The notes under the pieces: model-generated | What the model saw: only the letters and a program-made list of their open reading frames with translations | Databases searched by the model: none | What the model was told of the DNA's origin: nothing | Sequence record: NZ_CP023509.1 | Source of the DNA: a plasmid | DNA: 39,540 bases | Strand: one strand, 5' to 3' | Program-made: the position numbers and the translations under genes | Shown: positions 1 to 39,540 of the stretch, piece by piece | How positions within the stretch are numbered: position 1 is the first letter of the stretch | How the letters are laid out: the number at the start of each line of letters is the position of its first letter

Positions 1-199
1 GAGAAGTTCATGAATCGTTGAGTTGGGCCGCCCGGCATCTGCACGAAACAGATACCGGGCGGCTTCGCTGTGTAGGCACTAGGTGGGGTTTGGGAATTAT
101 GGGTGTGGCTGCGGGGCGGATACCCTGCATGATGTGGGTCTGAGAGGTTAAACTATGTGTAGGTCAATGCTAGAAAAACTTCCCGAAAGGAAAACTAAA

Positions 200-568
200 A
201 TGTCCCGTTCACCCCGTACCACCGCCGCCCGCCGTGCACGCGAAAAGGCGGAAGAAAACGGGCGCATCTTTAAAGAGCTCCAGGCTCGACTACATGCGCT
301 TGCAGTGGAATTTTTCACCCTCCAAGAAAGCACCCCGGCGGCAAAGATTGAGAACGAAATCGCCGCCAAAGAGAAGGAACTAGAGGCGCTGCGCGCCAAG
401 CGTGACGAAGCCCGCGAAGAAGCCCGGCGGGTACTCTCTGCACCGGTCGCGGCAATGGCCGCGCTCAATGAGCCGCCCGCAAACATTGCGCAACGCTTGG
501 GGCTGACCCGCGCGCAAGTAAACGGCCTGCTGCGCGTGCATAAGGAATCAGCCGAAACCGAAGATTAG
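200..568 (+). CDS. Coiled-coil protein with C-terminal helix-turn-helix (putative DNA-binding regulator). The ORF track starts at 155; the ATG at 200 has the better RBS.
   Basis: ORF 155..568. C-terminal stretch NIAQRLGLTRAQVNGLL looks like an HTH. The Ala/Glu/Lys/Arg-rich middle is a likely coiled coil. AAGGAAAA lies upstream of the ATG at 200. The gene ends at a long perfect palindromic terminator. Confidence 0.5.
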   Translation: MSRSPRTTAARRAREKAEENGRIFKELQARLHALAVEFFTLQESTPAAKIENEIAAKEKELEALRAKRDEAREEARRVLSAPVAAMAALNEPPANIAQRLGLTRAQVNGLLRVHKESAETED

Positions 569-574
569 GAACGC

Positions 575-629
575 GAAAGGGCGGCGGGGCTTCTCAGAGA
601 ATTTCTCTGAGAAGCCCCGCCGCCCTTTC
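575..629. terminator. Bidirectional intrinsic terminator (perfect ~25-bp inverted repeat)
   Basis: gaaagggcggcggggcttctcagaga att tctctgagaagccccgccgccctttc lies between the convergent genes 200..568(+) and 635..916(-). Confidence 0.7.
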
Positions 630-634
630 GTTGG

Positions 635-916
635 CTAGCTCTTAATCTTGACCGCCCAACCCGCTACGAAAGCCGGGTTATTAGGCTTCAGATTCGACCG
701 GCTGGCGACGATTACCCGGCACCCCGCGTCTTCCAGAAGCCGCAACATTTCGAGTTGCTGCTCTTGAAAGGTTCCCCCGCACCGTTGCGCCCATTCCGTG
801 AACTCCGTGATGAGTTTCTGGAGCCGGTCGGGGGTCGCCTCGTGACCGGTAACCTCCACCATTGGGTGATGAGTGTTAAGGCTCGCGTATCGCGTCCATA
901 CGTCATAAATTGCCAT
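635..916 (-). CDS. Hypothetical small protein, member of a five-copy ~90-aa paralog family (family A)
   Basis: 93 aa. Shares the EQQLEMLRLLEDAG..V..(G)W(A/M)VKF/TF C-terminal pattern with 985..1272, 1506..1787, 2523..2801 and 3033..3302. Lies immediately downstream of 985..1272 and is probably co-transcribed with it. Confidence 0.6.
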   Translation of the reverse strand: MAIYDVWTRYASLNTHHPMVEVTGHEATPDRLQKLITEFTEWAQRCGGTFQEQQLEMLRLLEDAGCRVIVASRSNLKPNNPAFVAGWAVKIKS

Positions 917-984
917 GTTGTGCCCTTCTGTCAGGTGGTGGGGCGGCGCATCATGCGCCGCCCCGTTGCTGGTGTGTCTAAGCT

Positions 985-1272
985 TTAGCCTTCGCTAAAG
1001 GTAATGGACCACTTAGCCGAAACGCCGGGCTTGGTGTAATCCGACTGGCTCGACATCACCACTACCCAACCTTCACGCTTGAGCTTGCACTCCATGACTT
1101 CGCGGTGCAGCTGTGCCGCCGCCGGAATGCCGACGCTAAAGCTTTCGCGGCAAACCTCCAACAGGCTACGCAAGCGGTCGGGAATCGGTGCCGGGCCGCT
1201 GAGGTTGAACGTCAGACGCTTAGTCTTCGGGGTGGTGCCGTAGTAACTTGCGGTGAGCTCGTACAGTGCCAT
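985..1272 (-). CDS. Hypothetical small protein, family A paralog
   Basis: 95 aa. The start codon is directly preceded by the conserved module (AGGAAUUAAUCAUCAUG). Confidence 0.6.
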   Translation of the reverse strand: MALYELTASYYGTTPKTKRLTFNLSGPAPIPDRLRSLLEVCRESFSVGIPAAAQLHREVMECKLKREGWVVVMSSQSDYTKPGVSAKWSITFSEG

Positions 1273-1440
1273 GATGATTAATTCCTAACTGATTCGCTGT
1301 CGGCTGCGCCGGTCGGCGCTACCGGTAAGGGTTTCGGGGTTTCCCTCCCCGTTCTTCCTTACACTTATAGTTTACCATATATGGAAGCATACAAACAAGC
1401 TGGAACGGTGGAAATTTCGAGGGAATTTCAGCGCGCCACC
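1273..1440 (-). promoter_or_regulatory. Conserved promoter + structured 5'-UTR module, copy 1. Sigma70-like TTGTTT-N18-TGgTAAACT, ~100-nt leader with two hairpins, SD AGGAA.
   Basis: Near-identical modules occur at 1788, 2802, 3303, 4585, 5585, 6261, 7852, 9664, 12117 (minus orientation) and 12241, 13640, 15000 (plus orientation). Core: ccttacacttatagtttaccatatatggaag...cttgttt. Confidence 0.6.
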
Positions 1441-1460
1441 GCACCGAAAAGCACGAAAGA

Positions 1461-1493
1461 GGGACGGCTCAGAGTTTCCTCTGAACCGCCCCC
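1461..1493 (-). terminator. Intrinsic terminator of 1506..1787 (conserved GGGACGGCTCAGAG/CTCTGAACCGCCCC hairpin)
   Basis: Imperfect GC hairpin immediately 3' of the gene. Same sequence family as the terminators at 2482 and 2985. Confidence 0.5.
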
Positions 1494-1505
1494 TGACCGC
1501 TTCGG

Positions 1506-1787
1506 TTAGTCGGTGAACGTCACCATCCAATGACCGTTTACCGGCTCGGTGTGTTCGGCTCCAAACGTGGAGGTCGTGCGAATAATCTTAAACCCCGCTT
1601 CTTCGAGCAAGCGCACCATTTCGAGGTTTTGCTCTTGCGGGCTACGGAAGCACTTAAGATAGGTCATCGTAGACCCCTCCAGCACCTTATAAACAGCTTC
1701 CACGCCGGGCGCCTGAGTCACGCCAATACGCACGCTCGCCTTATCGCCCTCGTCGGTGTAGATTGCCTTGAGGTGGAAAGTAGACAT
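1506..1787 (-). CDS. Hypothetical small protein, family A paralog
   Basis: 93 aa. PQEQNLEMVRLLEEAGFKII...NGHWMVTF is almost identical in pattern to 3033..3302. Has its own module copy upstream. Confidence 0.65.
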   Translation of the reverse strand: MSTFHLKAIYTDEGDKASVRIGVTQAPGVEAVYKVLEGSTMTYLKCFRSPQEQNLEMVRLLEEAGFKIIRTTSTFGAEHTEPVNGHWMVTFTD

Positions 1788-1950
1788 GATGTTGTTTCCT
1801 TACTGATTTGCTGTTCGGTGCCGCCGGTCGGCTGCACCGGTAGGGGTTTGGGTTGCTGTCCCGTGTTTTCCCTACACTTATAGTTTACCACATATGGAAG
1901 TGAGAAAACAAGGTGAGACGGCGGAACTTTTGAGGGAATTTCACCGCACC
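1788..1950 (-). promoter_or_regulatory. Conserved promoter/5'-UTR module, copy 2
   Basis: catgatgttgtttccttactgatttgctgttcggtgccgccggtcggctgcaccggtaggggtttgggttgctgtcccgtgttttccctacacttatagtttaccacatatggaag... Confidence 0.6.
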
Positions 1951-1967
1951 CTCTGCACGATAACCCC

Positions 1968-2471
1968 CTAGAATAGCTGGGTTTGTCCTTCCATGACGAT
2001 ACCGCGCCCCAAACGGTCTACAGCCTCTTGGCTGTAGCCGTGCTCTAACACAAAGTCCCGAAGCTCTCGCGCGTCAGCGGCGCGCTCTGCTCTGCTGCGC
2101 CGTAGGAAAACGTGACCGTGCAGGTTGTCCCTTCCGCGCGCGGCACGCTCGCGCATATTGTCCGCGTGGTTGCCCAAGAATAGATGTGAAAGCGCGCCGC
2201 TCTCAGCCCTGACACATAGGGGGTTATCGCAAAGGTGCGTTACCATTTCGGCGGCCTGCACGTCCTCCAGTCCGAACGCGGCGGCGGCGGCGTAGCGGTG
2301 TGCGCGCCACATGATGAACCCTTCCGGGGTGTCGCGATCTTTGACCCAAAATCTACCGTAGCCGTCCGCACCTATCGCGCCCGTCCAGACCCAACACGCG
2401 CCGGGCGCCTGTCCCTTAATCACTTTGTCCCAAAATCGGTTAGTCGCTGCACTGTCCATCATGGACAGCAT
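1968..2471 (-). CDS. HNH homing-type endonuclease (free-standing, phage-like HNH_3 family)
   Basis: 167 aa. CWVWTGAIGADGYGRF matches the N-terminal HNH_3 motif. THLCDNPLCVRAESGALSHLFLGNHADN matches CDNxxCVNPxHLxxGTxxDN. The gene has no module copy. It is wedged between the terminator of 2523..2801 and the module of 1506..1787. Confidence 0.8.
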   Translation of the reverse strand: MLSMMDSAATNRFWDKVIKGQAPGACWVWTGAIGADGYGRFWVKDRDTPEGFIMWRAHRYAAAAAFGLEDVQAAEMVTHLCDNPLCVRAESGALSHLFLGNHADNMRERAARGRDNLHGHVFLRRSRAERAADARELRDFVLEHGYSQEAVDRLGRGIVMEGQTQLF

Positions 2472-2481
2472 GATACGCCAC

Positions 2482-2515
2482 AGGGGCGGCTCAAGGTTTC
2501 CCCTGAGCCGCCCCT
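2482..2515 (-). terminator. Intrinsic terminator of 2523..2801 (perfect 12-bp stem AGGGGCGGCTCA/TGAGCCGCCCCT)
   Basis: GC hairpin immediately 3' of the gene on the minus strand. Confidence 0.65.
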
Positions 2516-2522
2516 ACATTAC

Positions 2523-2801
2523 TTATGCGCCGTGAAATTTAATCATCCAGCCGGTGATGAATCCTTCACAGGTAACCTGCCTTGAAAATTCGGGTACGTA
2601 ATTCGCTTCGAGAATCAGCTCTAGCATAATGTTCAGATGCTCACTCGCCGGAACCTTTACCGCCTGCATCCGCTTCCTATACCGCTGAACCATGTCGTTA
2701 ACATTTTCGGGAATCGGTGCGTCGCTTTCAATACTGAGTGAAACCCCGACCTCCCCACGGGGGTTAGGGGTGTACAGGGTCTTAATGAAAAACGGTTCCA
2801 T
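2523..2801 (-). CDS. Hypothetical small protein, family A paralog (most divergent)
   Basis: 92 aa. Ends ...CEGFITGWMIKFHGA. Module copy upstream. Confidence 0.55.
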   Translation of the reverse strand: MEPFFIKTLYTPNPRGEVGVSLSIESDAPIPENVNDMVQRYRKRMQAVKVPASEHLNIMLELILEANYVPEFSRQVTCEGFITGWMIKFHGA

Positions 2802-2968
2802 GATGTTGTTTCCTAACTGATTTGCTGGGCGGTGCCGCCGGTCGGCTGCACCGGTAGGGGTTTGGGTTGCTGTCCCGTGTTTTCCCTACACTTATAGTTT
2901 ACCACATATGGAACCATGAAAACAAGGTGAGGGCGGCGGATTCTTCGAGGGAATTTCAGCGCGCCAGG
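2802..2968 (-). promoter_or_regulatory. Conserved promoter/5'-UTR module, copy 3
   Basis: Near identical to copy 2. Confidence 0.6.
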
Positions 2969-2984
2969 TGTGCCAGAAAGTGCA

Positions 2985-3019
2985 AGGGGGCGGCTCAAGG
3001 TTTCCCCTGAGTCGCCCCT
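2985..3019 (-). terminator. Intrinsic terminator of 3033..3302 (same sequence family as 2482..2515)
   Basis: gggggcggctca aggtttcccc tgagtcgcccct. Confidence 0.6.
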
Positions 3020-3032
3020 GTGGTTGCTTCGG

Positions 3033-3302
3033 TTAGCCCGCGAAGGTCACCGCCCAATGACCGTTTACCGGGTCGTGCTGCTCTGCTCCAAATGTGGAGG
3101 TCGTGCTAACAATCGTGAAGCCCGCCCGCTCCAGCATCCAGAGCATTTCTAGGTTTTGCTCTTGCGGGGTATCGAAGAATTTAATGTAGCTCTTGGCTTC
3201 TTCCAATAGGGGGGTGAAGGCTTCCGCGCCGGGTGCTTCCTTCATGGCAAGCTGTACCCCTGCATTGTCGGCGTAGTTGCCCTTGAGCGTGAAAGTGGAC
3301 AT
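3033..3302 (-). CDS. Hypothetical small protein, family A paralog
   Basis: 89 aa. TPQEQNLEMLWMLERAGFTIVSTTSTFGAEQHDPVNGHWAVTF. Confidence 0.65.
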   Translation of the reverse strand: MSTFTLKGNYADNAGVQLAMKEAPGAEAFTPLLEEAKSYIKFFDTPQEQNLEMLWMLERAGFTIVSTTSTFGAEQHDPVNGHWAVTFAG

Positions 3303-3450
3303 GATTTCATTTCCTAACTGATTTGCTGTTCGGTGCCGCCGGTCGGCTGCACCGGTAAGGTGTTCGGGGTTTCCCGCCCCGATTTATCCTTACACTTATA
3401 GTTTACCATATATGGAAGCGTGTAGGTAAAGTGGGGCGGTAAAAATCCCG
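3303..3450 (-). promoter_or_regulatory. Conserved promoter/5'-UTR module, copy 4
   Basis: catgatttcatttcctaactgatttgctgttcggtgccgccggtcggctgcaccggtaaggtgttcggggtttcccgccccgatttatccttacacttatagtttaccatatatggaag. Confidence 0.6.
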
Positions 3451-3512
3451 CAAAAAAGGGCGGCCCACCCCCACACAGGGGCGAACCGCCTTAGCGCCCC
3501 TCAGAGGCTCAT

Positions 3513-3917
3513 CTAGAACACATGCGCGAGAAGCTGCACCATCAGCGCCACGCCACAGAAGACCGCCAGAATCCCCGCAAAGACCCCGCCAAAAACCGCC
3601 GCTTCGCCGCCTGAATCCTTCGCCTTCTTAATCGATCGCTTCCCGCCCATGATGAGCAAAACCACGAAAGGAAGCGCAACGGAAATATACGCCATATACC
3701 CTATATGTGCGCCCTCTAGGGGGTCTTGATTCGATTGACTCATCATCAGCGGCGCGACAATAACCAAAGCCTCGAAGACAAACACACCGAAGACCGTAGC
3801 GGCAAAATAGGGCGCTTCCTGGCGTAGATGCTGGCGGGGAATTGCCAGAGCCCACACCACGCTATGCCCCATGAGAGCTATGACCGTAAACAGCAGCAGA
3901 GCCGGAAGATGTTCCAT
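3513..3917 (-). CDS. Small integral membrane protein (4 predicted TM helices)
   Basis: 134 aa, hydrophobic throughout. SD AAGGAAAA upstream. No module of its own. Follows the terminator of 4003..4584. Confidence 0.55.
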   Translation of the reverse strand: MEHLPALLLFTVIALMGHSVVWALAIPRQHLRQEAPYFAATVFGVFVFEALVIVAPLMMSQSNQDPLEGAHIGYMAYISVALPFVVLLIMGGKRSIKKAKDSGGEAAVFGGVFAGILAVFCGVALMVQLLAHVF

Positions 3918-3951
3918 GATATGTTTTCCTTTGCTTGTGGTTGGAGATGAA

Positions 3952-3982
3952 GGGGGAAACCGGAATGTTCCGGCTTCCCCCC
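3952..3982 (-). terminator. Hairpin terminator downstream of 4003..4584
   Basis: gggggaaaccgg aatgtt ccggcttccccc. Confidence 0.45.
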
Positions 3983-4002
3983 GCTTTCTGTGTGCTAAGC
4001 GA

Positions 4003-4584
4003 CTAGCTCAGCGCTTCGGTCGAAACCCCTAAGTCCTGAGCGAGGCGGGCGATAAACTTACGCGCCGGAACAAGCTTAGCGGTGCCGTATTCCTGCTTGA
4101 GGGCGTAGCGGGCGTATGCCTTCACGTTCTTACGGGTTACCGCCACGGGTTCGGCGGTTGCTTCGTCCAGCTTTCCCCACGGGTCGAACTCGTCATCTTC
4201 AAAGTCAAACCATACGGTGCGCGGGGCGGTAATTGCCTCAGACGGGCACCCGTTCCATGCCATGTAAACATCTTCGGTCAGCGGCACCTCCGGGGCTGCG
4301 TAGAGCTTTTCCCCGCTGGCACGGGTGCCGTTGGTGACAAGCTCACAGAACGGGTCAATGAACGGGGTCACAAGCTCCTCAATGATGGAGATGATGCCCT
4401 CCAGGGTACCCACCCCAAGGTAGGTTTTTTGTGCCGGAAGCCACGGGTTCGAGTCTGCAAACTCGCCCATGCGAAGAATTGCCGGGCGGTCGCACCACAG
4501 GGCGTAGGGCTTACCGCCGTTCTTCTCGATTTCCTCCACCTCGCGGGTGATAGCGGTGATGTCTGCGCCGGTCATCTTTGCCAT
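4003..4584 (-). CDS. Hypothetical protein, paralog of 11514..12116 (family B)
   Basis: 193 aa. Shares GGKPYA...SGEKLYAAPEVPLTEDVYMAWN with 11514..12116. C-terminal EPVAVTRKNVKAYARYAL resembles the PLPVTxENV motif of family C. Module copy upstream. Confidence 0.6.
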   Translation of the reverse strand: MAKMTGADITAITREVEEIEKNGGKPYALWCDRPAILRMGEFADSNPWLPAQKTYLGVGTLEGIISIIEELVTPFIDPFCELVTNGTRASGEKLYAAPEVPLTEDVYMAWNGCPSEAITAPRTVWFDFEDDEFDPWGKLDEATAEPVAVTRKNVKAYARYALKQEYGTAKLVPARKFIARLAQDLGVSTEALS

Positions 4585-4750
4585 GATGTTTGTTTCCTAA
4601 CTGATTTGCTGTTCGGTGTCGCCGGTCGGCTGCACCGGTAGGGGTTTGGGGGTTCCGCCCCGTTCTTCCTTACACTTATAGTTTACCACAAATAGAAGAA
4701 TACAAACAAGCTGTGGCGGTGGAAAATCTAGAAAAAATCCCCCTGCAAAC
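4585..4750 (-). promoter_or_regulatory. Conserved promoter/5'-UTR module, copy 5
   Basis: Module sequence with -10 variant TATTTGTGGTAAACT. Confidence 0.55.
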
Positions 4751-4828
4751 ACCCCGCTGTGGCACGCATTTCATGGCATAAGCTAGGCCCCCTCCCCCTC
4801 ACAGGAAGAGAGCCTAGCTCACTGTGTG

Positions 4829-5584
4829 CTAACCCTCGACCGGGTTCAGCTCCACGCGCCAATCATAGGTTGGGTTCTCCCACCGCACGATACGTTCAGC
4901 GAAGCGGCGCACGTTCTCCACGGTCACAGGCAACGGGTGAATGTGTCGCCAGACCGGGGCCGGGCTGTCCAGGGGTTCAAACTCGCGCATGGTGTCGTCT
5001 TCGTTGTGGCACATGCTCGGCTTGTCGGTGAACCACTTCCAGGCGGCCATGTTCTTACCTTCTTCATGGCTAAACATTTCTTCCGGGGTGCAGAAGCGGC
5101 ACAGTCCCCAATCTTCGAGCTGTTCGACCAATTCGGGAAGGGTGCCCGTCCACTGGCGGGCTTTATCGCCGTCTGCAAAGGCCTGTACTCGGTAGACCCG
5201 ATCGCTTCCCGCTGCGGCGGGCTCTGCGGTCATTTCAACGCTCCAGGGTTCCCCGTCGCTTGCCTCAGCGGTGATGTAGTGGACGTAATTTTCAACGTTC
5301 GCGCGGGTCACAGGCAACGGGTGAATGTGCGGAAAGAACTTACCGCCGCCGGGTGCCGGGCGACTGAAGGGGTAGGTTTCGGTCGCTTCCTCTTCGCTGA
5401 GGTCTTGGGGGCTGATTCCGCGGGCGCGGTCAGTGAACCATTCCCACCCAATGCCCATAATGCGGCGGTTAAACGGCGCGTCCTGATTCTTCTGTGCCCA
5501 CTGCACAATGTCGGCCAGGGTGCCGGCGTATTCGGTGATGGTTTCGCCAATGGTGGCGCGAATGGTAAACAGCTGGTAAGTCAT
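4829..5584 (-). CDS. Hypothetical protein with internal tandem duplication, family C (PLPVTxENV motif)
   Basis: The ORF track runs to 5635, but the conserved leader places the start at the ATG 5582-5584 (MTYQLF...), giving ~251 aa. Two repeats each carry WxWFTD and HPLPVT(R/V)(A/E)NV motifs. Homologous to 5808..6260. Confidence 0.6.
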   Translation of the reverse strand: MTYQLFTIRATIGETITEYAGTLADIVQWAQKNQDAPFNRRIMGIGWEWFTDRARGISPQDLSEEEATETYPFSRPAPGGGKFFPHIHPLPVTRANVENYVHYITAEASDGEPWSVEMTAEPAAAGSDRVYRVQAFADGDKARQWTGTLPELVEQLEDWGLCRFCTPEEMFSHEEGKNMAAWKWFTDKPSMCHNEDDTMREFEPLDSPAPVWRHIHPLPVTVENVRRFAERIVRWENPTYDWRVELNPVEG

Positions 5585-5750
5585 GATGTTATGTCCTTGT
5601 CTGATTTGCTGTTCGGTGCCGCCGGTCGGCTGCACCGGTAAGGTGTTCGGGGTTCCGCCCCGTCGTCCCTACACTTATAGTTTACCACATATGGAAGTAT
5701 ACAAACAAGCTGGAACGGCGGGGATTTTGGGGAAATTTCGCCCCGAAACC
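5585..5750 (-). promoter_or_regulatory. Conserved promoter/5'-UTR module, copy 6
   Basis: catgatgttatgtccttgtctgatttgctgttcggtgccgccggtcggctgcaccggtaaggtgttcggggttccgccccgtcgtccctacacttatagtttaccacatatggaag. Confidence 0.6.
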
Positions 5751-5807
5751 GGGCACGCAAAAAAGGGGGGCGGGCACATCATGTACCCACCCCCTAGAGC
5801 CTAGCTC

Positions 5808-6260
5808 TTAGAGAACTTCCCTCAGCTCAACCCCCCACCGTACAGAAGGGTCTTCCTTGGTCATGGTGTAGTGAACGTAGTTGCCGACATTCTCCACCGT
5901 GTGCGGCATGGGGATTACACGCCGCCATGAAATGACGGGGAAAATATCGCCATTATCAAGCTCCAACACCTGCACCCCTTCATCTGCTGTTTTATACAGC
6001 TGATGAACCATTCGACTGTTTGCCCCGAAGAGTTCCCGCACTTCCCGCACATAATCAGTGAACCATTCGTGGCACGTCACCCGCTCCTCTGTCCCGCGCC
6101 GGTAGGCAATGAATGGGCGAGAGAAGCGCACAATATTGTGTTGCTCCATCTGCTGCACAATGTCGGCCAGAGTGCCAGTCGTGACCTTCTCCCCGTCCTG
6201 TCCGTCCTTGGACAAGAAAACGCTGTAGACCCGATCGCTGGCTTCCTTGATGGTGTTCAT
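5808..6260 (-). CDS. Hypothetical protein, family C (single-repeat version)
   Basis: 150 aa. DRVYSVF..TGTLADIVQQME, WFTD and IPMPHTVENVGNYVHY match both repeats of 4829..5584. Confidence 0.6.
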   Translation of the reverse strand: MNTIKEASDRVYSVFLSKDGQDGEKVTTGTLADIVQQMEQHNIVRFSRPFIAYRRGTEERVTCHEWFTDYVREVRELFGANSRMVHQLYKTADEGVQVLELDNGDIFPVISWRRVIPMPHTVENVGNYVHYTMTKEDPSVRWGVELREVL

Positions 6261-6420
6261 ATTCAGCCCCTTCTGCTATGTGTCAGCCGCGCCTATTGGC
6301 TCAGCTGGTAAGGGTTCCAGGGTTTCCCTCCCCGGTCTGTCCTTACACTTATATTCTAGCACAAGTAGAAACGTATAAACAAGGTGGGGCGGCGGATTCA
6401 GAGCATAAAAAAGTTCCCCC
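6261..6420 (-). promoter_or_regulatory. Conserved promoter/5'-UTR module, copy 7 (diverged 3' part; -10 TAGAAT)
   Basis: ggtaagggttccagggtttccctccccggtctgtccttacacttatattctagcacaagtagaaacgtataaacaagg. Confidence 0.5.
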
Positions 6421-6482
6421 CTCGCATCATGCACAAGGGGGGAACCAGCAAATCAGTTAATGCAACTGTACCACGGGTAAGG

Positions 6483-6821
6483 TCAGAAGTCCAGCGGCAC
6501 CTCTGCACCGTAGCGCTCTTCCAGAATATCGAAGATTTCGCTGTAAATTTTCTGCACGCTCACGCCTTCTATTTCTGCGGCGCGGTCGACCAGAAACTTC
6601 TGTTGCTCAGTGCCGCGAATGGTGTAAATGGTGTACTTGATACCCTTGCGGCGGGCGATTGCTCGCGCTGTCGTATCCATTGCGCGGGTCTGCGCCGCCG
6701 CGTCGATATCGTGCTTCTCGCTCTTGGCCACAAAGTCCTCAGCGCGGCGAGAACCTGCGCGACGGGTGCCGCCTCGCCTCTGCTGCGCCTTCGCATTGAT
6801 TGCCTGTGCCATGATAGGCAC
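6483..6821 (-). CDS. Ribbon-helix-helix centromere-binding protein (ParG/ParB-type Ib-like) downstream of parA
   Basis: 112 aa. Basic, disordered N-terminal tail. C-terminal beta-strand (KYTIYTI) followed by two helices, an RHH pattern. SD AGGAGG. Stop and start lie 26 nt from parA. Confidence 0.55.
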   Translation of the reverse strand: MPIMAQAINAKAQQRRGGTRRAGSRRAEDFVAKSEKHDIDAAAQTRAMDTTARAIARRKGIKYTIYTIRGTEQQKFLVDRAAEIEGVSVQKIYSEIFDILEERYGAEVPLDF

Positions 6822-6847
6822 CTCCTAAAAGTCGTCGGGATCGGGTC

Positions 6848-7504
6848 TTACGCGCCCGCGTAGTCCAGAATTTCACTCGCCAATGCCTGCATTTCCTCGC
6901 TGGCCTGCTCAGTGCGGGCGCGCTGCTCTACCACGCCCCGGCCTTCTTTCAGAGCGTCGGGGTAAATGCGGCGATTGAAAATTACCGCGTCCGCTAGCGC
7001 GAAGTCTTCCGGGCTGTCTTCCAGCGCGGCGATAGCCACGTCACGGTGCTTGCTCCTGGGGTGAGTGGACGCGCGCGTAATGACCACCAGCATTTTCAGC
7101 GCTTCGTTGATGATGCGTGCTTCGTCCATACGGGCGAGAAAATCTTTCGTGCTGTCCAAATCGGGCTTGTCGGCGTTGGTCGGAATGACAAGCACGTCAG
7201 AGACTAGGGCTGCGGTGCGCAATTCGAGCGAATCCTTACCCGCCGTGTCTACTAGCACAAGGTCGTAAGCCTGCTCCAGGCCTTCGAGCGTGACATTCAG
7301 CCTGTCGGTCTTCCGTAGGACGGTGACCGGTGCCAGGTCGTCGTGTGCTTCGCGGCGTGCGGCCCATGTGGAGGACGTGTACACGGACGGGTCGGCCTCA
7401 ATGACGATGACGCGGTGCCCCGCGCGCTGATAGATTGCGGCGAGATTGACCGCGAGGGTGGATTTTCCGGTGCCGCCCTTGTGGCTGCCAATGGTGATAA
7501 TCAT
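6848..7504 (-). CDS. parA: ParA-family partition ATPase (small, type Ib)
   Basis: 218 aa. Deviant Walker A IGSHKGGTGKST. Aspartates at VIVIEADP and LVDTAG. Confidence 0.9.
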   Translation of the reverse strand: MIITIGSHKGGTGKSTLAVNLAAIYQRAGHRVIVIEADPSVYTSSTWAARREAHDDLAPVTVLRKTDRLNVTLEGLEQAYDLVLVDTAGKDSLELRTAALVSDVLVIPTNADKPDLDSTKDFLARMDEARIINEALKMLVVITRASTHPRSKHRDVAIAALEDSPEDFALADAVIFNRRIYPDALKEGRGVVEQRARTEQASEEMQALASEILDYAGA

Positions 7505-7520
7505 GATTTTCTGCTCCTTC

Positions 7521-7568
7521 TGATGCAGTCATTGCATAATGCAATGATAGCACTCTGCAATGATAGCA
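7521..7568. promoter_or_regulatory. parA promoter-operator region: palindrome TCATTGCATAATGCAATGA plus two direct repeats TGCAATGATAGCAC
   Basis: Sits immediately upstream of the parA start. The palindrome core matches the long palindromes at 17566 and 18681. Confidence 0.55.
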
Positions 7569-7596
7569 CGGCGTACGTGCTTGTTGATCCGAAAGT

Positions 7597-7640
7597 GTTT
7601 AGACTTCCCCCTCTCGCATGGGCGAGAGGGGGAAGTCTAA
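7597..7640. terminator. Bidirectional terminator (20-bp perfect stem)
   Basis: tttagacttccccctctcgc atg ggcgagagggggaagtctaaa lies 3' of 7648..7851. Confidence 0.65.
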
Positions 7641-7647
7641 AGAGGCC

Positions 7648-7851
7648 CTAGCGGGCGTTCTCTTCTACAATTTTCCAGAACTCATCTACGGTGACCTTGC
7701 AAGCGAACCCTTCATCAACATCACCGAGAACCTTCTCAGCGATTGCGTCAATGTCGAACTCTGCCCGTGCATCTTCCACGTCGCCATGCTCGATAGGTTC
7801 GATAATTTCGCGGAAAATTGCCTCATCAACGCGGCTGTACTTGCGGGTCAT
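7648..7851 (-). CDS. Small highly acidic protein (67 aa), unknown function
   Basis: About one third of residues are D/E (DEAIFREIIEPIEHGDVEDARAEFDIDAIAEK...). Has its own module copy and an SD GGAAGGA. Confidence 0.55.
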   Translation of the reverse strand: MTRKYSRVDEAIFREIIEPIEHGDVEDARAEFDIDAIAEKVLGDVDEGFACKVTVDEFWKIVEENAR

Positions 7852-8012
7852 TGTGTTTTCCTTCCATTGGAGTTAGTCAGTCCGTCCAGGATTGGGCGGT
7901 GCCGGTAAGGCTTCCGGGGTTTCCCTCCCCGGTTTGTCCTTACACTTATAGTGTACCACAAATAGAAGCATACAAACAAGCTGGAGCGGCGAAAAACCTA
8001 GAAAAAAATCCC
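7852..8012 (-). promoter_or_regulatory. Conserved promoter/5'-UTR module, copy 8 (-10 TACACT)
   Basis: gtaaggcttccggggtttccctccccggtttgtccttacacttatagtgtaccacaaatagaagcatacaaacaagctgg. Confidence 0.5.
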
Positions 8013-8030
8013 CCTGCTGCGGGTACATAA

Positions 8031-8073
8031 AAAGCTTCGGCACTGAACCTAATAGGTTCAGTGCCGAAGCTTT
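8031..8073. terminator. Bidirectional terminator (18-bp perfect stem, A/T flanks)
   Basis: aaagcttcggcactgaacct aat aggttcagtgccgaagcttt. Confidence 0.65.
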
Positions 8074-8075
8074 AA

Positions 8076-8900
8076 TGAAAGTCCCTTAACCCGTCACCGG
8101 GCTAAGGGAAATGTTAGGAAAGTTCCGCCCCATAAAAGTAACAGTACATTCCTCAATGAAAGCCCACCCCCTTGTGAGGGGGTGAGAAGGAAAGAAAGGG
8201 CGCTCCCGATATGTTCAAGAATCCCCCTCAATGAAAGCCCCGCAGCTTGTGTGGCTACGGGGAATGCGCATAGAGAATGAGGCTCCCATTATAAAAATGT
8301 TCGTCCCTCAATGAAAGCCCCGCACCCCCTGCCTGTAGCACACAACCACAGAGCGGTAAGGTGGGGGAATGAGAATCAAACAGTCGGCTTCTTCCCACAA
8401 AATTTCAATTCCTCAATGAAAGCCCCGCCACCGTAAGAGCAGCGGGGAAGAAGGCCACTGTAAAGCTCAAGATAACTTACAATGTCTGCCTCAATGAAAG
8501 CCCCTTAACCCGTCACCGGGTCAAGGGGAAGAGGAATAAGTGCAAGCACCCACCACGATAAGTTCCATTCCTCAATGAAAGTCCTTCCGCCCCACCAGCG
8601 GGGGCGAAGCGGAAGGAAAAGGGTGGAGGAGAAAAGCTCTTCCAACGAAAATATTCACTCCTCAATGAAAGCCCCGCCGCCCGCAAGCGGCGGGGAATAC
8701 ACATAGAGAAGGGCCTCCCGCTAGATAACGTTGATTCCTCAATGAAAGCCCCTTAACCCGGTGCCGGATTAGGGGAAAGAGAAGAAAGCAAATGCTCCCT
8801 GAAACTACTATTGGAGTCCTCAATGAAAGCCCGCCCCCTGCAAGGGGGGGCGAGAAAAGGGATAGCCTCGCAAAACTTAGCCACTTCCAAGGTTCCCTAT
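8076..8900. repeat. Tandem array of 10 structured units (73-104 bp each). Each unit has a conserved leader (CCTCAATGAAAGCCCC) plus a GC hairpin of variable sequence, then GGGGAA and a variable 30-45-nt tail.
   Basis: Unit starts at ~8076, 8151, 8224, 8306, 8410, 8489, 8570, 8660, 8737 and 8818. Hairpins differ in sequence but keep their pairing (for example ccccgccgc..gcggcgggg, ccccttaacccg..cgggtcaagggg, tccttccgc..gcggaagga). No conserved ORF. On the minus strand each hairpin is followed by CTTTCATTGAGG. Confidence 0.7.
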
Positions 8901-8988
8901 GCGGTTATGTTTTCAGTTTAACACTACCTCTGAAAGCGAGGCAAGCGTTTTCGTCACCAGCGAGTTTTCACCTTATCCCTGATGGGAA

Positions 8989-9663
8989 TTAGCGAATCCT
9001 GCGGTTCCGCGGCGGTTGCGCTGCGGCGCGAACTTCATTCACACAGATTTCCAGGCTATCGCTCTGCGAATCGGCGTAGGCGTAGGCATCAAGTTCATTA
9101 CCCATCATGGCCGCATAACTGTTCACGATGTAACCGTAGTACTTGGTGCAGTTAGGGACGTCGATTTCATGAACCCATCCCAACGTGTCACCTTCTTCAT
9201 TGCAGACCCTCCACAAGCCCGGCGGGCACGGGTCAACGTTGAGCGCGTAGAGATGTTCAGCTCGAAGAAGGCGAGTGTCGAACGGGTAGTCTCGCTCAAT
9301 CTGGCGAGAAAGCCAGCGTAGCCACTGCGCAAAGCTTTTCAGGAAACCCGCTTCCTGCCTCCGGTGCTGATCTTTGCGGATTTCTTCGGCTTCTCGCTCG
9401 AAAAATTCGATGACCTCATCAGCGGCGAAGAAAACGGTCGGGTGCTGGTCTTTGCTGTGAATGGTGATGCACTCTGCCTTCTCACCCAATGCTTCGGCAA
9501 TGGGGTTAGGGTCGCGGTCCATATTGAGCCAGAGCCTCTTCCCCCTGCTGCGAAAGTACCAACGGTTATCGAACGGCCCGTTCCCAAATGGTGAAGGCCC
9601 GGCAATGTGTGCCGAGTACGTGCGGCCCTTTTCCTTTCGAATGTACTTGATGCTGTGTGACAT
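8989..9663 (-). CDS. Hypothetical protein (224 aa)
   Basis: Long ORF with its own module copy and leader (cagaaggagaaacagcATG). No recognisable motif. Confidence 0.55.
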   Translation of the reverse strand: MSHSIKYIRKEKGRTYSAHIAGPSPFGNGPFDNRWYFRSRGKRLWLNMDRDPNPIAEALGEKAECITIHSKDQHPTVFFAADEVIEFFEREAEEIRKDQHRRQEAGFLKSFAQWLRWLSRQIERDYPFDTRLLRAEHLYALNVDPCPPGLWRVCNEEGDTLGWVHEIDVPNCTKYYGYIVNSYAAMMGNELDAYAYADSQSDSLEICVNEVRAAAQPPRNRRIR

Positions 9664-9800
9664 GCTGTTTCTCCTTCTGATTTGCTGTTCGGCTGCGCCG
9701 GGTTCGGTGCCGCCGGTAAGGGTTCCGGGGTTTCCCGCCCCGTGTTTTCCTTACACTTATATTCTACCATAAATTAAAGAATATAAGTAGGTTTCACCCC
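9664..9800 (-). promoter_or_regulatory. Conserved promoter/5'-UTR module, copy 9 (-10 TAGAAT)
   Basis: catgctgtttctccttctgatttgctgttcggctgcgccgggttcggtgccgccggtaagggttccggggtttcccgccccgtgttttccttacacttatattctaccataaatt. Confidence 0.5.
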
Positions 9801-9859
9801 CACAATTTCCCCAAAAAAATAAGCCCCCCACTCGCAAAGCGAGAGAGGGGCTGCACCTT

Positions 9860-10456
9860 CTAGCTACCGCCCTTGATGTGCCAGGTCACGTGCTCCTCAG
9901 AGCTAATCAGCCTGCACCGTCCACCGTGGCGGTGACGGTTCCCGTCATTGCGGAAATGACGGCGCGGACAGAATCGAGAGTGCCAAATCTCAGCGGTGAT
10001 GTAGGAATAATCCCGGTCGGACGGGACAATGTGAACAGCGGTTCGGTAGTTCTTTTTCAGGCCTGCGGGGTCACCGTCCCACCCCCAATCGCGCGGCCAC
10101 CAGTTCCCGTGCCGCTTGTCGAACTCAAAGGTCGATTCCTTGAGCTCTTCGCTGCCTGACACTCGCGTGCGAAGAACTACACGGGGCTTCTCATTATTGA
10201 TGTCTTCGACGGTCGGGTTCTTGATGATATCGTCACGGTTGATGAACTCGTTATGCTTCACGATTCCTTCAACCTCAACTCTCAGTTCGTCGTTGAGGTG
10301 TTCAACCTCCACGATCTTTTTGCACGTGATGCGAGGCCACAGAACCGTATCCCACAGTAACCACCACAGAGGGAGCACAAGCAAAGCGATAGCAATGCAG
10401 GTAACCCAGAACACCTCTGAGAGAGTGGCTACGTCTTTATCTAAAAGTGCAAGCAC
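9860..10456 (-). CDS. Membrane-anchored Cys/His-rich protein, family D paralog 1
   Basis: 198 aa. GTG start with SD AGGAGA. N-terminal TM helix. C-terminal VHIVPSDRDYSYITAEIWHSRFC...HRHGGRC...HVTWHIKG is shared with 14034..14609 and 15124..15771. Only a truncated module remnant lies upstream (10457-10500). Confidence 0.6.
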   Translation of the reverse strand: MLALLDKDVATLSEVFWVTCIAIALLVLPLWWLLWDTVLWPRITCKKIVEVEHLNDELRVEVEGIVKHNEFINRDDIIKNPTVEDINNEKPRVVLRTRVSGSEELKESTFEFDKRHGNWWPRDWGWDGDPAGLKKNYRTAVHIVPSDRDYSYITAEIWHSRFCPRRHFRNDGNRHRHGGRCRLISSEEHVTWHIKGGS

Positions 10457-10495
10457 TGTTTTCTCCTAACTGATTTGCTGGCGGCTGCGCGGCGG

Positions 10496-10672
10496 CTAAT
10501 GCAGAGCAACCATAAGTGCCAGATAGCCGGTGTCCACCGCCAAGAACGGCCAGAGCAGCCAGTACCAGGCCCCGCGCCGCAGCCCCCACCCACGGGCGAG
10601 GACAAAATACCACGGGGCAAGCAAGAACACCAGCGCGAGGACGAACAGCCCAATAACCACTAAAACTTTCAT
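10496..10672 (-). CDS. Very small membrane protein (58 aa; hand-translated, not in the ORF track)
   Basis: MKVLVVIGLFVLALVFLLAPWYFVLARGWGLRRGAWYWLLWPFLAVDTGYLALMVALH. SD AGGGAAAA. Lies between the 63-aa TM gene and the family D gene. Confidence 0.35.
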   Translation of the reverse strand: MKVLVVIGLFVLALVFLLAPWYFVLARGWGLRRGAWYWLLWPFLAVDTGYLALMVALH

Positions 10673-10678
10673 TTTTCC

Positions 10679-10870
10679 CTATTGCTCCCACTTAGAGGCC
10701 AAAAAAGCACAGTAGCAAAAGCCGACAAACAGCGCCGCCGCAAAAACCAGCCACACCGGATTCATAGAGCTTTTCTCCCCATCTTCCCCATTGGAGAGCC
10801 TTCCGAATAGGGCGGCGATTACAGCGAGCACAAGCACGATAGCCGCCAGCAACAAGAAGAAGCCGGTCAT
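10679..10870 (-). CDS. Small membrane protein (63 aa, 2 TM)
   Basis: Hydrophobic. Overlaps the upstream HTH gene by 4 nt (ATGA), which suggests translational coupling. Confidence 0.5.
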   Translation of the reverse strand: MTGFFLLLAAIVLVLAVIAALFGRLSNGEDGEKSSMNPVWLVFAAALFVGFCYCAFLASKWEQ

Positions 10871-11157
10871 TTCTTCTCGCTCTTGACTGCCACACCGTGC
10901 GGGCGGGGGGTACCGCTTTTATTCCAACCCCACGCTCGGGAATGCGGCGGGTTTTCCTCGCGCCAGTCCATCCAGCGGCGCGCCTCGGATTCGAGATAGC
11001 CCCAAGTGCTGCCCGTCAGTGAGGCGGGGTGAATGTCGCCCTTTTCTCGGGCGTTGTTCACCGTCCTAGTATCCACTCCGGCCATTGCCGCAACCTGTTT
11101 ACTGGACAAATACACGATGAACTTGCCCTCTTGTTCCTTCTTCTTTTTCTTTGCCAT
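10867..11157 (-). CDS. Lys-rich helix-turn-helix DNA-binding protein (excisionase/MerR-like HTH_17)
   Basis: 96 aa. LSSKQVAAMAGVDTRTVNNAREKG. N-terminal KKKKKEQE. Confidence 0.55.
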   Translation of the reverse strand: MAKKKKKEQEGKFIVYLSSKQVAAMAGVDTRTVNNAREKGDIHPASLTGSTWGYLESEARRWMDWREENPPHSRAWGWNKSGTPRPHGVAVKSEKK

Positions 11158-11281
11158 TGCTGGTATCCTTTCTTCTGCGTGTTTAACATGATTTCACGCC
11201 CTTCTGTCCCCCGCGTGTGGTGGGGGTTTCCCCCGGTGCCTGTTTCCCCCGTCCGTTTTTAGGCGGTGGCACCGGGGGCTT

Positions 11282-11500
11282 TCATTTTTGCATGAGCAAC
11301 GAAACGCCTAGAACGGGCACTATCACTACCGATAAGGCAAGCATCCAGAATATGGCTCCTAAGCCTGGCGGCGTGTATGGCGTGACTCCATCTTTGGTTT
11401 CAGACCAAATCGAGTACATATTCACAATCGCCACGAAAAGGTAGACAAGGATAAGTCCGCCGGTAGTGACCCCCTCAGCCGTGAGAGCAGCCAGTAGCAT
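11282..11500 (-). CDS. Small membrane protein (72 aa)
   Basis: Two hydrophobic segments. Immediately downstream of 11514..12116. Confidence 0.45.
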   Translation of the reverse strand: MLLAALTAEGVTTGGLILVYLFVAIVNMYSIWSETKDGVTPYTPPGLGAIFWMLALSVVIVPVLGVSLLMQK

Positions 11501-11513
11501 TAGCGCCGCCCTT

Positions 11514-12116
11514 TTAGTCCTGTTCGGTCTGCTGCGCGAAGTGCTCGGTCAGCTCTTCTAGTACCTGACGTGCCGGGATCAGCTCGATTCGCTCATCCTG
11601 ATACTGCGTGAACACTTCTTCGGTCATGTACACGCTCAGGTTCTCCACGGTCAGCGGAAGTGGTTCCGAATGAACAGTCAGGCGCTCCATATCTTCCCAT
11701 TCCTCACTGTGCGGGTTGCTCAGGTCGTCCTCGTCGGCGTAACCAGCATCCACAAGAACGGTTCGGGGGCCAGGCTCACCGGTTAGCTCATCGTGGTTCC
11801 ACCAGATGTAAACATCTTCCTTCACGGGGACAGAAGGTGCGGCGTACAGCTGCTCTCCTGAGTCACGGTGCCCGCCACTGATGGTCTCACAGAAGTCTTT
11901 CTGTGCCGGTTTCGGGTCGGACTGGAACCAATGCAGAATGTCCTCCAGAGTGCCGAACTCTTCCTTCCACAGGGTCTTGATGGTGTGGTCCCATGCCCAC
12001 GAATCACGCTCGGTGAAGACGACGGCGTAAGGCTTCTCGCCTGCCGCTTCCATCTTCTCGACAGTGCAGGTCAGGGCCTTCAGGTGGCGTTCTTCCACAT
12101 TCCAGGTGGTCGTCAT
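11514..12116 (-). CDS. Hypothetical acidic protein, family B paralog (also carries the family C C-terminal motif)
   Basis: 200 aa. GEKPYA...SGEQLYAAPSVPVKEDVYIWWN matches 4003..4584. EPLPLTVENLSVY matches family C. Module copy upstream. Confidence 0.6.
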   Translation of the reverse strand: MTTTWNVEERHLKALTCTVEKMEAAGEKPYAVVFTERDSWAWDHTIKTLWKEEFGTLEDILHWFQSDPKPAQKDFCETISGGHRDSGEQLYAAPSVPVKEDVYIWWNHDELTGEPGPRTVLVDAGYADEDDLSNPHSEEWEDMERLTVHSEPLPLTVENLSVYMTEEVFTQYQDERIELIPARQVLEELTEHFAQQTEQD

Positions 12117-12240
12117 GATGTTGTTTCCTTACTGATTCGCTGTTCGGTTGCACCGATTGGTACTACCGGTAAGGGTTTCGGGGTTTCCCTCCCCGGTTCA
12201 TCCTTACACCTATATTCTACCATACATAGAAGAAAATAAA
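12117..12240 (-). promoter_or_regulatory. Conserved promoter/5'-UTR module, copy 11
   Basis: catgatgttgtttccttactgattcgctgttcggttgcaccgattggtactaccggtaagggtttcggggtttccctccccggttcatccttacacctatattctaccatacatagaag. Confidence 0.55.
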
Positions 12241-12359
12241 AACCCGCTTTGCCTATTATTTTTTCACAATTCCCCCCGCTCAACCCCTTATTATATATTT
12301 CTACTTATGCTATAGTATAAGTAGGGGTAACCCCACCCCTTACAACCCCTGGAGGAACC
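12241..12359 (+). promoter_or_regulatory. Divergent promoter region for 12360..12845. Contains a module-like -10 core inside the palindrome TACTTATGCTATAGTATAAGTA.
   Basis: ctatagtataagtaggggtaacccc resembles the module core ggtagaatataagtgtaggg. SD GGAGG before the ATG. Confidence 0.4.
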
Positions 12360-12845
12360 ATGAACAACGACGACTACACCCTCACGATTACCACGGCATC
12401 AGGCGTAACGGCACACCTGACCGGCACCCTGGAAGAACTCTTTACCCGCGCGGCAGAAGAGCGTGAGGGCACGGTACACGTGCCCGACAACATGCACTAT
12501 TGCCTCCCCTCTTCGGTATGGGCTGATGATTACCACGACTTCATTCTTAATGAAAACGGTGAACTGGTGCAGCCGAAGGAACCGAGCGGCTGGGACGCTT
12601 TCGGCTACCGCCACTACGGCGAAGAAGAAGGTGACCACCCGGAAGACTCTACCGCCCGCCTGTTGAGCATCTACCGCGACATTCGCACTGATGATTTTGA
12701 TCTGGACGAGCTAGAGGATTTGACCCCGGATTATCGCGTGTGGGCACATGAGAAGCCCCTGCCGTACACCGCCGAAACTTTGTTGGAGTACGCCCGGTGG
12801 CTCTTTGGTGCCGGGGCGAATATTACCCTATCGCCTGCACCGTAA
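12360..12845 (+). CDS. Hypothetical acidic protein, distant family C member
   Basis: 161 aa. TGTLEELF and KPLPYTAETLLEYARW motifs. Confidence 0.55.
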   Translation: MNNDDYTLTITTASGVTAHLTGTLEELFTRAAEEREGTVHVPDNMHYCLPSSVWADDYHDFILNENGELVQPKEPSGWDAFGYRHYGEEEGDHPEDSTARLLSIYRDIRTDDFDLDELEDLTPDYRVWAHEKPLPYTAETLLEYARWLFGAGANITLSPAP

Positions 12846-12959
12846 CCGCACGCTTCGGTTTACCCGGGGGTAAATCGAAAAACCACACACGCGGCGGGGC
12901 GGCGCATCTAGGATTGAGTATGTCCCCTCCAAAAAATACGACAGAAGGAATAATTCATC

Positions 12960-13562
12960 ATGACCTCTTCATCTCAGAAGGTACGCTCTCATCCGTGGCT
13001 CACGGTTAGCTGCTTCGTCTTAAGCATGGGCTCCTTCTTCCTTGGGCTGGCGGGCTTGTGGCCTACCTACGGCCCTTCCCTCATTTTGGCGCTCTTCCTC
13101 ATTGCCGCCGGGCCGGTCATCACCTTTGGCAAGCGCGCCAACGTCGAGGCTACCGGATTCCGCACTGTAACGATCATGGCGACCGTCGCCTGCGGCCTGG
13201 TGTTCAGTAGCTTTCTCAACGCGGGACTGATTCAGTCTTCCGAAGATGCCGGCGCGGGCGCCACCGGCGGCTTTATGTTCCTTGCCGCCCTGGAGATGTG
13301 GGCCATCATTCGCCAGATGCAGCGAAGCGTTCCTGAGCTTATCGAGGGCCTGGATATGAAAATTGCGCTTTCTGCTGCGGCTGCGGCTGGCTCATTCGGT
13401 TTCTACGGCTTGCTGGCTCTGTCGCTCTTTTGTGCCGCTGGCTCCGTCGCTAGCTTGTGGTTCCGCGCGAAAGGCTGGAAGGTGGACATTACCGGGCTGT
13501 TCGCGTCGTGCGCGCTGGTGATGCTGTCGATTCTGGCGTTTGTGCCGTGGCTGGTTCGCTAG
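12960..13562 (+). CDS. Integral membrane protein (about 6 TM)
   Basis: 200 aa, hydrophobic. SD GAAGGAA. Confidence 0.6.
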   Translation: MTSSSQKVRSHPWLTVSCFVLSMGSFFLGLAGLWPTYGPSLILALFLIAAGPVITFGKRANVEATGFRTVTIMATVACGLVFSSFLNAGLIQSSEDAGAGATGGFMFLAALEMWAIIRQMQRSVPELIEGLDMKIALSAAAAAGSFGFYGLLALSLFCAAGSVASLWFRAKGWKVDITGLFASCALVMLSILAFVPWLVR

Positions 13563-13639
13563 CTTAGACTGAGGCACCAATAAAGGGGGGCGGGTACATG
13601 TTGTACCCGCCCCCCTTTATTGTGTGCCTTGATTCGGGG

Positions 13640-13791
13640 TGAGGTTTCCCTAAAAATCCCGCTGTCTCACCTTGTTTTCTTACTTCCACATGTGGTAGAA
13701 TATAAGTGTAGGGTAAGGATAGGGAAAATCCTTAACCTACCAGGTTGAGCCGCCCGGCTTAGCCTGCACCATAACAGAAGGAAAATAAATC
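13640..13791 (+). promoter_or_regulatory. Conserved promoter/5'-UTR module, plus-orientation copy (TTGTTT-N18-TGgTAGAAT; leader hairpin GUAGGGUAAGGAU/AUCCUUAACCUAC)
   Basis: ccttgttttcttacttccacatgtggtagaatataagtgtagggtaaggatagggaaaatccttaacctacc...gaaggaaaataaatcATG. Confidence 0.55.
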
Positions 13792-14001
13792 ATGGACTGG
13801 CTTCTCTTTATTATTGGCCTTTTTCCGATCGCATCTTTGTGCTTCATAGTGCTTGGCTCTATATTCTTTTGGTTACTTAGCATTTTTGATGATGTTGAGG
13901 ATTTCATAAATTTTGCAATCCGTCCCGCAATACTAGTACTCGCGGGATTTTCGATTATGCTCTGCATCCCCCTCCTCACCCTCCAGGTGCACCAGCGATA
14001 A
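13792..14001 (+). CDS. Small membrane protein (69 aa), AT-rich
   Basis: Two TM segments. First gene after the plus-orientation module. Confidence 0.5.
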   Translation: MDWLLFIIGLFPIASLCFIVLGSIFFWLLSIFDDVEDFINFAIRPAILVLAGFSIMLCIPLLTLQVHQR

Positions 14002-14033
14002 GTGCAGCCAACCCTCAACGGAAGGAACTTACT

Positions 14034-14609
14034 ATGGAACCCTTGTATATCCTTTTAGCAATTTCATTCTACACATTACCAATTATCATACCGTTTTTAT
14101 GGATAGAGCTTGAAATAAATGAAATACCGCAAAAAATAAAAAGCTTTATTCGCACTCGGCAGTCTATCGAGGTTGAAAATATCAAGAAAGAAAATATTAG
14201 TATTGACAACCTCAAATCATTCAATACACTAACTACACAGTCTTATATAGTTATCAACCCAAACTATGAAGATTTTGATGACTCACATTTTACGATACAG
14301 TGGAAAAAAGCGTCTTCACCCCACAGCCTGAAATCAATGTTTTCCTGCAATAACGGAAAGTGGAAATGCTATGGGGGATTCGACGGGTCACAGAAGGTTG
14401 AGCGTCGAGTTCAAGGCGATACCGTCATTGATTTTGTGCCTTCAAATGATAGTTCCTCGCACATTACGAACGACATATGGCATTATTTCCAGTGCTCCCG
14501 GCGACAATTGCGAAAAGAAGAGAGAGCAGGTGAGGTTCACCGCCACGGTAGATACTGCAAGCGGATTAAATCAGTCAAGCACGTGACCTGGCACATTAGA
14601 AGTAAGTAG
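14034..14609 (+). CDS. Membrane-anchored Cys/His-rich protein, family D paralog 2 (AT-rich coding sequence)
   Basis: 191 aa. N-terminal TM. C-terminal IDFVPSNDSSSHITNDIWHYFQC...HRHGRYC...HVTWHIRSK. Confidence 0.6.
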   Translation: MEPLYILLAISFYTLPIIIPFLWIELEINEIPQKIKSFIRTRQSIEVENIKKENISIDNLKSFNTLTTQSYIVINPNYEDFDDSHFTIQWKKASSPHSLKSMFSCNNGKWKCYGGFDGSQKVERRVQGDTVIDFVPSNDSSSHITNDIWHYFQCSRRQLRKEERAGEVHRHGRYCKRIKSVKHVTWHIRSK

Positions 14610-14620
14610 GTGGTGAAATA

Positions 14621-14863
14621 ATGATTGAAAACTCTGACCCCCCGGCCCCTATTACCATTCTACTAACAGCTTTGATTTTCTTACCTATTATTTCACCTAT
14701 TATTGCCCCCCTACTTTTCATACTTAAAGAAATAATATCTGATATATATAAATATTTGCGGGAAGTAGAAAAACCTGACGGGTTAAACACCACAGATAAG
14801 TTCATAGTGTATGGTCTTCTTATCCTCGTCTTCGCCCTTATAGGCGTTTCTATTTTCTTATAG
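14621..14863 (+). CDS. Small membrane protein (80 aa), AT-rich
   Basis: Two TM helices. Confidence 0.5.
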   Translation: MIENSDPPAPITILLTALIFLPIISPIIAPLLFILKEIISDIYKYLREVEKPDGLNTTDKFIVYGLLILVFALIGVSIFL

Positions 14864-14866
14864 CAA

Positions 14867-14909
14867 GAAGTGGCCCACCCCATGTACGGGGTGGGCCACT
14901 TCGTTTTCT
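14867..14909 (+). terminator. Intrinsic terminator (15-bp stem + T-tract)
   Basis: gaagtggcccacccc atgtac ggggtgggccacttc gttttc. Near-identical to 15964..16005. Confidence 0.75.
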
Positions 14910-14999
14910 ATCAGTCACAAAAGTACCCGCAGCAGGGGGTGGTGTCAGGTCAGCAGTGCCTGGAGCCCGGAATTTTTCGTGATGATTTCGCCGCCATAG

Positions 15000-15123
15000 C
15001 TTGCATATATCATTCTCGATATGGTACACTATAAATGTAAGGTTGAGGGGAGGGAAAACCCTTGACCTGACCGGCGAAATCCACCCGGACAAGCCGAAAC
15101 CCACGACAGAAGGAAACAACATC
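15000..15123 (+). promoter_or_regulatory. Conserved promoter/5'-UTR module, second plus-orientation copy (TTGCAT-N18-TACACT)
   Basis: atggtacactataaatgtaaggttgaggggagggaaaacccttgacctgacc...gaaggaaacaacatcATG is the reverse complement of the minus-orientation module. Confidence 0.55.
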
Positions 15124-15771
15124 ATGCTTAGCTCCCTGTTCACCTCCTCAACCCCACCCCCAAACGAAAACGAATTTGCGGTTAACCTGGTCCTCTTGTT
15201 CTTCCTCCTAATCCTCATGTTATTCGCCGCCTTCGCTGTGTGGCACGATTCTGAAACTGCTCACAAAATCAAGAACAAGATGACATGGCATTTAGTAACG
15301 ACGATTGAAAAAGAGAGCATTGACAAAGAAACACGCCTTGAAAATCTGAAAATCCGCGACTGGAACCCATTTATCAAAAAAGCATACATCACCAAGGACC
15401 CGACCTATGCTGACGTTCTCCGCCACCGCCCCCACATCAGATTCAAGGCCAAAAGCCCGGTTCAAAAGTGGGGCGAAGAACTCGAATCAGTCTTCTCTTA
15501 TCAGGACGGCGATACCTGGTCAATGGATTATCCATCCTTGTACTGGAACGGTGACCCTGAAAACGCTGCACCGGGAGAAAGGCTTAACAGTGTTATCCAC
15601 ATCGTCCCTTCAGATAAGGATTACTCCTACTGCACGACTGAGATTTGGCATTATCGCCTCTGCAACAGGAAGCAGCTCAAAGAAGAGGGCAAGGATCATG
15701 AGCATACCGGCATGTGTGAGCTCGTCAATTCCGTTAAGCATGTGACCTGGCATATTAAGGTGAAGGGGTAG
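15124..15771 (+). CDS. Membrane-anchored Cys/His-rich protein, family D paralog 3
   Basis: The track ORF 15001..15771 is probably over-extended, because the conserved leader and SD place the start at the ATG 15124 (MLSSLF...). C-terminal IHIVPSDKDYSYCTTEIWHYRLC...HEHTGMC...HVTWHIKVKG. Confidence 0.6.
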   Translation: MLSSLFTSSTPPPNENEFAVNLVLLFFLLILMLFAAFAVWHDSETAHKIKNKMTWHLVTTIEKESIDKETRLENLKIRDWNPFIKKAYITKDPTYADVLRHRPHIRFKAKSPVQKWGEELESVFSYQDGDTWSMDYPSLYWNGDPENAAPGERLNSVIHIVPSDKDYSYCTTEIWHYRLCNRKQLKEEGKDHEHTGMCELVNSVKHVTWHIKVKG

Positions 15772-15775
15772 CGTC

Positions 15776-15961
15776 ATGTATGAGAGTGTTCTAACTGAAC
15801 TTTCATGGTTTGCAGCAGGATATTTTGTTACCCTCTTCAGCCTGGCCTGGATTGCGGCCTACTACCGGGAACCTGAGATTATCAAAAAAGGCGCCATAGC
15901 TTTCCCTGTGGCTTGGTTTACCCTTGAATTTGTTATGCGCGTCCTGCTGCTGATGCTGTAA
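15776..15961 (+). CDS. Small membrane protein (61 aa)
   Basis: Two TM helices. In the same position as 14621..14863 in the sister module. Confidence 0.5.
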   Translation: MYESVLTELSWFAAGYFVTLFSLAWIAAYYREPEIIKKGAIAFPVAWFTLEFVMRVLLLML

Positions 15962-15963
15962 AC

Positions 15964-16005
15964 GAAGTGCCCCACCCCGTACATGGGGTGGGGCACTTCT
16001 TTTTC
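15964..16005 (+). terminator. Intrinsic terminator (15-bp stem + TTTTT)
   Basis: gaagtgccccacccc gtacat ggggtggggcacttc tttttcc. Confidence 0.75.
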
Positions 16006-16007
16006 CA

Positions 16008-16406
16008 TCAGTCAAAAAGGAACCCATTCGGCGGGCGGAAATAACGCCTCGAAATGACCGCGTGGCGCTTCGCGTCCTCCATCGTCACCGCGCCACTCTC
16101 GCACCCTCGCGCGAAATCCTCCAGCATGTCCAGGGTTGGTCTCTCACCCGGTGCAGCTGGTTCAAGGGACACCCGGTTGCGGACATCCTCTCGTTCAAAG
16201 GTGGAGCCAATAAAGCCTCTGACCGCTTCGACGGTCAGAGGTAAGCGGGGCGGTTCACATGCAGGGTTTGCCGGTACCGCCCACTCAACCAGGCCTGCTA
16301 GAGTGTCGGTTGCTCGCGCGGTGATGTCCCATTGATGCGTGTCAGGTTCGCGCGATTCTATCGTGACGGTAAACAACTGCTCCGCCTGATTCTCTGTCAT
16401 CATCAT
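16008..16406 (-). CDS. Hypothetical protein, family C-like (PRLPLTVEAVRGF motif)
   Basis: 132 aa. SD AGGAGGAA. Starts 13 nt downstream of 16420..17361, so it is in the same operon. Confidence 0.5.
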   Translation of the reverse strand: MMMTENQAEQLFTVTIESREPDTHQWDITARATDTLAGLVEWAVPANPACEPPRLPLTVEAVRGFIGSTFEREDVRNRVSLEPAAPGERPTLDMLEDFARGCESGAVTMEDAKRHAVISRRYFRPPNGFLFD

Positions 16407-16419
16407 TTCCTCCTGTCCG

Positions 16420-17361
16420 CTAGCGCCAGACCCTCACCAACGGACGGCGAATCACCGGCGTTCCCTCCGGGCCTTTCAAGAACGGCATAATCCACCTCAA
16501 CCGGCGCTTCGCTAGGCCCTTACCGTAGGCGACATTGCGCCAGTGACCCCGCACGACGAATTGGTGACTGTACCACTCTTCACGATCTTCTCGCCCGCCC
16601 TGAGCCTCTGAGCTGCGCACCGCCTGCTTCCTTAGCGTCGGGCTAATCTGCACCGTGCGCACGGTCGCGCCCGGCACGCTACGGCGCTTGCCATGCTTAC
16701 GCTTGGTCTTCGGGGTGACTGTCTCGGCTCCAATCGAGGTAAGCGACGTATCACCCATCAACAAGAACGTGGCCTCAACAAGGCGTAGGCACGCTTCCCC
16801 CACATCACCAGCTAACGCAAATCGCCCACCTGCGGGGACTCTGGGCACCTCGCCGGGACACTCAGGGATTCCTAGCACGCTACCGGTACCCTTGGGCGCG
16901 TGCATTGGAGAAGAGGCGGCGGCACGCTGTGCCGGGCCGAAAATCAGAAGTAGCCGGCCGTCCTGCACCACGAATCCTAGAACCTCGCACACCGGCGGTA
17001 TATCCTGCCCAAAGGCACCCCGCCGCCACAGCTGCGGCGCGCCGGTCGTATCCACTGTGAAAATGCCGGTGCCCGTTTCATAAAGCACGCCCATGTTTCG
17101 GGTAAGGTCAAGCCAGGACTCCCCCGATTCTTTTTCGGGCATGGATTCATCCTGGGAAGCGTCGAAAATAACATCCGTGATGTCGTCGGCAATCCAGAAA
17201 ATATCGTCTAGCTTCACTTCTGGCTGGAATGGCACCGCCATGTGAATTACGTCCTCTGGGGTGCCTGGGGGGAATTGCTTCCGGGCGTGACTGTAGGCTG
17301 CGGAATACAGGCTACTTTCCAGAATTGCGGGGGTGTCCTTGATGCTGATTCGGTGCGTCAT
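16420..17361 (-). CDS. Hypothetical protein (313 aa), basic C-terminus
   Basis: Long ORF. The palindromic operator (17566-17598) lies in its upstream region. Confidence 0.5.
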   Translation of the reverse strand: MTHRISIKDTPAILESSLYSAAYSHARKQFPPGTPEDVIHMAVPFQPEVKLDDIFWIADDITDVIFDASQDESMPEKESGESWLDLTRNMGVLYETGTGIFTVDTTGAPQLWRRGAFGQDIPPVCEVLGFVVQDGRLLLIFGPAQRAAASSPMHAPKGTGSVLGIPECPGEVPRVPAGGRFALAGDVGEACLRLVEATFLLMGDTSLTSIGAETVTPKTKRKHGKRRSVPGATVRTVQISPTLRKQAVRSSEAQGGREDREEWYSHQFVVRGHWRNVAYGKGLAKRRLRWIMPFLKGPEGTPVIRRPLVRVWR

Positions 17362-17565
17362 TGCGGCCCTTGTCTCCTTCCTGCGGTGGGTATGAGAAAC
17401 CCCGCTAAGCCGGGGGGCTTTAGCGGGGTTGAAAGATTCTCAATCCCCCGGATTACACCGGGGGTTGATTTGATTGTATCGCGCATTGTCTAGGGCGTGC
17501 AACCGTCGAAGCGGATCACATCTGCACAGCGGCAAGGGGACGCAATCATTGCAGATTGATATCAC

Positions 17566-17598
17566 TATGCAGTCATAGCATAATGCTATGACTGCATA
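17566..17598. promoter_or_regulatory. 33-bp perfect palindrome TATGCAGTCATAGCAT A ATGCTATGACTGCATA (operator copy B)
   Basis: Same motif family as 7528..7546 and 18681..18737. Confidence 0.55.
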
Positions 17599-17604
17599 AC
17601 GCAA

Positions 17605-18612
17605 TCACCGCATCAGAAGTTCAGCAAGCGATACATCCTCGGGCTCATCAAAATAACGCTGCGCCAAGCGGCAAATGACCAGCAGACCGGCGACTGCAAA
17701 CAGGGTAATGAGTGCGACTTCCCACCCGAAGAACGCCGCCACGGGAACAGCAATGCCGAAAGCGTGCGTGTTGAATTTGCGCATGAGCTGAGCCAAAGCT
17801 GCCGCACCGAATATCGCAGCGCCTACTATCAGCGCCGGGATAACCCCAATGTTCACCCCAAGGGCGGGCCCACCTGCCGATAGAGCCAGTGCTCCAATTG
17901 CCATCATGAGGCTTGCGTACATTCCAGGGACCACAGCAAGTTCACATTCTTCTGTCCGAAATTCCAGCCGGTCGAGGACATAACAGACCATGAGACAGAC
18001 CATCATCAAAAAGCCGACGTGCCCGGATCCAGATTCACCATGACCCAACAGGGGTTGCAGCACATCAGCGAGGAAAAGCCCCGTTGCAGCACCGGCCACA
18101 GTTACCTGCACCTGCTGAAAACGTCGTCCAGGGCGCGGGCGGGGAAGCGGCACGAGAAAAGCTGCTGGAAGAATCAGACTCAGGGCAAGAAGTACCGGCA
18201 TTCCCTGCCTCCATAGCCCTATCGCGCCTAGCATGAGGGCTACAGAGGCGCTGGCGGTGAAGAAGCCAGCAAGAATTTTCTCCGAAACCCACAGGCACTT
18301 CTCGTAGTCGTCCAGGTGTTCCAGATACCATTTTTTCCACCGGCGAGCTTCCGACGGACTGAACACGACTTTCCCTCGGCGCAGCTCTGCCGCGTCAATC
18401 AGGTGTGCACGGTACATCTGCTGCACCAGGCACTCACCACGTCCCACGAGGCACCCCACGTCTTCGGCGGTCAGATATTTCTCCGGCCCCAGAGGTACAC
18501 CAAACATGATTAGAAATTCGTCATTTAGTTCTTGGTGAACGGCACCCTCACCACTAGGGGTTGGAATTTCCGCTGCGTGACTCATACTCAAAACCTTTAC
18601 TTTGTTCGACAT
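17605..18612 (-). CDS. Polytopic membrane protein with ~120-aa cytoplasmic N-terminal domain
   Basis: 335 aa with many hydrophobic helices. The promoter TAGAAT lies only ~10 nt upstream of the ATG, giving a near-leaderless transcript with no SD. Confidence 0.6.
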   Translation of the reverse strand: MSNKVKVLSMSHAAEIPTPSGEGAVHQELNDEFLIMFGVPLGPEKYLTAEDVGCLVGRGECLVQQMYRAHLIDAAELRRGKVVFSPSEARRWKKWYLEHLDDYEKCLWVSEKILAGFFTASASVALMLGAIGLWRQGMPVLLALSLILPAAFLVPLPRPRPGRRFQQVQVTVAGAATGLFLADVLQPLLGHGESGSGHVGFLMMVCLMVCYVLDRLEFRTEECELAVVPGMYASLMMAIGALALSAGGPALGVNIGVIPALIVGAAIFGAAALAQLMRKFNTHAFGIAVPVAAFFGWEVALITLFAVAGLLVICRLAQRYFDEPEDVSLAELLMR

Positions 18613-18680
18613 TCTCTATATTTATATTCTACTAGAAGTTAAAGAATATATCCAGGATTTCCGGTTATGTTTCTACAACA

Positions 18681-18737
18681 AAGTGATTGCACTATGCAGT
18701 CATTGCATAATGCAATGACTGCATAGTGCAATCACTT
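18681..18737. promoter_or_regulatory. 57-bp perfect palindrome (operator copy C): AAGTGATTGCACTATGCAGTCATTGCAT A ATGCAATGACTGCATAGTGCAATCACTT
   Basis: Upstream of 17605..18612, next to a module-like -10 element (tatattctactagaagttaaagaatata). Confidence 0.6.
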
Positions 18738-18823
18738 GTTTTTACCTGATATTTCAAGGAATACAGCAAAAAGGGGGTAGATAAATCATAGCGATTCATC
18801 CGCCCCCTTCACACCCAAAGTCT

Positions 18824-19870
18824 CTAAGGCTCAACACGGCGGCGCACGGCGAAAACCCCTGCTGCGCCAGTTGCAATCAGCACAAAGCCGCCGATAGCAA
18901 GACCTCCACTAGATTCTGTTACACCCGTATAGGCAAGCTCTCGGCGCTTTTCCGTCCTGGAATCCTGAGCTGGAATCGCACTAGGCGATACCTTCTCATC
19001 CTGCTTCTGAACAGTCGAGTTCTTCGGCTGCTGAGTGGAAGGCTTCACCGGCGCGGGTGCCTCCGGCGCGATAACAACTTCCACTTCACCAGCCCCTAAA
19101 GCTTCCCCCGAATCCTGAACAGCGGGGGAAGAGCCCCGATCACTAGAGGGCGCAATAGGCACTTCCTGGTTCACGCCGCCCGAATCTTGAGCACCTTCAC
19201 TAGCACGCGCTGTAGATGACGGTTCCGGCTCGGGAGTGATAGCCACGTCCGCGTCACTGGAGGGTTCCGGCTCTGCTGCGGGCGGGGTGCTCGGTTCCGG
19301 CTCCGGCTCAATCACCGGTACCACATCGTCGGTGGGCCTCTGCTCAGCGGGCACTTCGTCACGCTCACTTCGCACCGGCTCAGGCTCAGGGGTGATAGGC
19401 ACCTCAGATTCACCGCTCGGCTCCGGTGCCGGTGTGCTCGGTTCCGGCTCAGGGGTAATAGCCACGTCCGCGTCACTGGAGGGTTCCGGCTCTGCTGCGG
19501 GCGGGGTGCTCGGTTCCGGGGAAGGGGCAAGAACGACCTCTGTCTGCACTACCTCCGGTTCATGAGATTCTGCAACCGGCGCATCGGGGGTTTCATCCTG
19601 CACAGGCCCGGCTGCATCTTCACGCTCTGTTGCAACCTCAGCTTCCGGTACGTTTTGACCTGAGCCGATACCTTCTTCTGCTTCCGCGCCCCGCGCCGCC
19701 CCGCCGTGCACAATATAGTTCACAACAAGAGCCTGGGTCTGCTCACGGGTCAGCGAATCGCTAGAGCGAATCGTCACCGCCCCCTCTTGGGCGGTGGCTG
19801 CGGTGCAGGACAAAGCGGTAGCGGCGGCGGCTATAGTGAGTGAGGTGACAAGAACCTTATGAGGGTGCAC
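18824..19870 (-). CDS. Sortase-anchored surface protein (signal peptide, Pro/Glu-rich tandem repeats, LAYTG motif + TM + RRR tail)
   Basis: 348 aa. N-terminal signal MHPHKVLVTSLTIAAAATALSCTAATAQ. Repeated PEPEPSTPPAAEPEPSSDADVAITPEPEPS encoded by ~90-bp direct DNA repeats (19221-19310 and 19440-19530). C-terminal LAYTG..hydrophobic..RRRVEP. Confidence 0.7.
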   Translation of the reverse strand: MHPHKVLVTSLTIAAAATALSCTAATAQEGAVTIRSSDSLTREQTQALVVNYIVHGGAARGAEAEEGIGSGQNVPEAEVATEREDAAGPVQDETPDAPVAESHEPEVVQTEVVLAPSPEPSTPPAAEPEPSSDADVAITPEPEPSTPAPEPSGESEVPITPEPEPVRSERDEVPAEQRPTDDVVPVIEPEPEPSTPPAAEPEPSSDADVAITPEPEPSSTARASEGAQDSGGVNQEVPIAPSSDRGSSPAVQDSGEALGAGEVEVVIAPEAPAPVKPSTQQPKNSTVQKQDEKVSPSAIPAQDSRTEKRRELAYTGVTESSGGLAIGGFVLIATGAAGVFAVRRRVEP

Positions 19871-19886
19871 GTCTTTTCTCCTTGAG

Positions 19887-21233
19887 TTAAGAATTGATAA
19901 TGATGCTTCGGCGGTCAGCCCCCACAGTGACGCGGTGACCGTCGGCGGTCATTCCAATCACAGGGGAATCGCTAGAGGTAATAAATCCGGCGGTAGTCGC
20001 CTCGCCAGTGGCTCCACCCTCAAATTCAAGGCTGAATCCACCACCGGTACGGGCGGTGACCTTGACCGGAACAGACGGAAGAGGATAGCTGCCCTCACCG
20101 TTCAGGTACATCACCTGAACACCTGCAATTGCAAGAGTGCCTGTCGGGTCGATTTTTACTTCCGCTCCATCTGGAACTTCAAAAGTCCGGGTGACACTTT
20201 CAGCATTAGCCCCCTGCACAGCGAGGATAGCCCCGCCATTTGCGGCGTGCCAGAGCGTCACCACCTCTCCATTAGCGGTTGCGCCCACCCATCCGGCAAG
20301 AGTTGCACCCTCAGTCGGGGCAATGAGCGGGTGGCTTCCTGTCTCAGTACCGGAAGCGGTCGCGGTAATGATGCTTCCACCGTTGCGAGTCGAGGCCCAC
20401 AGGCCAGAGCCTTTGCTCGTGGCAATGAAAGCGGCACCGGTTGCGGGGGAGCGGTACCTCTCCGTTCCAGTTACACCGATCTTCTGCACTGTGTTCGGGG
20501 TGGCATCGGTGCGTGAAACTAGCACCGGTTCACCGGCACGGGTGATAAGCGCCTGTGTCTTCGGGCTAAACCCAGTTAGAGCTGAGAATTTGCCGCCGCC
20601 CCACATGAAATAATTTCCTGCGGCGGTGTAGATGAATCCGTCACCGGTACTACCAATGCTGACCTGTGCAGCGGTCAATTTGCTCTTCGTCAAGTCAGTC
20701 TGGCTCACTAGAGCTCCGCGTGAATCGACGACATAGAGGGTGTCCCCGTCAATGTAGCTGATGTGCTGACCATCGCCGCTAATTGCTGCGGCCTTGAATG
20801 TTCCGTTGTCCAGAGCTAGGGTAATGTCAGCTGGGGCGGTCGCTGCGGCTGAGCTAGACGGGGCGTTCATGCTGGCAACGGCGGCGATAGCGCCGCCACC
20901 TAGAGTCACAGCCAAGAGTGCCGCTGCCGGAATCATGAGGACTTTACGCTTCCACAAAGGGGTGCGCTCCACCTCTTCGGTCACGGCGTGCAACACCGGG
21001 TCAGCGTCCGCTCCGACAGTGTAATGGCTCGTTTTACTGCCTTCACGGACGGAAACCTTCACGTCGCGGTTGAGGGTTTGGGCGACAGTGGCACAACGTT
21101 TCCACACCTGCACCAGGGCCTCTTCGGTAGTTGCGTCCTGAAAGGTGCGGGGAGCGTGGTCTTGAATTTCAAGCTGAATAAGGCCGTCAGCTGAGACGGT
21201 CGCATCAATGCGGGGGTAGTCCAGAGCGTCCAT
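19887..21233 (-). CDS. Bitopic membrane protein with large Gly/Thr/Ala-rich extracytoplasmic beta-rich domain
   Basis: 448 aa. One TM around residues 100-125. Repetitive G/T/A/S-rich C-terminal region. Located in the conjugation surface cluster. Confidence 0.55.
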   Translation of the reverse strand: MDALDYPRIDATVSADGLIQLEIQDHAPRTFQDATTEEALVQVWKRCATVAQTLNRDVKVSVREGSKTSHYTVGADADPVLHAVTEEVERTPLWKRKVLMIPAAALLAVTLGGGAIAAVASMNAPSSSAAATAPADITLALDNGTFKAAAISGDGQHISYIDGDTLYVVDSRGALVSQTDLTKSKLTAAQVSIGSTGDGFIYTAAGNYFMWGGGKFSALTGFSPKTQALITRAGEPVLVSRTDATPNTVQKIGVTGTERYRSPATGAAFIATSKGSGLWASTRNGGSIITATASGTETGSHPLIAPTEGATLAGWVGATANGEVVTLWHAANGGAILAVQGANAESVTRTFEVPDGAEVKIDPTGTLAIAGVQVMYLNGEGSYPLPSVPVKVTARTGGGFSLEFEGGATGEATTAGFITSSDSPVIGMTADGHRVTVGADRRSIIINS

Positions 21234-21236
21234 AAT

Positions 21237-21893
21237 TTACTTCTTCTGTGTCCTAGCCTTCACGAATGAGTTAAAACCTTGCGGTTCAAGGATGTTTGCA
21301 GCCTTCCATTTGGTCGGCCTGTCAGCGGTACGGTGCACGCGAACGAAGTACTGCGGGCTGATGCCTCCTTCGACGGCGACTGCCACAGTGACCCAATAGG
21401 GGTTTTCCCCCATAGCCGTTTCGAGAGTCGGATCATTAGCGATAGTCGCTCCGGTGACCTTCCCCTTAAGAATGTCGGTTTTGGTCTTCGAGCCGAACTG
21501 ATTCTGGAGCTCAGGGTCAATCAAGGGGAAGAGCTCGTCGCTCCATTCCTTGTAGTCTTTACCGCTGGTGTAGGCGGTCACGATTGCCTTTGCTGTGTCC
21601 ACCGCGCGGGCGCGGTCTTCGTCAGTGATGGAGGTTAGCACCGCTTCGCTGGAGGGTTGCTGCTCACCTACCCCCACCCCTGCAAGAGGGGAGGGGTCAA
21701 TGCTGACCGTGGGGGTCGGCTTGGCCGTTGTCGTTGCAGTGGGGGAGACAGTCGGCTCAGCAGTGGTTGCAGTAACGGTCGGGGACGGGCTGGCCGTCGC
21801 GGTTTCCGTCTTTGCAGAGCCTGCGCAGCCGGTGGCCAGAAGTGCCACTGCAAGGGTCAATACTGCGGGGGTGATTCCTTTTTTCATCATCAA
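21237..21893 (-). CDS. Lipoprotein (lipobox LATGC) with Thr/Pro-rich linker
   Basis: 218 aa. MMMKKGITPAVLTLAVALLATGCAGS. Confidence 0.65.
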   Translation of the reverse strand: MMMKKGITPAVLTLAVALLATGCAGSAKTETATASPSPTVTATTAEPTVSPTATTTAKPTPTVSIDPSPLAGVGVGEQQPSSEAVLTSITDEDRARAVDTAKAIVTAYTSGKDYKEWSDELFPLIDPELQNQFGSKTKTDILKGKVTGATIANDPTLETAMGENPYWVTVAVAVEGGISPQYFVRVHRTADRPTKWKAANILEPQGFNSFVKARTQKK

Positions 21894-21907
21894 TCAGTCC
21901 TTTCTTC

Positions 21908-23173
21908 TTAGGCGTTCGGCATGTAGAGGAATGCGGACGGCGAACCATTCGAGACAACACGGGTGTAGTAGATGTGGTCATTCGGTGCGCCCAGGCCGTT
22001 GTAGCCCTCTTCTACGAAGGTTCCGTCATCGCGGACTTCCTTCACGATAGCAACGTGACCGTAGCCACTCATTCCGGCAACGTGCGGGCCGTAGTAAACC
22101 ACTGCGCCAACCCGCGGTTCATGACCGCTAGGCCAGCCTCGGCCTGTCCAGTGACCAAGCCATACCGAAGCGTTACCGGGCGAATGGAAGGTGATGTTCT
22201 CTGCATCGCCACCGGTTTGTCGAGTGACGCGCCAGGCTGCAAATGCCACGCACTCACTCGGGAGTGCGTTTGTCGGGTCAGGAGTCGTCGGGCAGTAGCT
22301 GTAATCGCCGCTGCAATGTGCCATGTGAGCCCACGGGTAATCATCGCCGGATGAGTCCGTGCTGACAGAGCCTCCGGTGTTACCGCCGGGGTTGTTCTTG
22401 TCCGTCTTGGCGGCTTCCTTCTTGCATTCCTTCTTGGTGCTAGAGGTATTTTTCTTCTCTGCTGCTGCGCTGTTCGTCGCTGATGCGGTCACCTTCTGCG
22501 CCGTCACATTGGACAAAGAGGGTTCCTGCTCGCCGGTAGGGTAGTCCTCGATTCCAAGGTCTTTGATGAGGGTCTGGTACTGCTTCCAGTGCGCGCGGAT
22601 TGCGGGGGCGTAATCTGCGTTTTCAGAGGTGTTCCAGCCTCCGTCTTGCTGGATAACTGCGGTGGGGCCTGCGTTGTATGCCCTGAGCACGTTATCGATT
22701 TCGTCGCCGCCTACGCCAGAATTACGAAGGATTCGCTTAAGGTCGCCCATGTAGCGGCCCATTGCCCGGATTGCATCGCGGGGGTTGAAGGGGTCGCCGC
22801 CGTTGCCATAGGACGGCCAGGTGCCGGGCATGAATTGGGCCAGACCTTGCGCACCTACGCCGGAAACAGCGTTAGGATCCCACCCTGATTCTTGGTGGAT
22901 GGTTGCAGCGATGAGGGAGACAGGAAACCCGCTGAGGGCACTAGCCTCTTTCAGTTCGGGAAGGTAAGTTTTGATCGTCTCGCCTCGGTCACCAATGCTG
23001 GTGACCGGCTCTGCTGCCGGTGCGTGGGCTGCGGGCTGGCTTCCATTACCGCTGTTGCCGGTGGTCGTGCACGCGGCGGCTGAGTTGCTGCCGAAGGCGA
23101 GAAGAAGGGAAAGAATAAGCCCGAAAACAAAGATGAAGGGCATAAAGACAACAAGGGCACTTTTTTGCTGCAT
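21908..23173 (-). CDS. Secreted peptidoglycan hydrolase for conjugation: lytic transglycosylase (SLT) domain + C-terminal CHAP amidase/peptidase domain (VirB1/CwlT/TcpG analogue)
   Basis: 421 aa. Signal peptide. SLT-like ESGWDPNAVSGVGAQGLAQFMPGTW. CHAP-like C-terminus with a Cys (SECVAFAAWRV) and a His (GHVAIV). Confidence 0.8.
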   Translation of the reverse strand: MQQKSALVVFMPFIFVFGLILSLLLAFGSNSAAACTTTGNSGNGSQPAAHAPAAEPVTSIGDRGETIKTYLPELKEASALSGFPVSLIAATIHQESGWDPNAVSGVGAQGLAQFMPGTWPSYGNGGDPFNPRDAIRAMGRYMGDLKRILRNSGVGGDEIDNVLRAYNAGPTAVIQQDGGWNTSENADYAPAIRAHWKQYQTLIKDLGIEDYPTGEQEPSLSNVTAQKVTASATNSAAAEKKNTSSTKKECKKEAAKTDKNNPGGNTGGSVSTDSSGDDYPWAHMAHCSGDYSYCPTTPDPTNALPSECVAFAAWRVTRQTGGDAENITFHSPGNASVWLGHWTGRGWPSGHEPRVGAVVYYGPHVAGMSGYGHVAIVKEVRDDGTFVEEGYNGLGAPNDHIYYTRVVSNGSPSAFLYMPNA

Positions 23174-23335
23174 ACAGTTCTATCTCCTGGTGTTGTGGAG
23201 GTGGTCGGATGTATGAGTGTTTGTGCCCTGGGCCGCCCACTGGTGAGGTGGCCTCAGTATCAATTTTAACGGAAAGGTTCGACTTTTAAAAGTGTTCCGG
23301 GGCTCATTTTTACCATTGCGTGCAGTGATTCCCTG

Positions 23336-23344
23336 TGGATAACT
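23336..23344 (-). promoter_or_regulatory. Perfect DnaA box (TTATCCACA on minus strand)
   Basis: tgtggataa lies immediately upstream of the iteron block. Confidence 0.5.
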
Positions 23345-23353
23345 CTGTACAGG

Positions 23354-23471
23354 GTGGGGGGTTTAGCCGCGTTAGGTGGGGGGTTTAGCCGCGTTAGGTG
23401 GGGGGTTTAGCCGCGTTAGGTGGGGGGTTTAGCCGCGTTAGGTGTTTTTGTGGGGGGTTTAGCCGCGTTAG
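23354..23471 (+). repeat. Iterons: five copies of the 22-bp GTGGGGGGTTTAGCCGCGTTAG. Four are contiguous and the fifth follows a 6-8-bp spacer.
   Basis: Exact direct repeats at 23354, 23376, 23398, 23420 and 23450. They are followed by an AT-rich stretch (23560-23660) and the rep gene. Confidence 0.85.
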
Positions 23472-23766
23472 CTTTTGAGGTGATACCCTCTACTTCCCTT
23501 GTTTTTCCTGGGAAGTAGCTAGTTTTTTCAGGTGCCTACAAGAAGATGATTAATTCAGATGATTACGCGCACATGAAAAAATCCCCCTGTGGAAAACTCA
23601 GGGGGATGATGAGATGATGATAATAAAAAATCTCACCCTGTACTGGACATGCAAGGCCCAGAAATGTTAAGGTGAGATTAAATTGAATATGGCCCCGAAA
23701 ATGCGCGAACACTCGGAGCCATATTAAAGCAACACCTAAACAATTTGAAGCAGATAGGCGTTACCT

Positions 23767-25314
23767 GTGAAAGATTCTACCGTACCTTCGGGCACCAAGT
23801 CCACCACCGCAGATGTAGTACATCACACATCAGCTACACCTCAGAGCATCGACGCTCACGAGGAATTGGGCTACTATCCCATCGCTTTTATCTCTTGCTG
23901 CCTGCCCTATCGTGACCCGCGCAAACGCAGCGATTTAATCCCCGCAGAAGCTTTTAGCTGGACTCGACACAATGGCCCGGTATCCCTTAGCCTGACTGCT
24001 GGAAGCTACATTGACGGCAAGGGCGAAACACAGCTTCATCTTCCATTCGGTCGTTATGCACGTGTGCTTCTGATGTGGCTGACGACTTCCGCACTCAAGC
24101 ATCAGAGCCGATCCTTCCCTCTTCCTACCTCTGCCCGTGGTCTACTAGCGGAACTGAACATTGATTGGTCCCGTAGCCAGGCGCGAGACATTATCACGCA
24201 GCTTCGGGCATTGCTGGCGACTCAGTGCGTGGTGACGCACCACGAGAAGCGCAGCGATAACTTTGTGGACATCAGCGAAGAACGCTTCACGATTGGCACC
24301 CGCGCCCGCTTGCACTTCTCCACAGATGAGAATTACGGCGATTTTGACCCTTCTTCCCACTCTCACATCGAGCTTTCAGAGCAGTTCTACAGCTACCTGG
24401 TCAAGGGAAATTTCGCTCCGGTTCTCTTGGCCCGCTGGCGACGACTCATTGAGGAAAATACCTCCCCGCTGGCCGCAGATCTTTTCCTCTGGCTGGCTTT
24501 CCGTGCCCCGCAAATCAGCAAAGATACCCATATTTCGTGGGCTAATCTTCAATCTCAGGTTGGTTCCTTCGTAACCCCTGGCCGTGAACGAGATTTCGCC
24601 GCGACTGTCACCCGTGCCCTGGGCAAAGTTAGCGAAATCTACCCGGAAATGCGATTTACGATTTCCGGTACCGGAAATCGTAAAGGTTTCCGCGGTCTGG
24701 TCTTGCATCCGTCCCCGGACGCTGACCTGCTCGGTCTGAACCCGCAGTTGCAGTATGAGGCAATCGCCAAGGTTCAGTCCGCCGCTGAGCAGGCGGGGCT
24801 GGTGGAAACCTCACAGGCGTACTGTGGGGTTAACCTCCAGCAGTTGCGCGGAGAGTTACTTCATAATGGCCTGACTGCCGCTGAGCACATCGCAGATAAA
24901 GCTCTGGAGGCCGTAATCGACGTTGTAATCGGACGTGCAAAAACTCCGCCTGTCTACCCGCAAGCGTATGTCCGTAGCAGCATTATCAATGACCCATCTC
25001 TGCTTCCTGGTGCTCCTACACCCACCGTCGCAACGGGCGCACATAACCTGGCAAACATGCCCGCTGCGCCCGCAGTAGCGGCACCTGGCACTGTCCAGCC
25101 GTACCTGTGCCCCGTGCATCAGCAGATGGTCGAGGAAAAGGTCTGCCGCGATTGCGCTGTGGAGCTCAAGATGGCGGACACTGACCACACCACGGCTAGT
25201 GATTGCTGGCAAGCAATCGATAGCCGGTTGGACGCTCTGCACCACGCCGGGGTGAAGACCGCCGCTGAAAGGGTGAGCTTCACTCATTTTGCAATCATCC
25301 ACGGCGTGAATTAA
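23767..25314 (+). CDS. Plasmid replication initiator (iteron-binding Rep), inferred mainly from context
   Basis: 515-aa ORF directly downstream of iterons and DUE. GTG start, weak SD, start uncertain. No sequence motif I can name confidently. Confidence 0.5.
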   Translation: MKDSTVPSGTKSTTADVVHHTSATPQSIDAHEELGYYPIAFISCCLPYRDPRKRSDLIPAEAFSWTRHNGPVSLSLTAGSYIDGKGETQLHLPFGRYARVLLMWLTTSALKHQSRSFPLPTSARGLLAELNIDWSRSQARDIITQLRALLATQCVVTHHEKRSDNFVDISEERFTIGTRARLHFSTDENYGDFDPSSHSHIELSEQFYSYLVKGNFAPVLLARWRRLIEENTSPLAADLFLWLAFRAPQISKDTHISWANLQSQVGSFVTPGRERDFAATVTRALGKVSEIYPEMRFTISGTGNRKGFRGLVLHPSPDADLLGLNPQLQYEAIAKVQSAAEQAGLVETSQAYCGVNLQQLRGELLHNGLTAAEHIADKALEAVIDVVIGRAKTPPVYPQAYVRSSIINDPSLLPGAPTPTVATGAHNLANMPAAPAVAAPGTVQPYLCPVHQQMVEEKVCRDCAVELKMADTDHTTASDCWQAIDSRLDALHHAGVKTAAERVSFTHFAIIHGVN

Positions 25315-25428
25315 GACTCCACAGAAGCCAGGAAATAACCTGCTCTGTGTTAAGGTACACAGGTACCGATAATTGCTCAGCACTGCATATTTTCTGAGCA
25401 CACACACCAACAACCACAAGGAGGCGAC

Positions 25429-25722
25429 ATGCTCGCTGCACTAAACAACCTTCTGCTGAAAGCCGCTGTCCTGGCGGCCCCTATCAACCCCGGCGCGCCG
25501 GAACCGCCCCCCGGCGCTGACAACATCCTGACCATCATTCGCTGGGCATCATGGATTGGTGCCGCAGCTGGTGTTCTGGGCATCATCATCACTGGAATTC
25601 TGATGGTGCTCTTTAACCGTCGTGGCCAGGGCGAGGAGCACGGAAAGTCTCTCGCAATTATCATGATTGGCTGCATCGTCATTTCGTCAGCGTCTGCAAT
25701 CGTCGCGATTTTCTTGCCCTAA
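25429..25722 (+). CDS. Small membrane protein, candidate VirB2/pilin-like T4SS component
   Basis: 97 aa. Hydrophobic N-terminal segment plus two TM helices. SD AAGGAGG. First gene of the T4SS operon. Confidence 0.45.
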   Translation: MLAALNNLLLKAAVLAAPINPGAPEPPPGADNILTIIRWASWIGAAAGVLGIIITGILMVLFNRRGQGEEHGKSLAIIMIGCIVISSASAIVAIFLP

Positions 25723-25885
25723 CACTTACGCACGGGGTGCCTTCGCGCACCCCGCGCCCTTTTAACCTCTTCGGTCGCCCCATCGCCGGGGCTTCCTATC
25801 CCCTCACCATCTGCCCTTTTCCTCCACTGGTTAGGGCTTAACGGTGCACCTGGATTCCGGGTGAAGAAGATTTGGAGAACATATC

Positions 25886-26581
25886 ATGGAAAAAAAATCT
25901 GGTGTGACGCTTCCCCGCTGGGTGCTTGGCATCATTGCTGCTGTAGGCATTCTTCTGGTTCTTTTGCTGGTTGTGTTGATTCCGCGTGGCGGTTCCAGCA
26001 ACGGCCCTAGCTCGGGGACTTCGACGGGGACTGCTGAACAGCCTCTTGCGCGCGCGTCCTCCTCAGTTGCGGCCGGATCGTGTGGTGCAGGTGCCTCAGA
26101 TGACCAAGCCGTGATGGACGCGGCACCGAAGGGTACCTCATGGGTGACCACTGATGCGGGCTGGACTGGCCCGGTATCCAAGACGGCGGGACCTATGGTT
26201 TCCTCACCGGTGCGTTCCTGCTTTGAGCACTCCGCAGATGGTGCTCTGCACGCCGCTATGTGGGCTACCATCGAGATTAACGAAGCCCCGGCTGCATACA
26301 TGCCTTCGGTTGTCGGCCCTGGTGCTGAATCAATGCGTCAGAGCCGCCAGAATGATACGAAGACCCGCACGGTTGTTCGCATCATCGGCTACCGCTATGT
26401 TTCCTACACCCCGGAACGCGCGAACGTTCGCGTGCTGATGCAAACCCCTATGGGGGATGAGCGCAGCTGGGATATCGTCATGGTCTGGCAAGACGGCGAC
26501 TGGCGTTTCTGGGCACCTACGACCCTTCCGGGTGTCACTGTTGAAAGCGACACTAGCAAGTTCATCACCTGGGGCTCCTAA
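25886..26581 (+). CDS. Bitopic membrane protein, candidate VirB8/TcpC-like T4SS component
   Basis: 231 aa. N-terminal TM and a ~190-aa extracytoplasmic domain of VirB8 size. Assigned by topology and position only. Confidence 0.35.
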   Translation: MEKKSGVTLPRWVLGIIAAVGILLVLLLVVLIPRGGSSNGPSSGTSTGTAEQPLARASSSVAAGSCGAGASDDQAVMDAAPKGTSWVTTDAGWTGPVSKTAGPMVSSPVRSCFEHSADGALHAAMWATIEINEAPAAYMPSVVGPGAESMRQSRQNDTKTRTVVRIIGYRYVSYTPERANVRVLMQTPMGDERSWDIVMVWQDGDWRFWAPTTLPGVTVESDTSKFITWGS

Positions 26582-27879
26582 TGGCTGGTGAGCATGACGT
26601 TAATGCGGGCTGTGGCCCGGCAGACTTTGTCTGTGCCTCGTCTGAGGGCTTCCTGAACTCGCTCTTTCATGGTGTTACTGGCGCGCTTGGTGACCTTGCG
26701 GCGGGGCTTGGTACCTTCTGGGTCTACACCCCGGCTGTGCCTCTTGAAGGCGAAGATAACGTGGTGAAGTTCTTGCAGAACTCCACGCTGTATTACACCG
26801 GCGTGTTGCTGATTTTTAGCATCATCATTGCTGGAATTCAAATGATAACGACGCGTAAGGGCCAACCTCTGATGGATTTGCTCACCTCGCTAATACGATA
26901 CTTCGTCGTGGCCGCAGCCGCTGTTCCAGCTGTAACTCTGTTGCTCAGTGCTGGTGACCAATTCTCCAGCTGGATTATTAGTAAATCGACAGATGAGGGT
27001 TTCAGCAACTCGCTGGCTACTCTTCTTGGCGTTGCGGTCTTTACCTCTGGCATTACCCCCGGCATTGCTATTTTCGTTATCGTCATGGGCATCATTGCCA
27101 TTCTGCTGTCTGTCATGCAGATTGGCATGCTCATCATCCGCTCAGCGCTGGCGCTGCTGCTTGTCGGAACTCTCCCTCTGGCCTTCTCCGCGACAAACAC
27201 GAACTGGGGTCGGCAGTGGTCACAGAAGCAGGTTTCATGGCTGATCGCCTTCATCCTCTATAAACCGGTTGCAAGCCTGATTTATGCCGCAGCTTTTAAA
27301 ATCTTCGGCAGCTTCGGTAAAACAGACGGTGACATCGGCCAAAAAATGGTCTATTTCATCTCCGGTTTGATTCTGATGATTGCCGCGCTTCTTGCTCTTC
27401 CCGCTATGATGCGCCTGATTGTCCCGGCGGTCGGTGCAACCTCCACCGCAGGCGGCGCAATGTTCGCCGGTGCAGCTATCAGCAAGGGTGCCTCCGGTGC
27501 GGTGAACTTCGGTTCCCGTGGCGCAGCGGGCGGCGGTGCCGGTGGCGCGGCGGGCGCAGGTGCATCTGGTGCTGGTGGCGGTGGTGCCGCAACCGGTGCC
27601 GCTGCTTCTAAGGGTGCCGCTGCTGCTGGAGCGGGCGCTGCAACAGGCGGCGCTGGTCTTGCCGTTATGGCCGCAGCTAGCGCAGCATCACGTGGGGCAA
27701 AGACCATAAATTCCGCGGTGCATGATGCCGCAGGCGAACAAGCGCCGCAAAGTTCAGGCACCGGCTCAGGGTCTAAGTCTAGCGGCGGTTCTCAATCGAG
27801 CGGTAGCAGTGGCTCCTCCACGACCCGGGGCGGAAATACCCGCCCGGCACCTCCGCCCCGTCAAACCAAGGGAAGGTAA
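26581..27879 (+). CDS. Polytopic membrane protein with Gly/Ala/Ser-rich C-terminal tail, VirB6/TrbL-like
   Basis: 432 aa. At least 6 TM helices. ATG overlaps the previous stop (TAATG). Confidence 0.55.
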   Translation: MAGEHDVNAGCGPADFVCASSEGFLNSLFHGVTGALGDLAAGLGTFWVYTPAVPLEGEDNVVKFLQNSTLYYTGVLLIFSIIIAGIQMITTRKGQPLMDLLTSLIRYFVVAAAAVPAVTLLLSAGDQFSSWIISKSTDEGFSNSLATLLGVAVFTSGITPGIAIFVIVMGIIAILLSVMQIGMLIIRSALALLLVGTLPLAFSATNTNWGRQWSQKQVSWLIAFILYKPVASLIYAAAFKIFGSFGKTDGDIGQKMVYFISGLILMIAALLALPAMMRLIVPAVGATSTAGGAMFAGAAISKGASGAVNFGSRGAAGGGAGGAAGAGASGAGGGGAATGAAASKGAAAAGAGAATGGAGLAVMAAASAASRGAKTINSAVHDAAGEQAPQSSGTGSGSKSSGGSQSSGSSGSSTTRGGNTRPAPPPRQTKGR

Positions 27880-27882
27880 ATT

Positions 27883-29391
27883 ATGGCAACGCTCGATTAC
27901 AACGAGCCAACCTATGGCAACTTTCGCCGCCCAATTAGCACCGGTCTAGGTCGCTTCTCAGGCCTGGCAACCGCGCTGATTTTCGGCACTGCAATTATCA
28001 CGATTATCACGCTCCAGATTGCCGGTCTTTTCGCTGGTCTTCTCGCTGGTCTTCTTTCCTTCCTTGTGCTCGGAACCCTCTGTCTCAAGGACAGGCACGG
28101 TTACACTTTCGCTGAGCGCACCGCTGAAAGGATCATTTTCATGTTTGCAAAATTCCGCAAGCTCAATATTTTCAGGTCGGGCCCAATGGGTATGACCCCT
28201 TCAAGTAACTTCCGCCTGCCGGGTGTCGCCTCCTCAGCAACCACGTTTGACGGAAACGATAGCGTCGGCAACCCCTTCTCAATGGTGCATTTGCCCTCTG
28301 CTGGCGTTTTCTCTGTCTCACTGGCCGTCGAGCCGGACGGCGCAGCAATGGTCGATCAGAAAGACATTGACCAATGGGTCGCAAATTGGGGCGGTTTTCT
28401 CGCCATGATGGGTCGAGAAGAGGAAGGCCTTATTGGCGTTTCGGTGACTGTGGAAACCTCGCCAGGCTCCGGCTTGCGCTTGCGACATGAGATTGAATCA
28501 TCACTCTCAGCTGATGCATCGCCGGTCGCTGCACAGATGCTCACAGAAGCGGCTAAAACCTACCCCACCGGCGTGTCTGAAACCCGTGCCTGGGTGACGT
28601 TTAGCTTCTCTGCTGCTGCTCGTGCGGGAATGCGCCGCCGCACCCCTGATGAGATGATTTCGTATTTCTCATCGAAAATCTCGCTGTGGTGCTCGAACCT
28701 GGAGTCCACTGGCGCGGGCACGGCAACGCCGATGATTTCTAGCGAAATTGCACAGATCGTTCGCACCGCGTTTGACCCTGCCTCGGCTCGACTCTTTGAT
28801 GAAGCGGTCTACGAAGGTAGCCGTTCTGAGATGAGTCTATCGTCGGCGGGGCCGACTACCGCGATTGTGGAATGGCCCTACTATCGCCACGATTCGGGCG
28901 TGACGGTGTGCTGGACAATGAGTAATGCCCCGCAAGGTGTTGTCTTCTCTAACGTCCTCCAGCGTCTTCTGGAGCCGAACAAGTCTGTGGCCCGTAAAAG
29001 GGTGACGCTGCTGTACCGTCCGGTGGACTCCTCCATGACCGCGACGATTGCAGAGCAGGACGTGAACACCGCAAACGCACGTCTGACCTCCACTCGTAAC
29101 GGCTCTGCGCGCCTCGCTGCTGACTTGGCCGCTGCAAAATCCACCGCCGAAGATGAAGCGGGCGGTGCGGGACTGACCTATTTTGGATTGGTCGTTGCTG
29201 CCACGGTTGAAGAGCCCGCTGATATGACCGATGCAGTTGCTACGGTAGAGCAGAGCCTCGCCTCCTCAGCGCGAATTATGCTCCGCCGCGCGTGGGGGGC
29301 GCATGATGCTGTTTTTGCCGCAACCTTGCCTCTTGGCGTGATGCTCGGCCGCCATGCGCTGTTGCCCGAATCGGTTAAGTCCGCGCTTTAA
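27883..29391 (+). CDS. T4SS-associated membrane protein (N-terminal 2-TM hairpin + ~400-aa soluble domain)
   Basis: 502 aa. Directly upstream of the VirB4 ATPase, a position often held by VirB3-like or PrgI-like proteins. Confidence 0.45.
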   Translation: MATLDYNEPTYGNFRRPISTGLGRFSGLATALIFGTAIITIITLQIAGLFAGLLAGLLSFLVLGTLCLKDRHGYTFAERTAERIIFMFAKFRKLNIFRSGPMGMTPSSNFRLPGVASSATTFDGNDSVGNPFSMVHLPSAGVFSVSLAVEPDGAAMVDQKDIDQWVANWGGFLAMMGREEEGLIGVSVTVETSPGSGLRLRHEIESSLSADASPVAAQMLTEAAKTYPTGVSETRAWVTFSFSAAARAGMRRRTPDEMISYFSSKISLWCSNLESTGAGTATPMISSEIAQIVRTAFDPASARLFDEAVYEGSRSEMSLSSAGPTTAIVEWPYYRHDSGVTVCWTMSNAPQGVVFSNVLQRLLEPNKSVARKRVTLLYRPVDSSMTATIAEQDVNTANARLTSTRNGSARLAADLAAAKSTAEDEAGGAGLTYFGLVVAATVEEPADMTDAVATVEQSLASSARIMLRRAWGAHDAVFAATLPLGVMLGRHALLPESVKSAL

Positions 29392-29434
29392 ACAGAACGT
29401 AAACGAAAAATTTTTTGGGAATGAGGTTCTTCTG

Positions 29435-31153
29435 ATGGGTCGTAGAGTCGTCACCTCCACCGCCGAACACGAACAGAAAAGTGGTCAGCCCTCCAAGGGC
29501 TTGTTCGGTGCGGTGAAGTCATTGTTTGCTCCGCCTGCTGATGCTCAGGAACGGTACTATGGTCGGCTTCGTGGCTACGCGGTGCCCGGTGGCGGCGCGG
29601 CGCACCTGTTCGAGTCTCCGCGTGAATGGCGCGGCTCGACTCGTCAGGTGTGCGGCCTCTGGCCTTTTTCGGCTGGTTCCTCCACTCCGTTCTCTGGTGC
29701 CCCAATGGGCATTGATATCGACACGAACGCCCCGGTCGGCTGTGACCCGATCTCATGGTTTGTGGACGGCATCATCAACAATCCGTCAGTTTTTATTCTG
29801 GGTCTTCCTGGCTACGGTAAAAGCACCTTTGTTCGCCACATGCTTCTTGGCATGAACGGTCGCGGCATTATCCCGCTAATCCCTGGAGACTTGAAGCCGG
29901 ACTATGTGGACGAGGTGCTGGCTATGGGCGGTCAGGTCATCAAGCTTGCTCCCGGTCATGGGCACCTGAACATCCTTGACCCTGGCGAACTTAGCGATAT
30001 CGCACCTTCTCTTCCGCCACGTACCCGTGAACGTTTGATGGTTGATGCTCATTCCCGAAAGTTGCAGATGCTCTCGGCGCTCATCTCGATTCTGCGCAAA
30101 GGCCATGTGACCCCGCACGAAGAAACCATCTTGGACGCTGCCCTCACCTGGCTTGAAGAAAATCATGACGGGGTGCCGGTCATTCAGGATTTGCTCGACG
30201 TGATTGTGGCCCGCCCGCAGGCTTTGCAGGACGTGGCACTAGACCGCGGCGACGAAACCCGCTACCGTGACTCAACCGATATGTTGGTCGCTTCGCTGAT
30301 GTCTCTGAATGGGCAGGGGCGTTTTGGAGACATGTTCTCTAAGCCTACCTCGGAGAGTCTGCGCATGGACCGCCCGGCGGTTTTTGACATCAGCCAAATT
30401 TCCGACATTCAGCGTGACGTGCAGGCCGCAGCGCTCCTGGCGTGCTGGTCTACGACGTTTGCATCAGTGGAAATTGCACACACTCTGGCGGATGAGGGCC
30501 TGAAGCCGCGCCGGAATTATTTCGTCGTTCTTGATGAGCTCTGGCGCGCGCTCCGTGCGGGCGCTGACATGGTAGACCGTATCGACTCACTGACCCGTCT
30601 AAACCGCCGTGATGGTGTCGGTCAGGCCATGATTACCCATACCATGAGTGACCTTGATGCACTCCCGACAGAATCGGAACGTGAGAAAGCCCGCGGTTTC
30701 GTGGAGCGTTCCGGTCTGGTCGTTACCGGTGCGCTGCCTCAATCGGAAATGGACAAGCTACGCCGTGTGATGCCGCTGTCGCAATCAGAAGCGGCCCGCC
30801 TGGTGTCCTGGGCTGACCCGGGCTCTTGGTCACGCATCACGCAAAACCGTTCTGTGACTGGTGCACCCCGTCAGGCTCCGGGCGTGGGTCGATTCATGAT
30901 TAAGGTCGGCGGGCGTCCCGGAATCTCTGTGATGGTGCGCCTCACCCAAGTTGAGATTGACATGAACAACACCAACAAACGCTGGGGGAACGCGGACGGA
31001 TCGGTTCACGTCGCCACAGACAATGAAGTGACAAATGCACTCGTTGGTGTTGCTACTCCTCCGCCTGCTTCCGCTGCTGAGCCTACGGCTGATGCACTGA
31101 AAAATTTGACCCCTAGCCCGGAAGGATACGGCTACTATGAGCACGCCTCATAA
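29435..31153 (+). CDS. virB4: VirB4-family T4SS ATPase
   Basis: Walker A GLPGYGKST. Walker B FVVLDELW. The track ORF starts at 29354 and overlaps the previous gene, so the ATG at 29435 (MGRRVV) is preferred. Confidence 0.85.
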   Translation: MGRRVVTSTAEHEQKSGQPSKGLFGAVKSLFAPPADAQERYYGRLRGYAVPGGGAAHLFESPREWRGSTRQVCGLWPFSAGSSTPFSGAPMGIDIDTNAPVGCDPISWFVDGIINNPSVFILGLPGYGKSTFVRHMLLGMNGRGIIPLIPGDLKPDYVDEVLAMGGQVIKLAPGHGHLNILDPGELSDIAPSLPPRTRERLMVDAHSRKLQMLSALISILRKGHVTPHEETILDAALTWLEENHDGVPVIQDLLDVIVARPQALQDVALDRGDETRYRDSTDMLVASLMSLNGQGRFGDMFSKPTSESLRMDRPAVFDISQISDIQRDVQAAALLACWSTTFASVEIAHTLADEGLKPRRNYFVVLDELWRALRAGADMVDRIDSLTRLNRRDGVGQAMITHTMSDLDALPTESEREKARGFVERSGLVVTGALPQSEMDKLRRVMPLSQSEAARLVSWADPGSWSRITQNRSVTGAPRQAPGVGRFMIKVGGRPGISVMVRLTQVEIDMNNTNKRWGNADGSVHVATDNEVTNALVGVATPPPASAAEPTADALKNLTPSPEGYGYYEHAS

Positions 31154-32849
31154 GAAGAGGATTGACACTGAAACCATTGCCCTGTGGGTTGGTTTGCTTC
31201 TCGTTCTTTCTGTCACCGTAGTTTTCTACGCGGGCTATCTCCTCGGTGCATTGCTGACCGGTGCCCGCATCACTGAATGGAACCCGCTAGCGGCGGCCCT
31301 GGGCGTGATGCGCGGTACCGCCCCCTGGTCGGTGGCTTCCACCGTTGCTTCCTCCTTGGTTGCGGTGGCATTGTTGGTTGCGGCTGGTGCGTTTATTTGG
31401 CGCAAGGTAGTTAATGCGACCCCTGCAACTCGCGTGGATAAAGCCGGTGCCATGATGGGCTCCGGCGCGGACATTGCGTTCATGAAAAAACGCGCTGCCC
31501 TAGCTGAGGCTCGCCGTCTTGGCGTAGACTCACCGGGGCTTCCGATTGCAAAAACGCTCAGCGGTGAAATGCTGTTCTCTGGGTGGGAAAATGTTTGCGT
31601 GGACATCTGGGGTCCCCGCACCGGTAAGACCACTTCTCGCGCTATCCCTGGTATCTTGGCGGCACCCGGTGCGGTCATTGTCACCTCGAATAAGCGTGAC
31701 GTTCTGGACGCGACACGCGGGGTGCGTGAAGAGGCAGGGGACGTGTGGATTTTTGACCCTCAGCAGGTCGCGGCTCAGCCGCCGACGTGGTGGTGGAATC
31801 CTTTGTCCTATGTCGTCGATGAGGTGAAGGCAAAGAATTTGGCTGAGCATTTTGCCTCCGGCTCTCGTGAAGAAGGTGCGCGCACAGATGCCTTTTTCGA
31901 CTCCGCAGCTAAAAACCTTTTGGCCGGTCTGCTTCTGGCGGCGGCAAAAAGCAGTCAGCCCATCACCACTGTTTATCGCTGGCTAACGAGCCCCACTGAT
32001 GATAGTGCGGTCGTAATCCTGGAAGAGGCCGGCTACACGCAGATTGCACAAACTGTGGACGACGCGATCAATTCACCCGATAAACAGCGTGCCGGCGTGT
32101 TCAGCGTTGCTCTGCAAATGGCAAGCTGCCTGATGTCTCCGGCGGTCTTGCAATGGGTTACCCCTCCGGCGGATGATGAATACCGTCCTGAATTTAGTGC
32201 CCACGATTTTGTCCGCGCCAGTAACACGCTCTATCTTTTGTCGAAGGAAGGCGCGGGTACAGCTGGCCCTCTGGTCACCGCTCTCACTGTGGCGGTTGTG
32301 GAAGCTGCCGAAGAGCTGGCTATCGCTCAGGGTGGGCGTTTGCGACTACCGATGGTTGCCATGCTGGATGAAGCCGCGAATGTGTGCAGGTGGCGCGAAT
32401 TGCCGAACCTTTACTCCCATTATGGATCGCGTGGAATCGTCATCTGCACTATCTTGCAGTCTTGGTCTCAGGGAGTTGTTGTCTGGGGTCGTGAGGGAAT
32501 GCGCAAGCTCTGGAGTGCCGCGAACATCAAAGTTTACGGCGGCGGCGTGAGCGAAACTGAGTTCTTAAATGAGCTCAGTCAGCTTATCGGCGATTATGTC
32601 TACAGCACCGTCTCGGTTTCGCGAAACCGAAATTCTGGCTCCTCGCGCAGCATTGACAGTGATCGCAAAGACCGGATTTTGGATGTCTCAGATTTGGCTG
32701 CTCTGCCTCGCGGTCGAGCGGTAGTCTTTGCCTCTGGTGCACCGGCGGTGCTGGTGCAGACAACCCCGTGGTATCGCGGCGAAAATGCAGCTGCGGTGAC
32801 CGCCTCGCTGAAAAAATATGACCCGGCCCACGCTAACGCTAAGGGGTAA
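31137..32849 (+). CDS. virD4: VirD4/TraG-family type IV coupling protein
   Basis: 570 aa. Two N-terminal TM helices. Walker A GPRTGKTT. MLDEAANV. Overlaps virB4 by 17 nt. Confidence 0.85.
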   Translation: MSTPHKKRIDTETIALWVGLLLVLSVTVVFYAGYLLGALLTGARITEWNPLAAALGVMRGTAPWSVASTVASSLVAVALLVAAGAFIWRKVVNATPATRVDKAGAMMGSGADIAFMKKRAALAEARRLGVDSPGLPIAKTLSGEMLFSGWENVCVDIWGPRTGKTTSRAIPGILAAPGAVIVTSNKRDVLDATRGVREEAGDVWIFDPQQVAAQPPTWWWNPLSYVVDEVKAKNLAEHFASGSREEGARTDAFFDSAAKNLLAGLLLAAAKSSQPITTVYRWLTSPTDDSAVVILEEAGYTQIAQTVDDAINSPDKQRAGVFSVALQMASCLMSPAVLQWVTPPADDEYRPEFSAHDFVRASNTLYLLSKEGAGTAGPLVTALTVAVVEAAEELAIAQGGRLRLPMVAMLDEAANVCRWRELPNLYSHYGSRGIVICTILQSWSQGVVVWGREGMRKLWSAANIKVYGGGVSETEFLNELSQLIGDYVYSTVSVSRNRNSGSSRSIDSDRKDRILDVSDLAALPRGRAVVFASGAPAVLVQTTPWYRGENAAAVTASLKKYDPAHANAKG

Positions 32850-32851
32850 TC

Positions 32852-33241
32852 ATGAGCGAATTTGAAGAGCCGTTTGATGAAGATGAAATCGACACAGTAT
32901 TCCCCAATGCTGGTGAGTTCGTGCAGAGTTGGCTTCTGCCAGTTTTCAACCGGAAGGCGAACGGGCGCGATGTCTTTTGGTGCCCTGAGTGGTGGAAGCA
33001 CCCGGAAGCGGTCTTCCGTCTGACGAGCTTGTGGAGGTCGTGGGAAGTAGCGCGTGCTGAACCCGCCACAATGGGGTCATGGACACGTGACCAGCTGGAT
33101 TACCACCTGCAAATTCTTATGTCATCCACCGGGCCCTTCCGCTACTGCTCGCTGACTGAACACAACTCTGAGCGTTATCAGCGAGACACGGCGGCGCTGA
33201 TTAAAGAACCTCCGCCTGGGGTCTTCGACATGCTGATTTAA
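32852..33241 (+). CDS. Small conjugation-associated protein (possibly DUF4913-like), function unknown
   Basis: 129 aa with an acidic N-terminus. Immediately follows the coupling protein. The WCPEWWKHPEA motif is assigned from memory of actinobacterial T4SS clusters and is uncertain. Confidence 0.45.
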   Translation: MSEFEEPFDEDEIDTVFPNAGEFVQSWLLPVFNRKANGRDVFWCPEWWKHPEAVFRLTSLWRSWEVARAEPATMGSWTRDQLDYHLQILMSSTGPFRYCSLTEHNSERYQRDTAALIKEPPPGVFDMLI

Positions 33242-33300
33242 ACGCAAGCAGAGGGGGTCACGACACATCATGTGTCGTGACCCCCTCTGCTTGCGTTTAA
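33238..33300. terminator. Bidirectional terminator (27-bp perfect inverted repeat)
   Basis: aaacgcaagcagagggggtcacgacacat c atgtgtcgtgaccccctctgcttgcgttt lies between convergent genes. Confidence 0.75.
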
Positions 33301-33950
33301 TGCGACAGTTGAACCTGTGGCTGCATCTTAGGCTGAGGTACCCGTGCCGCTTGCTGCGGGGCGTGTCCGTGAGCCTTTGCCTGCGCGATTGACTTGTGCG
33401 GGTGTACCCCTGCCGCCGCGTCATTCAGTGTGGCGGCGTGGGCGGTTTCTGCGTCCGCATGAGCTTCAAAAAACGCTGCTCGTTCACCGCGCGCTTCGGC
33501 GGTGTCCCATTCGACGTCTGCCTTCTGATGCTCTTGCTCTGAAAGCTCCTCGTGTTTCTGAGCCTCGTTCGGATCATCAGTGTTCAGTTCCTTCTGATGC
33601 TCAAGGTCAGAGAGGTTTTCGTGCCCTTCGGCGCGTTCCTCAGCTAAATTCTGCTCGGTGCGTTCCTCCCAACCCCGGCGTTCGAAAAACTCGATGAACT
33701 CTTCAAGGTTCATTCCGAATCGGTCTTGAACGTTTTTCTCCAGCACTTCGAAAGGCTTTTCTGCACTTTCGTACAGCTCTTCCTTGCTGGGTAGTTCCGG
33801 CAACATTTCACGAGTTGCTGGTTCGTATTCTGCCTCCGGCACGGATTCCTGCTGCTTGAGAATTTTTATGATGTGGCGCAGAACGTTGAGAACCTCTTTC
33901 ATCTGGTTCACGATTTCCTGTTCAGCTTCCATGATGGGTGATTCGCTCAT
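33297..33950 (-). CDS. Acidic Glu-rich protein downstream of the relaxase (candidate relaxosome or transfer accessory protein)
   Basis: 217 aa. EELYESAEKPFEVLEKNVQDRFGMNLEEFIEFFERRGWEE... Confidence 0.5.
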   Translation of the reverse strand: MSESPIMEAEQEIVNQMKEVLNVLRHIIKILKQQESVPEAEYEPATREMLPELPSKEELYESAEKPFEVLEKNVQDRFGMNLEEFIEFFERRGWEERTEQNLAEERAEGHENLSDLEHQKELNTDDPNEAQKHEELSEQEHQKADVEWDTAEARGERAAFFEAHADAETAHAATLNDAAAGVHPHKSIAQAKAHGHAPQQAARVPQPKMQPQVQLSH

Positions 33951-33994
33951 ATTCCTTTCCTTCTTCTGGATTCGGTGGATAAAGGGACTGCTAG

Positions 33995-36900
33995 TTACAT
34001 TTGCAGGCCACGTTCCGGACCCTTTGCCGGGTGTTGCGGGGCTGCGGGCTGATTCGATGACTTGACCTTAGATGGACGACCCATGATGCCCAGCTGGCCT
34101 AGACGCAAAGCGTCCAATGTTTCTTGGTCAGTGGGCGGCTCCGGTGCACGGTCAGCACGGGCGGCCTGAATCTTTTGCTCCACGGGCGAGATTGGTTCAG
34201 GGGTCGGGTTTTGCTGCGGCGTAGGTGCCTGCTGCTTCTGCGGTTCCGCGGTTGCTTCCGGCTCGGGGGACTGACTCTGCTCAGAAGCCCGCTTCGACAA
34301 ACGCGCCGACTTTGCAACCTGTTTCATCTGCTCCCACACGCCCAGCACAGCTTCGGCTGCGCGGGTGCGTACCTTCGACACTGCCGAAACCGGGGCACCC
34401 TCAGCGGCCAAACGCGCATTGTTCACGCGCTGTCCCGCCTCGCGGACAAGCTCGCGCGGTAGCGGCTCCGGGTGCGAATCGGGCACGTTGAACTTCTTGC
34501 GCATGGCATCAACTTCACCTGCAACCCTTGCCCACTTGCGGAAGGCACGCTTGCGGGTCGGCACCGGCCCGAGGTTCTGAACCCACGCCGGGGCCTTACC
34601 CTCGCGCACCTGCTGCGCCAATTCCTGACCGCGCGAACGGGTGAGCTTGCCGATTTCAGAAGCGCGTGCCTTAAGAATCGCCTTGAGCTTGCCGCCCTTA
34701 AGCTGATTCTCCCAGAAACGGTCAAGGGTATGACCGGACACGCCGCCAGAAGTCACCTTCGAGGGCTGCGGCTTCTGCACGTTATTCTGAGCCGTCAAGC
34801 CCAGTTCACGGCGCAAACGGCGCTCTTCACGCAGGCACGCGGCCAGAGTGAAACGCTCACCACCGCGCGAAACCTCGCCACGGATAATCTGCTCAAACTC
34901 GCGCTGATCGCCGCTGACCTCCCAGCGACGGCGCGTAATCTCAGCGTCCATCTCCGAAAGAGTCTCCGCGATCGCCTCGTACTTTCCGCTGCGGTGGGTG
35001 CCTCCATCCTCACGCTCACAAGCGTTCAGAGCCTTCACAGTCGCGGCGCGACGCTCCAGAAGCCAATCGGTCTTGGCCATAGCGTAGGGATTCCTAAACC
35101 ATTCCGGGTCGTCCAGAACAAGCTTCTCCAGGCGCGCCTCAGTGGAAACTTCGCGCGCCTCAGCACGGGCAATCAGCGCATCCAACATCGCGTCAGAGTA
35201 GCCCGCCAACGGGCGGTCTGCACGCTCAGCGTTCGCGCGCTCATCGACAATCTGGCTAACACGCCAGGACAGAACCGCTGCGGCATCAACCGGCGTTTCA
35301 GCGTCCGTACCCAACGCGCGGGAGCGGTAGGCGCGCTCCACAATATCGGGCACATCCAGACCTGCACGGTGCAGCTCGCCCAGCTGTGCCGCCAATGCGC
35401 CGAAACCTTCGGAATTGATTACGGCGGTAACGTCAGCATCCGCTGACGCGCGCGCGCCGGTAGGCATCTTAGCTACCAGCTCGTCGGTTGCTTCGCCGTC
35501 ATAGCGTGCCTGACGCATCTGTGCACGCAAGCTACGGGCGAGGGCTGCATCTTCACCGGTGAGGTCAAAGTACTTCACACGGTTCATGCCCTCGGTCATG
35601 AGGTCAGCAATCACGGCACGCTGAGCAAGCTCTGCGTGCTCGTTGTATTCCAAAACTGCGGCGGCGGTATCCATCTGCTGCGCGCGGATCGCATCGACAC
35701 TTTCGTGCACGCTGAACTGAGCCTCCCCGTCATGACGGGCGGCTACAGTCTCCAGAACCTCATCCAACTTTTCGCCGTCACGAAGGTTCACGTAGAGGTT
35801 GTTCTGCTCGCGTCCACGACTCAAACCAACGTAGGCTGCGGCACGGTCAGCGCGGCTGTCAATCAGTGCATGGGACGTGTCCACGGTGGCACCCTGCGCA
35901 CGGTGCACGGTCAGGGCATAGCCCAGCTCCACGTTCTCGCGCACGTATTCGGCGGGCAACGTGACGGTTCCGCCATGCTCCACATGGCGCACCTTGAGCG
36001 AACCATCTTCGCCCACGCCTTCAACGCTCCACCGGTCACCATTCTTCACGAAATCACGGCCTGCAAAGACAGACAGGCGGCGGTCATTGCGGCGCGTAAC
36101 GATCGTGTCGCCCACAAAAGCGGTGGCCTGACCTGCACCCGGTGCAGAGCCAGGGCGCAACAGAACGCCCTCGCCGGTCTGCTCACCAGAGGTCGAGATA
36201 CGGTGCGCCTGAGCAAGCGCGTTCAGAGACGCTACCGCCTTGTTAGATGAGCCCATCATCAGCGAAGACTTACCATCGCTGATGTCTTTCTGCCATGCGG
36301 CGAAAACCTGCTGAGTCATGGCTTCGCCGTCACCACCGGCGACGCGGCCCTGCTCACGGTACCACTCGAAGGGTTCATCCTTGCCCACTGCGGCGGGTTC
36401 GCGAAGGCGCAAGGTCGCGGCTGCTTCCTCTTCGTTCTTGAATCGGAACAGCTCATCGAGGCGCACCGCGCCGACTTCACGGTCAATGAGGCGAAGGGCA
36501 CCACCGGCACCCACAGCCGACAGCTGACGGTCATCACCCAGCACACGCACCAGCGCGCCGCGCTCAGCGGCAATAGTCACAAGCGCGTCAAAATCACGGG
36601 TGGACACCATGCCCGCTTCGTCAATCAGAAGCACATCACCGGGGCGGATACTCAACGGCCCAGCCTTGGCACCGTTCGTGTTTGCGGCCAAAACCTTTGC
36701 CACAGTATCGGCACCAATACCTAGTTCATCGCCCAAAACCTTTGCGGCGGCGGCGGTCGGTGCCATACCGATAACGCGGCCTCCGGCGGCCTGAATCGTC
36801 TCCACTGCAAGAGAAACAGATGCGGTCTTACCGGCACCAGCTGCACCAATACCGGCAACAAGAAGGCGCTCAGAGAGGGCGAACTCGCGCGCCAGAGCTT

Positions 36901-39019
36901 CCTGACCAGCCGGAAGCGAGAAGCCCTTTTCCGCCAACTTTTCGCGGCGCTCTGCTACCTTCTGCTCGAAAACATCGAAGGTCGCCGCCGGGATCACGGG
37001 CGCGGTGGCCGCGTCCAAAATCCTAAGCTCTGCGTCCACCATCTCCTGCGTGGTGAACAGCGTTGCGTCACGGCGCACAAAACTGTTTGTGCCGTCTGCA
37101 CGCAAGAACTCGTCGGCAACCGGGCGGTTCTGCTCACCGGAAAGGTTCAGAACTTTCTGCTCCAGGGCATGATGAATGGCACCGGCGAGGCTCTGCTCAT
37201 CGGTGCTTTCCGGGGTGGTCTGAGTGGTGCCAGGAACCGGTACAGGGAAGCCTGCACCGCGCAAATAGCGGGCGGTTTCAGCCTCCACGTGGGAGCGGCG
37301 GAACACGGCACGCTGTGCGGTCACGCGGTCGAGAATCTGCTGAGCGTGCTCCTCCGGGGTGCGGATGAGGAACTCAGCCTGTGCCTGCTCGCGCTTGGCG
37401 CGCGCCTGCTCGCTGGCGGCTTCCAAGTGCTTTTTCAAGTCTTCACCGGTCGGGATATTCACCTCACCGGTGCGCGAAAGTGCCTCAGCCTTGGCCGCCC
37501 ATTCCTCGCACAAATCCTGGAGACTCTTTGCCTCGCTCTTGTGCGGGCGGGTCGAAAGGGTCGCCTGCTGCGCAAGCTCCAGCATCGCTTTACGTCCGGG
37601 CGCGTGCCCGTGTGACTCAAGGTATTCAGCCTTCAATCGGTCAAGTTCCGCGGAAATTTCAGAACGCCGGCTGCTGAAATGCTCCACCATCTCGCGATCA
37701 AATCCGGCAATTTCCATAACCGGCGATAGCTCGCTCTTGGTCGCATCGGGGACACAGACCAGCCCAAGGTGCTGTTCCAAATATTCCGCCAATTTGGCGT
37801 TATAGAGCTCAGATGCGGCAACGTTCCACTGAAAGAGGGTGCGTCCGTCGATTGATGACCACTGACCATCAGCGCCTTTCACACGGTTTGAAATCACCAG
37901 GTGGTCGTGCAGATTCGGGTCACCGGAACGCGAATCATAATGCCTAAATTTCGTGGCAATAAGTCCGCCGTCAATGTCGATTTGACGCGCACCACCGGCA
38001 CCGCGACGGGTCATAATGACCTGCTCTTCAAGGAATTTCACGACATCGGAGATAGCGGCTTCGTGAGCCTGCTGCACGCCTTCACGCAAGGATTCGTCCC
38101 CCAACCCCCACGCCATAGAAACGCTCTTGGGCGGGGTAAAAACCATGTCATAGCCTGCAACAGAATTACTCTTCGGCTTGGATTCACGCGCAATAAAAGA
38201 CACAAGCTGCTTGTCAGTAGGCTCTACGCCGTGCTGTGCACGGTACATCACCGCACCGACACGGTGGCGGATACCCTGCACCTCCTCGGCGGTCGGGTCG
38301 GTGTGCTTGGTGTCGCGGAAGCGGCGGACTTCTTCATCTGCCGCTCGGGTAAATTCGGTGGAGCCTTCATGCTGTGCGTGCAGGCTCGGGGCGATATTCT
38401 GCTTAAAATGTGCGTCGATAGCACGCTGGGAAGCGTGCTGTGCGGCGGTCGCTTCGTGCTCTAGAAGGCGGTAGTTTGCCATGAACTCGGCGCGATCAGC
38501 GCGGGGCATATCGGGGTTCTTGAGGTATTCACCCTTGACAATTCGGTGCCCTGCTGCGCGGTAGCGCTCAAGGTAACGCGAGACAGTCACACGGTCAGGT
38601 GCGGTCTCGTAAAGGTGCGCTATATCGTCCACAATCTGCTGCTGACTCTTACCCTCGCGGGTGCCCTCAATGATGAGAAATGCACGCTCAGCCGCGCGAT
38701 TCTGAACCTCATCCCACGCCTGACTGCGCACTTCCTCGAACGCTTCGGGAGTGGAATTTTTGAGAAGGTCGGTAATCTCCTCGGTCTCAAGCGGGGTAAA
38801 TTTGTGCCCGAAAAGAACCTCCATTTGTTCCTCGGACACGTTGCCTTCCAGACCCAATTCAGCCGCACCAGCGCCCACCCACTGACCCGGAGGCATACCC
38901 TCCACGGTGTAGTAATCGCCTAGCTCACGGTCAGGCGCGCGCAATACATCACCGGTCGCTACTTCGTTCGTGTAGTACCGGTAGCCATCGCCTGCGGTCA
39001 GCTTGTGAATGGTCAGCAC
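33995..39019 (-). CDS. MobF/TrwC-TraA-type conjugative relaxase fused to RecD-like helicase, with long C-terminal extension
   Basis: 1674 aa. N-terminus MLTIHKLTAGDGYRYYTNEV (catalytic Tyr pair) and HDHLVISN histidine motif. Central Walker A VAGIGAAGAGKTASV. GTG start at 39017-39019. Confidence 0.9.
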   Translation of the reverse strand: MLTIHKLTAGDGYRYYTNEVATGDVLRAPDRELGDYYTVEGMPPGQWVGAGAAELGLEGNVSEEQMEVLFGHKFTPLETEEITDLLKNSTPEAFEEVRSQAWDEVQNRAAERAFLIIEGTREGKSQQQIVDDIAHLYETAPDRVTVSRYLERYRAAGHRIVKGEYLKNPDMPRADRAEFMANYRLLEHEATAAQHASQRAIDAHFKQNIAPSLHAQHEGSTEFTRAADEEVRRFRDTKHTDPTAEEVQGIRHRVGAVMYRAQHGVEPTDKQLVSFIARESKPKSNSVAGYDMVFTPPKSVSMAWGLGDESLREGVQQAHEAAISDVVKFLEEQVIMTRRGAGGARQIDIDGGLIATKFRHYDSRSGDPNLHDHLVISNRVKGADGQWSSIDGRTLFQWNVAASELYNAKLAEYLEQHLGLVCVPDATKSELSPVMEIAGFDREMVEHFSSRRSEISAELDRLKAEYLESHGHAPGRKAMLELAQQATLSTRPHKSEAKSLQDLCEEWAAKAEALSRTGEVNIPTGEDLKKHLEAASEQARAKREQAQAEFLIRTPEEHAQQILDRVTAQRAVFRRSHVEAETARYLRGAGFPVPVPGTTQTTPESTDEQSLAGAIHHALEQKVLNLSGEQNRPVADEFLRADGTNSFVRRDATLFTTQEMVDAELRILDAATAPVIPAATFDVFEQKVAERREKLAEKGFSLPAGQEALAREFALSERLLVAGIGAAGAGKTASVSLAVETIQAAGGRVIGMAPTAAAAKVLGDELGIGADTVAKVLAANTNGAKAGPLSIRPGDVLLIDEAGMVSTRDFDALVTIAAERGALVRVLGDDRQLSAVGAGGALRLIDREVGAVRLDELFRFKNEEEAAATLRLREPAAVGKDEPFEWYREQGRVAGGDGEAMTQQVFAAWQKDISDGKSSLMMGSSNKAVASLNALAQAHRISTSGEQTGEGVLLRPGSAPGAGQATAFVGDTIVTRRNDRRLSVFAGRDFVKNGDRWSVEGVGEDGSLKVRHVEHGGTVTLPAEYVRENVELGYALTVHRAQGATVDTSHALIDSRADRAAAYVGLSRGREQNNLYVNLRDGEKLDEVLETVAARHDGEAQFSVHESVDAIRAQQMDTAAAVLEYNEHAELAQRAVIADLMTEGMNRVKYFDLTGEDAALARSLRAQMRQARYDGEATDELVAKMPTGARASADADVTAVINSEGFGALAAQLGELHRAGLDVPDIVERAYRSRALGTDAETPVDAAAVLSWRVSQIVDERANAERADRPLAGYSDAMLDALIARAEAREVSTEARLEKLVLDDPEWFRNPYAMAKTDWLLERRAATVKALNACEREDGGTHRSGKYEAIAETLSEMDAEITRRRWEVSGDQREFEQIIRGEVSRGGERFTLAACLREERRLRRELGLTAQNNVQKPQPSKVTSGGVSGHTLDRFWENQLKGGKLKAILKARASEIGKLTRSRGQELAQQVREGKAPAWVQNLGPVPTRKRAFRKWARVAGEVDAMRKKFNVPDSHPEPLPRELVREAGQRVNNARLAAEGAPVSAVSKVRTRAAEAVLGVWEQMKQVAKSARLSKRASEQSQSPEPEATAEPQKQQAPTPQQNPTPEPISPVEQKIQAARADRAPEPPTDQETLDALRLGQLGIMGRPSKVKSSNQPAAPQHPAKGPERGLQM

Positions 39020-39039
39020 ACTCTCATTCTACCCTTGAA

Positions 39040-39540
39040 ACTTATTATGAACAACTCATAATGTGCACCTGACTCACTGAGTGCATAAGGTGTGACAAAA
39101 AAGTAGTGAGCGTTTCAGCTCCACAGCGTGCGAGGAACGAGCACAAAGAGGTGGAGGCGCTGGAACGAGAAACGGTTTTGTCCGACAATGTTTTGTCGCG
39201 TTCATACACAGGCGGTGCCGGTGTGCGTGAACGCTTCTTCTCTCTGGAGGGAGCTTGCGGAAGGAAAGAGAGAATAGAGCGGTCATGCATTCCAGGCAGC
39301 AAGACAGTGTGTCAAACTGTGCACACCTGTGTGTCAGGCGTGAACAGTCAAGAGAGGAGCTTGCGGGGTGAATTGATCGTGAAGCGGCTGTCCACAGGTC
39401 GTGTGCAGATTGTCCACTGGCGCGTGCCAACTGTGAATGAGCGAAACCGGCGGCTGCGCCGCCAATTTTTCGGCGGTGCGCCGAAAAATCTAGAAGCTGA
39501 TGCGTTTATGAGGTATCATCAGATGCAAGTGAACCTATCA
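39040..39540. promoter_or_regulatory. Non-coding region upstream of the relaxase. Candidate oriT and relaxase promoter.
   Basis: Inverted repeats attatgaACAACtcataat (39040-39058) and aatttttcggcg gt gcgccgaaaaat (39463-39490). Direct repeats GAGCTTGCGG x2. The ORFs called here carry no SD or module and look non-coding. Confidence 0.35.

Follow-up and report, generated by a model that had tools for sequence, protein, structure and literature searches.

The window analysed here, 39,540 nt in length, is a complete circular MOBF conjugative plasmid of Rothia mucilaginosa (39.5 kb, junction 39540|1), and it carries an island in which one compact module, a predicted promoter followed by a two-hairpin leader, is repeated in 12 full copies at the heads of gene cassettes. 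In natural variants of the plasmid, cassettes are gained, lost and placed behind other module copies through homologous recombination and conversion between these copies. We consider it probable (roughly 0.6) that this is the leading-region accessory island of the MOBF plasmid and that the cassettes sharing the module form an establishment regulon.

Using a covariance model (CM), 12 full module copies were detected (E 1e-19 to 1e-31). The module core, TGGTANANTATAAGTGTARGG, occurred 12 times at up to 2 mismatches and never in 100 shuffles. The first-pass annotation had counted at least 13 copies, 10 on the minus and 3 on the plus strand. The 10 minus-strand copies stand, each ending at a start codon (1272, 1787, 2801, 3302, 4584, 5584, 6260, 7851, 9663, and 12116), but only 2 full copies lie on the plus strand (13658-13794 and 14987-15126). 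The third, reported at 12241, has a different short leader and a marginal score (29 bits, E about 1e-3) and is a promoter relative only, which leaves 12 full copies, 1 partial copy, 1 remnant of the 3' part, and 1 weak promoter-like match (18505-18668). The truncated remnant at 10457-10500 proved real by alignment. The modules and the genes behind them are:

1270..1412, minus: copy 1, heads 95-aa gene 985-1272; CM 150 bits; two-hairpin fold, z -2.6
1785..1925, minus: copy 2, heads 93-aa gene 1506-1787 (family A); CM 146 bits; z -3.2
2799..2940, minus: copy 3, heads 92-aa gene 2523-2801, followed after a hairpin by an HNH endonuclease gene, 1968-2471 (HNH_3 match); CM match, fold
3300..3443, minus: copy 4, heads 89-aa gene 3033-3302 (family A); CM 157 bits; z -3.5
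4582..4723, minus: copy 5, heads 193-aa acidic gene 4003-4584 (superfamily I); CM match
5582..5722, minus: copy 6, heads 251-aa tandem-domain gene 4829-5584 (superfamily I); CM match
6258..6396, minus: copy 7, heads 150-aa gene 5808-6260 (superfamily I); CM match
7849..7993, minus: copy 8, heads 67-aa acidic gene 7648-7851; CM match
9661..9804, minus: copy 9, heads 224-aa gene 8989-9663; CM match, fold
12114..12250, minus: copy 10, heads an operon that starts with 11514-12116 (200 aa) and runs to an HTH_17 gene, 10867-11157, and small membrane genes; CM match
13658..13794, plus: copy 11, heads AT-rich operon 13792-14863; CM match; fold, z -4.5
14987..15126, plus: copy 12, heads 15124-15771 (membrane family D) and 15776-15961; CM match, fold
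12272..12362, plus: promoter-only relative with a different short leader, heads 161-aa gene 12360-12845; CM 29 bits
10457..10500, minus: 3' remnant (3' half of P2 and SD; repeat family D9, 84% identity), joined to the operon upstream of it and located before 9860-10456

The module is about 140-170 bp long, and pairwise nucleotide identity among the copies is 66-95%. Its predicted promoter consists of a -35 TTGTTT, an 18-nt spacer and an extended -10 TGnTA(A/G/C)A(C/A)T, hexamers that score below a strict sigma-70 consensus scan, and is accompanied by phased A/T tracts and an almost invariant ATAAGTGTARGG. The first bases of the leader form hairpin P1, P2 follows immediately, and a standard SD-ATG region is left unpaired; alignment shows that homology between modules ends exactly at the ATG. 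The promoter and SD-ATG consensus first described for the module (-35 TTGTTT, 18-nt spacer, -10 TGgTA(A/G/C)A(C/A)T) and its coordinates agree with alignments A1 and A2; promoter, start site and co-regulation of the cassettes are predictions from the sequence. In the collections scanned, the module core was found only in the Rothia plasmid family, and the module is absent from the closest deposited relatives.

The two-hairpin leader is supported by covariation. In two data sets, 90.8% and 90.3% of the alignment cells were paired, compared with 32-50% when the partners were slid, and 12 and 13 of the 21 base pairs showed changes on both sides; the stems of copy 11, for example, carry the compensatory changes GGAU/AUCC. 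The same minimum-energy fold with a free SD was obtained for 10 of the 12 leaders (z-scores -1.4 to -4.5), and the P1 loop AGGGAAA is kept even where its stem covaries. No Rfam match overlapped any module at E values up to 1, so the leader does not belong to a known family.

The genes behind the modules had been described as 13 unrelated genes, which BLASTP and alignments contradict: most group into about four paralogous orphan superfamilies, accompanied by singletons. Family A has 5 members, family D has 3, and superfamily I has 6 or more genes, with 7 domain segments in alignment A7. The encoded proteins are small, mostly acidic orphans, most of them 8-26% identical in global alignments, and across the plasmid family they form about 12 superfamilies with about 30 subclusters at 80% identity. 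The GC content does differ among cassettes, as the first-pass annotation had noted (36-43% in genes 13792-14863 versus 56% for the plasmid). Searches of the cargo gave no match to anti-restriction, SOS inhibition, ssDNA-binding or any known family; none of the recognised establishment genes (ard, ssb, psiB, methylases) was detected in any cargo, and these searches turned up an HNH endonuclease domain only. Most cassettes end in a hairpin terminator, and the near-identical terminators reported earlier were recovered. A few transcription units have hairpin terminators in their interior as well, ahead of the HNH gene and ahead of 635-916, and the island contains a hairpin array:

1461..1493, minus: cassette-end hairpin, near-identical at 2483-2515 and 2987-3019 (family D18, 82-97% identity)
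14867..14902, plus: cassette-end terminator, near-identical at 15964-15999 (pair I10, 95%; terminator scan)
8060..8860, minus: 10-hairpin array with variable stems and CUUUCAUUGAGGA after every hairpin (family D7), between cassettes 8 and 9; copy number differs among relatives

Rothia mucilaginosa, identified as the host from exact protein matches, is an abundant human oral commensal. The plasmid family has been recovered repeatedly in metagenome assemblies, with the Human Microbiome Project indicated by the name of at least one sample. Among 8 plasmid variants, the presence and absence of cassettes differ. Variant L018 lacks the 251-aa cassette, and its single module at this place is a clean chimera of copies 5 and 6 (m4584 and m5584) with the crossover within the conserved -10/+1 core. 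In L018, L023, and L024 the copy-8 cassette is replaced by a 101-aa and a 261-aa cassette with the right junction inside the module, and L017 lacks the cassette of the 150-aa gene (copy 7), the junction lying just upstream of the -35. In addition, one module is a within-plasmid mosaic. Because it is repeated 12 times the module provides portable homology, and a crossover inside shared homology is as expected for homologous recombination. Module and cargo identity were uncorrelated (rho 0.06). Among 217 copies, 186 pairs had the same cargo behind modules less than 85% identical, and in another 129 pairs modules sharing 93% identity or more headed unrelated cargo. Altogether, the chimeric module and these discordant pairs bear out the earlier proposal that cassettes are shuffled by recombination between modules. 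Part of the variation among related plasmids, however, has no module boundaries.

The other backbone domains of the plasmid are RepA, ParA, T4CP, and DUF4913, in addition to the TrwC domain of the relaxase. The transfer features are:

33995..39019, minus: MOBF (TrwC-type) relaxase-helicase gene (Pfam TrwC, E 1.7e-76)
80..109, plus: candidate nic/oriT core, GGGTGTGG, in a segment 100% conserved in 8 plasmids

Across the circular junction, the cassette island lies upstream of the relaxase gene and is co-directional with it, which places it in a presumed leading-region position next to the presumed oriT. Ten of the 12 modules point to the relaxase-proximal end, and the 2 remaining full modules and the partial one point away from the putative oriT; the par locus is inside the island. 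The GGGTGTGG at 80..109 presumably resembles the GGTGT|GG site of the F plasmid. It lies on the strand that would bring the island in first, in the same orientation as in F, and the nic-like 8-mer is reversed in R. amarae; we treat this conserved motif as a candidate and a weak lead. The window is circular and the island adjoins the upstream region of the MOBF relaxase gene, a location consistent with the suggestion that the module serves a conjugative element as its expression platform, but the establishment or anti-defence function that came with this suggestion could be assigned to no cargo gene.

Repeated upstream sequences that head establishment genes have been published outside Actinobacteria, as the CUP of pKM101 and the EGeRS of pLS20/p576 (PMC6294495, PMC8708921), with further analogues of principle in PMC6289460 and PMC11541004; our literature search returned no description of such an architecture for actinobacterial plasmids. 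The feature by which CUP and EGeRS are recognised, the same upstream sequence before several clustered units, is present here as 12 full copies within 15 kb, and by analogy with the IncN plasmid pKM101 and with pLS20/p576 we infer an actinobacterial "establishment regulon". Like the Rothia module, the CUP is a conserved sequence repeated ahead of several transcription units, in its case about seven that hold leading-region establishment genes, and coordinated control resembling zygotic induction has been ascribed to it. However, CUP sequences are longer than 400 bp, occur in Proteobacteria and bind ArdK/ArdR, whereas, compared by description, the Rothia module is about 140-170 bp, has 12 copies and carries a covarying two-hairpin leader; no ArdK-type regulator was identified on the Rothia plasmid. 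EGeRS2 of the Bacillus pumilus plasmid p576 (PMC6294495, PMC8708921) also stems from a Gram-positive conjugative plasmid and defines the Reg576 regulon through a shared upstream sequence, a double-strand-type promoter before several clustered, variable establishment operons. It differs in that its promoters, four in number, carry dual TTATCCC operators to which an RHH repressor belongs, whereas the 12 copies on the Rothia plasmid also include a conserved structured leader and a standard RBS. TTATCCC is not in the module consensus, the scan of plasmid ORFs showed no RHH domain, and no repressor or operator was identified for the module. EGeRS1 of the pLS20 family (PMC8708921) shares with the module conserved, highly structured sequences directly before the RBS of several establishment operons, and both may act either as RNA or as ssDNA. 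EGeRS1 elements are 420-750 bp with no detectable sigma-A promoter, and pLS20 transfers the non-template strand; in contrast, the Rothia module is short and promoter-like, and 10 of its 12 copies would be transcribed from the presumed T-strand.

Under the regulon reading, the modules would cause the cassettes to be expressed together, as a regulon whose products are small orphan proteins that evolve fast and would be needed as the plasmid enters a new cell. The module promoter would be of the ordinary double-stranded type, the 5'-terminal hairpins may shield the mRNA or act as a shared regulatory handle, and the open standard ribosome-binding region would give uniform, efficient translation. 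Counting against this reading are the hexamers that fall below the strict sigma-70 scan, the reversed 8-mer in R. amarae, the cargo that matched no establishment family, the modules that point away from the putative oriT, the par locus within the island, and the closest deposited relatives, which do not carry the module. Stem-loops at the 5' end are known to stabilise bacterial mRNAs, such as those with the ompA and ermC/aprE leaders. These have, like the predicted Rothia transcript, a hairpin at the 5' end and then an open RBS; the likeness is one of function only, with no shared sequence family, and the Rothia start is itself predicted.

The repeat could instead be a passive by-product of tandem gene duplication, each module being the ordinary promoter of its gene with nothing collective about it. 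The grouping of most cargo in a few paralog families (A, D, and superfamily I) agrees with this, but modules 66-95% identical precede proteins that are mostly 8-26% identical (copies 2 and 3 share 95% of their module and 26% of their protein), unrelated cargos carry near-identical modules and identical cargos can carry modules 65% identical, stem pairing is maintained by compensatory changes and module homology halts at the ATG. We thus regard duplication alone as quite improbable. Less probable still is a MITE-like mobile repeat or part of an integron-like site-specific system: the layout is cassette-like and its content varies among relatives, but none of the 40 scanned ORFs gave a match to an integrase, transposase or recombinase domain, the module ends showed neither terminal inverted repeats nor target duplications (alignments inspected by eye), and homology stops at the start codon, with the crossover within the shared homology. 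Integron gene cassettes were rejected on the missing integrase domain and this crossover.

Whether the hairpins act in RNA is a separate matter. They might work in the transferred single DNA strand, as a Frpo/ssi-type promoter or in priming of the complementary strand, and the leading-region position, the T-strand being the presumed template for most modules, and similar hairpin energies on both strands are compatible with this; the counts of G-U (60) and A-C (46) pairs do not settle which strand folds. Frpo/ssi of F and ColIb-P9 (Masai & Arai 1997; PMC11541004) likewise lie in the leading region, oriented to oriT, with several copies heading early genes. However, the Frpo hairpin recreates the -35/-10 as a DNA duplex, whereas T-strand folds of the Rothia module form no conserved duplex there, the hairpins are placed after the predicted start rather than around the hexamers, and the 2 oppositely oriented full copies have the same structure; we find an ssDNA role improbable. 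A Frpo-type ssDNA promoter was rejected because template-strand folds pair 9-24 of the 30 promoter bases with partners that differ in each copy. A leader that is an active cis-regulatory RNA, as a regulator-binding site, a put-like antitermination element or a sensor, would place control of the regulon after initiation. The maintained P1 loop, the terminators within transcription units with the 10-hairpin array, and the missing Rfam match favour it, but no candidate RNA-binding protein was found, and each cassette has its own promoter, so that antitermination is not obviously needed; we hold this to be rather unlikely. Equally doubtful is a broader proposal, in which an undescribed cis-acting RNA leader and the invariant -10/+1 block would together switch a regulon coupled to transfer, and the repetition of the leader would also provide an integrase-free exchange platform diversifying orphan anti-defence proteins. 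With such a switch, a plasmid or host factor would time an expression burst or drive read-through of the many hairpins of the island.

Natural variants show that cassettes are shuffled through the repeated regulatory module itself, and recombination between modules offers a simple way, with no integrase, to a "pan-plasmid" repertoire. If the regulon reading holds, establishment regulons built on a repeated upstream sequence would extend from IncN and Bacillus plasmids to Actinobacteria, in an unusually compact form of high copy number and with a covariation-supported RNA leader missing from Rfam. The cargo superfamilies are a ready list of candidates for new anti-defence or establishment functions.

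The sequence that precedes the genes of the cassette island is a genuine repeat. Its core, TGGTANANTATAAGTGTARGG, occurs 12 times in the window at up to 2 mismatches and never in 100 shuffles, and a covariance model trained on the alignment of the copies recovered 12 full-length copies of the approximately 140-nt module, with E values of 1e-19 to 1e-31. Over the 128 nt located 5' of the start codons the copies are 66-95% identical pairwise (mean 76%), and the similarity between copies stops at the ATG. A first-pass annotation had described one promoter-plus-leader module heading many genes, and its coordinates and motif descriptions were right apart from the copy at 12241, which shares only a related promoter with the module and has a different leader. 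The annotation had also reported near-identical terminator hairpins behind several genes, and these were confirmed. In addition, the model produced two weak promoter-only matches, at 12272-12362 (+) and 18505-18668 (-), and a 3' remnant of the module is present at 10457-10500. Read 5' to 3' on the sense strand, the module is composed of the following elements:

Phased A/T tracts, then TTGTTT, then an 18-nt spacer with an invariant TT inside
TGnTA(A/G/C)A(C/A)T, then ATAAGTGTARGG, the most conserved block in the entire module
Hairpin P1, with the stem GUARGG/CCYUAC around an inner stem-loop and a loop that is usually AGGGAAA
Hairpin P2, directly after P1, with approximately 10 bp and a loop of 4 nt
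An unpaired 3' tail, AACAGCAAAUCAGUUAGGAAACAACAUCAUG

The hexamers of the module fail a strict E. coli-type consensus scan. The TANNNT form is usual in Actinobacteria, and our prediction of a promoter is based on this form together with the extended -10. If the usual 7 nt separate the -10 from the start site, the first transcribed base would be the opening G of P1, and the RNA would begin with a hairpin. A possible palindromic operator was also considered for the spacer, which is palindromic in only two copies.

To evaluate the leader fold, we counted paired cells in alignments that were fitted to the model, which favours structure: in the module copies from the window and 8 relatives, 90.8% of the cells formed standard pairs, against 32-49% in controls in which the partners were slid 1-3 columns, and both sides had changed in 12 of 21 pairs. 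A further 136 copies, an independent set taken from a metagenome scan and likewise fitted to the model, gave 90.3% pairing and both-side changes in 13 of the 21 pairs. Compensatory changes include GGGG/CCCC to GGAU/AUCC. Despite the model-fitted alignments, the slid controls and these compensatory changes are convincing, and the sequence evidence indicates that the leader structure is selected. Wobble counts, which bear on the strand of action, were 60 G-U cells versus 46 A-C cells. F-like plasmids use Frpo single-strand promoters (PMC11541004). A promoter of this type is not supported for the module, as the template DNA strand folds without a conserved duplex over the -35 and -10. An Rfam scan returned spurious palindrome matches only.

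The backbones of the 8 relatives are 90-99% identical, and their cassette content differs as follows (L017, L018, L020, L023 and L024 are related plasmids):

251-aa cassette: absent in L018
150-aa cassette: absent in L017
67-aa cassette: 101-aa and 261-aa cassettes instead in L018, L023 and L024
224-aa and 198-aa genes: 152-aa and 209-aa genes instead in L018
AT-rich operon: absent in L020

The 193-aa and 150-aa genes of L018 are separated by a single module, which is a clean chimera: its gene side is identical to m4584 (the module of the 193-aa gene) and its upstream side to m5584 (the module of the 251-aa gene), with the switch point within the shared ACACTTATAGTTTACCACA core. A crossover of this kind marks homologous recombination between two modules. 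The junction in L017 lies just upstream of the -35, and the deletion of a 161-aa gene ends within the 3' end of that gene. Variation bounded by modules, as the first-pass annotation had proposed, is thus seen in the L018 crossover and not in the 161-aa gene deletion. We then collected 225 module copies, which head approximately 12 cargo superfamilies, and compared the 217 with cargo of at least 60 aa. In 186 pairs the cargo was the same (at least 90% amino acid identity) and the modules were less than 85% identical, while 129 pairs combined unrelated cargo with modules at least 93% identical. One plasmid carries a family B gene whose module is, over its first 107 nt, 95% identical to that of an unrelated membrane gene on the same plasmid. 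Module identity and cargo identity are not correlated within the window (rho 0.06). Altogether, the discordant pairs, this within-plasmid mosaic and the rho value show that modules and cargo have separate histories. MITE and integron models were rejected because no recombinase was found in the 40 ORFs scanned and terminal repeats were not seen on inspection.

In the collections scanned, the module was found only in one family of 35-42-kb plasmids. The island had no megablast match in PLSDB or among phage records, and a core-pattern scan of genome contigs yielded no relatives and 16 single matches in unrelated non-actinobacterial genomes and MAGs, which we judge to be chance. Neither the module nor a comparable multi-copy upstream repeat was detected in the nearest deposited plasmids: Rothia amarae p1 and Kocuria pTGY1127_2_1, which are the closest MOBF plasmids on deposit, and Arthrobacter pA44BH1, whose T4SS is related.

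The module-bearing plasmid, of 39,540 bp, was assigned to Rothia mucilaginosa (locus tags CO690_) by exact look-up of its proteins. Besides an SLT+CHAP cell-wall hydrolase, the Pfam scan identified these conjugative-plasmid parts:

6848-7504: ParA
23767-25314: RepA_C replication protein, adjoining 22-bp iterons
31137-32849: type IV coupling protein, followed by DUF4913
33995-39019, minus strand: TrwC/MOBF relaxase-helicase, 1674 aa

The tandem 22-bp repeats (GGTGGGGGGTTTAGCCGCGTTA) at 23331-23492, just upstream of the RepA_C gene, comprise at least 4 tandem units plus partial copies (7 overlapping 44-nt copies in the repeat listing) and are probably the iterons of the replication origin. Perfect long inverted repeats at 33238-33300 and 574-630 (arms of 31 nt and 28 nt, respectively) each sit between convergent gene ends and are probably bidirectional terminators; they yield spurious microRNA-family matches in Rfam.

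Eight related 38-42-kb metagenome-assembly contigs align through the window ends with position 39540 joined directly to position 1, which shows that the window is a complete circular plasmid. Through this junction the island adjoins the relaxase gene on its upstream side, its genes (600 to approximately 12100, minus strand) being directly upstream of that gene and co-directional with it. In MOBF plasmids such as F and R388, oriT precedes the relaxase operon, and transfer into the recipient begins with the DNA beyond oriT. From the relaxase adjacency and this layout, we infer that the island occupies a leading-region position next to a putative oriT. The segment 80-109 is 100% conserved among 8 plasmids (background approximately 70-100%) and contains GGGTGTGG, which we take to resemble the F nic site GGTGT|GG. 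The strand of this motif would have the plus strand transferred, with the island entering first, and the F-like 8-mer is a candidate, if weak, lead for the leading-region placement; the R. amarae match to it has the wrong orientation. In R. amarae p1 (L026), the region 12652-17007 encodes a large orphan N-6 DNA methylase together with an HNH endonuclease; these genes precede the MOBF relaxase in the same direction, and the repeated module is missing. This content fits that described for leading regions (PMC11541004), and it is comparable to that of the R. mucilaginosa plasmid with a different organisation.

The cargo proteins, mostly small and acidic, had been described as unrelated; they fall instead into three groups plus three singletons:

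Family A (approximately 90 aa): genes 635, 985, 1506, 2523, 3033
Superfamily I (motifs GTL..IV and PLPxTxENV): 4003-4584, 4829-5584 (tandem), 5808-6260, 11514-12116, 12360-12845, 16008-16406
Family D (membrane-anchored): 9860, 14034, 15124
Singletons: 7648, 8989, 13792

The seven aligned domain segments of superfamily I correspond to six genes, one being a tandem duplication. Pfam, NCBIfam, PHROGs and PDB sequences gave no informative match to the cargo (PDB searches were empty), and a word-index homology search found only 3 clusters. A full HMMER profile search with superfamily I retrieved only 24 cluster representatives among 1.84 billion, and the 10 of these that were scanned contained no Pfam domain explaining the match, so this superfamily is apparently private to the plasmid lineage. 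The family A structure model (moderate confidence) had no informative structural neighbour, and that of family B (pLDDT 57) was too poor for use. Since neither database matches nor structural neighbours were informative, the anti-defence or establishment label derives solely from position. The operon at 13792-14863, which module 11 heads, is AT-rich, as the first-pass annotation had noticed: its GC content is 36-43%, against 56% for the whole plasmid. Genes 15124 and 9860, both of higher GC, are paralogs of its 191-aa gene. The low GC of the operon, these paralogs and its absence in L020 suggest recent acquisition or differing amelioration.

The gene at 200-568 (+) encodes a 122-aa protein with a C-terminal HTH-like segment, and its promoter (140-170) reads TAAACTATGTGTAGG, a sequence similar to the module core TAAACTATAAGTGTAGG and 99% conserved in the relatives; we consider this protein a candidate for regulating the module. 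The ORF probably starts at 200 and not at the listed 155. A small HTH_17-type protein is encoded at 10867-11157 (-), inside the module 10 operon. Its HTH region shares 30% identity with the N-terminal part of a 335-aa membrane protein, 17605-18612 (-), whose promoter matches the module model weakly. Three related long palindromes (core ATGCAGTCATTGCATAATGCAATGACTGCAT), one at the parA promoter (7517-7568) and two either side of gene 17605-18612 (17551-17612 and 18674-18744), look like putative operators of a second, separate plasmid regulon. At 8060-8860 (minus strand) there is an array of 10 units, approximately 75-105 nt apart, each a GC-rich hairpin with its own stem sequence followed by the conserved tail CUUUCAUUGAGGA. 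The array has no Rfam match and its copy number differs among related plasmids. Its minus-strand hairpins are more stable in 8 of the 10 units and contain 20 G-U pairs, which suggests that the array acts at the RNA level.

Repeated upstream sequences are known from other conjugative plasmids. Approximately 7 leading-region units of pKM101 are each preceded by ArdK-bound CUP repeats of more than 400 bp (PMC6289460, PMC6294495), Reg576 of p576 represses four strong promoters, resulting in zygotic induction (PMC6294495), and structured EGeRS1 elements of 420-750 bp lie upstream of variable establishment operons in the pLS20 family (PMC8708921). As a predicted double-strand promoter repeated before clustered variable genes, the Rothia module would work most like EGeRS2 or CUP. 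However, it is shorter, is present in far more copies, includes a covarying leader at the 5' end and a standard start of translation, and mostly precedes single-gene cassettes with closing hairpins; neither a repressor nor a known establishment gene was identified. Neither this plasmid nor an architecture of this kind in Actinobacteria turned up in literature searches, in agreement with the first-pass annotation. The repeat, its conserved fold, its relaxase-adjacent position and the recombination inside modules are solid descriptive findings. Functionally, the predicted promoter may give an expression burst on entry, the leader could serve as a stabiliser or regulatory handle, and the cargo may act in establishment or anti-defence. 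The principle of a repeated upstream sequence is already published; the feature described here is real and non-trivial.

Follow-up and report, generated by a model that had tools for sequence, protein, structure and literature searches.

The segment at 1273-1400 (minus strand) holds an extended -10 promoter followed by a structured 5' leader, and is the first of twelve such copies in the window, the whole 39.5-kb stretch analysed here (NZ_CP023509.1). The window is the complete closed circle of a Rothia-type conjugative plasmid, with recognised genes for a TrwC relaxase, a coupling protein and RepA and an AcrVA2-like gene close by. Rothia is an abundant oral actinobacterium; the plasmid family is present in many human metagenome assemblies, and megablast and blastn searches of PLSDB and of phages returned no close relatives of the plasmid. 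Copy 1 is composed of five elements:

1393-1398, minus strand: -35-like hexamer TTGTTT, 18 nt upstream of the -10 hexamer
1369-1377, minus strand: extended -10 TGGTAAACT (TGnTAnnnT), with the pattern match at 1357-1377
1325-1362, minus strand: hairpin P1 of the minimum-free-energy fold
1301-1324, minus strand: hairpin P2 of the minimum-free-energy fold, CGGUAGCGCC-GACC-GGCGCAGCCG
1273-1300, minus strand: A-rich tail, unpaired in the fold, with the Shine-Dalgarno sequence (SD) AGGAA at 1286-1282, followed by AUG at 1272-1270

The unit runs from the extended -10 promoter to a predicted start at the first base of P1, then through P1 and P2 to the tail with its SD. TGnTAnnnT is present in all copies and is followed by a nearly invariant ATAAGTGTA; the promoter core is conserved across 68 distinct upstream regions, most of which keep CTTGTTT, and the TTGTTT hexamer is probably a promoter element. 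Promoter geometry predicts the +1 position at the G of GUARGG, 7 nt past TAnnnT; in copy 1, spacing would place the start at G1362, 7 nt downstream of the extended -10. Since this is the first base of P1, the mRNA would be base-paired from its first nucleotide. P1 of copy 1 is composed of an outer stem, GUAAGG (1362-1357) with CCUUAC (1330-1325), and an inner hairpin, CGGGG-AGGGAAA-CCCCG (1351-1335), while P2 pairs as CGG-UA-GCGCC GACC GGCGC-AG-CCG. The tail (A 48%, U 12%) includes, in copy 1, a conserved CAGCGAAUCAG at 1299-1289, the proposed target of a small RNA. Its place behind a shared promoter makes the leader most naturally read as an mRNA element acting in cis.

A 21-nt pattern covering the promoter and leader start has 12 matches in the window, where 0.00 would be expected, and the twelve full copies have 12 small genes downstream, with terminator-like hairpins separating the cassettes. 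The remaining full copies, each of promoter plus leader, and three partial forms are distributed as follows:

1788-1911, minus strand: copy 2, before the gene at 1506-1787
2802-2925, minus strand: copy 3, before the gene at 2523-2801
3303-3429, minus strand: copy 4, before the gene at 3033-3302
4585-4709, minus strand: copy 5, before the gene at 4003-4584; two A·C mismatches in the sense strand
5585-5708, minus strand: copy 6, before the gene at 4829-5584; P2 is inverted in an orthologue (L022:551-645)
6261-6382, minus strand: copy 7, before the gene at 5808-6260; P2 wholly recoded (CAGCUG.../...CGGCUG), tail lacking the sRNA site
7852-7979, minus strand: copy 8, before the gene at 7648-7851; tail lacking the sRNA site
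9664-9790, minus strand: copy 9, before the gene at 8989-9663; promoter region palindromic
12117-12243, minus strand: copy 10, before the operon beginning at 11514-12116
13672-13791, plus strand: copy 11, on the opposite strand, before the gene at 13792-14001
15001-15123, plus strand: copy 12, on the opposite strand, before the gene at 15124-15771
12290-12359, plus strand: short variant with the same promoter type and one short hairpin, GUAGGGG...CCCCUUAC, before the gene at 12360-12845
10457-10495, minus strand: tail-only copy, GCGCAGCCGCCAGCAAAUCAGUUAGGAGAAAACA-GUG, with neither promoter nor hairpins, before the internal gene at 9860-10456
18613-18659: promoter-only copy

The leader-driven proteins are all orphans, with no match in Pfam, PHROGs or NCBIfam, and several are mutually paralogous. 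An AlphaFold model of one 200-aa acidic family (pLDDT 87) matched no fold in the PDB. Among the window proteins no repressor family was recognised, the nearest entry being a weak HTH_17 protein at 10867-11157, and no integrase or transposase domain was found among those scanned.

The transfer context of the cassettes is suggested by one further feature:

27-99, plus strand: candidate oriT core, composed of an inverted repeat (27-63) and a conserved GCTGTGTAGGCACTAGGTGGGG (68-99)

The segment at 68-99 is also kept in a distant 27-kb plasmid family, beside that family's relaxase. From the position of this candidate core, the plus strand would be the transferred strand and ~100-13000 the leading region; the nick site and transfer polarity are assigned by analogy with MOBF plasmids. 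Leading-region genes are typically templated by the transferred strand (PMC11541004), and 10 of the 12 leader copies fit this orientation, given the presumed transfer of the plus strand, with two on the other strand.

Outside the window, the same leader is present in a Rothia element with an FtsK/SpoIIIE-type translocase. The two-hairpin leader is absent from the fetched DNA of distant plasmid families whose ParA is 72% and 52% identical; the more distant families keep the tail alone, so the hairpins are dispensable in principle. Matches to the promoter pattern in genome collections were set aside as chance sigma-A-like promoters of unrelated low-GC organisms. One of them (L006) is a repeated small-ORF/antisense module in Clostridia; three others (L014, L035 and L060) are single promoters, and L076, from a viral collection, is the same contig as L060.

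Folding and covariation of the leader hairpins

The minimum-free-energy fold contains both hairpins in 9 of 10 window copies, and two top-level helices in all 67 distinct copies (67/67). RNAalifold on a plain MAFFT alignment recovered P2 in part only because of indels in P1, so the structure was supplied and a covariance model was built. A pooled search of related Rothia-type elements with a covariance model returned 122 strong matches, and covariation was scored on 109 distinct copies, taken from related metagenomic plasmids and aligned with the model. In this alignment 92.3% of cells are paired, compared with 31-49% in controls with slid partners; double changes occupy 196 cells, and none of 500 shuffles matched any of five measures. 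The unfitted MAFFT alignment gives 90% paired cells versus 83% when shuffled and 29-47% with the partner slid, with both-sided changes in 9 of 20 pairs. Double changes are found in all five P1 inner pairs (5/5) and in six of nine P2 pairs, the fourth P1 outer pair covaries (AU 52, GC 29, GU 18, AC 9), and mutual information ranks the true partner first to third for five P2 pairs.

An earlier note on this DNA had described a structured leader with a covarying outer stem and had asked for a covariance model. The leader is borne out as a two-hairpin element of ~85-95 nt before 12 genes, and the stems agree with those reported: GUAGGG/CCCUAC in copies 2 and 3, GUAAGG/CCUUAC in copies 1 and 4, and GUAGGGUAAGGAU/AUCCUUAACCUAC in the plus-strand copy at 13704. 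The model supports covariation over the shuffled controls, with compensatory changes in 13 of 20 pairs (0/500 shuffles, 109 copies). Mixed copies absent from that description also occur at the covarying position, with A·C in copy 5 and G·U in copy 6. The note had further concluded that selection acts on RNA structure; its compensatory changes stand, but covariation taken alone is no proof of RNA-level selection here. Over the 109 copies G·U pairs number 79 and A·C pairs 62, and a smaller set has 42 A·C and 40 G·U. Such near-parity would be unusual in an RNA helix under strong selection. In the P1 outer pairs (24:12) and the P2 terminal pairs (18:0), G·U outnumbers A·C, which points to the mRNA. 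Because the overall excess of G·U is modest and P2 is flipped in one orthologue, selection acting specifically on RNA is likely rather than proven.

The near-symmetry of G·U and A·C bears on two other readings, the first being that the palindromes act as DNA, either as hairpins in the entering single strand (promoter, priming or nuclease protection) or as duplex operators. We consider this very unlikely. It would fit cassettes that are placed within the probable leading region and have the probable transferred strand as template, as well as the flip of P2 through DNA inversion in one orthologue and the inclusion of the copy 9 -10 region in a local 11-bp palindrome. Against it, two opposite-strand copies and the Rothia element with the translocase have the same leader, the helix sequences are too variable for a protein operator, and the loops show a marked strand asymmetry in the mRNA sense: unpaired P1 positions are 58% A and 4% U, and the sense-strand design is identical in copies on both plasmid strands. 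When G·U and A·C were counted separately for each gene orientation, no bias linked to the plasmid strand emerged. Sense versus antisense fold energy was discarded as a strand test: the antisense fold is 1.65 kcal/mol more stable, a difference judged uninformative because the sense loops are A/C-rich and the antisense strand hence G/U-rich.

The Frpo/ssi elements of F-like and IncI plasmids are hairpin-forming leading-region sequences upstream of genes templated by the transferred strand (PMC11541004). Their hairpin rebuilds the -35 and -10 boxes as a duplex, whereas the boxes here lie outside the hairpins; in DNA folds of the template strand of 12 copies, both are unpaired in 11, which argues against a Frpo-like duplex promoter. 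The ssDNA-active promoter hairpin that the earlier note had listed as an option is disfavoured on these grounds and by the two copies on the opposite strand.

The second reading to which the similar frequency of A·C and G·U, as recombinant-type mismatches, is relevant holds that the hairpins are functionless and hitch-hike with a recombining promoter and ribosome-binding module, their complementarity arising from template switching and hairpin flips. The copies are indeed mosaics of P1, inner-hairpin, P2 and tail variants, the P2 inversion is seen, and the tail persists without hairpins in distant families and before internal genes. The promoter spacer is homogenised plasmid by plasmid (L069, for example). 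We regard this reading as unlikely: at 13 helix positions both partners have changed, each time to a Watson-Crick or G·U pair, transversions included (GC<->CG, GC<->UA), and A-richness of the loops is confined to the sense strand. The two-hairpin architecture is present in 109/109 distinct copies and is re-wired in a related element (L100) into a multiloop closed by GUAGC/GCUAC.

Rfam gave no match over the whole window at gathering thresholds and, at E<=5 over 1-16500, only chance microRNA matches to terminator hairpins. A riboswitch-like element, also raised by the earlier note, finds no backing: there is no Rfam match, the helices vary freely, and visual reading of alignments A2 and A5 reveals no conserved unpaired core resembling a ligand pocket. 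Most loops vary, P2 has no following U-tract, and the SD is unpaired in the predicted folds, with an alternative CCUUAC-SD pairing in one copy only. An attenuator was rejected, neither hairpin being followed by a U-tract in the sense strand, as were integron attC and REP elements, there being no recombinase and the palindromes lying between promoter and SD rather than at cassette 3' ends. An insulator role was also discarded: shuffling the hairpins barely shifts the predicted accessibility of the ribosome-binding region (0.618 vs 0.604).

The put RNAs of phage HK022 are two-stem RNAs that modify RNA polymerase in cis for terminator read-through, and the likeness, drawn by architecture alone, lies in two adjacent stem-loops directly past the promoter. 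The hairpins could correspondingly be a platform for a trans-acting factor, either an RNA-binding protein of plasmid or host that governs translation or decay, or a put-like polymerase-modifying RNA reading through the inter-cassette terminators, a reading to which we give little credence. Every copy has the two adjacent stem-loops right after the promoter, the inner loop rGGGAAA is kept on differing stems (GGGG/CCCC, GGAU/AUCC, GAGG/CCUC), terminator-like hairpins part the cassettes, and one internal copy (L100:1349-1444) lacks a promoter. Set against these points, each cassette having its own promoter makes read-through unneeded, Rfam yields no match of any kind, the P2 loop (GACC, AAUC, GCCC) and a number of P1 inner loops (ACAGCAA, AUAGAUG) differ between copies, and the window encodes no protein recognisable as RNA-binding.

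A candidate sRNA behind the partition operon

Base-pairing sRNAs, including those derived from 3'-UTRs, have a short single-stranded 5' seed and an intrinsic terminator and pair with the ribosome-binding region of their targets. A candidate of this class, directed against the leader tail, lies behind the partition operon:

6406-6493, minus strand: candidate anti-leader sRNA gene
6493-6488, minus strand: -35 TGGACT
6473-6465, minus strand: extended -10 TGGTACAGT
6460-6446, minus strand: seed UUAACUGAUUUGCUG
6446-6412, minus strand: terminator hairpin
6411-6406, minus strand: U-tract

The candidate begins 24 nt past the stop codon of a parB-like gene (6485-6483), and its seed is directly abutted by the strong intrinsic terminator. 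The conserved tail CAGCAAAUCAGUUA(GGAA), found in 9 of the 13 ribosome-binding regions, is perfectly complementary to the seed-plus-terminator block, pairing over 11-16 nt in the window and over 18-20 nt, across the SD, in other plasmid variants. Duplex energies for these nine regions range from -17.8 to -23.8 kcal/mol (-21.5 kcal/mol for copy 1 and -23.7 kcal/mol for the tail-only copy at 10457-10495), compared with a mean best of -11.1 for shuffled seeds. When 40 gene starts were ranked as targets, the top eight were all leader-type. The target site is missing from 4/13 tails; a search of the plasmid found no second seed against the other tail type, and the anti-leader site at 6460-6406 is the sole one there.

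The block does not differ among 9 plasmid variants, whereas 11 of the ~25 nt past the stop codon do. Invariant columns upstream of the seed fit TG.TAC.GT, an extended -10, and the extended -10-like TGGTACAGT, which ends 4-5 nt before the seed, is conserved. We regard the seed-plus-terminator block as a candidate gene for a trans-acting sRNA. The sRNA that the earlier note had entertained gains support in altered form: it is the unpaired tail, rather than the hairpins, that is complementary to the block at 6460-6406. FinP-type RNAs are plasmid cis-encoded antisense RNAs against one leader, whereas the candidate here is trans-encoded and predicted to reach about nine mRNAs through one repeated identical site.

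The likeness of this par 3'-UTR block to the reverse-complemented leader extends a few bases beyond the 14-mer, and the 14-mer behind the par operon may be what remains of an inverted piece of leader. Such a relic belongs to the hitch-hiking account considered above, against which the block stays invariant amid varying sequence and sits exactly between the extended -10-like element and the terminator. In the fetched DNA of tail-bearing related elements (L088-L090 and L098-L100), the anti-leader block is absent.

Known regulons and the proposed expression module

As a family the leader is new; in kind it is a variant of leading-region regulons already known. CUP elements of pKM101/R46 (IncN) are promoter-bearing repeats before leading-region genes that make up the ArdK regulon, according to PMC6289460, which cites Delver & Belogurov 1997. 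By description, the likeness is that one upstream sequence with its promoter recurs in front of several genes of the leading region (12 copies here, in the probable leading region). The CUP elements, in Enterobacteria, carry a repressor site on DNA, whereas the unit described here, in Micrococcaceae, is marked by a transcribed leader with two covarying hairpins and by a possible sRNA site; on the Rothia-type plasmid, nothing like the ArdK repressor was recognised.

On the Bacillus plasmid p576 (Reg576), several sigma-A extended -10 promoters drive small orphan and anti-restriction genes opposite the transfer genes, and the ardC576 leader contains inverted repeats predicted to fold in RNA (PMC6294495). 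A 75-bp deletion upstream of the ardC start codon, inverted repeats included, halves expression, a drop that the authors credit to transcript stability (PMC6294495). That system has a heptamer operator for a ribbon-helix-helix repressor and a structured leader at one of four promoters; here it is the structured leader that is repeated, in 12 copies, and although the promoter spacer contains a semi-palindrome, CCAYATRTGG, neither an operator nor a repressor was recognised. The ompA, papA, aprE and ermC leaders have a stable hairpin at most a few nucleotides from the 5' end and, behind it, a ribosome-binding site that stays accessible, according to references listed in PMC3997798. Those are single-gene leaders with measured effects on half-life, whereas two hairpins precede many genes here and their 5'-terminal position is predicted from promoter geometry alone.

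The reading that we favour, and hold at a little under an even chance, is that probable leading-region genes share one expression module, whose 5' hairpins stabilise the mRNA and whose tail offers an sRNA a common target. Each copy would be the front end of a self-contained cassette with an actinobacterial-type extended -10 (TGnTAnnnT), its transcript opening with P1, continuing at once into P2 and then into an A-rich unpaired tail with the Shine-Dalgarno sequence. The hairpins would provide 5'-terminal protection against 5'-end-dependent RNases, an effect shown for the ompA, aprE and ermC leaders and suggested for that of ardC in p576, and would sense no ligand. Pairing of the 5' end is what the variants have in common: L100 closes its multiloop there, and the short version at 12290 retains a single 5' hairpin. 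The tail CAGCAAAUCAGUUAGGAA would be the common target of the small transcript encoded behind the partition operon, whose pairing beside or over the ribosome-binding site may jointly repress about nine genes. Because the probable leading region is where the cassettes sit, with the probable transferred strand as their template, genes of the establishment or anti-defence type would be strongly expressed early after transfer; later they would be damped by the sRNA and possibly also by a repressor at the shared promoter.

A more specific form of this module is possible, on the doubtful side: a post-transcriptional timer in which one minimal sRNA (5' seed plus terminator), made from or just behind the partition operon, would silence at least nine leading-region mRNAs at an identical 14-18-nt site, with the hairpins setting basal stability and expression confined to the period just after entry. 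To our knowledge, a design of one sRNA with many identical targets has not been described for conjugative plasmids.

The timing of establishment and anti-defence genes is understood mainly in enterobacterial plasmids, through single-strand promoters and repressor regulons, and in one Bacillus family. The Rothia module would be a compact alternative, composed of a standardised promoter-leader, covarying 5' hairpins and a shared antisense target. If this holds, the >100 copies already known would define a new family of structured RNAs, plasmid genes would turn out to be coordinated post-transcriptionally by a novel logic, and Actinomycetota would gain a strong expression module ready for use; some twelve orphan proteins would also become candidates for establishment or anti-defence roles.

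Anatomy and pairing of the leader unit

A unit of about 125 nt is present in 12 full copies, one of them at 1273-1400; a pattern search returned 12 matches against 0.00 expected by chance.

Parts and partial variants of the unit, read in the direction of the gene that follows
-35-like element: TTGTTT
Spacer between the -35-like element and the extended -10: 18 nt
Extended -10: TGnTAnnnT (TGGTAAACT, TGGTAGAAT and similar)
Element after the -10: nearly invariant ATAAGTGTA
P1, first hairpin: outer stem GUARGG/CCYUAC around an inner GC hairpin, loop often rGGGAAA
P2, second hairpin: directly abuts P1
Tail: about 30 nt, unpaired, A-rich, with AGGA/GGAG, then the start codon
12290-12359: short single-hairpin variant
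10457-10495: tail-only variant, inside an operon
18613-18659: promoter-only variant

The promoter spacer holds a semi-palindrome, CCAYATRTGG. Judged by standard spacing, transcription is predicted to start at the G of GUARGG, inside the P1 stem. In the related contig L069, all five promoter copies have one spacer and -10 variant specific to that plasmid (…CTTTAGTCTGTGCTACAAT), a pattern that suggests concerted evolution of copies within the plasmid or a switched operator specificity. The stems listed in the earlier note are all present, although that list overlooked an A·C in copy 5 and a G·U in copy 6 at a covarying position.

An exact-pattern scan of metagenome contigs yielded about 15 related loci, 76-95% identical to the window, and further diverged elements were added through look-ups with ParA and a cargo protein. 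Folds of all 67 distinct leaders first collected contain two top-level hairpins. With the structure supplied to a plain MAFFT alignment, 90.1% of cells are paired, versus 83.2% after shuffling and 29-47% with the partner slid, and both sides change in 9 of 20 pairs. The covariance model built from this alignment gave 122 strong matches; the model-based alignment (109 distinct rows) has 92.3% of cells paired and double changes in 13 of 20 pairs (196 cells), including GC<->CG and GC<->UA exchanges, with 0/500 shuffles reaching any of five measures. Since adjacent positions in duplicated units are not independent, mutual information was also ranked; it placed the true partner first to third of about 105 columns for five P2 pairs and fourth and second for the covarying P1 pair. 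The previously proposed covariation of the leader stems is borne out by a model built from copies and relatives. The pairing tests are consistent and the helices are therefore maintained, through selection or some pairing-dependent process. A rival reading takes the palindromes to be non-functional and hitch-hiking.

Level at which the hairpins act

The earlier note read the covariation as selection for RNA structure. The compensatory changes are real, but the RNA-specific inference is weak, with G·U only modestly more frequent than A·C in paired columns (79 vs 62 in the large alignment, 40 vs 42 in the small one) and no bias in these counts linked to plasmid strand.

G·U and A·C by helix segment, where the pattern is easier to read
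P1 outer stem: G·U 24, A·C 12
P2 terminal pairs: G·U 18, A·C 0
P2 middle, mismatch-tolerant: G·U about 30, A·C about 36

Comparison of orthologous copies, L022:551-645 on a related contig and 5582-5676 in the window, reveals a P2 that is exactly reverse-complemented (GCAGCCGACCGGCGGC vs GCCGCCGGTCGGCTGC). This reversal is a small DNA hairpin inversion, and such flips turn G·U into A·C. That the hairpins act at the DNA level is a rival to an mRNA role. The mRNA is favoured by three features: unpaired sense-strand positions are strongly asymmetric (P1 loops have 58% A and 4% U, P2 loops 8% U), the two opposite-strand copies retain the same sense-strand design, and the diverged relative L100, with a re-wired fold, keeps its predicted 5' end paired through GUAGC...GCUAC closing a multiloop. 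An RNA-level role is likely, not proven.

Two readings raised earlier did not hold. A riboswitch-like element is not supported: the leader has no Rfam match, even at E<=5, neither hairpin is followed by a U-tract, and the SD is left free in the folds. Nothing like a ligand pocket, in the form of a conserved unpaired core, was seen, and the unit belongs to no curated RNA family. A ssDNA-active promoter hairpin finds no counterpart in template-strand DNA folds of the 12 units, where the -35/-10 boxes are not rebuilt as duplex and copy 9 alone has a local palindrome over the -10 region; by these folds, the unit does not pass the test that defines Frpo. A structural insulator of the RBS lacks support too, with predicted accessibility of 0.618 for the native leader versus 0.604 with the hairpin part shuffled. 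Integron attC or REP-like elements are excluded, with no recombinase found and the palindromes wrongly placed.

The plasmid, its probable leading region and cargo

The window is a complete circular replicon of 39,540 bp, since position 39540 directly continues into position 1 in the related contig L043.

Backbone genes
33995-39019, minus: TrwC-type relaxase-helicase
31137-32849: type IV coupling protein
23767-25314: RepA_C replication protein, 22-bp iterons upstream
21908-23173: SLT+CHAP cell-wall hydrolase
6848-7504: ParA

Megablast found no close relatives of the first 12.4 kb in PLSDB or phage records. Judged by the closest named proteins, the plasmid belongs with Micrococcaceae and more precisely with Rothia. 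Proteins of 'uncultured Rothia sp.' share 92% identity with ParA and 67% with the hydrolase; a cargo protein matches one from Rothia mucilaginosa at 55%, the coupling protein matches Arthrobacter plasmid proteins at 61-64%, and RepA matches a Rothia nasimurium plasmid RepA at 33%. The same gene set occurs on 35-40 kb contigs in many metagenome assemblies, which appear human from their sample names.

Several other repeats were observed. The probable replication origin is 23331-23492, upstream of repA, where a 22-bp iteron (GGTGGGGGGTTTAGCCGCGTTA) is repeated five to six times and TGTGGATAA resembles a DnaA box. A long operator-like palindrome, ATGCAGTCATTGCATAATGCAATGACTGCAT, lies at 7517-7568, 17551-17619 and 18674-18744, upstream of parA, the AcrVA2-like operon and gene 17605-18612; in a 27-kb plasmid family, a related palindrome replaces the hairpins. 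Between the copy 9 gene and the copy 8 promoter, upstream of the parA region, 8070-8860 (minus) holds some 10 arrayed units at 75-105 nt spacing, each a GC-rich hairpin of variable sequence, then invariant CUUUCAUUGAGG, then a variable spacer; it could be a partition centromere, a small RNA set or stacked terminators. The segment 14000-16000 has low GC (0.42-0.49 vs about 0.56 elsewhere), is bounded by near-perfect 42-nt inverted terminator-like repeats (14865-14906 and 15960-16001) and may be a recent insertion bringing copy 12. Perfect 28-nt and 31-nt palindromes between convergent genes, at 574-630 and 33238-33300, are probably bidirectional terminators.

Upstream of the relaxase operon, an inverted repeat (27-63) is followed by a segment (68-99) conserved even in the distant 27-kb family, beside that family's relaxase. 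By analogy with MOBF plasmids, we take 27-99 to be oriT; the plus strand would then be the transferred strand, with the leading region from about 100 onward. Given this assignment, the ten minus-strand cassettes of leader and gene (635-12116) would have the transferred strand as their template and be read in the direction of oriT. The same orientation has been reported for leading-region anti-defence genes (PMC11541004).

The leader-driven cargo comprises about nine families with some paralogy, several proteins being very acidic; all are orphans in domain-family searches, and a confident model of one family had no fold match in the PDB. A neighbouring 313-aa protein (16420-17361, minus) had no hit in the local Pfam copy; it is putatively AcrVA2-like from the precomputed Pfam match (PF26125) of an 89%-identical orthologue. 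A PLPxTVENV-type C-terminal motif is common to otherwise unrelated small proteins (4829-6260, 11514-12116, 12360-12845, 16008-16406), and a C-terminal ...VTWHI... domain to a second family (9860-10456, 14034-14609, 15124-15771). Two Rothia mucilaginosa-type contigs, L098 and L099, carry the same leader and gene block (a copy-10 gene homologue, HTH_17 and proteins of 58, 198 and 224 aa) in a different mobile element, with an FtsK/SpoIIIE-family translocase and an M23/NlpC-P60 hydrolase. An unrelated promoter-pattern match in an uncultured Clostridia contig (L006:3500-4738) is a tandemly repeated ~1-kb module that looks like a type I toxin-antitoxin array: a strong promoter and a short structured RNA, with a small hydrophobic ORF encoded on the opposite strand.

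A candidate anti-leader RNA and a proposed shared expression front end

No part of the unit is conserved more widely than the tail, which is kept without hairpins before internal genes and in a distant plasmid family. A window search for its core, CAGCAAATCAG, found one opposite-sense copy (6446-6456) and no second anti-leader site elsewhere in the plasmid. This copy lies within UUAACUGAUUUGCUG, 24 nt beyond the parB-like stop codon on the minus strand, and a 14-bp GC-rich terminator hairpin with a six-U run follows immediately 3'. Of 13 ribosome-binding regions, 9 can form an uninterrupted duplex of 11-16 nt with the seed (those of copies 1-6, 9 and 10 and of the tail-only copy), and copies 7, 8, 11 and 12 do not pair with it. 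Duplex energies are -17.8 to -23.8 kcal/mol, whereas the best duplexes of shuffled seeds average -11.1. Other plasmid variants have UUCU as upstream bases, lengthening the pairing to 18-20 nt across the SD, and when 40 gene starts were ranked as predicted targets, the top eight were all leader-type.

Across nine plasmid variants, the block of seed and terminator, about 58 nt long, hardly changes, varying only at two terminator columns in single variants; of the ~25 nt that follow the stop codon, 11 are variable. Invariant upstream positions form an extended -10, TG.TAC.GT (6473-6465), 4-5 nt before the seed, with TGGACT 17 nt further upstream. The block is built like a small base-pairing RNA whose seed lies at the 5' end, or like a par 3' UTR with a function of its own. 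Against this candidate, it could have been left behind by an inverted leader, and related elements with the tail contain no anti-leader block within the retrieved DNA.

We propose that leading-region genes share the unit as their standard front end for expression, with a strong extended -10 promoter and a 5' end locked in P1, followed by P2 and the shared ribosome-binding tail. The hairpins would most plausibly shield the mRNA against 5'-end-dependent decay, with the classic 5' stem-loop stabilisers referenced in PMC3997798 and the ardC576 leader of plasmid p576 as precedents; that they are instead factor-binding or put-like RNA is a rival reading. The tail would probably also serve as target of the anti-leader RNA, giving joint repression. 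A repressor may exist at the CCAYATRTGG spacer, for which none was identified.

The CUP/ArdK system of IncN plasmids, as described in PMC6289460, and Reg576 of p576 likewise have repeated upstream modules of a leading-region regulon, and the Rothia unit also combines the features of 5' stabiliser hairpins. In sequence and structure, the leader is a new family, with >100 copies in Rothia mobile elements, including one with an FtsK/SpoIIIE-type translocase. The type of system is a variation on something already known, unless the circuit of one sRNA and many identical targets is real; that, if true, would be the more surprising result.

Follow-up and report, generated by a model that had tools for sequence, protein, structure and literature searches.

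The window analysed here, a stretch of 39,540 nucleotides of a plasmid (sequence record NZ_CP023509.1), carries genes for a TrwC relaxase, a T4 coupling protein, RepA_C, SLT/CHAP and ParA, and its ends lack a terminal overlap that would prove circularity. No Cas domains were found when 47 ORFs in the window were scanned with Pfam. Blastn searches of the array described below against PLSDB and INPHARED, and a megablast of the window from 15 to 39.5 kb against PLSDB, returned no match, so the plasmid is absent from these collections.

Ten tandem units and their surroundings

At 8070-8905 lie ten tandem units, in each of which an invariant 12-mer is joined to a variable hairpin and a ∼41-nt tail (Table 1). 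The motif CCTCAATGAAAGYCCC, allowing up to 2 mismatches, matched 10 times in the window, every time on the plus strand (starts at 8070, 8151, 8226, 8306, 8411, 8489, 8570, 8660, 8737 and 8818). The chance expectation is 0.08, and a count of 10 was reached in 0 of 100 shuffles; the ten-unit array of leaders and hairpins described in the original prediction is thus real. Its start, however, is 8070 rather than 8076, because the copy at 8070 is a degenerate one, CTTTAATGAAAG. Successive units are 75-105 bp apart and contain no cassette ORFs, and no integrase appeared in the Pfam scans, in agreement with the earlier view that these are not attC sites. Tandem Repeats Finder reported nothing at 8070-8905, ARAGORN found no tRNA, and Rfam gave no match to the array at the gathering threshold; at E ≤ 10 its matches were at chance level, with no CRISPR-DR family. 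Elsewhere in the window there were no type I-E-like repeats or further decoys. Irregular arrays homologous to this one are present in ∼19 further contigs, and six of these contigs show synteny with the window.

Table 1. The array, its pseudo-repeats (psiR) and pseudo-spacers (psiS), and adjoining features (coordinates of the window)
Feature	Coordinates	Strand	Description
Repeated promoter/5'UTR cassette, one copy	9664..9800	-	drives 8989-9663
Orphan 224-aa gene	8989..9663	-	directly 5' of array, same strand
Whole crRNA-like (Cracr-type) array with short leader	8070..8935	-	psiR9..psiR0 (10), psiS8..psiS0 (9); read 8935 -> 8070
Leader	8855..8935	-	5' of first pseudo-repeat; TGTTAAACT at 8916-8924, candidate own promoter
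psiR9	8818..8854	-	hairpin 8830-8854, CTTTCATTGAGG 8818-8829; gives psiS8 its 5' handle
psiS8 (A|CTCCAATAGTAGTTTCAGGGAGCA...)	8776..8817	-	host family L001/L006/L054
psiR8	8737..8775	-	hairpin 8749-8775, handle 8737-8748
psiS7 (A|ATCAACGTTATCTAGCGGGAG...)	8696..8736	-	host family L152/L028/L029
psiR7	8660..8695	-	hairpin 8672-8695, handle 8660-8671
psiS6 (A|GTGAATATTTTCGTTGGAAG...)	8618..8659	-	host family L024/L078
psiR6	8570..8617	-	36-nt hairpin 8582-8617, handle 8570-8581
psiS5 (A|ATGGAACTTATCGTGGTGGGTGCT)	8529..8569	-	host family L188
psiR5	8489..8528	-	hairpin 8501-8528, handle 8489-8500
psiS4 (C|AGACATTGTAAGTTATCTTGAGCT)	8448..8488	-	host family L181/L014/L088
psiR4	8411..8447	-	hairpin 8423-8447, handle 8411-8422
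psiS3 (A|ATTGAAATTTTGTGGGAAG...)	8368..8410	-	host family L080/L105/L157/L194
psiR3	8306..8367	-	50-nt hairpin 8318-8367, handle 8306-8317
psiS2 (G|ACGAACATTTTTATAATGGGAGCC)	8263..8305	-	host family L003/L043/L092
psiR2	8226..8262	-	hairpin 8238-8262, handle 8226-8237
psiS1 (G|GGATTCTTGAACATATCGGGAGCG)	8187..8225	-	no host family in sampled loci
psiR1	8151..8186	-	hairpin 8163-8186, handle 8151-8162
psiS0 (A|ATGTACTGTTACTTTTATGGGGCG)	8110..8150	-	host family L008/L034
psiR0, terminal pseudo-repeat	8070..8109	-	hairpin 8082-8109, degenerate handle CTTTCATTAAAG 8070-8081
Two tandem intrinsic terminators closing array transcript	8003..8073	-	8031-8073 and 8003-8024

The decay of the psiR0 handle fits the absence of a guide 3' of it, and the same degenerate terminal copy also closes the arrays in two other contigs (L060 and L098). 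Beyond it, two bidirectional terminators had been predicted. One of these is indeed strong and bidirectional (8031-8073, a 19-bp stem followed by CTTTTTAT), whereas the signal at 8003-8024, CCCGCAGCAGGGGG followed by T7, acts on the minus strand only, and the hairpin at 7914-7932 belongs to the plasmid's repeated promoter/5'UTR cassette. At the other end, the leader element TGTTAAACT resembles the extended -10 (TGGTAAACT) of the same cassette; in a sigma-70 -35/-10 scan, no promoter having both hexamers turned up near the array. The cassette copy upstream of the 224-aa gene possibly drives the array too, via read-through, and that gene is a possible co-transcribed partner of the array, with which it is syntenic in six contigs (L060, L073, L098, L101, L104 and L150). 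Its product belongs to no Pfam family, its only relatives found are near-identical, and its AlphaFold model has a mean pLDDT of 37.5; that it might be an anti-CRISPR protein is only a guess.

MFE and centroid folds agreed in giving every unit a G+C-rich hairpin of 9-15 bp (longer in unit 3) abutting the 12-mer. Hairpin length varies from 24 to 69 nt, whereas the tails are near-constant: the handle-to-hairpin distance is 39-43 nt in the window and 39-45 nt, with a mode of 42, across 50 units. Compensatory changes on both sides of the stem were seen in 5 of 16 pairs of orthologous units from other contigs, bearing out the proposal that pairing is kept despite changing sequence, and units 0, 5 and 8 do form one hairpin family. 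The minus strand is the folded, functional strand. It allows 95 G-U pairs, as compared with 30 on the plus strand, and it gives the more stable fold for 37 of 46 distinct hairpins (Wilcoxon p = 2e-6). The G-U asymmetry argues for RNA over duplex DNA. The earlier inference of a conserved structure acting as RNA was right. All pseudo-repeats have in common only the 12-mer and ∼4 basal pairs; the four basal pairs are invariably Y-Y-C-Y : R-G-R-R, with C-G to U-A swaps. A MAFFT/RNAalifold treatment of mixed hairpin classes left the 5' arms out of register and was dropped in favour of class-wise alignment and base-anchored counting.

Likeness to the type I-G repeats of Rothia

Contrary to the original prediction, which held that the array is not CRISPR, the 12-mer and the base of the hairpin, taken together, correspond in reverse complement to the conserved part of the type I-G repeat in Rothia and Corynebacterium. 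In these genera and others, regular arrays with a period of 70-75 are built from a 36-nt repeat whose invariant end is CCTCAATGAAAG. These arrays adjoin a cas4/cas1 fusion, cas2 and Cas_GSU0053, a protein named by sources as the type I-U/I-G Csb1/Cas7u of Rothia mucilaginosa. Read on the minus strand, each plasmid unit presents a hairpin and then CUUUCAUUGAGG, which is the 3' half of the 36-nt I-G repeat and takes in both the site of Csb2 cleavage and the crRNA handle of 8 nt, AUUGAGGN in this array. Rothia type I-G repeats contain CTTTCATTGAGG and the stem base in identical form, with the hairpin at the same position, and the handle-to-hairpin distance in real arrays is 39-41 nt. The comparison of the hairpins with host CRISPR repeats that had been proposed as a check was run, and pointed to type I-G of Rothia, not I-E. 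The terminator-like look of the minus strand was correctly noted, the pattern being found in at least 8 units, and genuine Rothia repeats look alike.

In the type I-G system of Thioalkalivibrio, Csb2 cuts 4 nt 3' of the hairpin, leaving an 8-nt handle, and stays bound to the hairpin (PMC9638904). This cut position corresponds to CUUU|CAUUGAGG in the array. The plasmid hairpins have stems of 9-28 pairs, as compared with 7 in genuine repeats, and their cleavage by Csb2 is putative.

The plasmid is linked to Rothia as host by 32 of 773 unique Rothia spacers, which match the window with ≤ 6 mismatches. On the motif side these matches are flanked by N-T-A (T in 30 and A in 26 of the 32), which is a 5'-TAN PAM in opposite orientation, so that the crRNA sense corresponds to the minus strand of the window. 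Within the array itself, the psiS2 segment serves as protospacer for a real spacer that Rothia carries in L088/L148 (PAM TAT).

Host mini-arrays and the plasmid guides

In 62 Rothia loci, the interval between cas2 and cas7 contains, on the same strand, a mini-array consisting of psiR1, a psiS of ∼40 nt and psiR2; these mini-arrays fall into 16 families. At a distance of 118..140 nt (∼125) 3' of each mini-array there is a TAT or TAC PAM with a 16-21/24 match to the mini-array's own psiS. All host targets carry one of these two PAMs, consistent with the TAN PAM of real protospacers. Mismatches between host psiS and target amount to 0% at positions 1-5, to 50-58% at positions 6, 12 and 18, and to 4-15% in between, and complementarity ends after about position 21. 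Mismatches at every sixth position reflect the Cas7 periodicity of type I effectors. The target is followed 3' by a conserved small transcript with a Shine-Dalgarno sequence (GGAGGTGAAGGA), a mini-ORF and a strong terminator. From this anatomy, the target would be the promoter of a CreT-like small RNA, and the downstream RNA a toxin; alternatively, the module could autoregulate the cas7-csb2 operon in a CreR-like manner. At least 16 guide/promoter variants adjoin Cas7 genes that are 82-100% identical. In the literature searched, CreTA appears alongside 'type I-G' a single time, in one paper, and CreTA/CreR-like modules of Rothia type I-G loci therefore appear to be undescribed.

The tails of the plasmid units had been taken as unique and treated as meaningless. 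Their near-constant length and their content contradict this, as they are pseudo-spacers that copy host CreA/CreR-like guides and putative promoter targets. Eight of the nine pseudo-spacers in the window each fit a separate one of the 16 host families, at 17-22 of 24 positions, with guide-family scores reached by at most 3 of 2000 shuffles; the compared sequences are related, so that these shuffle-based figures overstate independence. The closest fits are those of psiS5 (22/24 to a host psiS, 19/24 to the target; 0/2000 shuffles) and psiS8 (21/24 to a target with a TAC PAM, 20/24 to the host psiS; 0/2000). The pseudo-spacer psiS7 agrees with its TAT-PAM target at 20/24, position 6 being the only mismatch within 1-21, and with the host guide at 18, its first 11 nt being identical to the host guide in L028. 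Host families are matched at 19/24 by psiS4 and psiS2 (both 0/2000). Matches at 17/24 were obtained for psiS0 (1/2000), psiS3 (17 of the first 19 positions agree; 1/2000) and psiS6 (mismatches within positions 1-20 confined to 6, 12 and 18; 3/2000), and these three are convincing mainly by context (handle or TAY PAM) and by the positions of their mismatches. The best score of psiS1 was 14/24, with no host family among the sampled loci.

When 34 plasmid pseudo-spacers were compared with host targets, mismatches were found in 71, 76 and 53% at positions 6, 12 and 18, respectively, and in 10.6% elsewhere within 1-20. In the matching plasmid guides, positions 1-5 are conserved and most early mismatches fall on the non-pairing positions 6 and 12. 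The guides were copied without the hairpins, since, compared by eye, the window hairpins and the host psiR1 and psiR2 have nothing in common beyond a CUCC/GGAG-type base. Within the rest of the window, the tails have no match beyond 13 nt and no self-target. An A/T-rich box followed by GGGAG in each tail was considered as a per-unit promoter and dropped once the tails had turned out to copy putative host promoter targets.

A model for the array and its relation to known systems

We consider it probable that the array is a plasmid-borne set of multiplexed, crRNA-like anti-CRISPR RNAs against the type I-G CRISPR-Cas of Rothia (a 'Cracr array'), which most likely hijacks the host Cas proteins and disarms both CRISPR immunity and its back-up toxin. 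According to this model, the array would be transcribed on the minus strand from 8935 to 8070, either from a -10-like element of its own, through read-through of 8989-9663, or both, and the transcript would end at the double terminator at 8073-8003. Host Csb2, the type I-G Cas5-Cas6 fusion, would bind each hairpin and cut within CUUU|CAUUGAGG, yielding nine RNAs in which a pseudo-spacer of ∼37 nt is preceded by an 8-nt handle and followed by a 3' hairpin. As these RNAs would have the geometry of genuine I-G crRNAs, they are proposed to join Cas7 and Cas8g in forming Cascade. Recognition would be confined to the hairpin base and its 3' flank, leaving the hairpins free to differ, and such divergent repeats are expected to resist recombination.

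Each pseudo-spacer would derive from the CreA/CreR-like guide of a separate Rothia lineage, and would be complementary over ∼20-24 PAM-proximal nt to the TAY-PAM target promoter of that lineage, which would drive a CreT-like small RNA from between cas2 and cas7. In a given host, the matching guide may hold the target promoter shut, with all nine guides rivalling the host immune crRNAs for Cas proteins. In this way a plasmid that is heavily targeted by Rothia spacers could lower interference without freeing the toxin that guards CRISPR.

The main rival to this model is that the array acts purely as a decoy or competitor, Racr-like or as 'dummy crRNA', its RNAs soaking up Csb2 and Cas7 or filling Cascade with idle guides. 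Likeness to host guides would then be a relic of captured host mini-arrays and no working feature. Racr RNAs and non-targeting crRNAs are known to lower interference by competition, and competition alone suffices for inhibition by RacrIF1 or by non-targeting crRNAs (PMC10651486). No single host can be matched by more than one guide of the nine, so the remaining ones can only compete; moreover, within plasmid pseudo-spacer families positional conservation is weak, the advantage of positions 1-20 over the distal part being slight (0.136 vs 0.184). However, the matches to targets equal or exceed those to host guides (21 vs 20 in psiS8, 20 vs 18 in psiS7), and the mismatches spare the pairing positions and cluster at 6, 12 and 18. 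Eight host families in one array are also hard to explain without selection for target coverage, and Racr elements are solitary and free of guide-length constraint, whereas the guides here are held at ∼41 nt. We therefore regard a pure decoy as unlikely. Among the four roles of the original prediction, that of an RNA anti-CRISPR decoy came closest, with its stems matched to the wrong subtype, type I-E; the array is more than a hairpin decoy because its tails copy host regulatory guides and putative promoter targets.

It is less likely still that this is a CRISPR array, orphan or degenerate, which turns host Cas proteins against competing plasmids or phages. Plasmids are known to carry orphan arrays, and a related Rothia contig (L030/L136) has a regular I-G array beside its rep region, with spacers that match the window. 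In the array studied here, however, the repeats agree only in 12 nt and the stem base, there is no canonical leader and there are no cas genes. Its tails are alike in layout, unlike acquired spacers, and have no match in PLSDB, INPHARED or elsewhere in the window; they fit putative host chromosomal promoters over only ∼20-24 nt, too short for a full R-loop.

We give least credence to a role outside CRISPR, as a partition centromere, intrinsic terminators, ssDNA priming or promoter hairpins, or trans-acting small RNAs: ParA (6848-7504) is only 565 bp away, at least 8 units look terminator-like on the minus strand and the small genes around the array are co-oriented, as in leading regions, but a gene, a promoter cassette and two terminators part the array from parA, genuine Rothia repeats look terminator-like for the same reason, the G-U asymmetry favours RNA over duplex DNA, and type I-G crRNA mimicry explains the 12-mer, stem base, spacing, strand and tails alike. 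The partition centromere and the ssDNA priming sites suggested earlier are accordingly unsupported, since this mimicry explains every feature, and the suggested array of small RNAs holds only in a generic sense.

The closest known systems are the Cracr RNAs and the Cracr arrays of 2-3 spacers that repress cas or creT promoters (Liu et al., bioRxiv 10.1101/2024.10.29.618823). As in these, the array lies on a mobile element outside any cas locus, with repeat-like elements flanking spacer-like guides that are copied from host CreA/CreR and show partial PAM-proximal complementarity to what would be, in Rothia, a host promoter within the cas locus. There, too, several guides per unit are fitted to variants of one subtype in related strains, and a dual action by competition and repression is expected. 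The guide match over at least 9 PAM-proximal positions that marks a Cracr was found for eight of the nine guides, psiS1 being unmatched. The array differs in its subtype, I-G as compared with V-A, I-B, I-C, I-E and I-F in Liu et al., where 'I-G' is absent from the text; in its nine guides and ten pseudo-repeats as compared with at most three guides; and in its full-length guides (∼37 nt) as compared with the 21-24-nt psiS of the I-E Cracr array. It is further set apart by hairpins that differ in each pseudo-repeat and are often much extended while the 12-nt cleavage-site/handle segment is invariant, and by its carrier, an actinobacterial conjugative plasmid.

Racr RNAs, or solitary repeat units (Camara-Wilpert et al. 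2023, PMC10651486), likewise mimic host CRISPR repeats from a mobile element and compete for Cas6-type and Cas7 proteins, but they are solitary, unlike the ten closely spaced units found here, and lack a guide matching a host promoter. SRUFinder drops repeat matches lying <100 bp from one another (PMC10651486), so that this array would have gone unreported; pipelines that discard clustered or divergent repeats overlook such elements. CreTA/CreR modules of host CRISPR-Cas loci (e.g. Cheng et al. 2022, PMC9458426) comprise a mini-array whose repeats are degenerate and recombination-resistant and whose guide partly pairs with an adjacent promoter. This anatomy is that of the Rothia host modules, whose guides the plasmid units copy; the plasmid array, in contrast, lies outside a cas locus, and the window contains neither a target promoter nor a toxin belonging to it. 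With canonical I-G arrays (Thioalkalivibrio, Bifidobacterium; PMC9638904) it shares the 3' repeat segment, hairpin position, guide length and strand logic. It differs from canonical CRISPR arrays in its non-identical repeats, in having no leader, adaptation module or cas genes, and in its guides, which match putative host promoters and were not acquired from invaders.

RNA-based anti-CRISPR mimicry would thereby come to include type I-G, conjugative plasmids and the Actinomycetota that live in the human mouth, and nine guides in one predicted transcript imply pan-strain coverage. One may further speculate on an arms race of a 'key-ring versus changing locks', in which guard variants diversify and conjugative plasmids gather one mimic guide per variant, a view that seems to us evenly balanced. 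The nine guides here, and ten or more in relatives, would be expressed from the leading region on entry, and Csb2 would tolerate extended, divergent hairpins that stabilise the array against recombination. If this were true, the array would exceed every other natural multiplexed anti-CRISPR RNA locus in size and would be the first one directed at type I-G, and guard modules would diversify under pressure from mobile elements. With a CreTA/CreR-like guard family in Rothia I-G loci and its highly variable guide/promoter pairs, host-plasmid coevolution becomes directly testable. The TAN PAM, the handle, the putative tolerance of Csb2 for divergent hairpins and the natural, recombination-proof layout of multiplex guides may also be of use in engineering tools for Rothia and for type I-G systems.

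Repeat identity and orientation

Ten copies of CCTCAATGAAAG(Y)CCC lie on the plus strand of the window (8070-8833; 0.08 expected by chance), the copy at 8070 being degenerate (CTTTAATGAAAG). The units are 75-105 bp long; on that strand they run from the 12-mer through a G+C-rich hairpin, whose sequence varies from unit to unit, into a tail. The tandem array of hairpin units reported in the original prediction is confirmed. Tandem Repeats Finder, Rfam and ARAGORN returned nothing for this region, blastn gave zero matches to it in PLSDB or INPHARED, and the tails and hairpins have no other match within the window.

When one genome per species was screened for pairs of 12-mers 60-90 nt apart, 35 loci emerged, the majority in Rothia and Corynebacterium. 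In these genomes the 12-mer starts a 36-nt repeat (for example CCTCAATGAAAGTCCCTCCGAAAAGGAAGGGAAAT in R. mucilaginosa) that recurs, with period 70-75, in long and regular arrays; across genera the 12-mer is invariant and the stem variable. These arrays adjoin genes for a Cas4-Cas1 fusion, Cas2 and Cas_GSU0053, named type I-U/I-G Csb1/Cas7u in the sources, and the gene of 528-529 aa that comes after cas7 we take to be csb2, by position only. The unit of 12-mer, hairpin and GGGAA, previously described as not CRISPR, is therefore a type I-G repeat that had been read on the wrong strand.

The sense strand was indicated by spacers that target the plasmid. Among 773 unique spacers extracted from the fetched arrays, 32 match the window with up to 6 mismatches, 5 of them perfectly, and the matches are distributed plasmid-wide. 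In the orientation of the 12-mer they are flanked on the 3' side by N-T-A (30/32 have the T, 26/32 the A), so that the crRNA sense is the reverse orientation with a 5'-TAN PAM, and the sense strand in the window is minus. TAC is the commonest of these PAMs; the introduction of a paper on the Thioalkalivibrio type I-G system cites TTN instead (PMC9638904). Hairpin folding gives independent evidence: the minus strand has 95 G-U pairs and the plus strand 30, and minus folds better in 37 of 46 distinct hairpins. In the type I-G system that has been studied, Csb2 cleaves 4 nt 3' of the hairpin, to which it remains bound, and an 8-nt handle is left at the 5' end (PMC9638904). By analogy, the cut in the window units would correspond to the junction between hairpin-CUUU and CAUUGAGG(N).

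Read on the minus strand, the array consists of a leader, the pseudo-repeat psiR9 (hairpin plus handle 12-mer), nine pairs of pseudo-spacer (psiS8-psiS0) and pseudo-repeat ending with psiR0, and two terminators. The decayed handle of psiR0 (CTTTCATTAAAG) is consistent with the absence of any guide after it. Handle and next hairpin are 39-43 nt apart in the window, 37-45 nt (mode 42) in 50 well-delimited units from relatives, and 39-41 nt in real arrays. The hairpins measure 24 to 69 nt; their four basal pairs are pyrimidine-5'/purine-3' without exception, with C-G to U-A swaps, and compensatory changes affect 5 of 16 pairs in orthologous long hairpins.

Location of features in the window and in comparison loci (L-numbers)
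Feature	Location	Strand	Remark
Array leader	8935-8855	minus	contains TGTTAAACT
Two terminators	8073-8003	minus	close array after psiR0
224-aa orphan gene	8989-9663	minus	upstream of array
ParA	6848-7504
SLT/CHAP	21908-23173
RepA_C	23767-25314		22-bp iterons ahead
Coupling protein	31137-32849
TrwC relaxase	33995-39019	minus
Promoter/5'UTR cassettes	1260-1420, 1775-1935, 2790-2950, 3290-3450, 4570-4730, 5565-5725, 6265-6425, 7860-8020, 9650-9810, 12090-12250		minus-strand genes
Promoter/5'UTR cassette	14990-15150		plus-strand gene
Example protospacers	7501-7537, 10624-10659, 24931-24965, 30866-30899, 4075-4113
Example host module	L001 3700-3950	minus
More host modules	L003, L006, L008, L014, L024, L028, L029, L034, L042, L043, L152, L159-L205, others
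ORFs under guided promoter	L001 3705-3277	minus	also L006
ORFs under guided promoter	L189/L191 284-685; L196-L199 and L201 769-1158; L203-L205 ~800-1153
Type I-E-like pseudo-repeats	L011 4880-4960		ATCCCCGCACCGCTGTGGGGATGAGCC and TCTCCGCACCTCAGCGGAGATGAGTG, on either side of a 24-nt segment; divergently oriented beside the I-G-type array

Host modules and plasmid guides

Rothia chromosomal sequences were reached through a weak blast match of tail 7; in them a solitary hairpin with (C/T)TTCATTGAGG is followed by a segment of ~40 nt and a second, odd hairpin with CTTTCtctg, in order psiR1, psiS and psiR2 of a CreTA/CreR-like module. About 125 nt beyond this module stands a TAT or TAC PAM and then a partial copy of the ~40-nt segment (target at +118..140). 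Altogether 62 loci yielded 39 distinct modules, whose guides fall into 16 families. In all 29 loci whose flanking genes were checked with tblastn, the module is on the cas strand, with cas2 172-3251 nt upstream and cas7 ~600-1000 nt downstream.

Mismatches between host guide and target are 0% at positions 1-5, 4-15% at positions 7-11 and 4-12% at positions 13-17, versus 50% at position 6, 58% at each of positions 12 and 18, and 73-88% at positions 25-29. A periodicity of six nucleotides is what a Cas7 backbone would produce, and complementarity is only partial; both features mark regulatory guides of the CreA/CreR type (PMC9458426). Located 3' of the target is a predicted small transcript, conserved and inferred to be CreT-like, that combines a perfect SD (GGAGGTGAAGGA) and a strong terminator with a mini-ORF (MFRLLTR... 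is an example) whose CGA/CTA/AGA codons are expected to be rare in this high-G+C host. In some families the downstream ORF is instead one of 117-142 aa; in that of L001 and L006 a 142-aa ORF with a hydrophobic stretch replaces the small transcript. The guarded cargo thus seems to vary between Rothia lineages, and the module could alternatively be CreR-like rather than CreTA-like. The module appears to be undescribed for type I-G: among the papers searched, a single one that deals with CreTA also mentions type I-G, and only once.

Eight of the nine plasmid pseudo-spacers find their best match each in a different host family: psiS8 (L001, 21/24), psiS7 (L152, 20/24), psiS6 (L024, 17/24), psiS5 (L188, 22/24), psiS4 (L181, 19/24), psiS3 (L080, 17/24), psiS2 (L003, 19/24) and psiS0 (L008, 17/24). 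The weakest of these matches, at 17/24, are modest. For none of the eight was the score reached by more than 3 of 2000 shuffles, a statistic that overstates independence because the compared sequences are kin. psiS1 matched none of the 16 families from the 62 loci. In scans of whole loci the top matches fell directly after the host handle or directly after a TAY PAM. When 34 plasmid guides from all arrays were compared with host targets, mismatches reached 71, 76 and 53% at positions 6, 12 and 18, versus 10.6% at the remaining positions within 1-20, and similarity stopped near position 24.

A probable multiplexed set of guide mimics

Mobile elements have recently been described to encode Cracr RNAs, mimics of CreA/CreR that load host Cas effectors, compete with immune crRNAs and repress cas/creT promoters (bioRxiv 10.1101/2024.10.29.618823). 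In type I-F, experiments have established that repeat mimics or non-targeting crRNAs act as competitors (PMC10651486). Judged from sequence, the features of the window array fit Cracr RNAs. Cracr RNAs are sometimes found in arrays of 2-3 guides, keyed to variants of one subtype (bioRxiv 10.1101/2024.10.29.618823); the window array would be their type I-G counterpart with nine guides. The earlier suggestion of an anti-CRISPR RNA would thus be partly right, but the subtype is I-G, and guides are mimicked rather than mere hairpins. The importance of the array lies in this subtype, in the scale of multiplexing and in the host guard modules that it revealed. Hairpin heterogeneity is consistent with the natural diversity of Rothia repeat stems, and with resistance to recombination, a property found in degenerate CreTA repeats (PMC9458426).

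A metagenome scan for irregularly spaced 12-mers, followed by locus classification, recovered homologous irregular arrays in ~19 contigs, of which six (L060, L073, L098, L101, L104, L150) are syntenic with 8.8-12.3 kb of the window. Units have been shuffled from array to array and some hairpin-tail combinations are recombinant. In L011, which comes from a Rothia MAG, a type I-E-like mini-array beside the I-G-type array suggests an island of putative RNA anti-CRISPRs aimed at two subtypes.

The plasmid and its setting

With a G+C content of 56%, the window represents all or a segment of a conjugative plasmid from an actinobacterium, and its proteins outside the table are mostly orphans. Because 32 Rothia spacers match it, the plasmid is a Rothia element facing real type I-G pressure. 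The array itself is targeted: a Rothia spacer (L088 2786-2820, also in L148) matches 8264-8298, with PAM TAT, across the junction of psiS2 and hairpin 2, and matches the variant in L073/L101 at 35/35. The iteron GGTGGGGGGTTTAGCCGCGTTA (22 bp) occurs in 4.2 perfect copies at 23353-23444, upstream of RepA_C, with a partial copy near 23452-23467, and marks a probable replication origin. In the Rothia contig L030 (= L136; 68-4731 and 4745-6164) a regular type I-G array lies directly beside a rep region 76% identical to 23368-24804. Spacers of that array match 19717-19749 and 38963-39001, and the iterons in part; from its sequence, L030 looks like a related plasmid that may turn host Cas proteins on this one.

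Eleven copies of a cassette of ~120-140 bp precede most genes between 1.2 and 15.1 kb, each placed just before a start codon. In the direction of the gene the order is TTGTTT...TGGTAAACTATAAGTGTAAGGA, the conserved hairpins CGGGG.GGGAAACCCCG and CCGGTGCAGCCGACCGG, and AGGAAA-ATG. The cassette looks like a common promoter/5'UTR that would put the small orphan genes, in what is probably a leading region, under joint control. One copy is predicted to drive the 224-aa gene, which may be co-transcribed with the array and whose orphan product has no usable structure model. By the logic of leading regions (PMC11541004), the position of the array would fit early expression on entry, since the small genes around it share its orientation, which is that of the relaxase gene, and each of them is preceded by the same cassette.

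A Rothia spacer in L032 partially matches several cassette copies. The only domain hints in the small leading-side genes, the others being orphans, are weak and sub-threshold: HNH_3 (1968-2471, E = 6e-5) and HTH_17 (10867-11157, E = 7e-5). Palindromic 16-bp repeats, ATTGCATAATGCAATC and GCATAACGCAATCACC, occur at 17578-17613 and 18686-18734, upstream of the minus-strand genes 16420-17361 and 17605-18612, where they may serve as operators. They share 15 nt with the L020 spacer matching 7501-7537.
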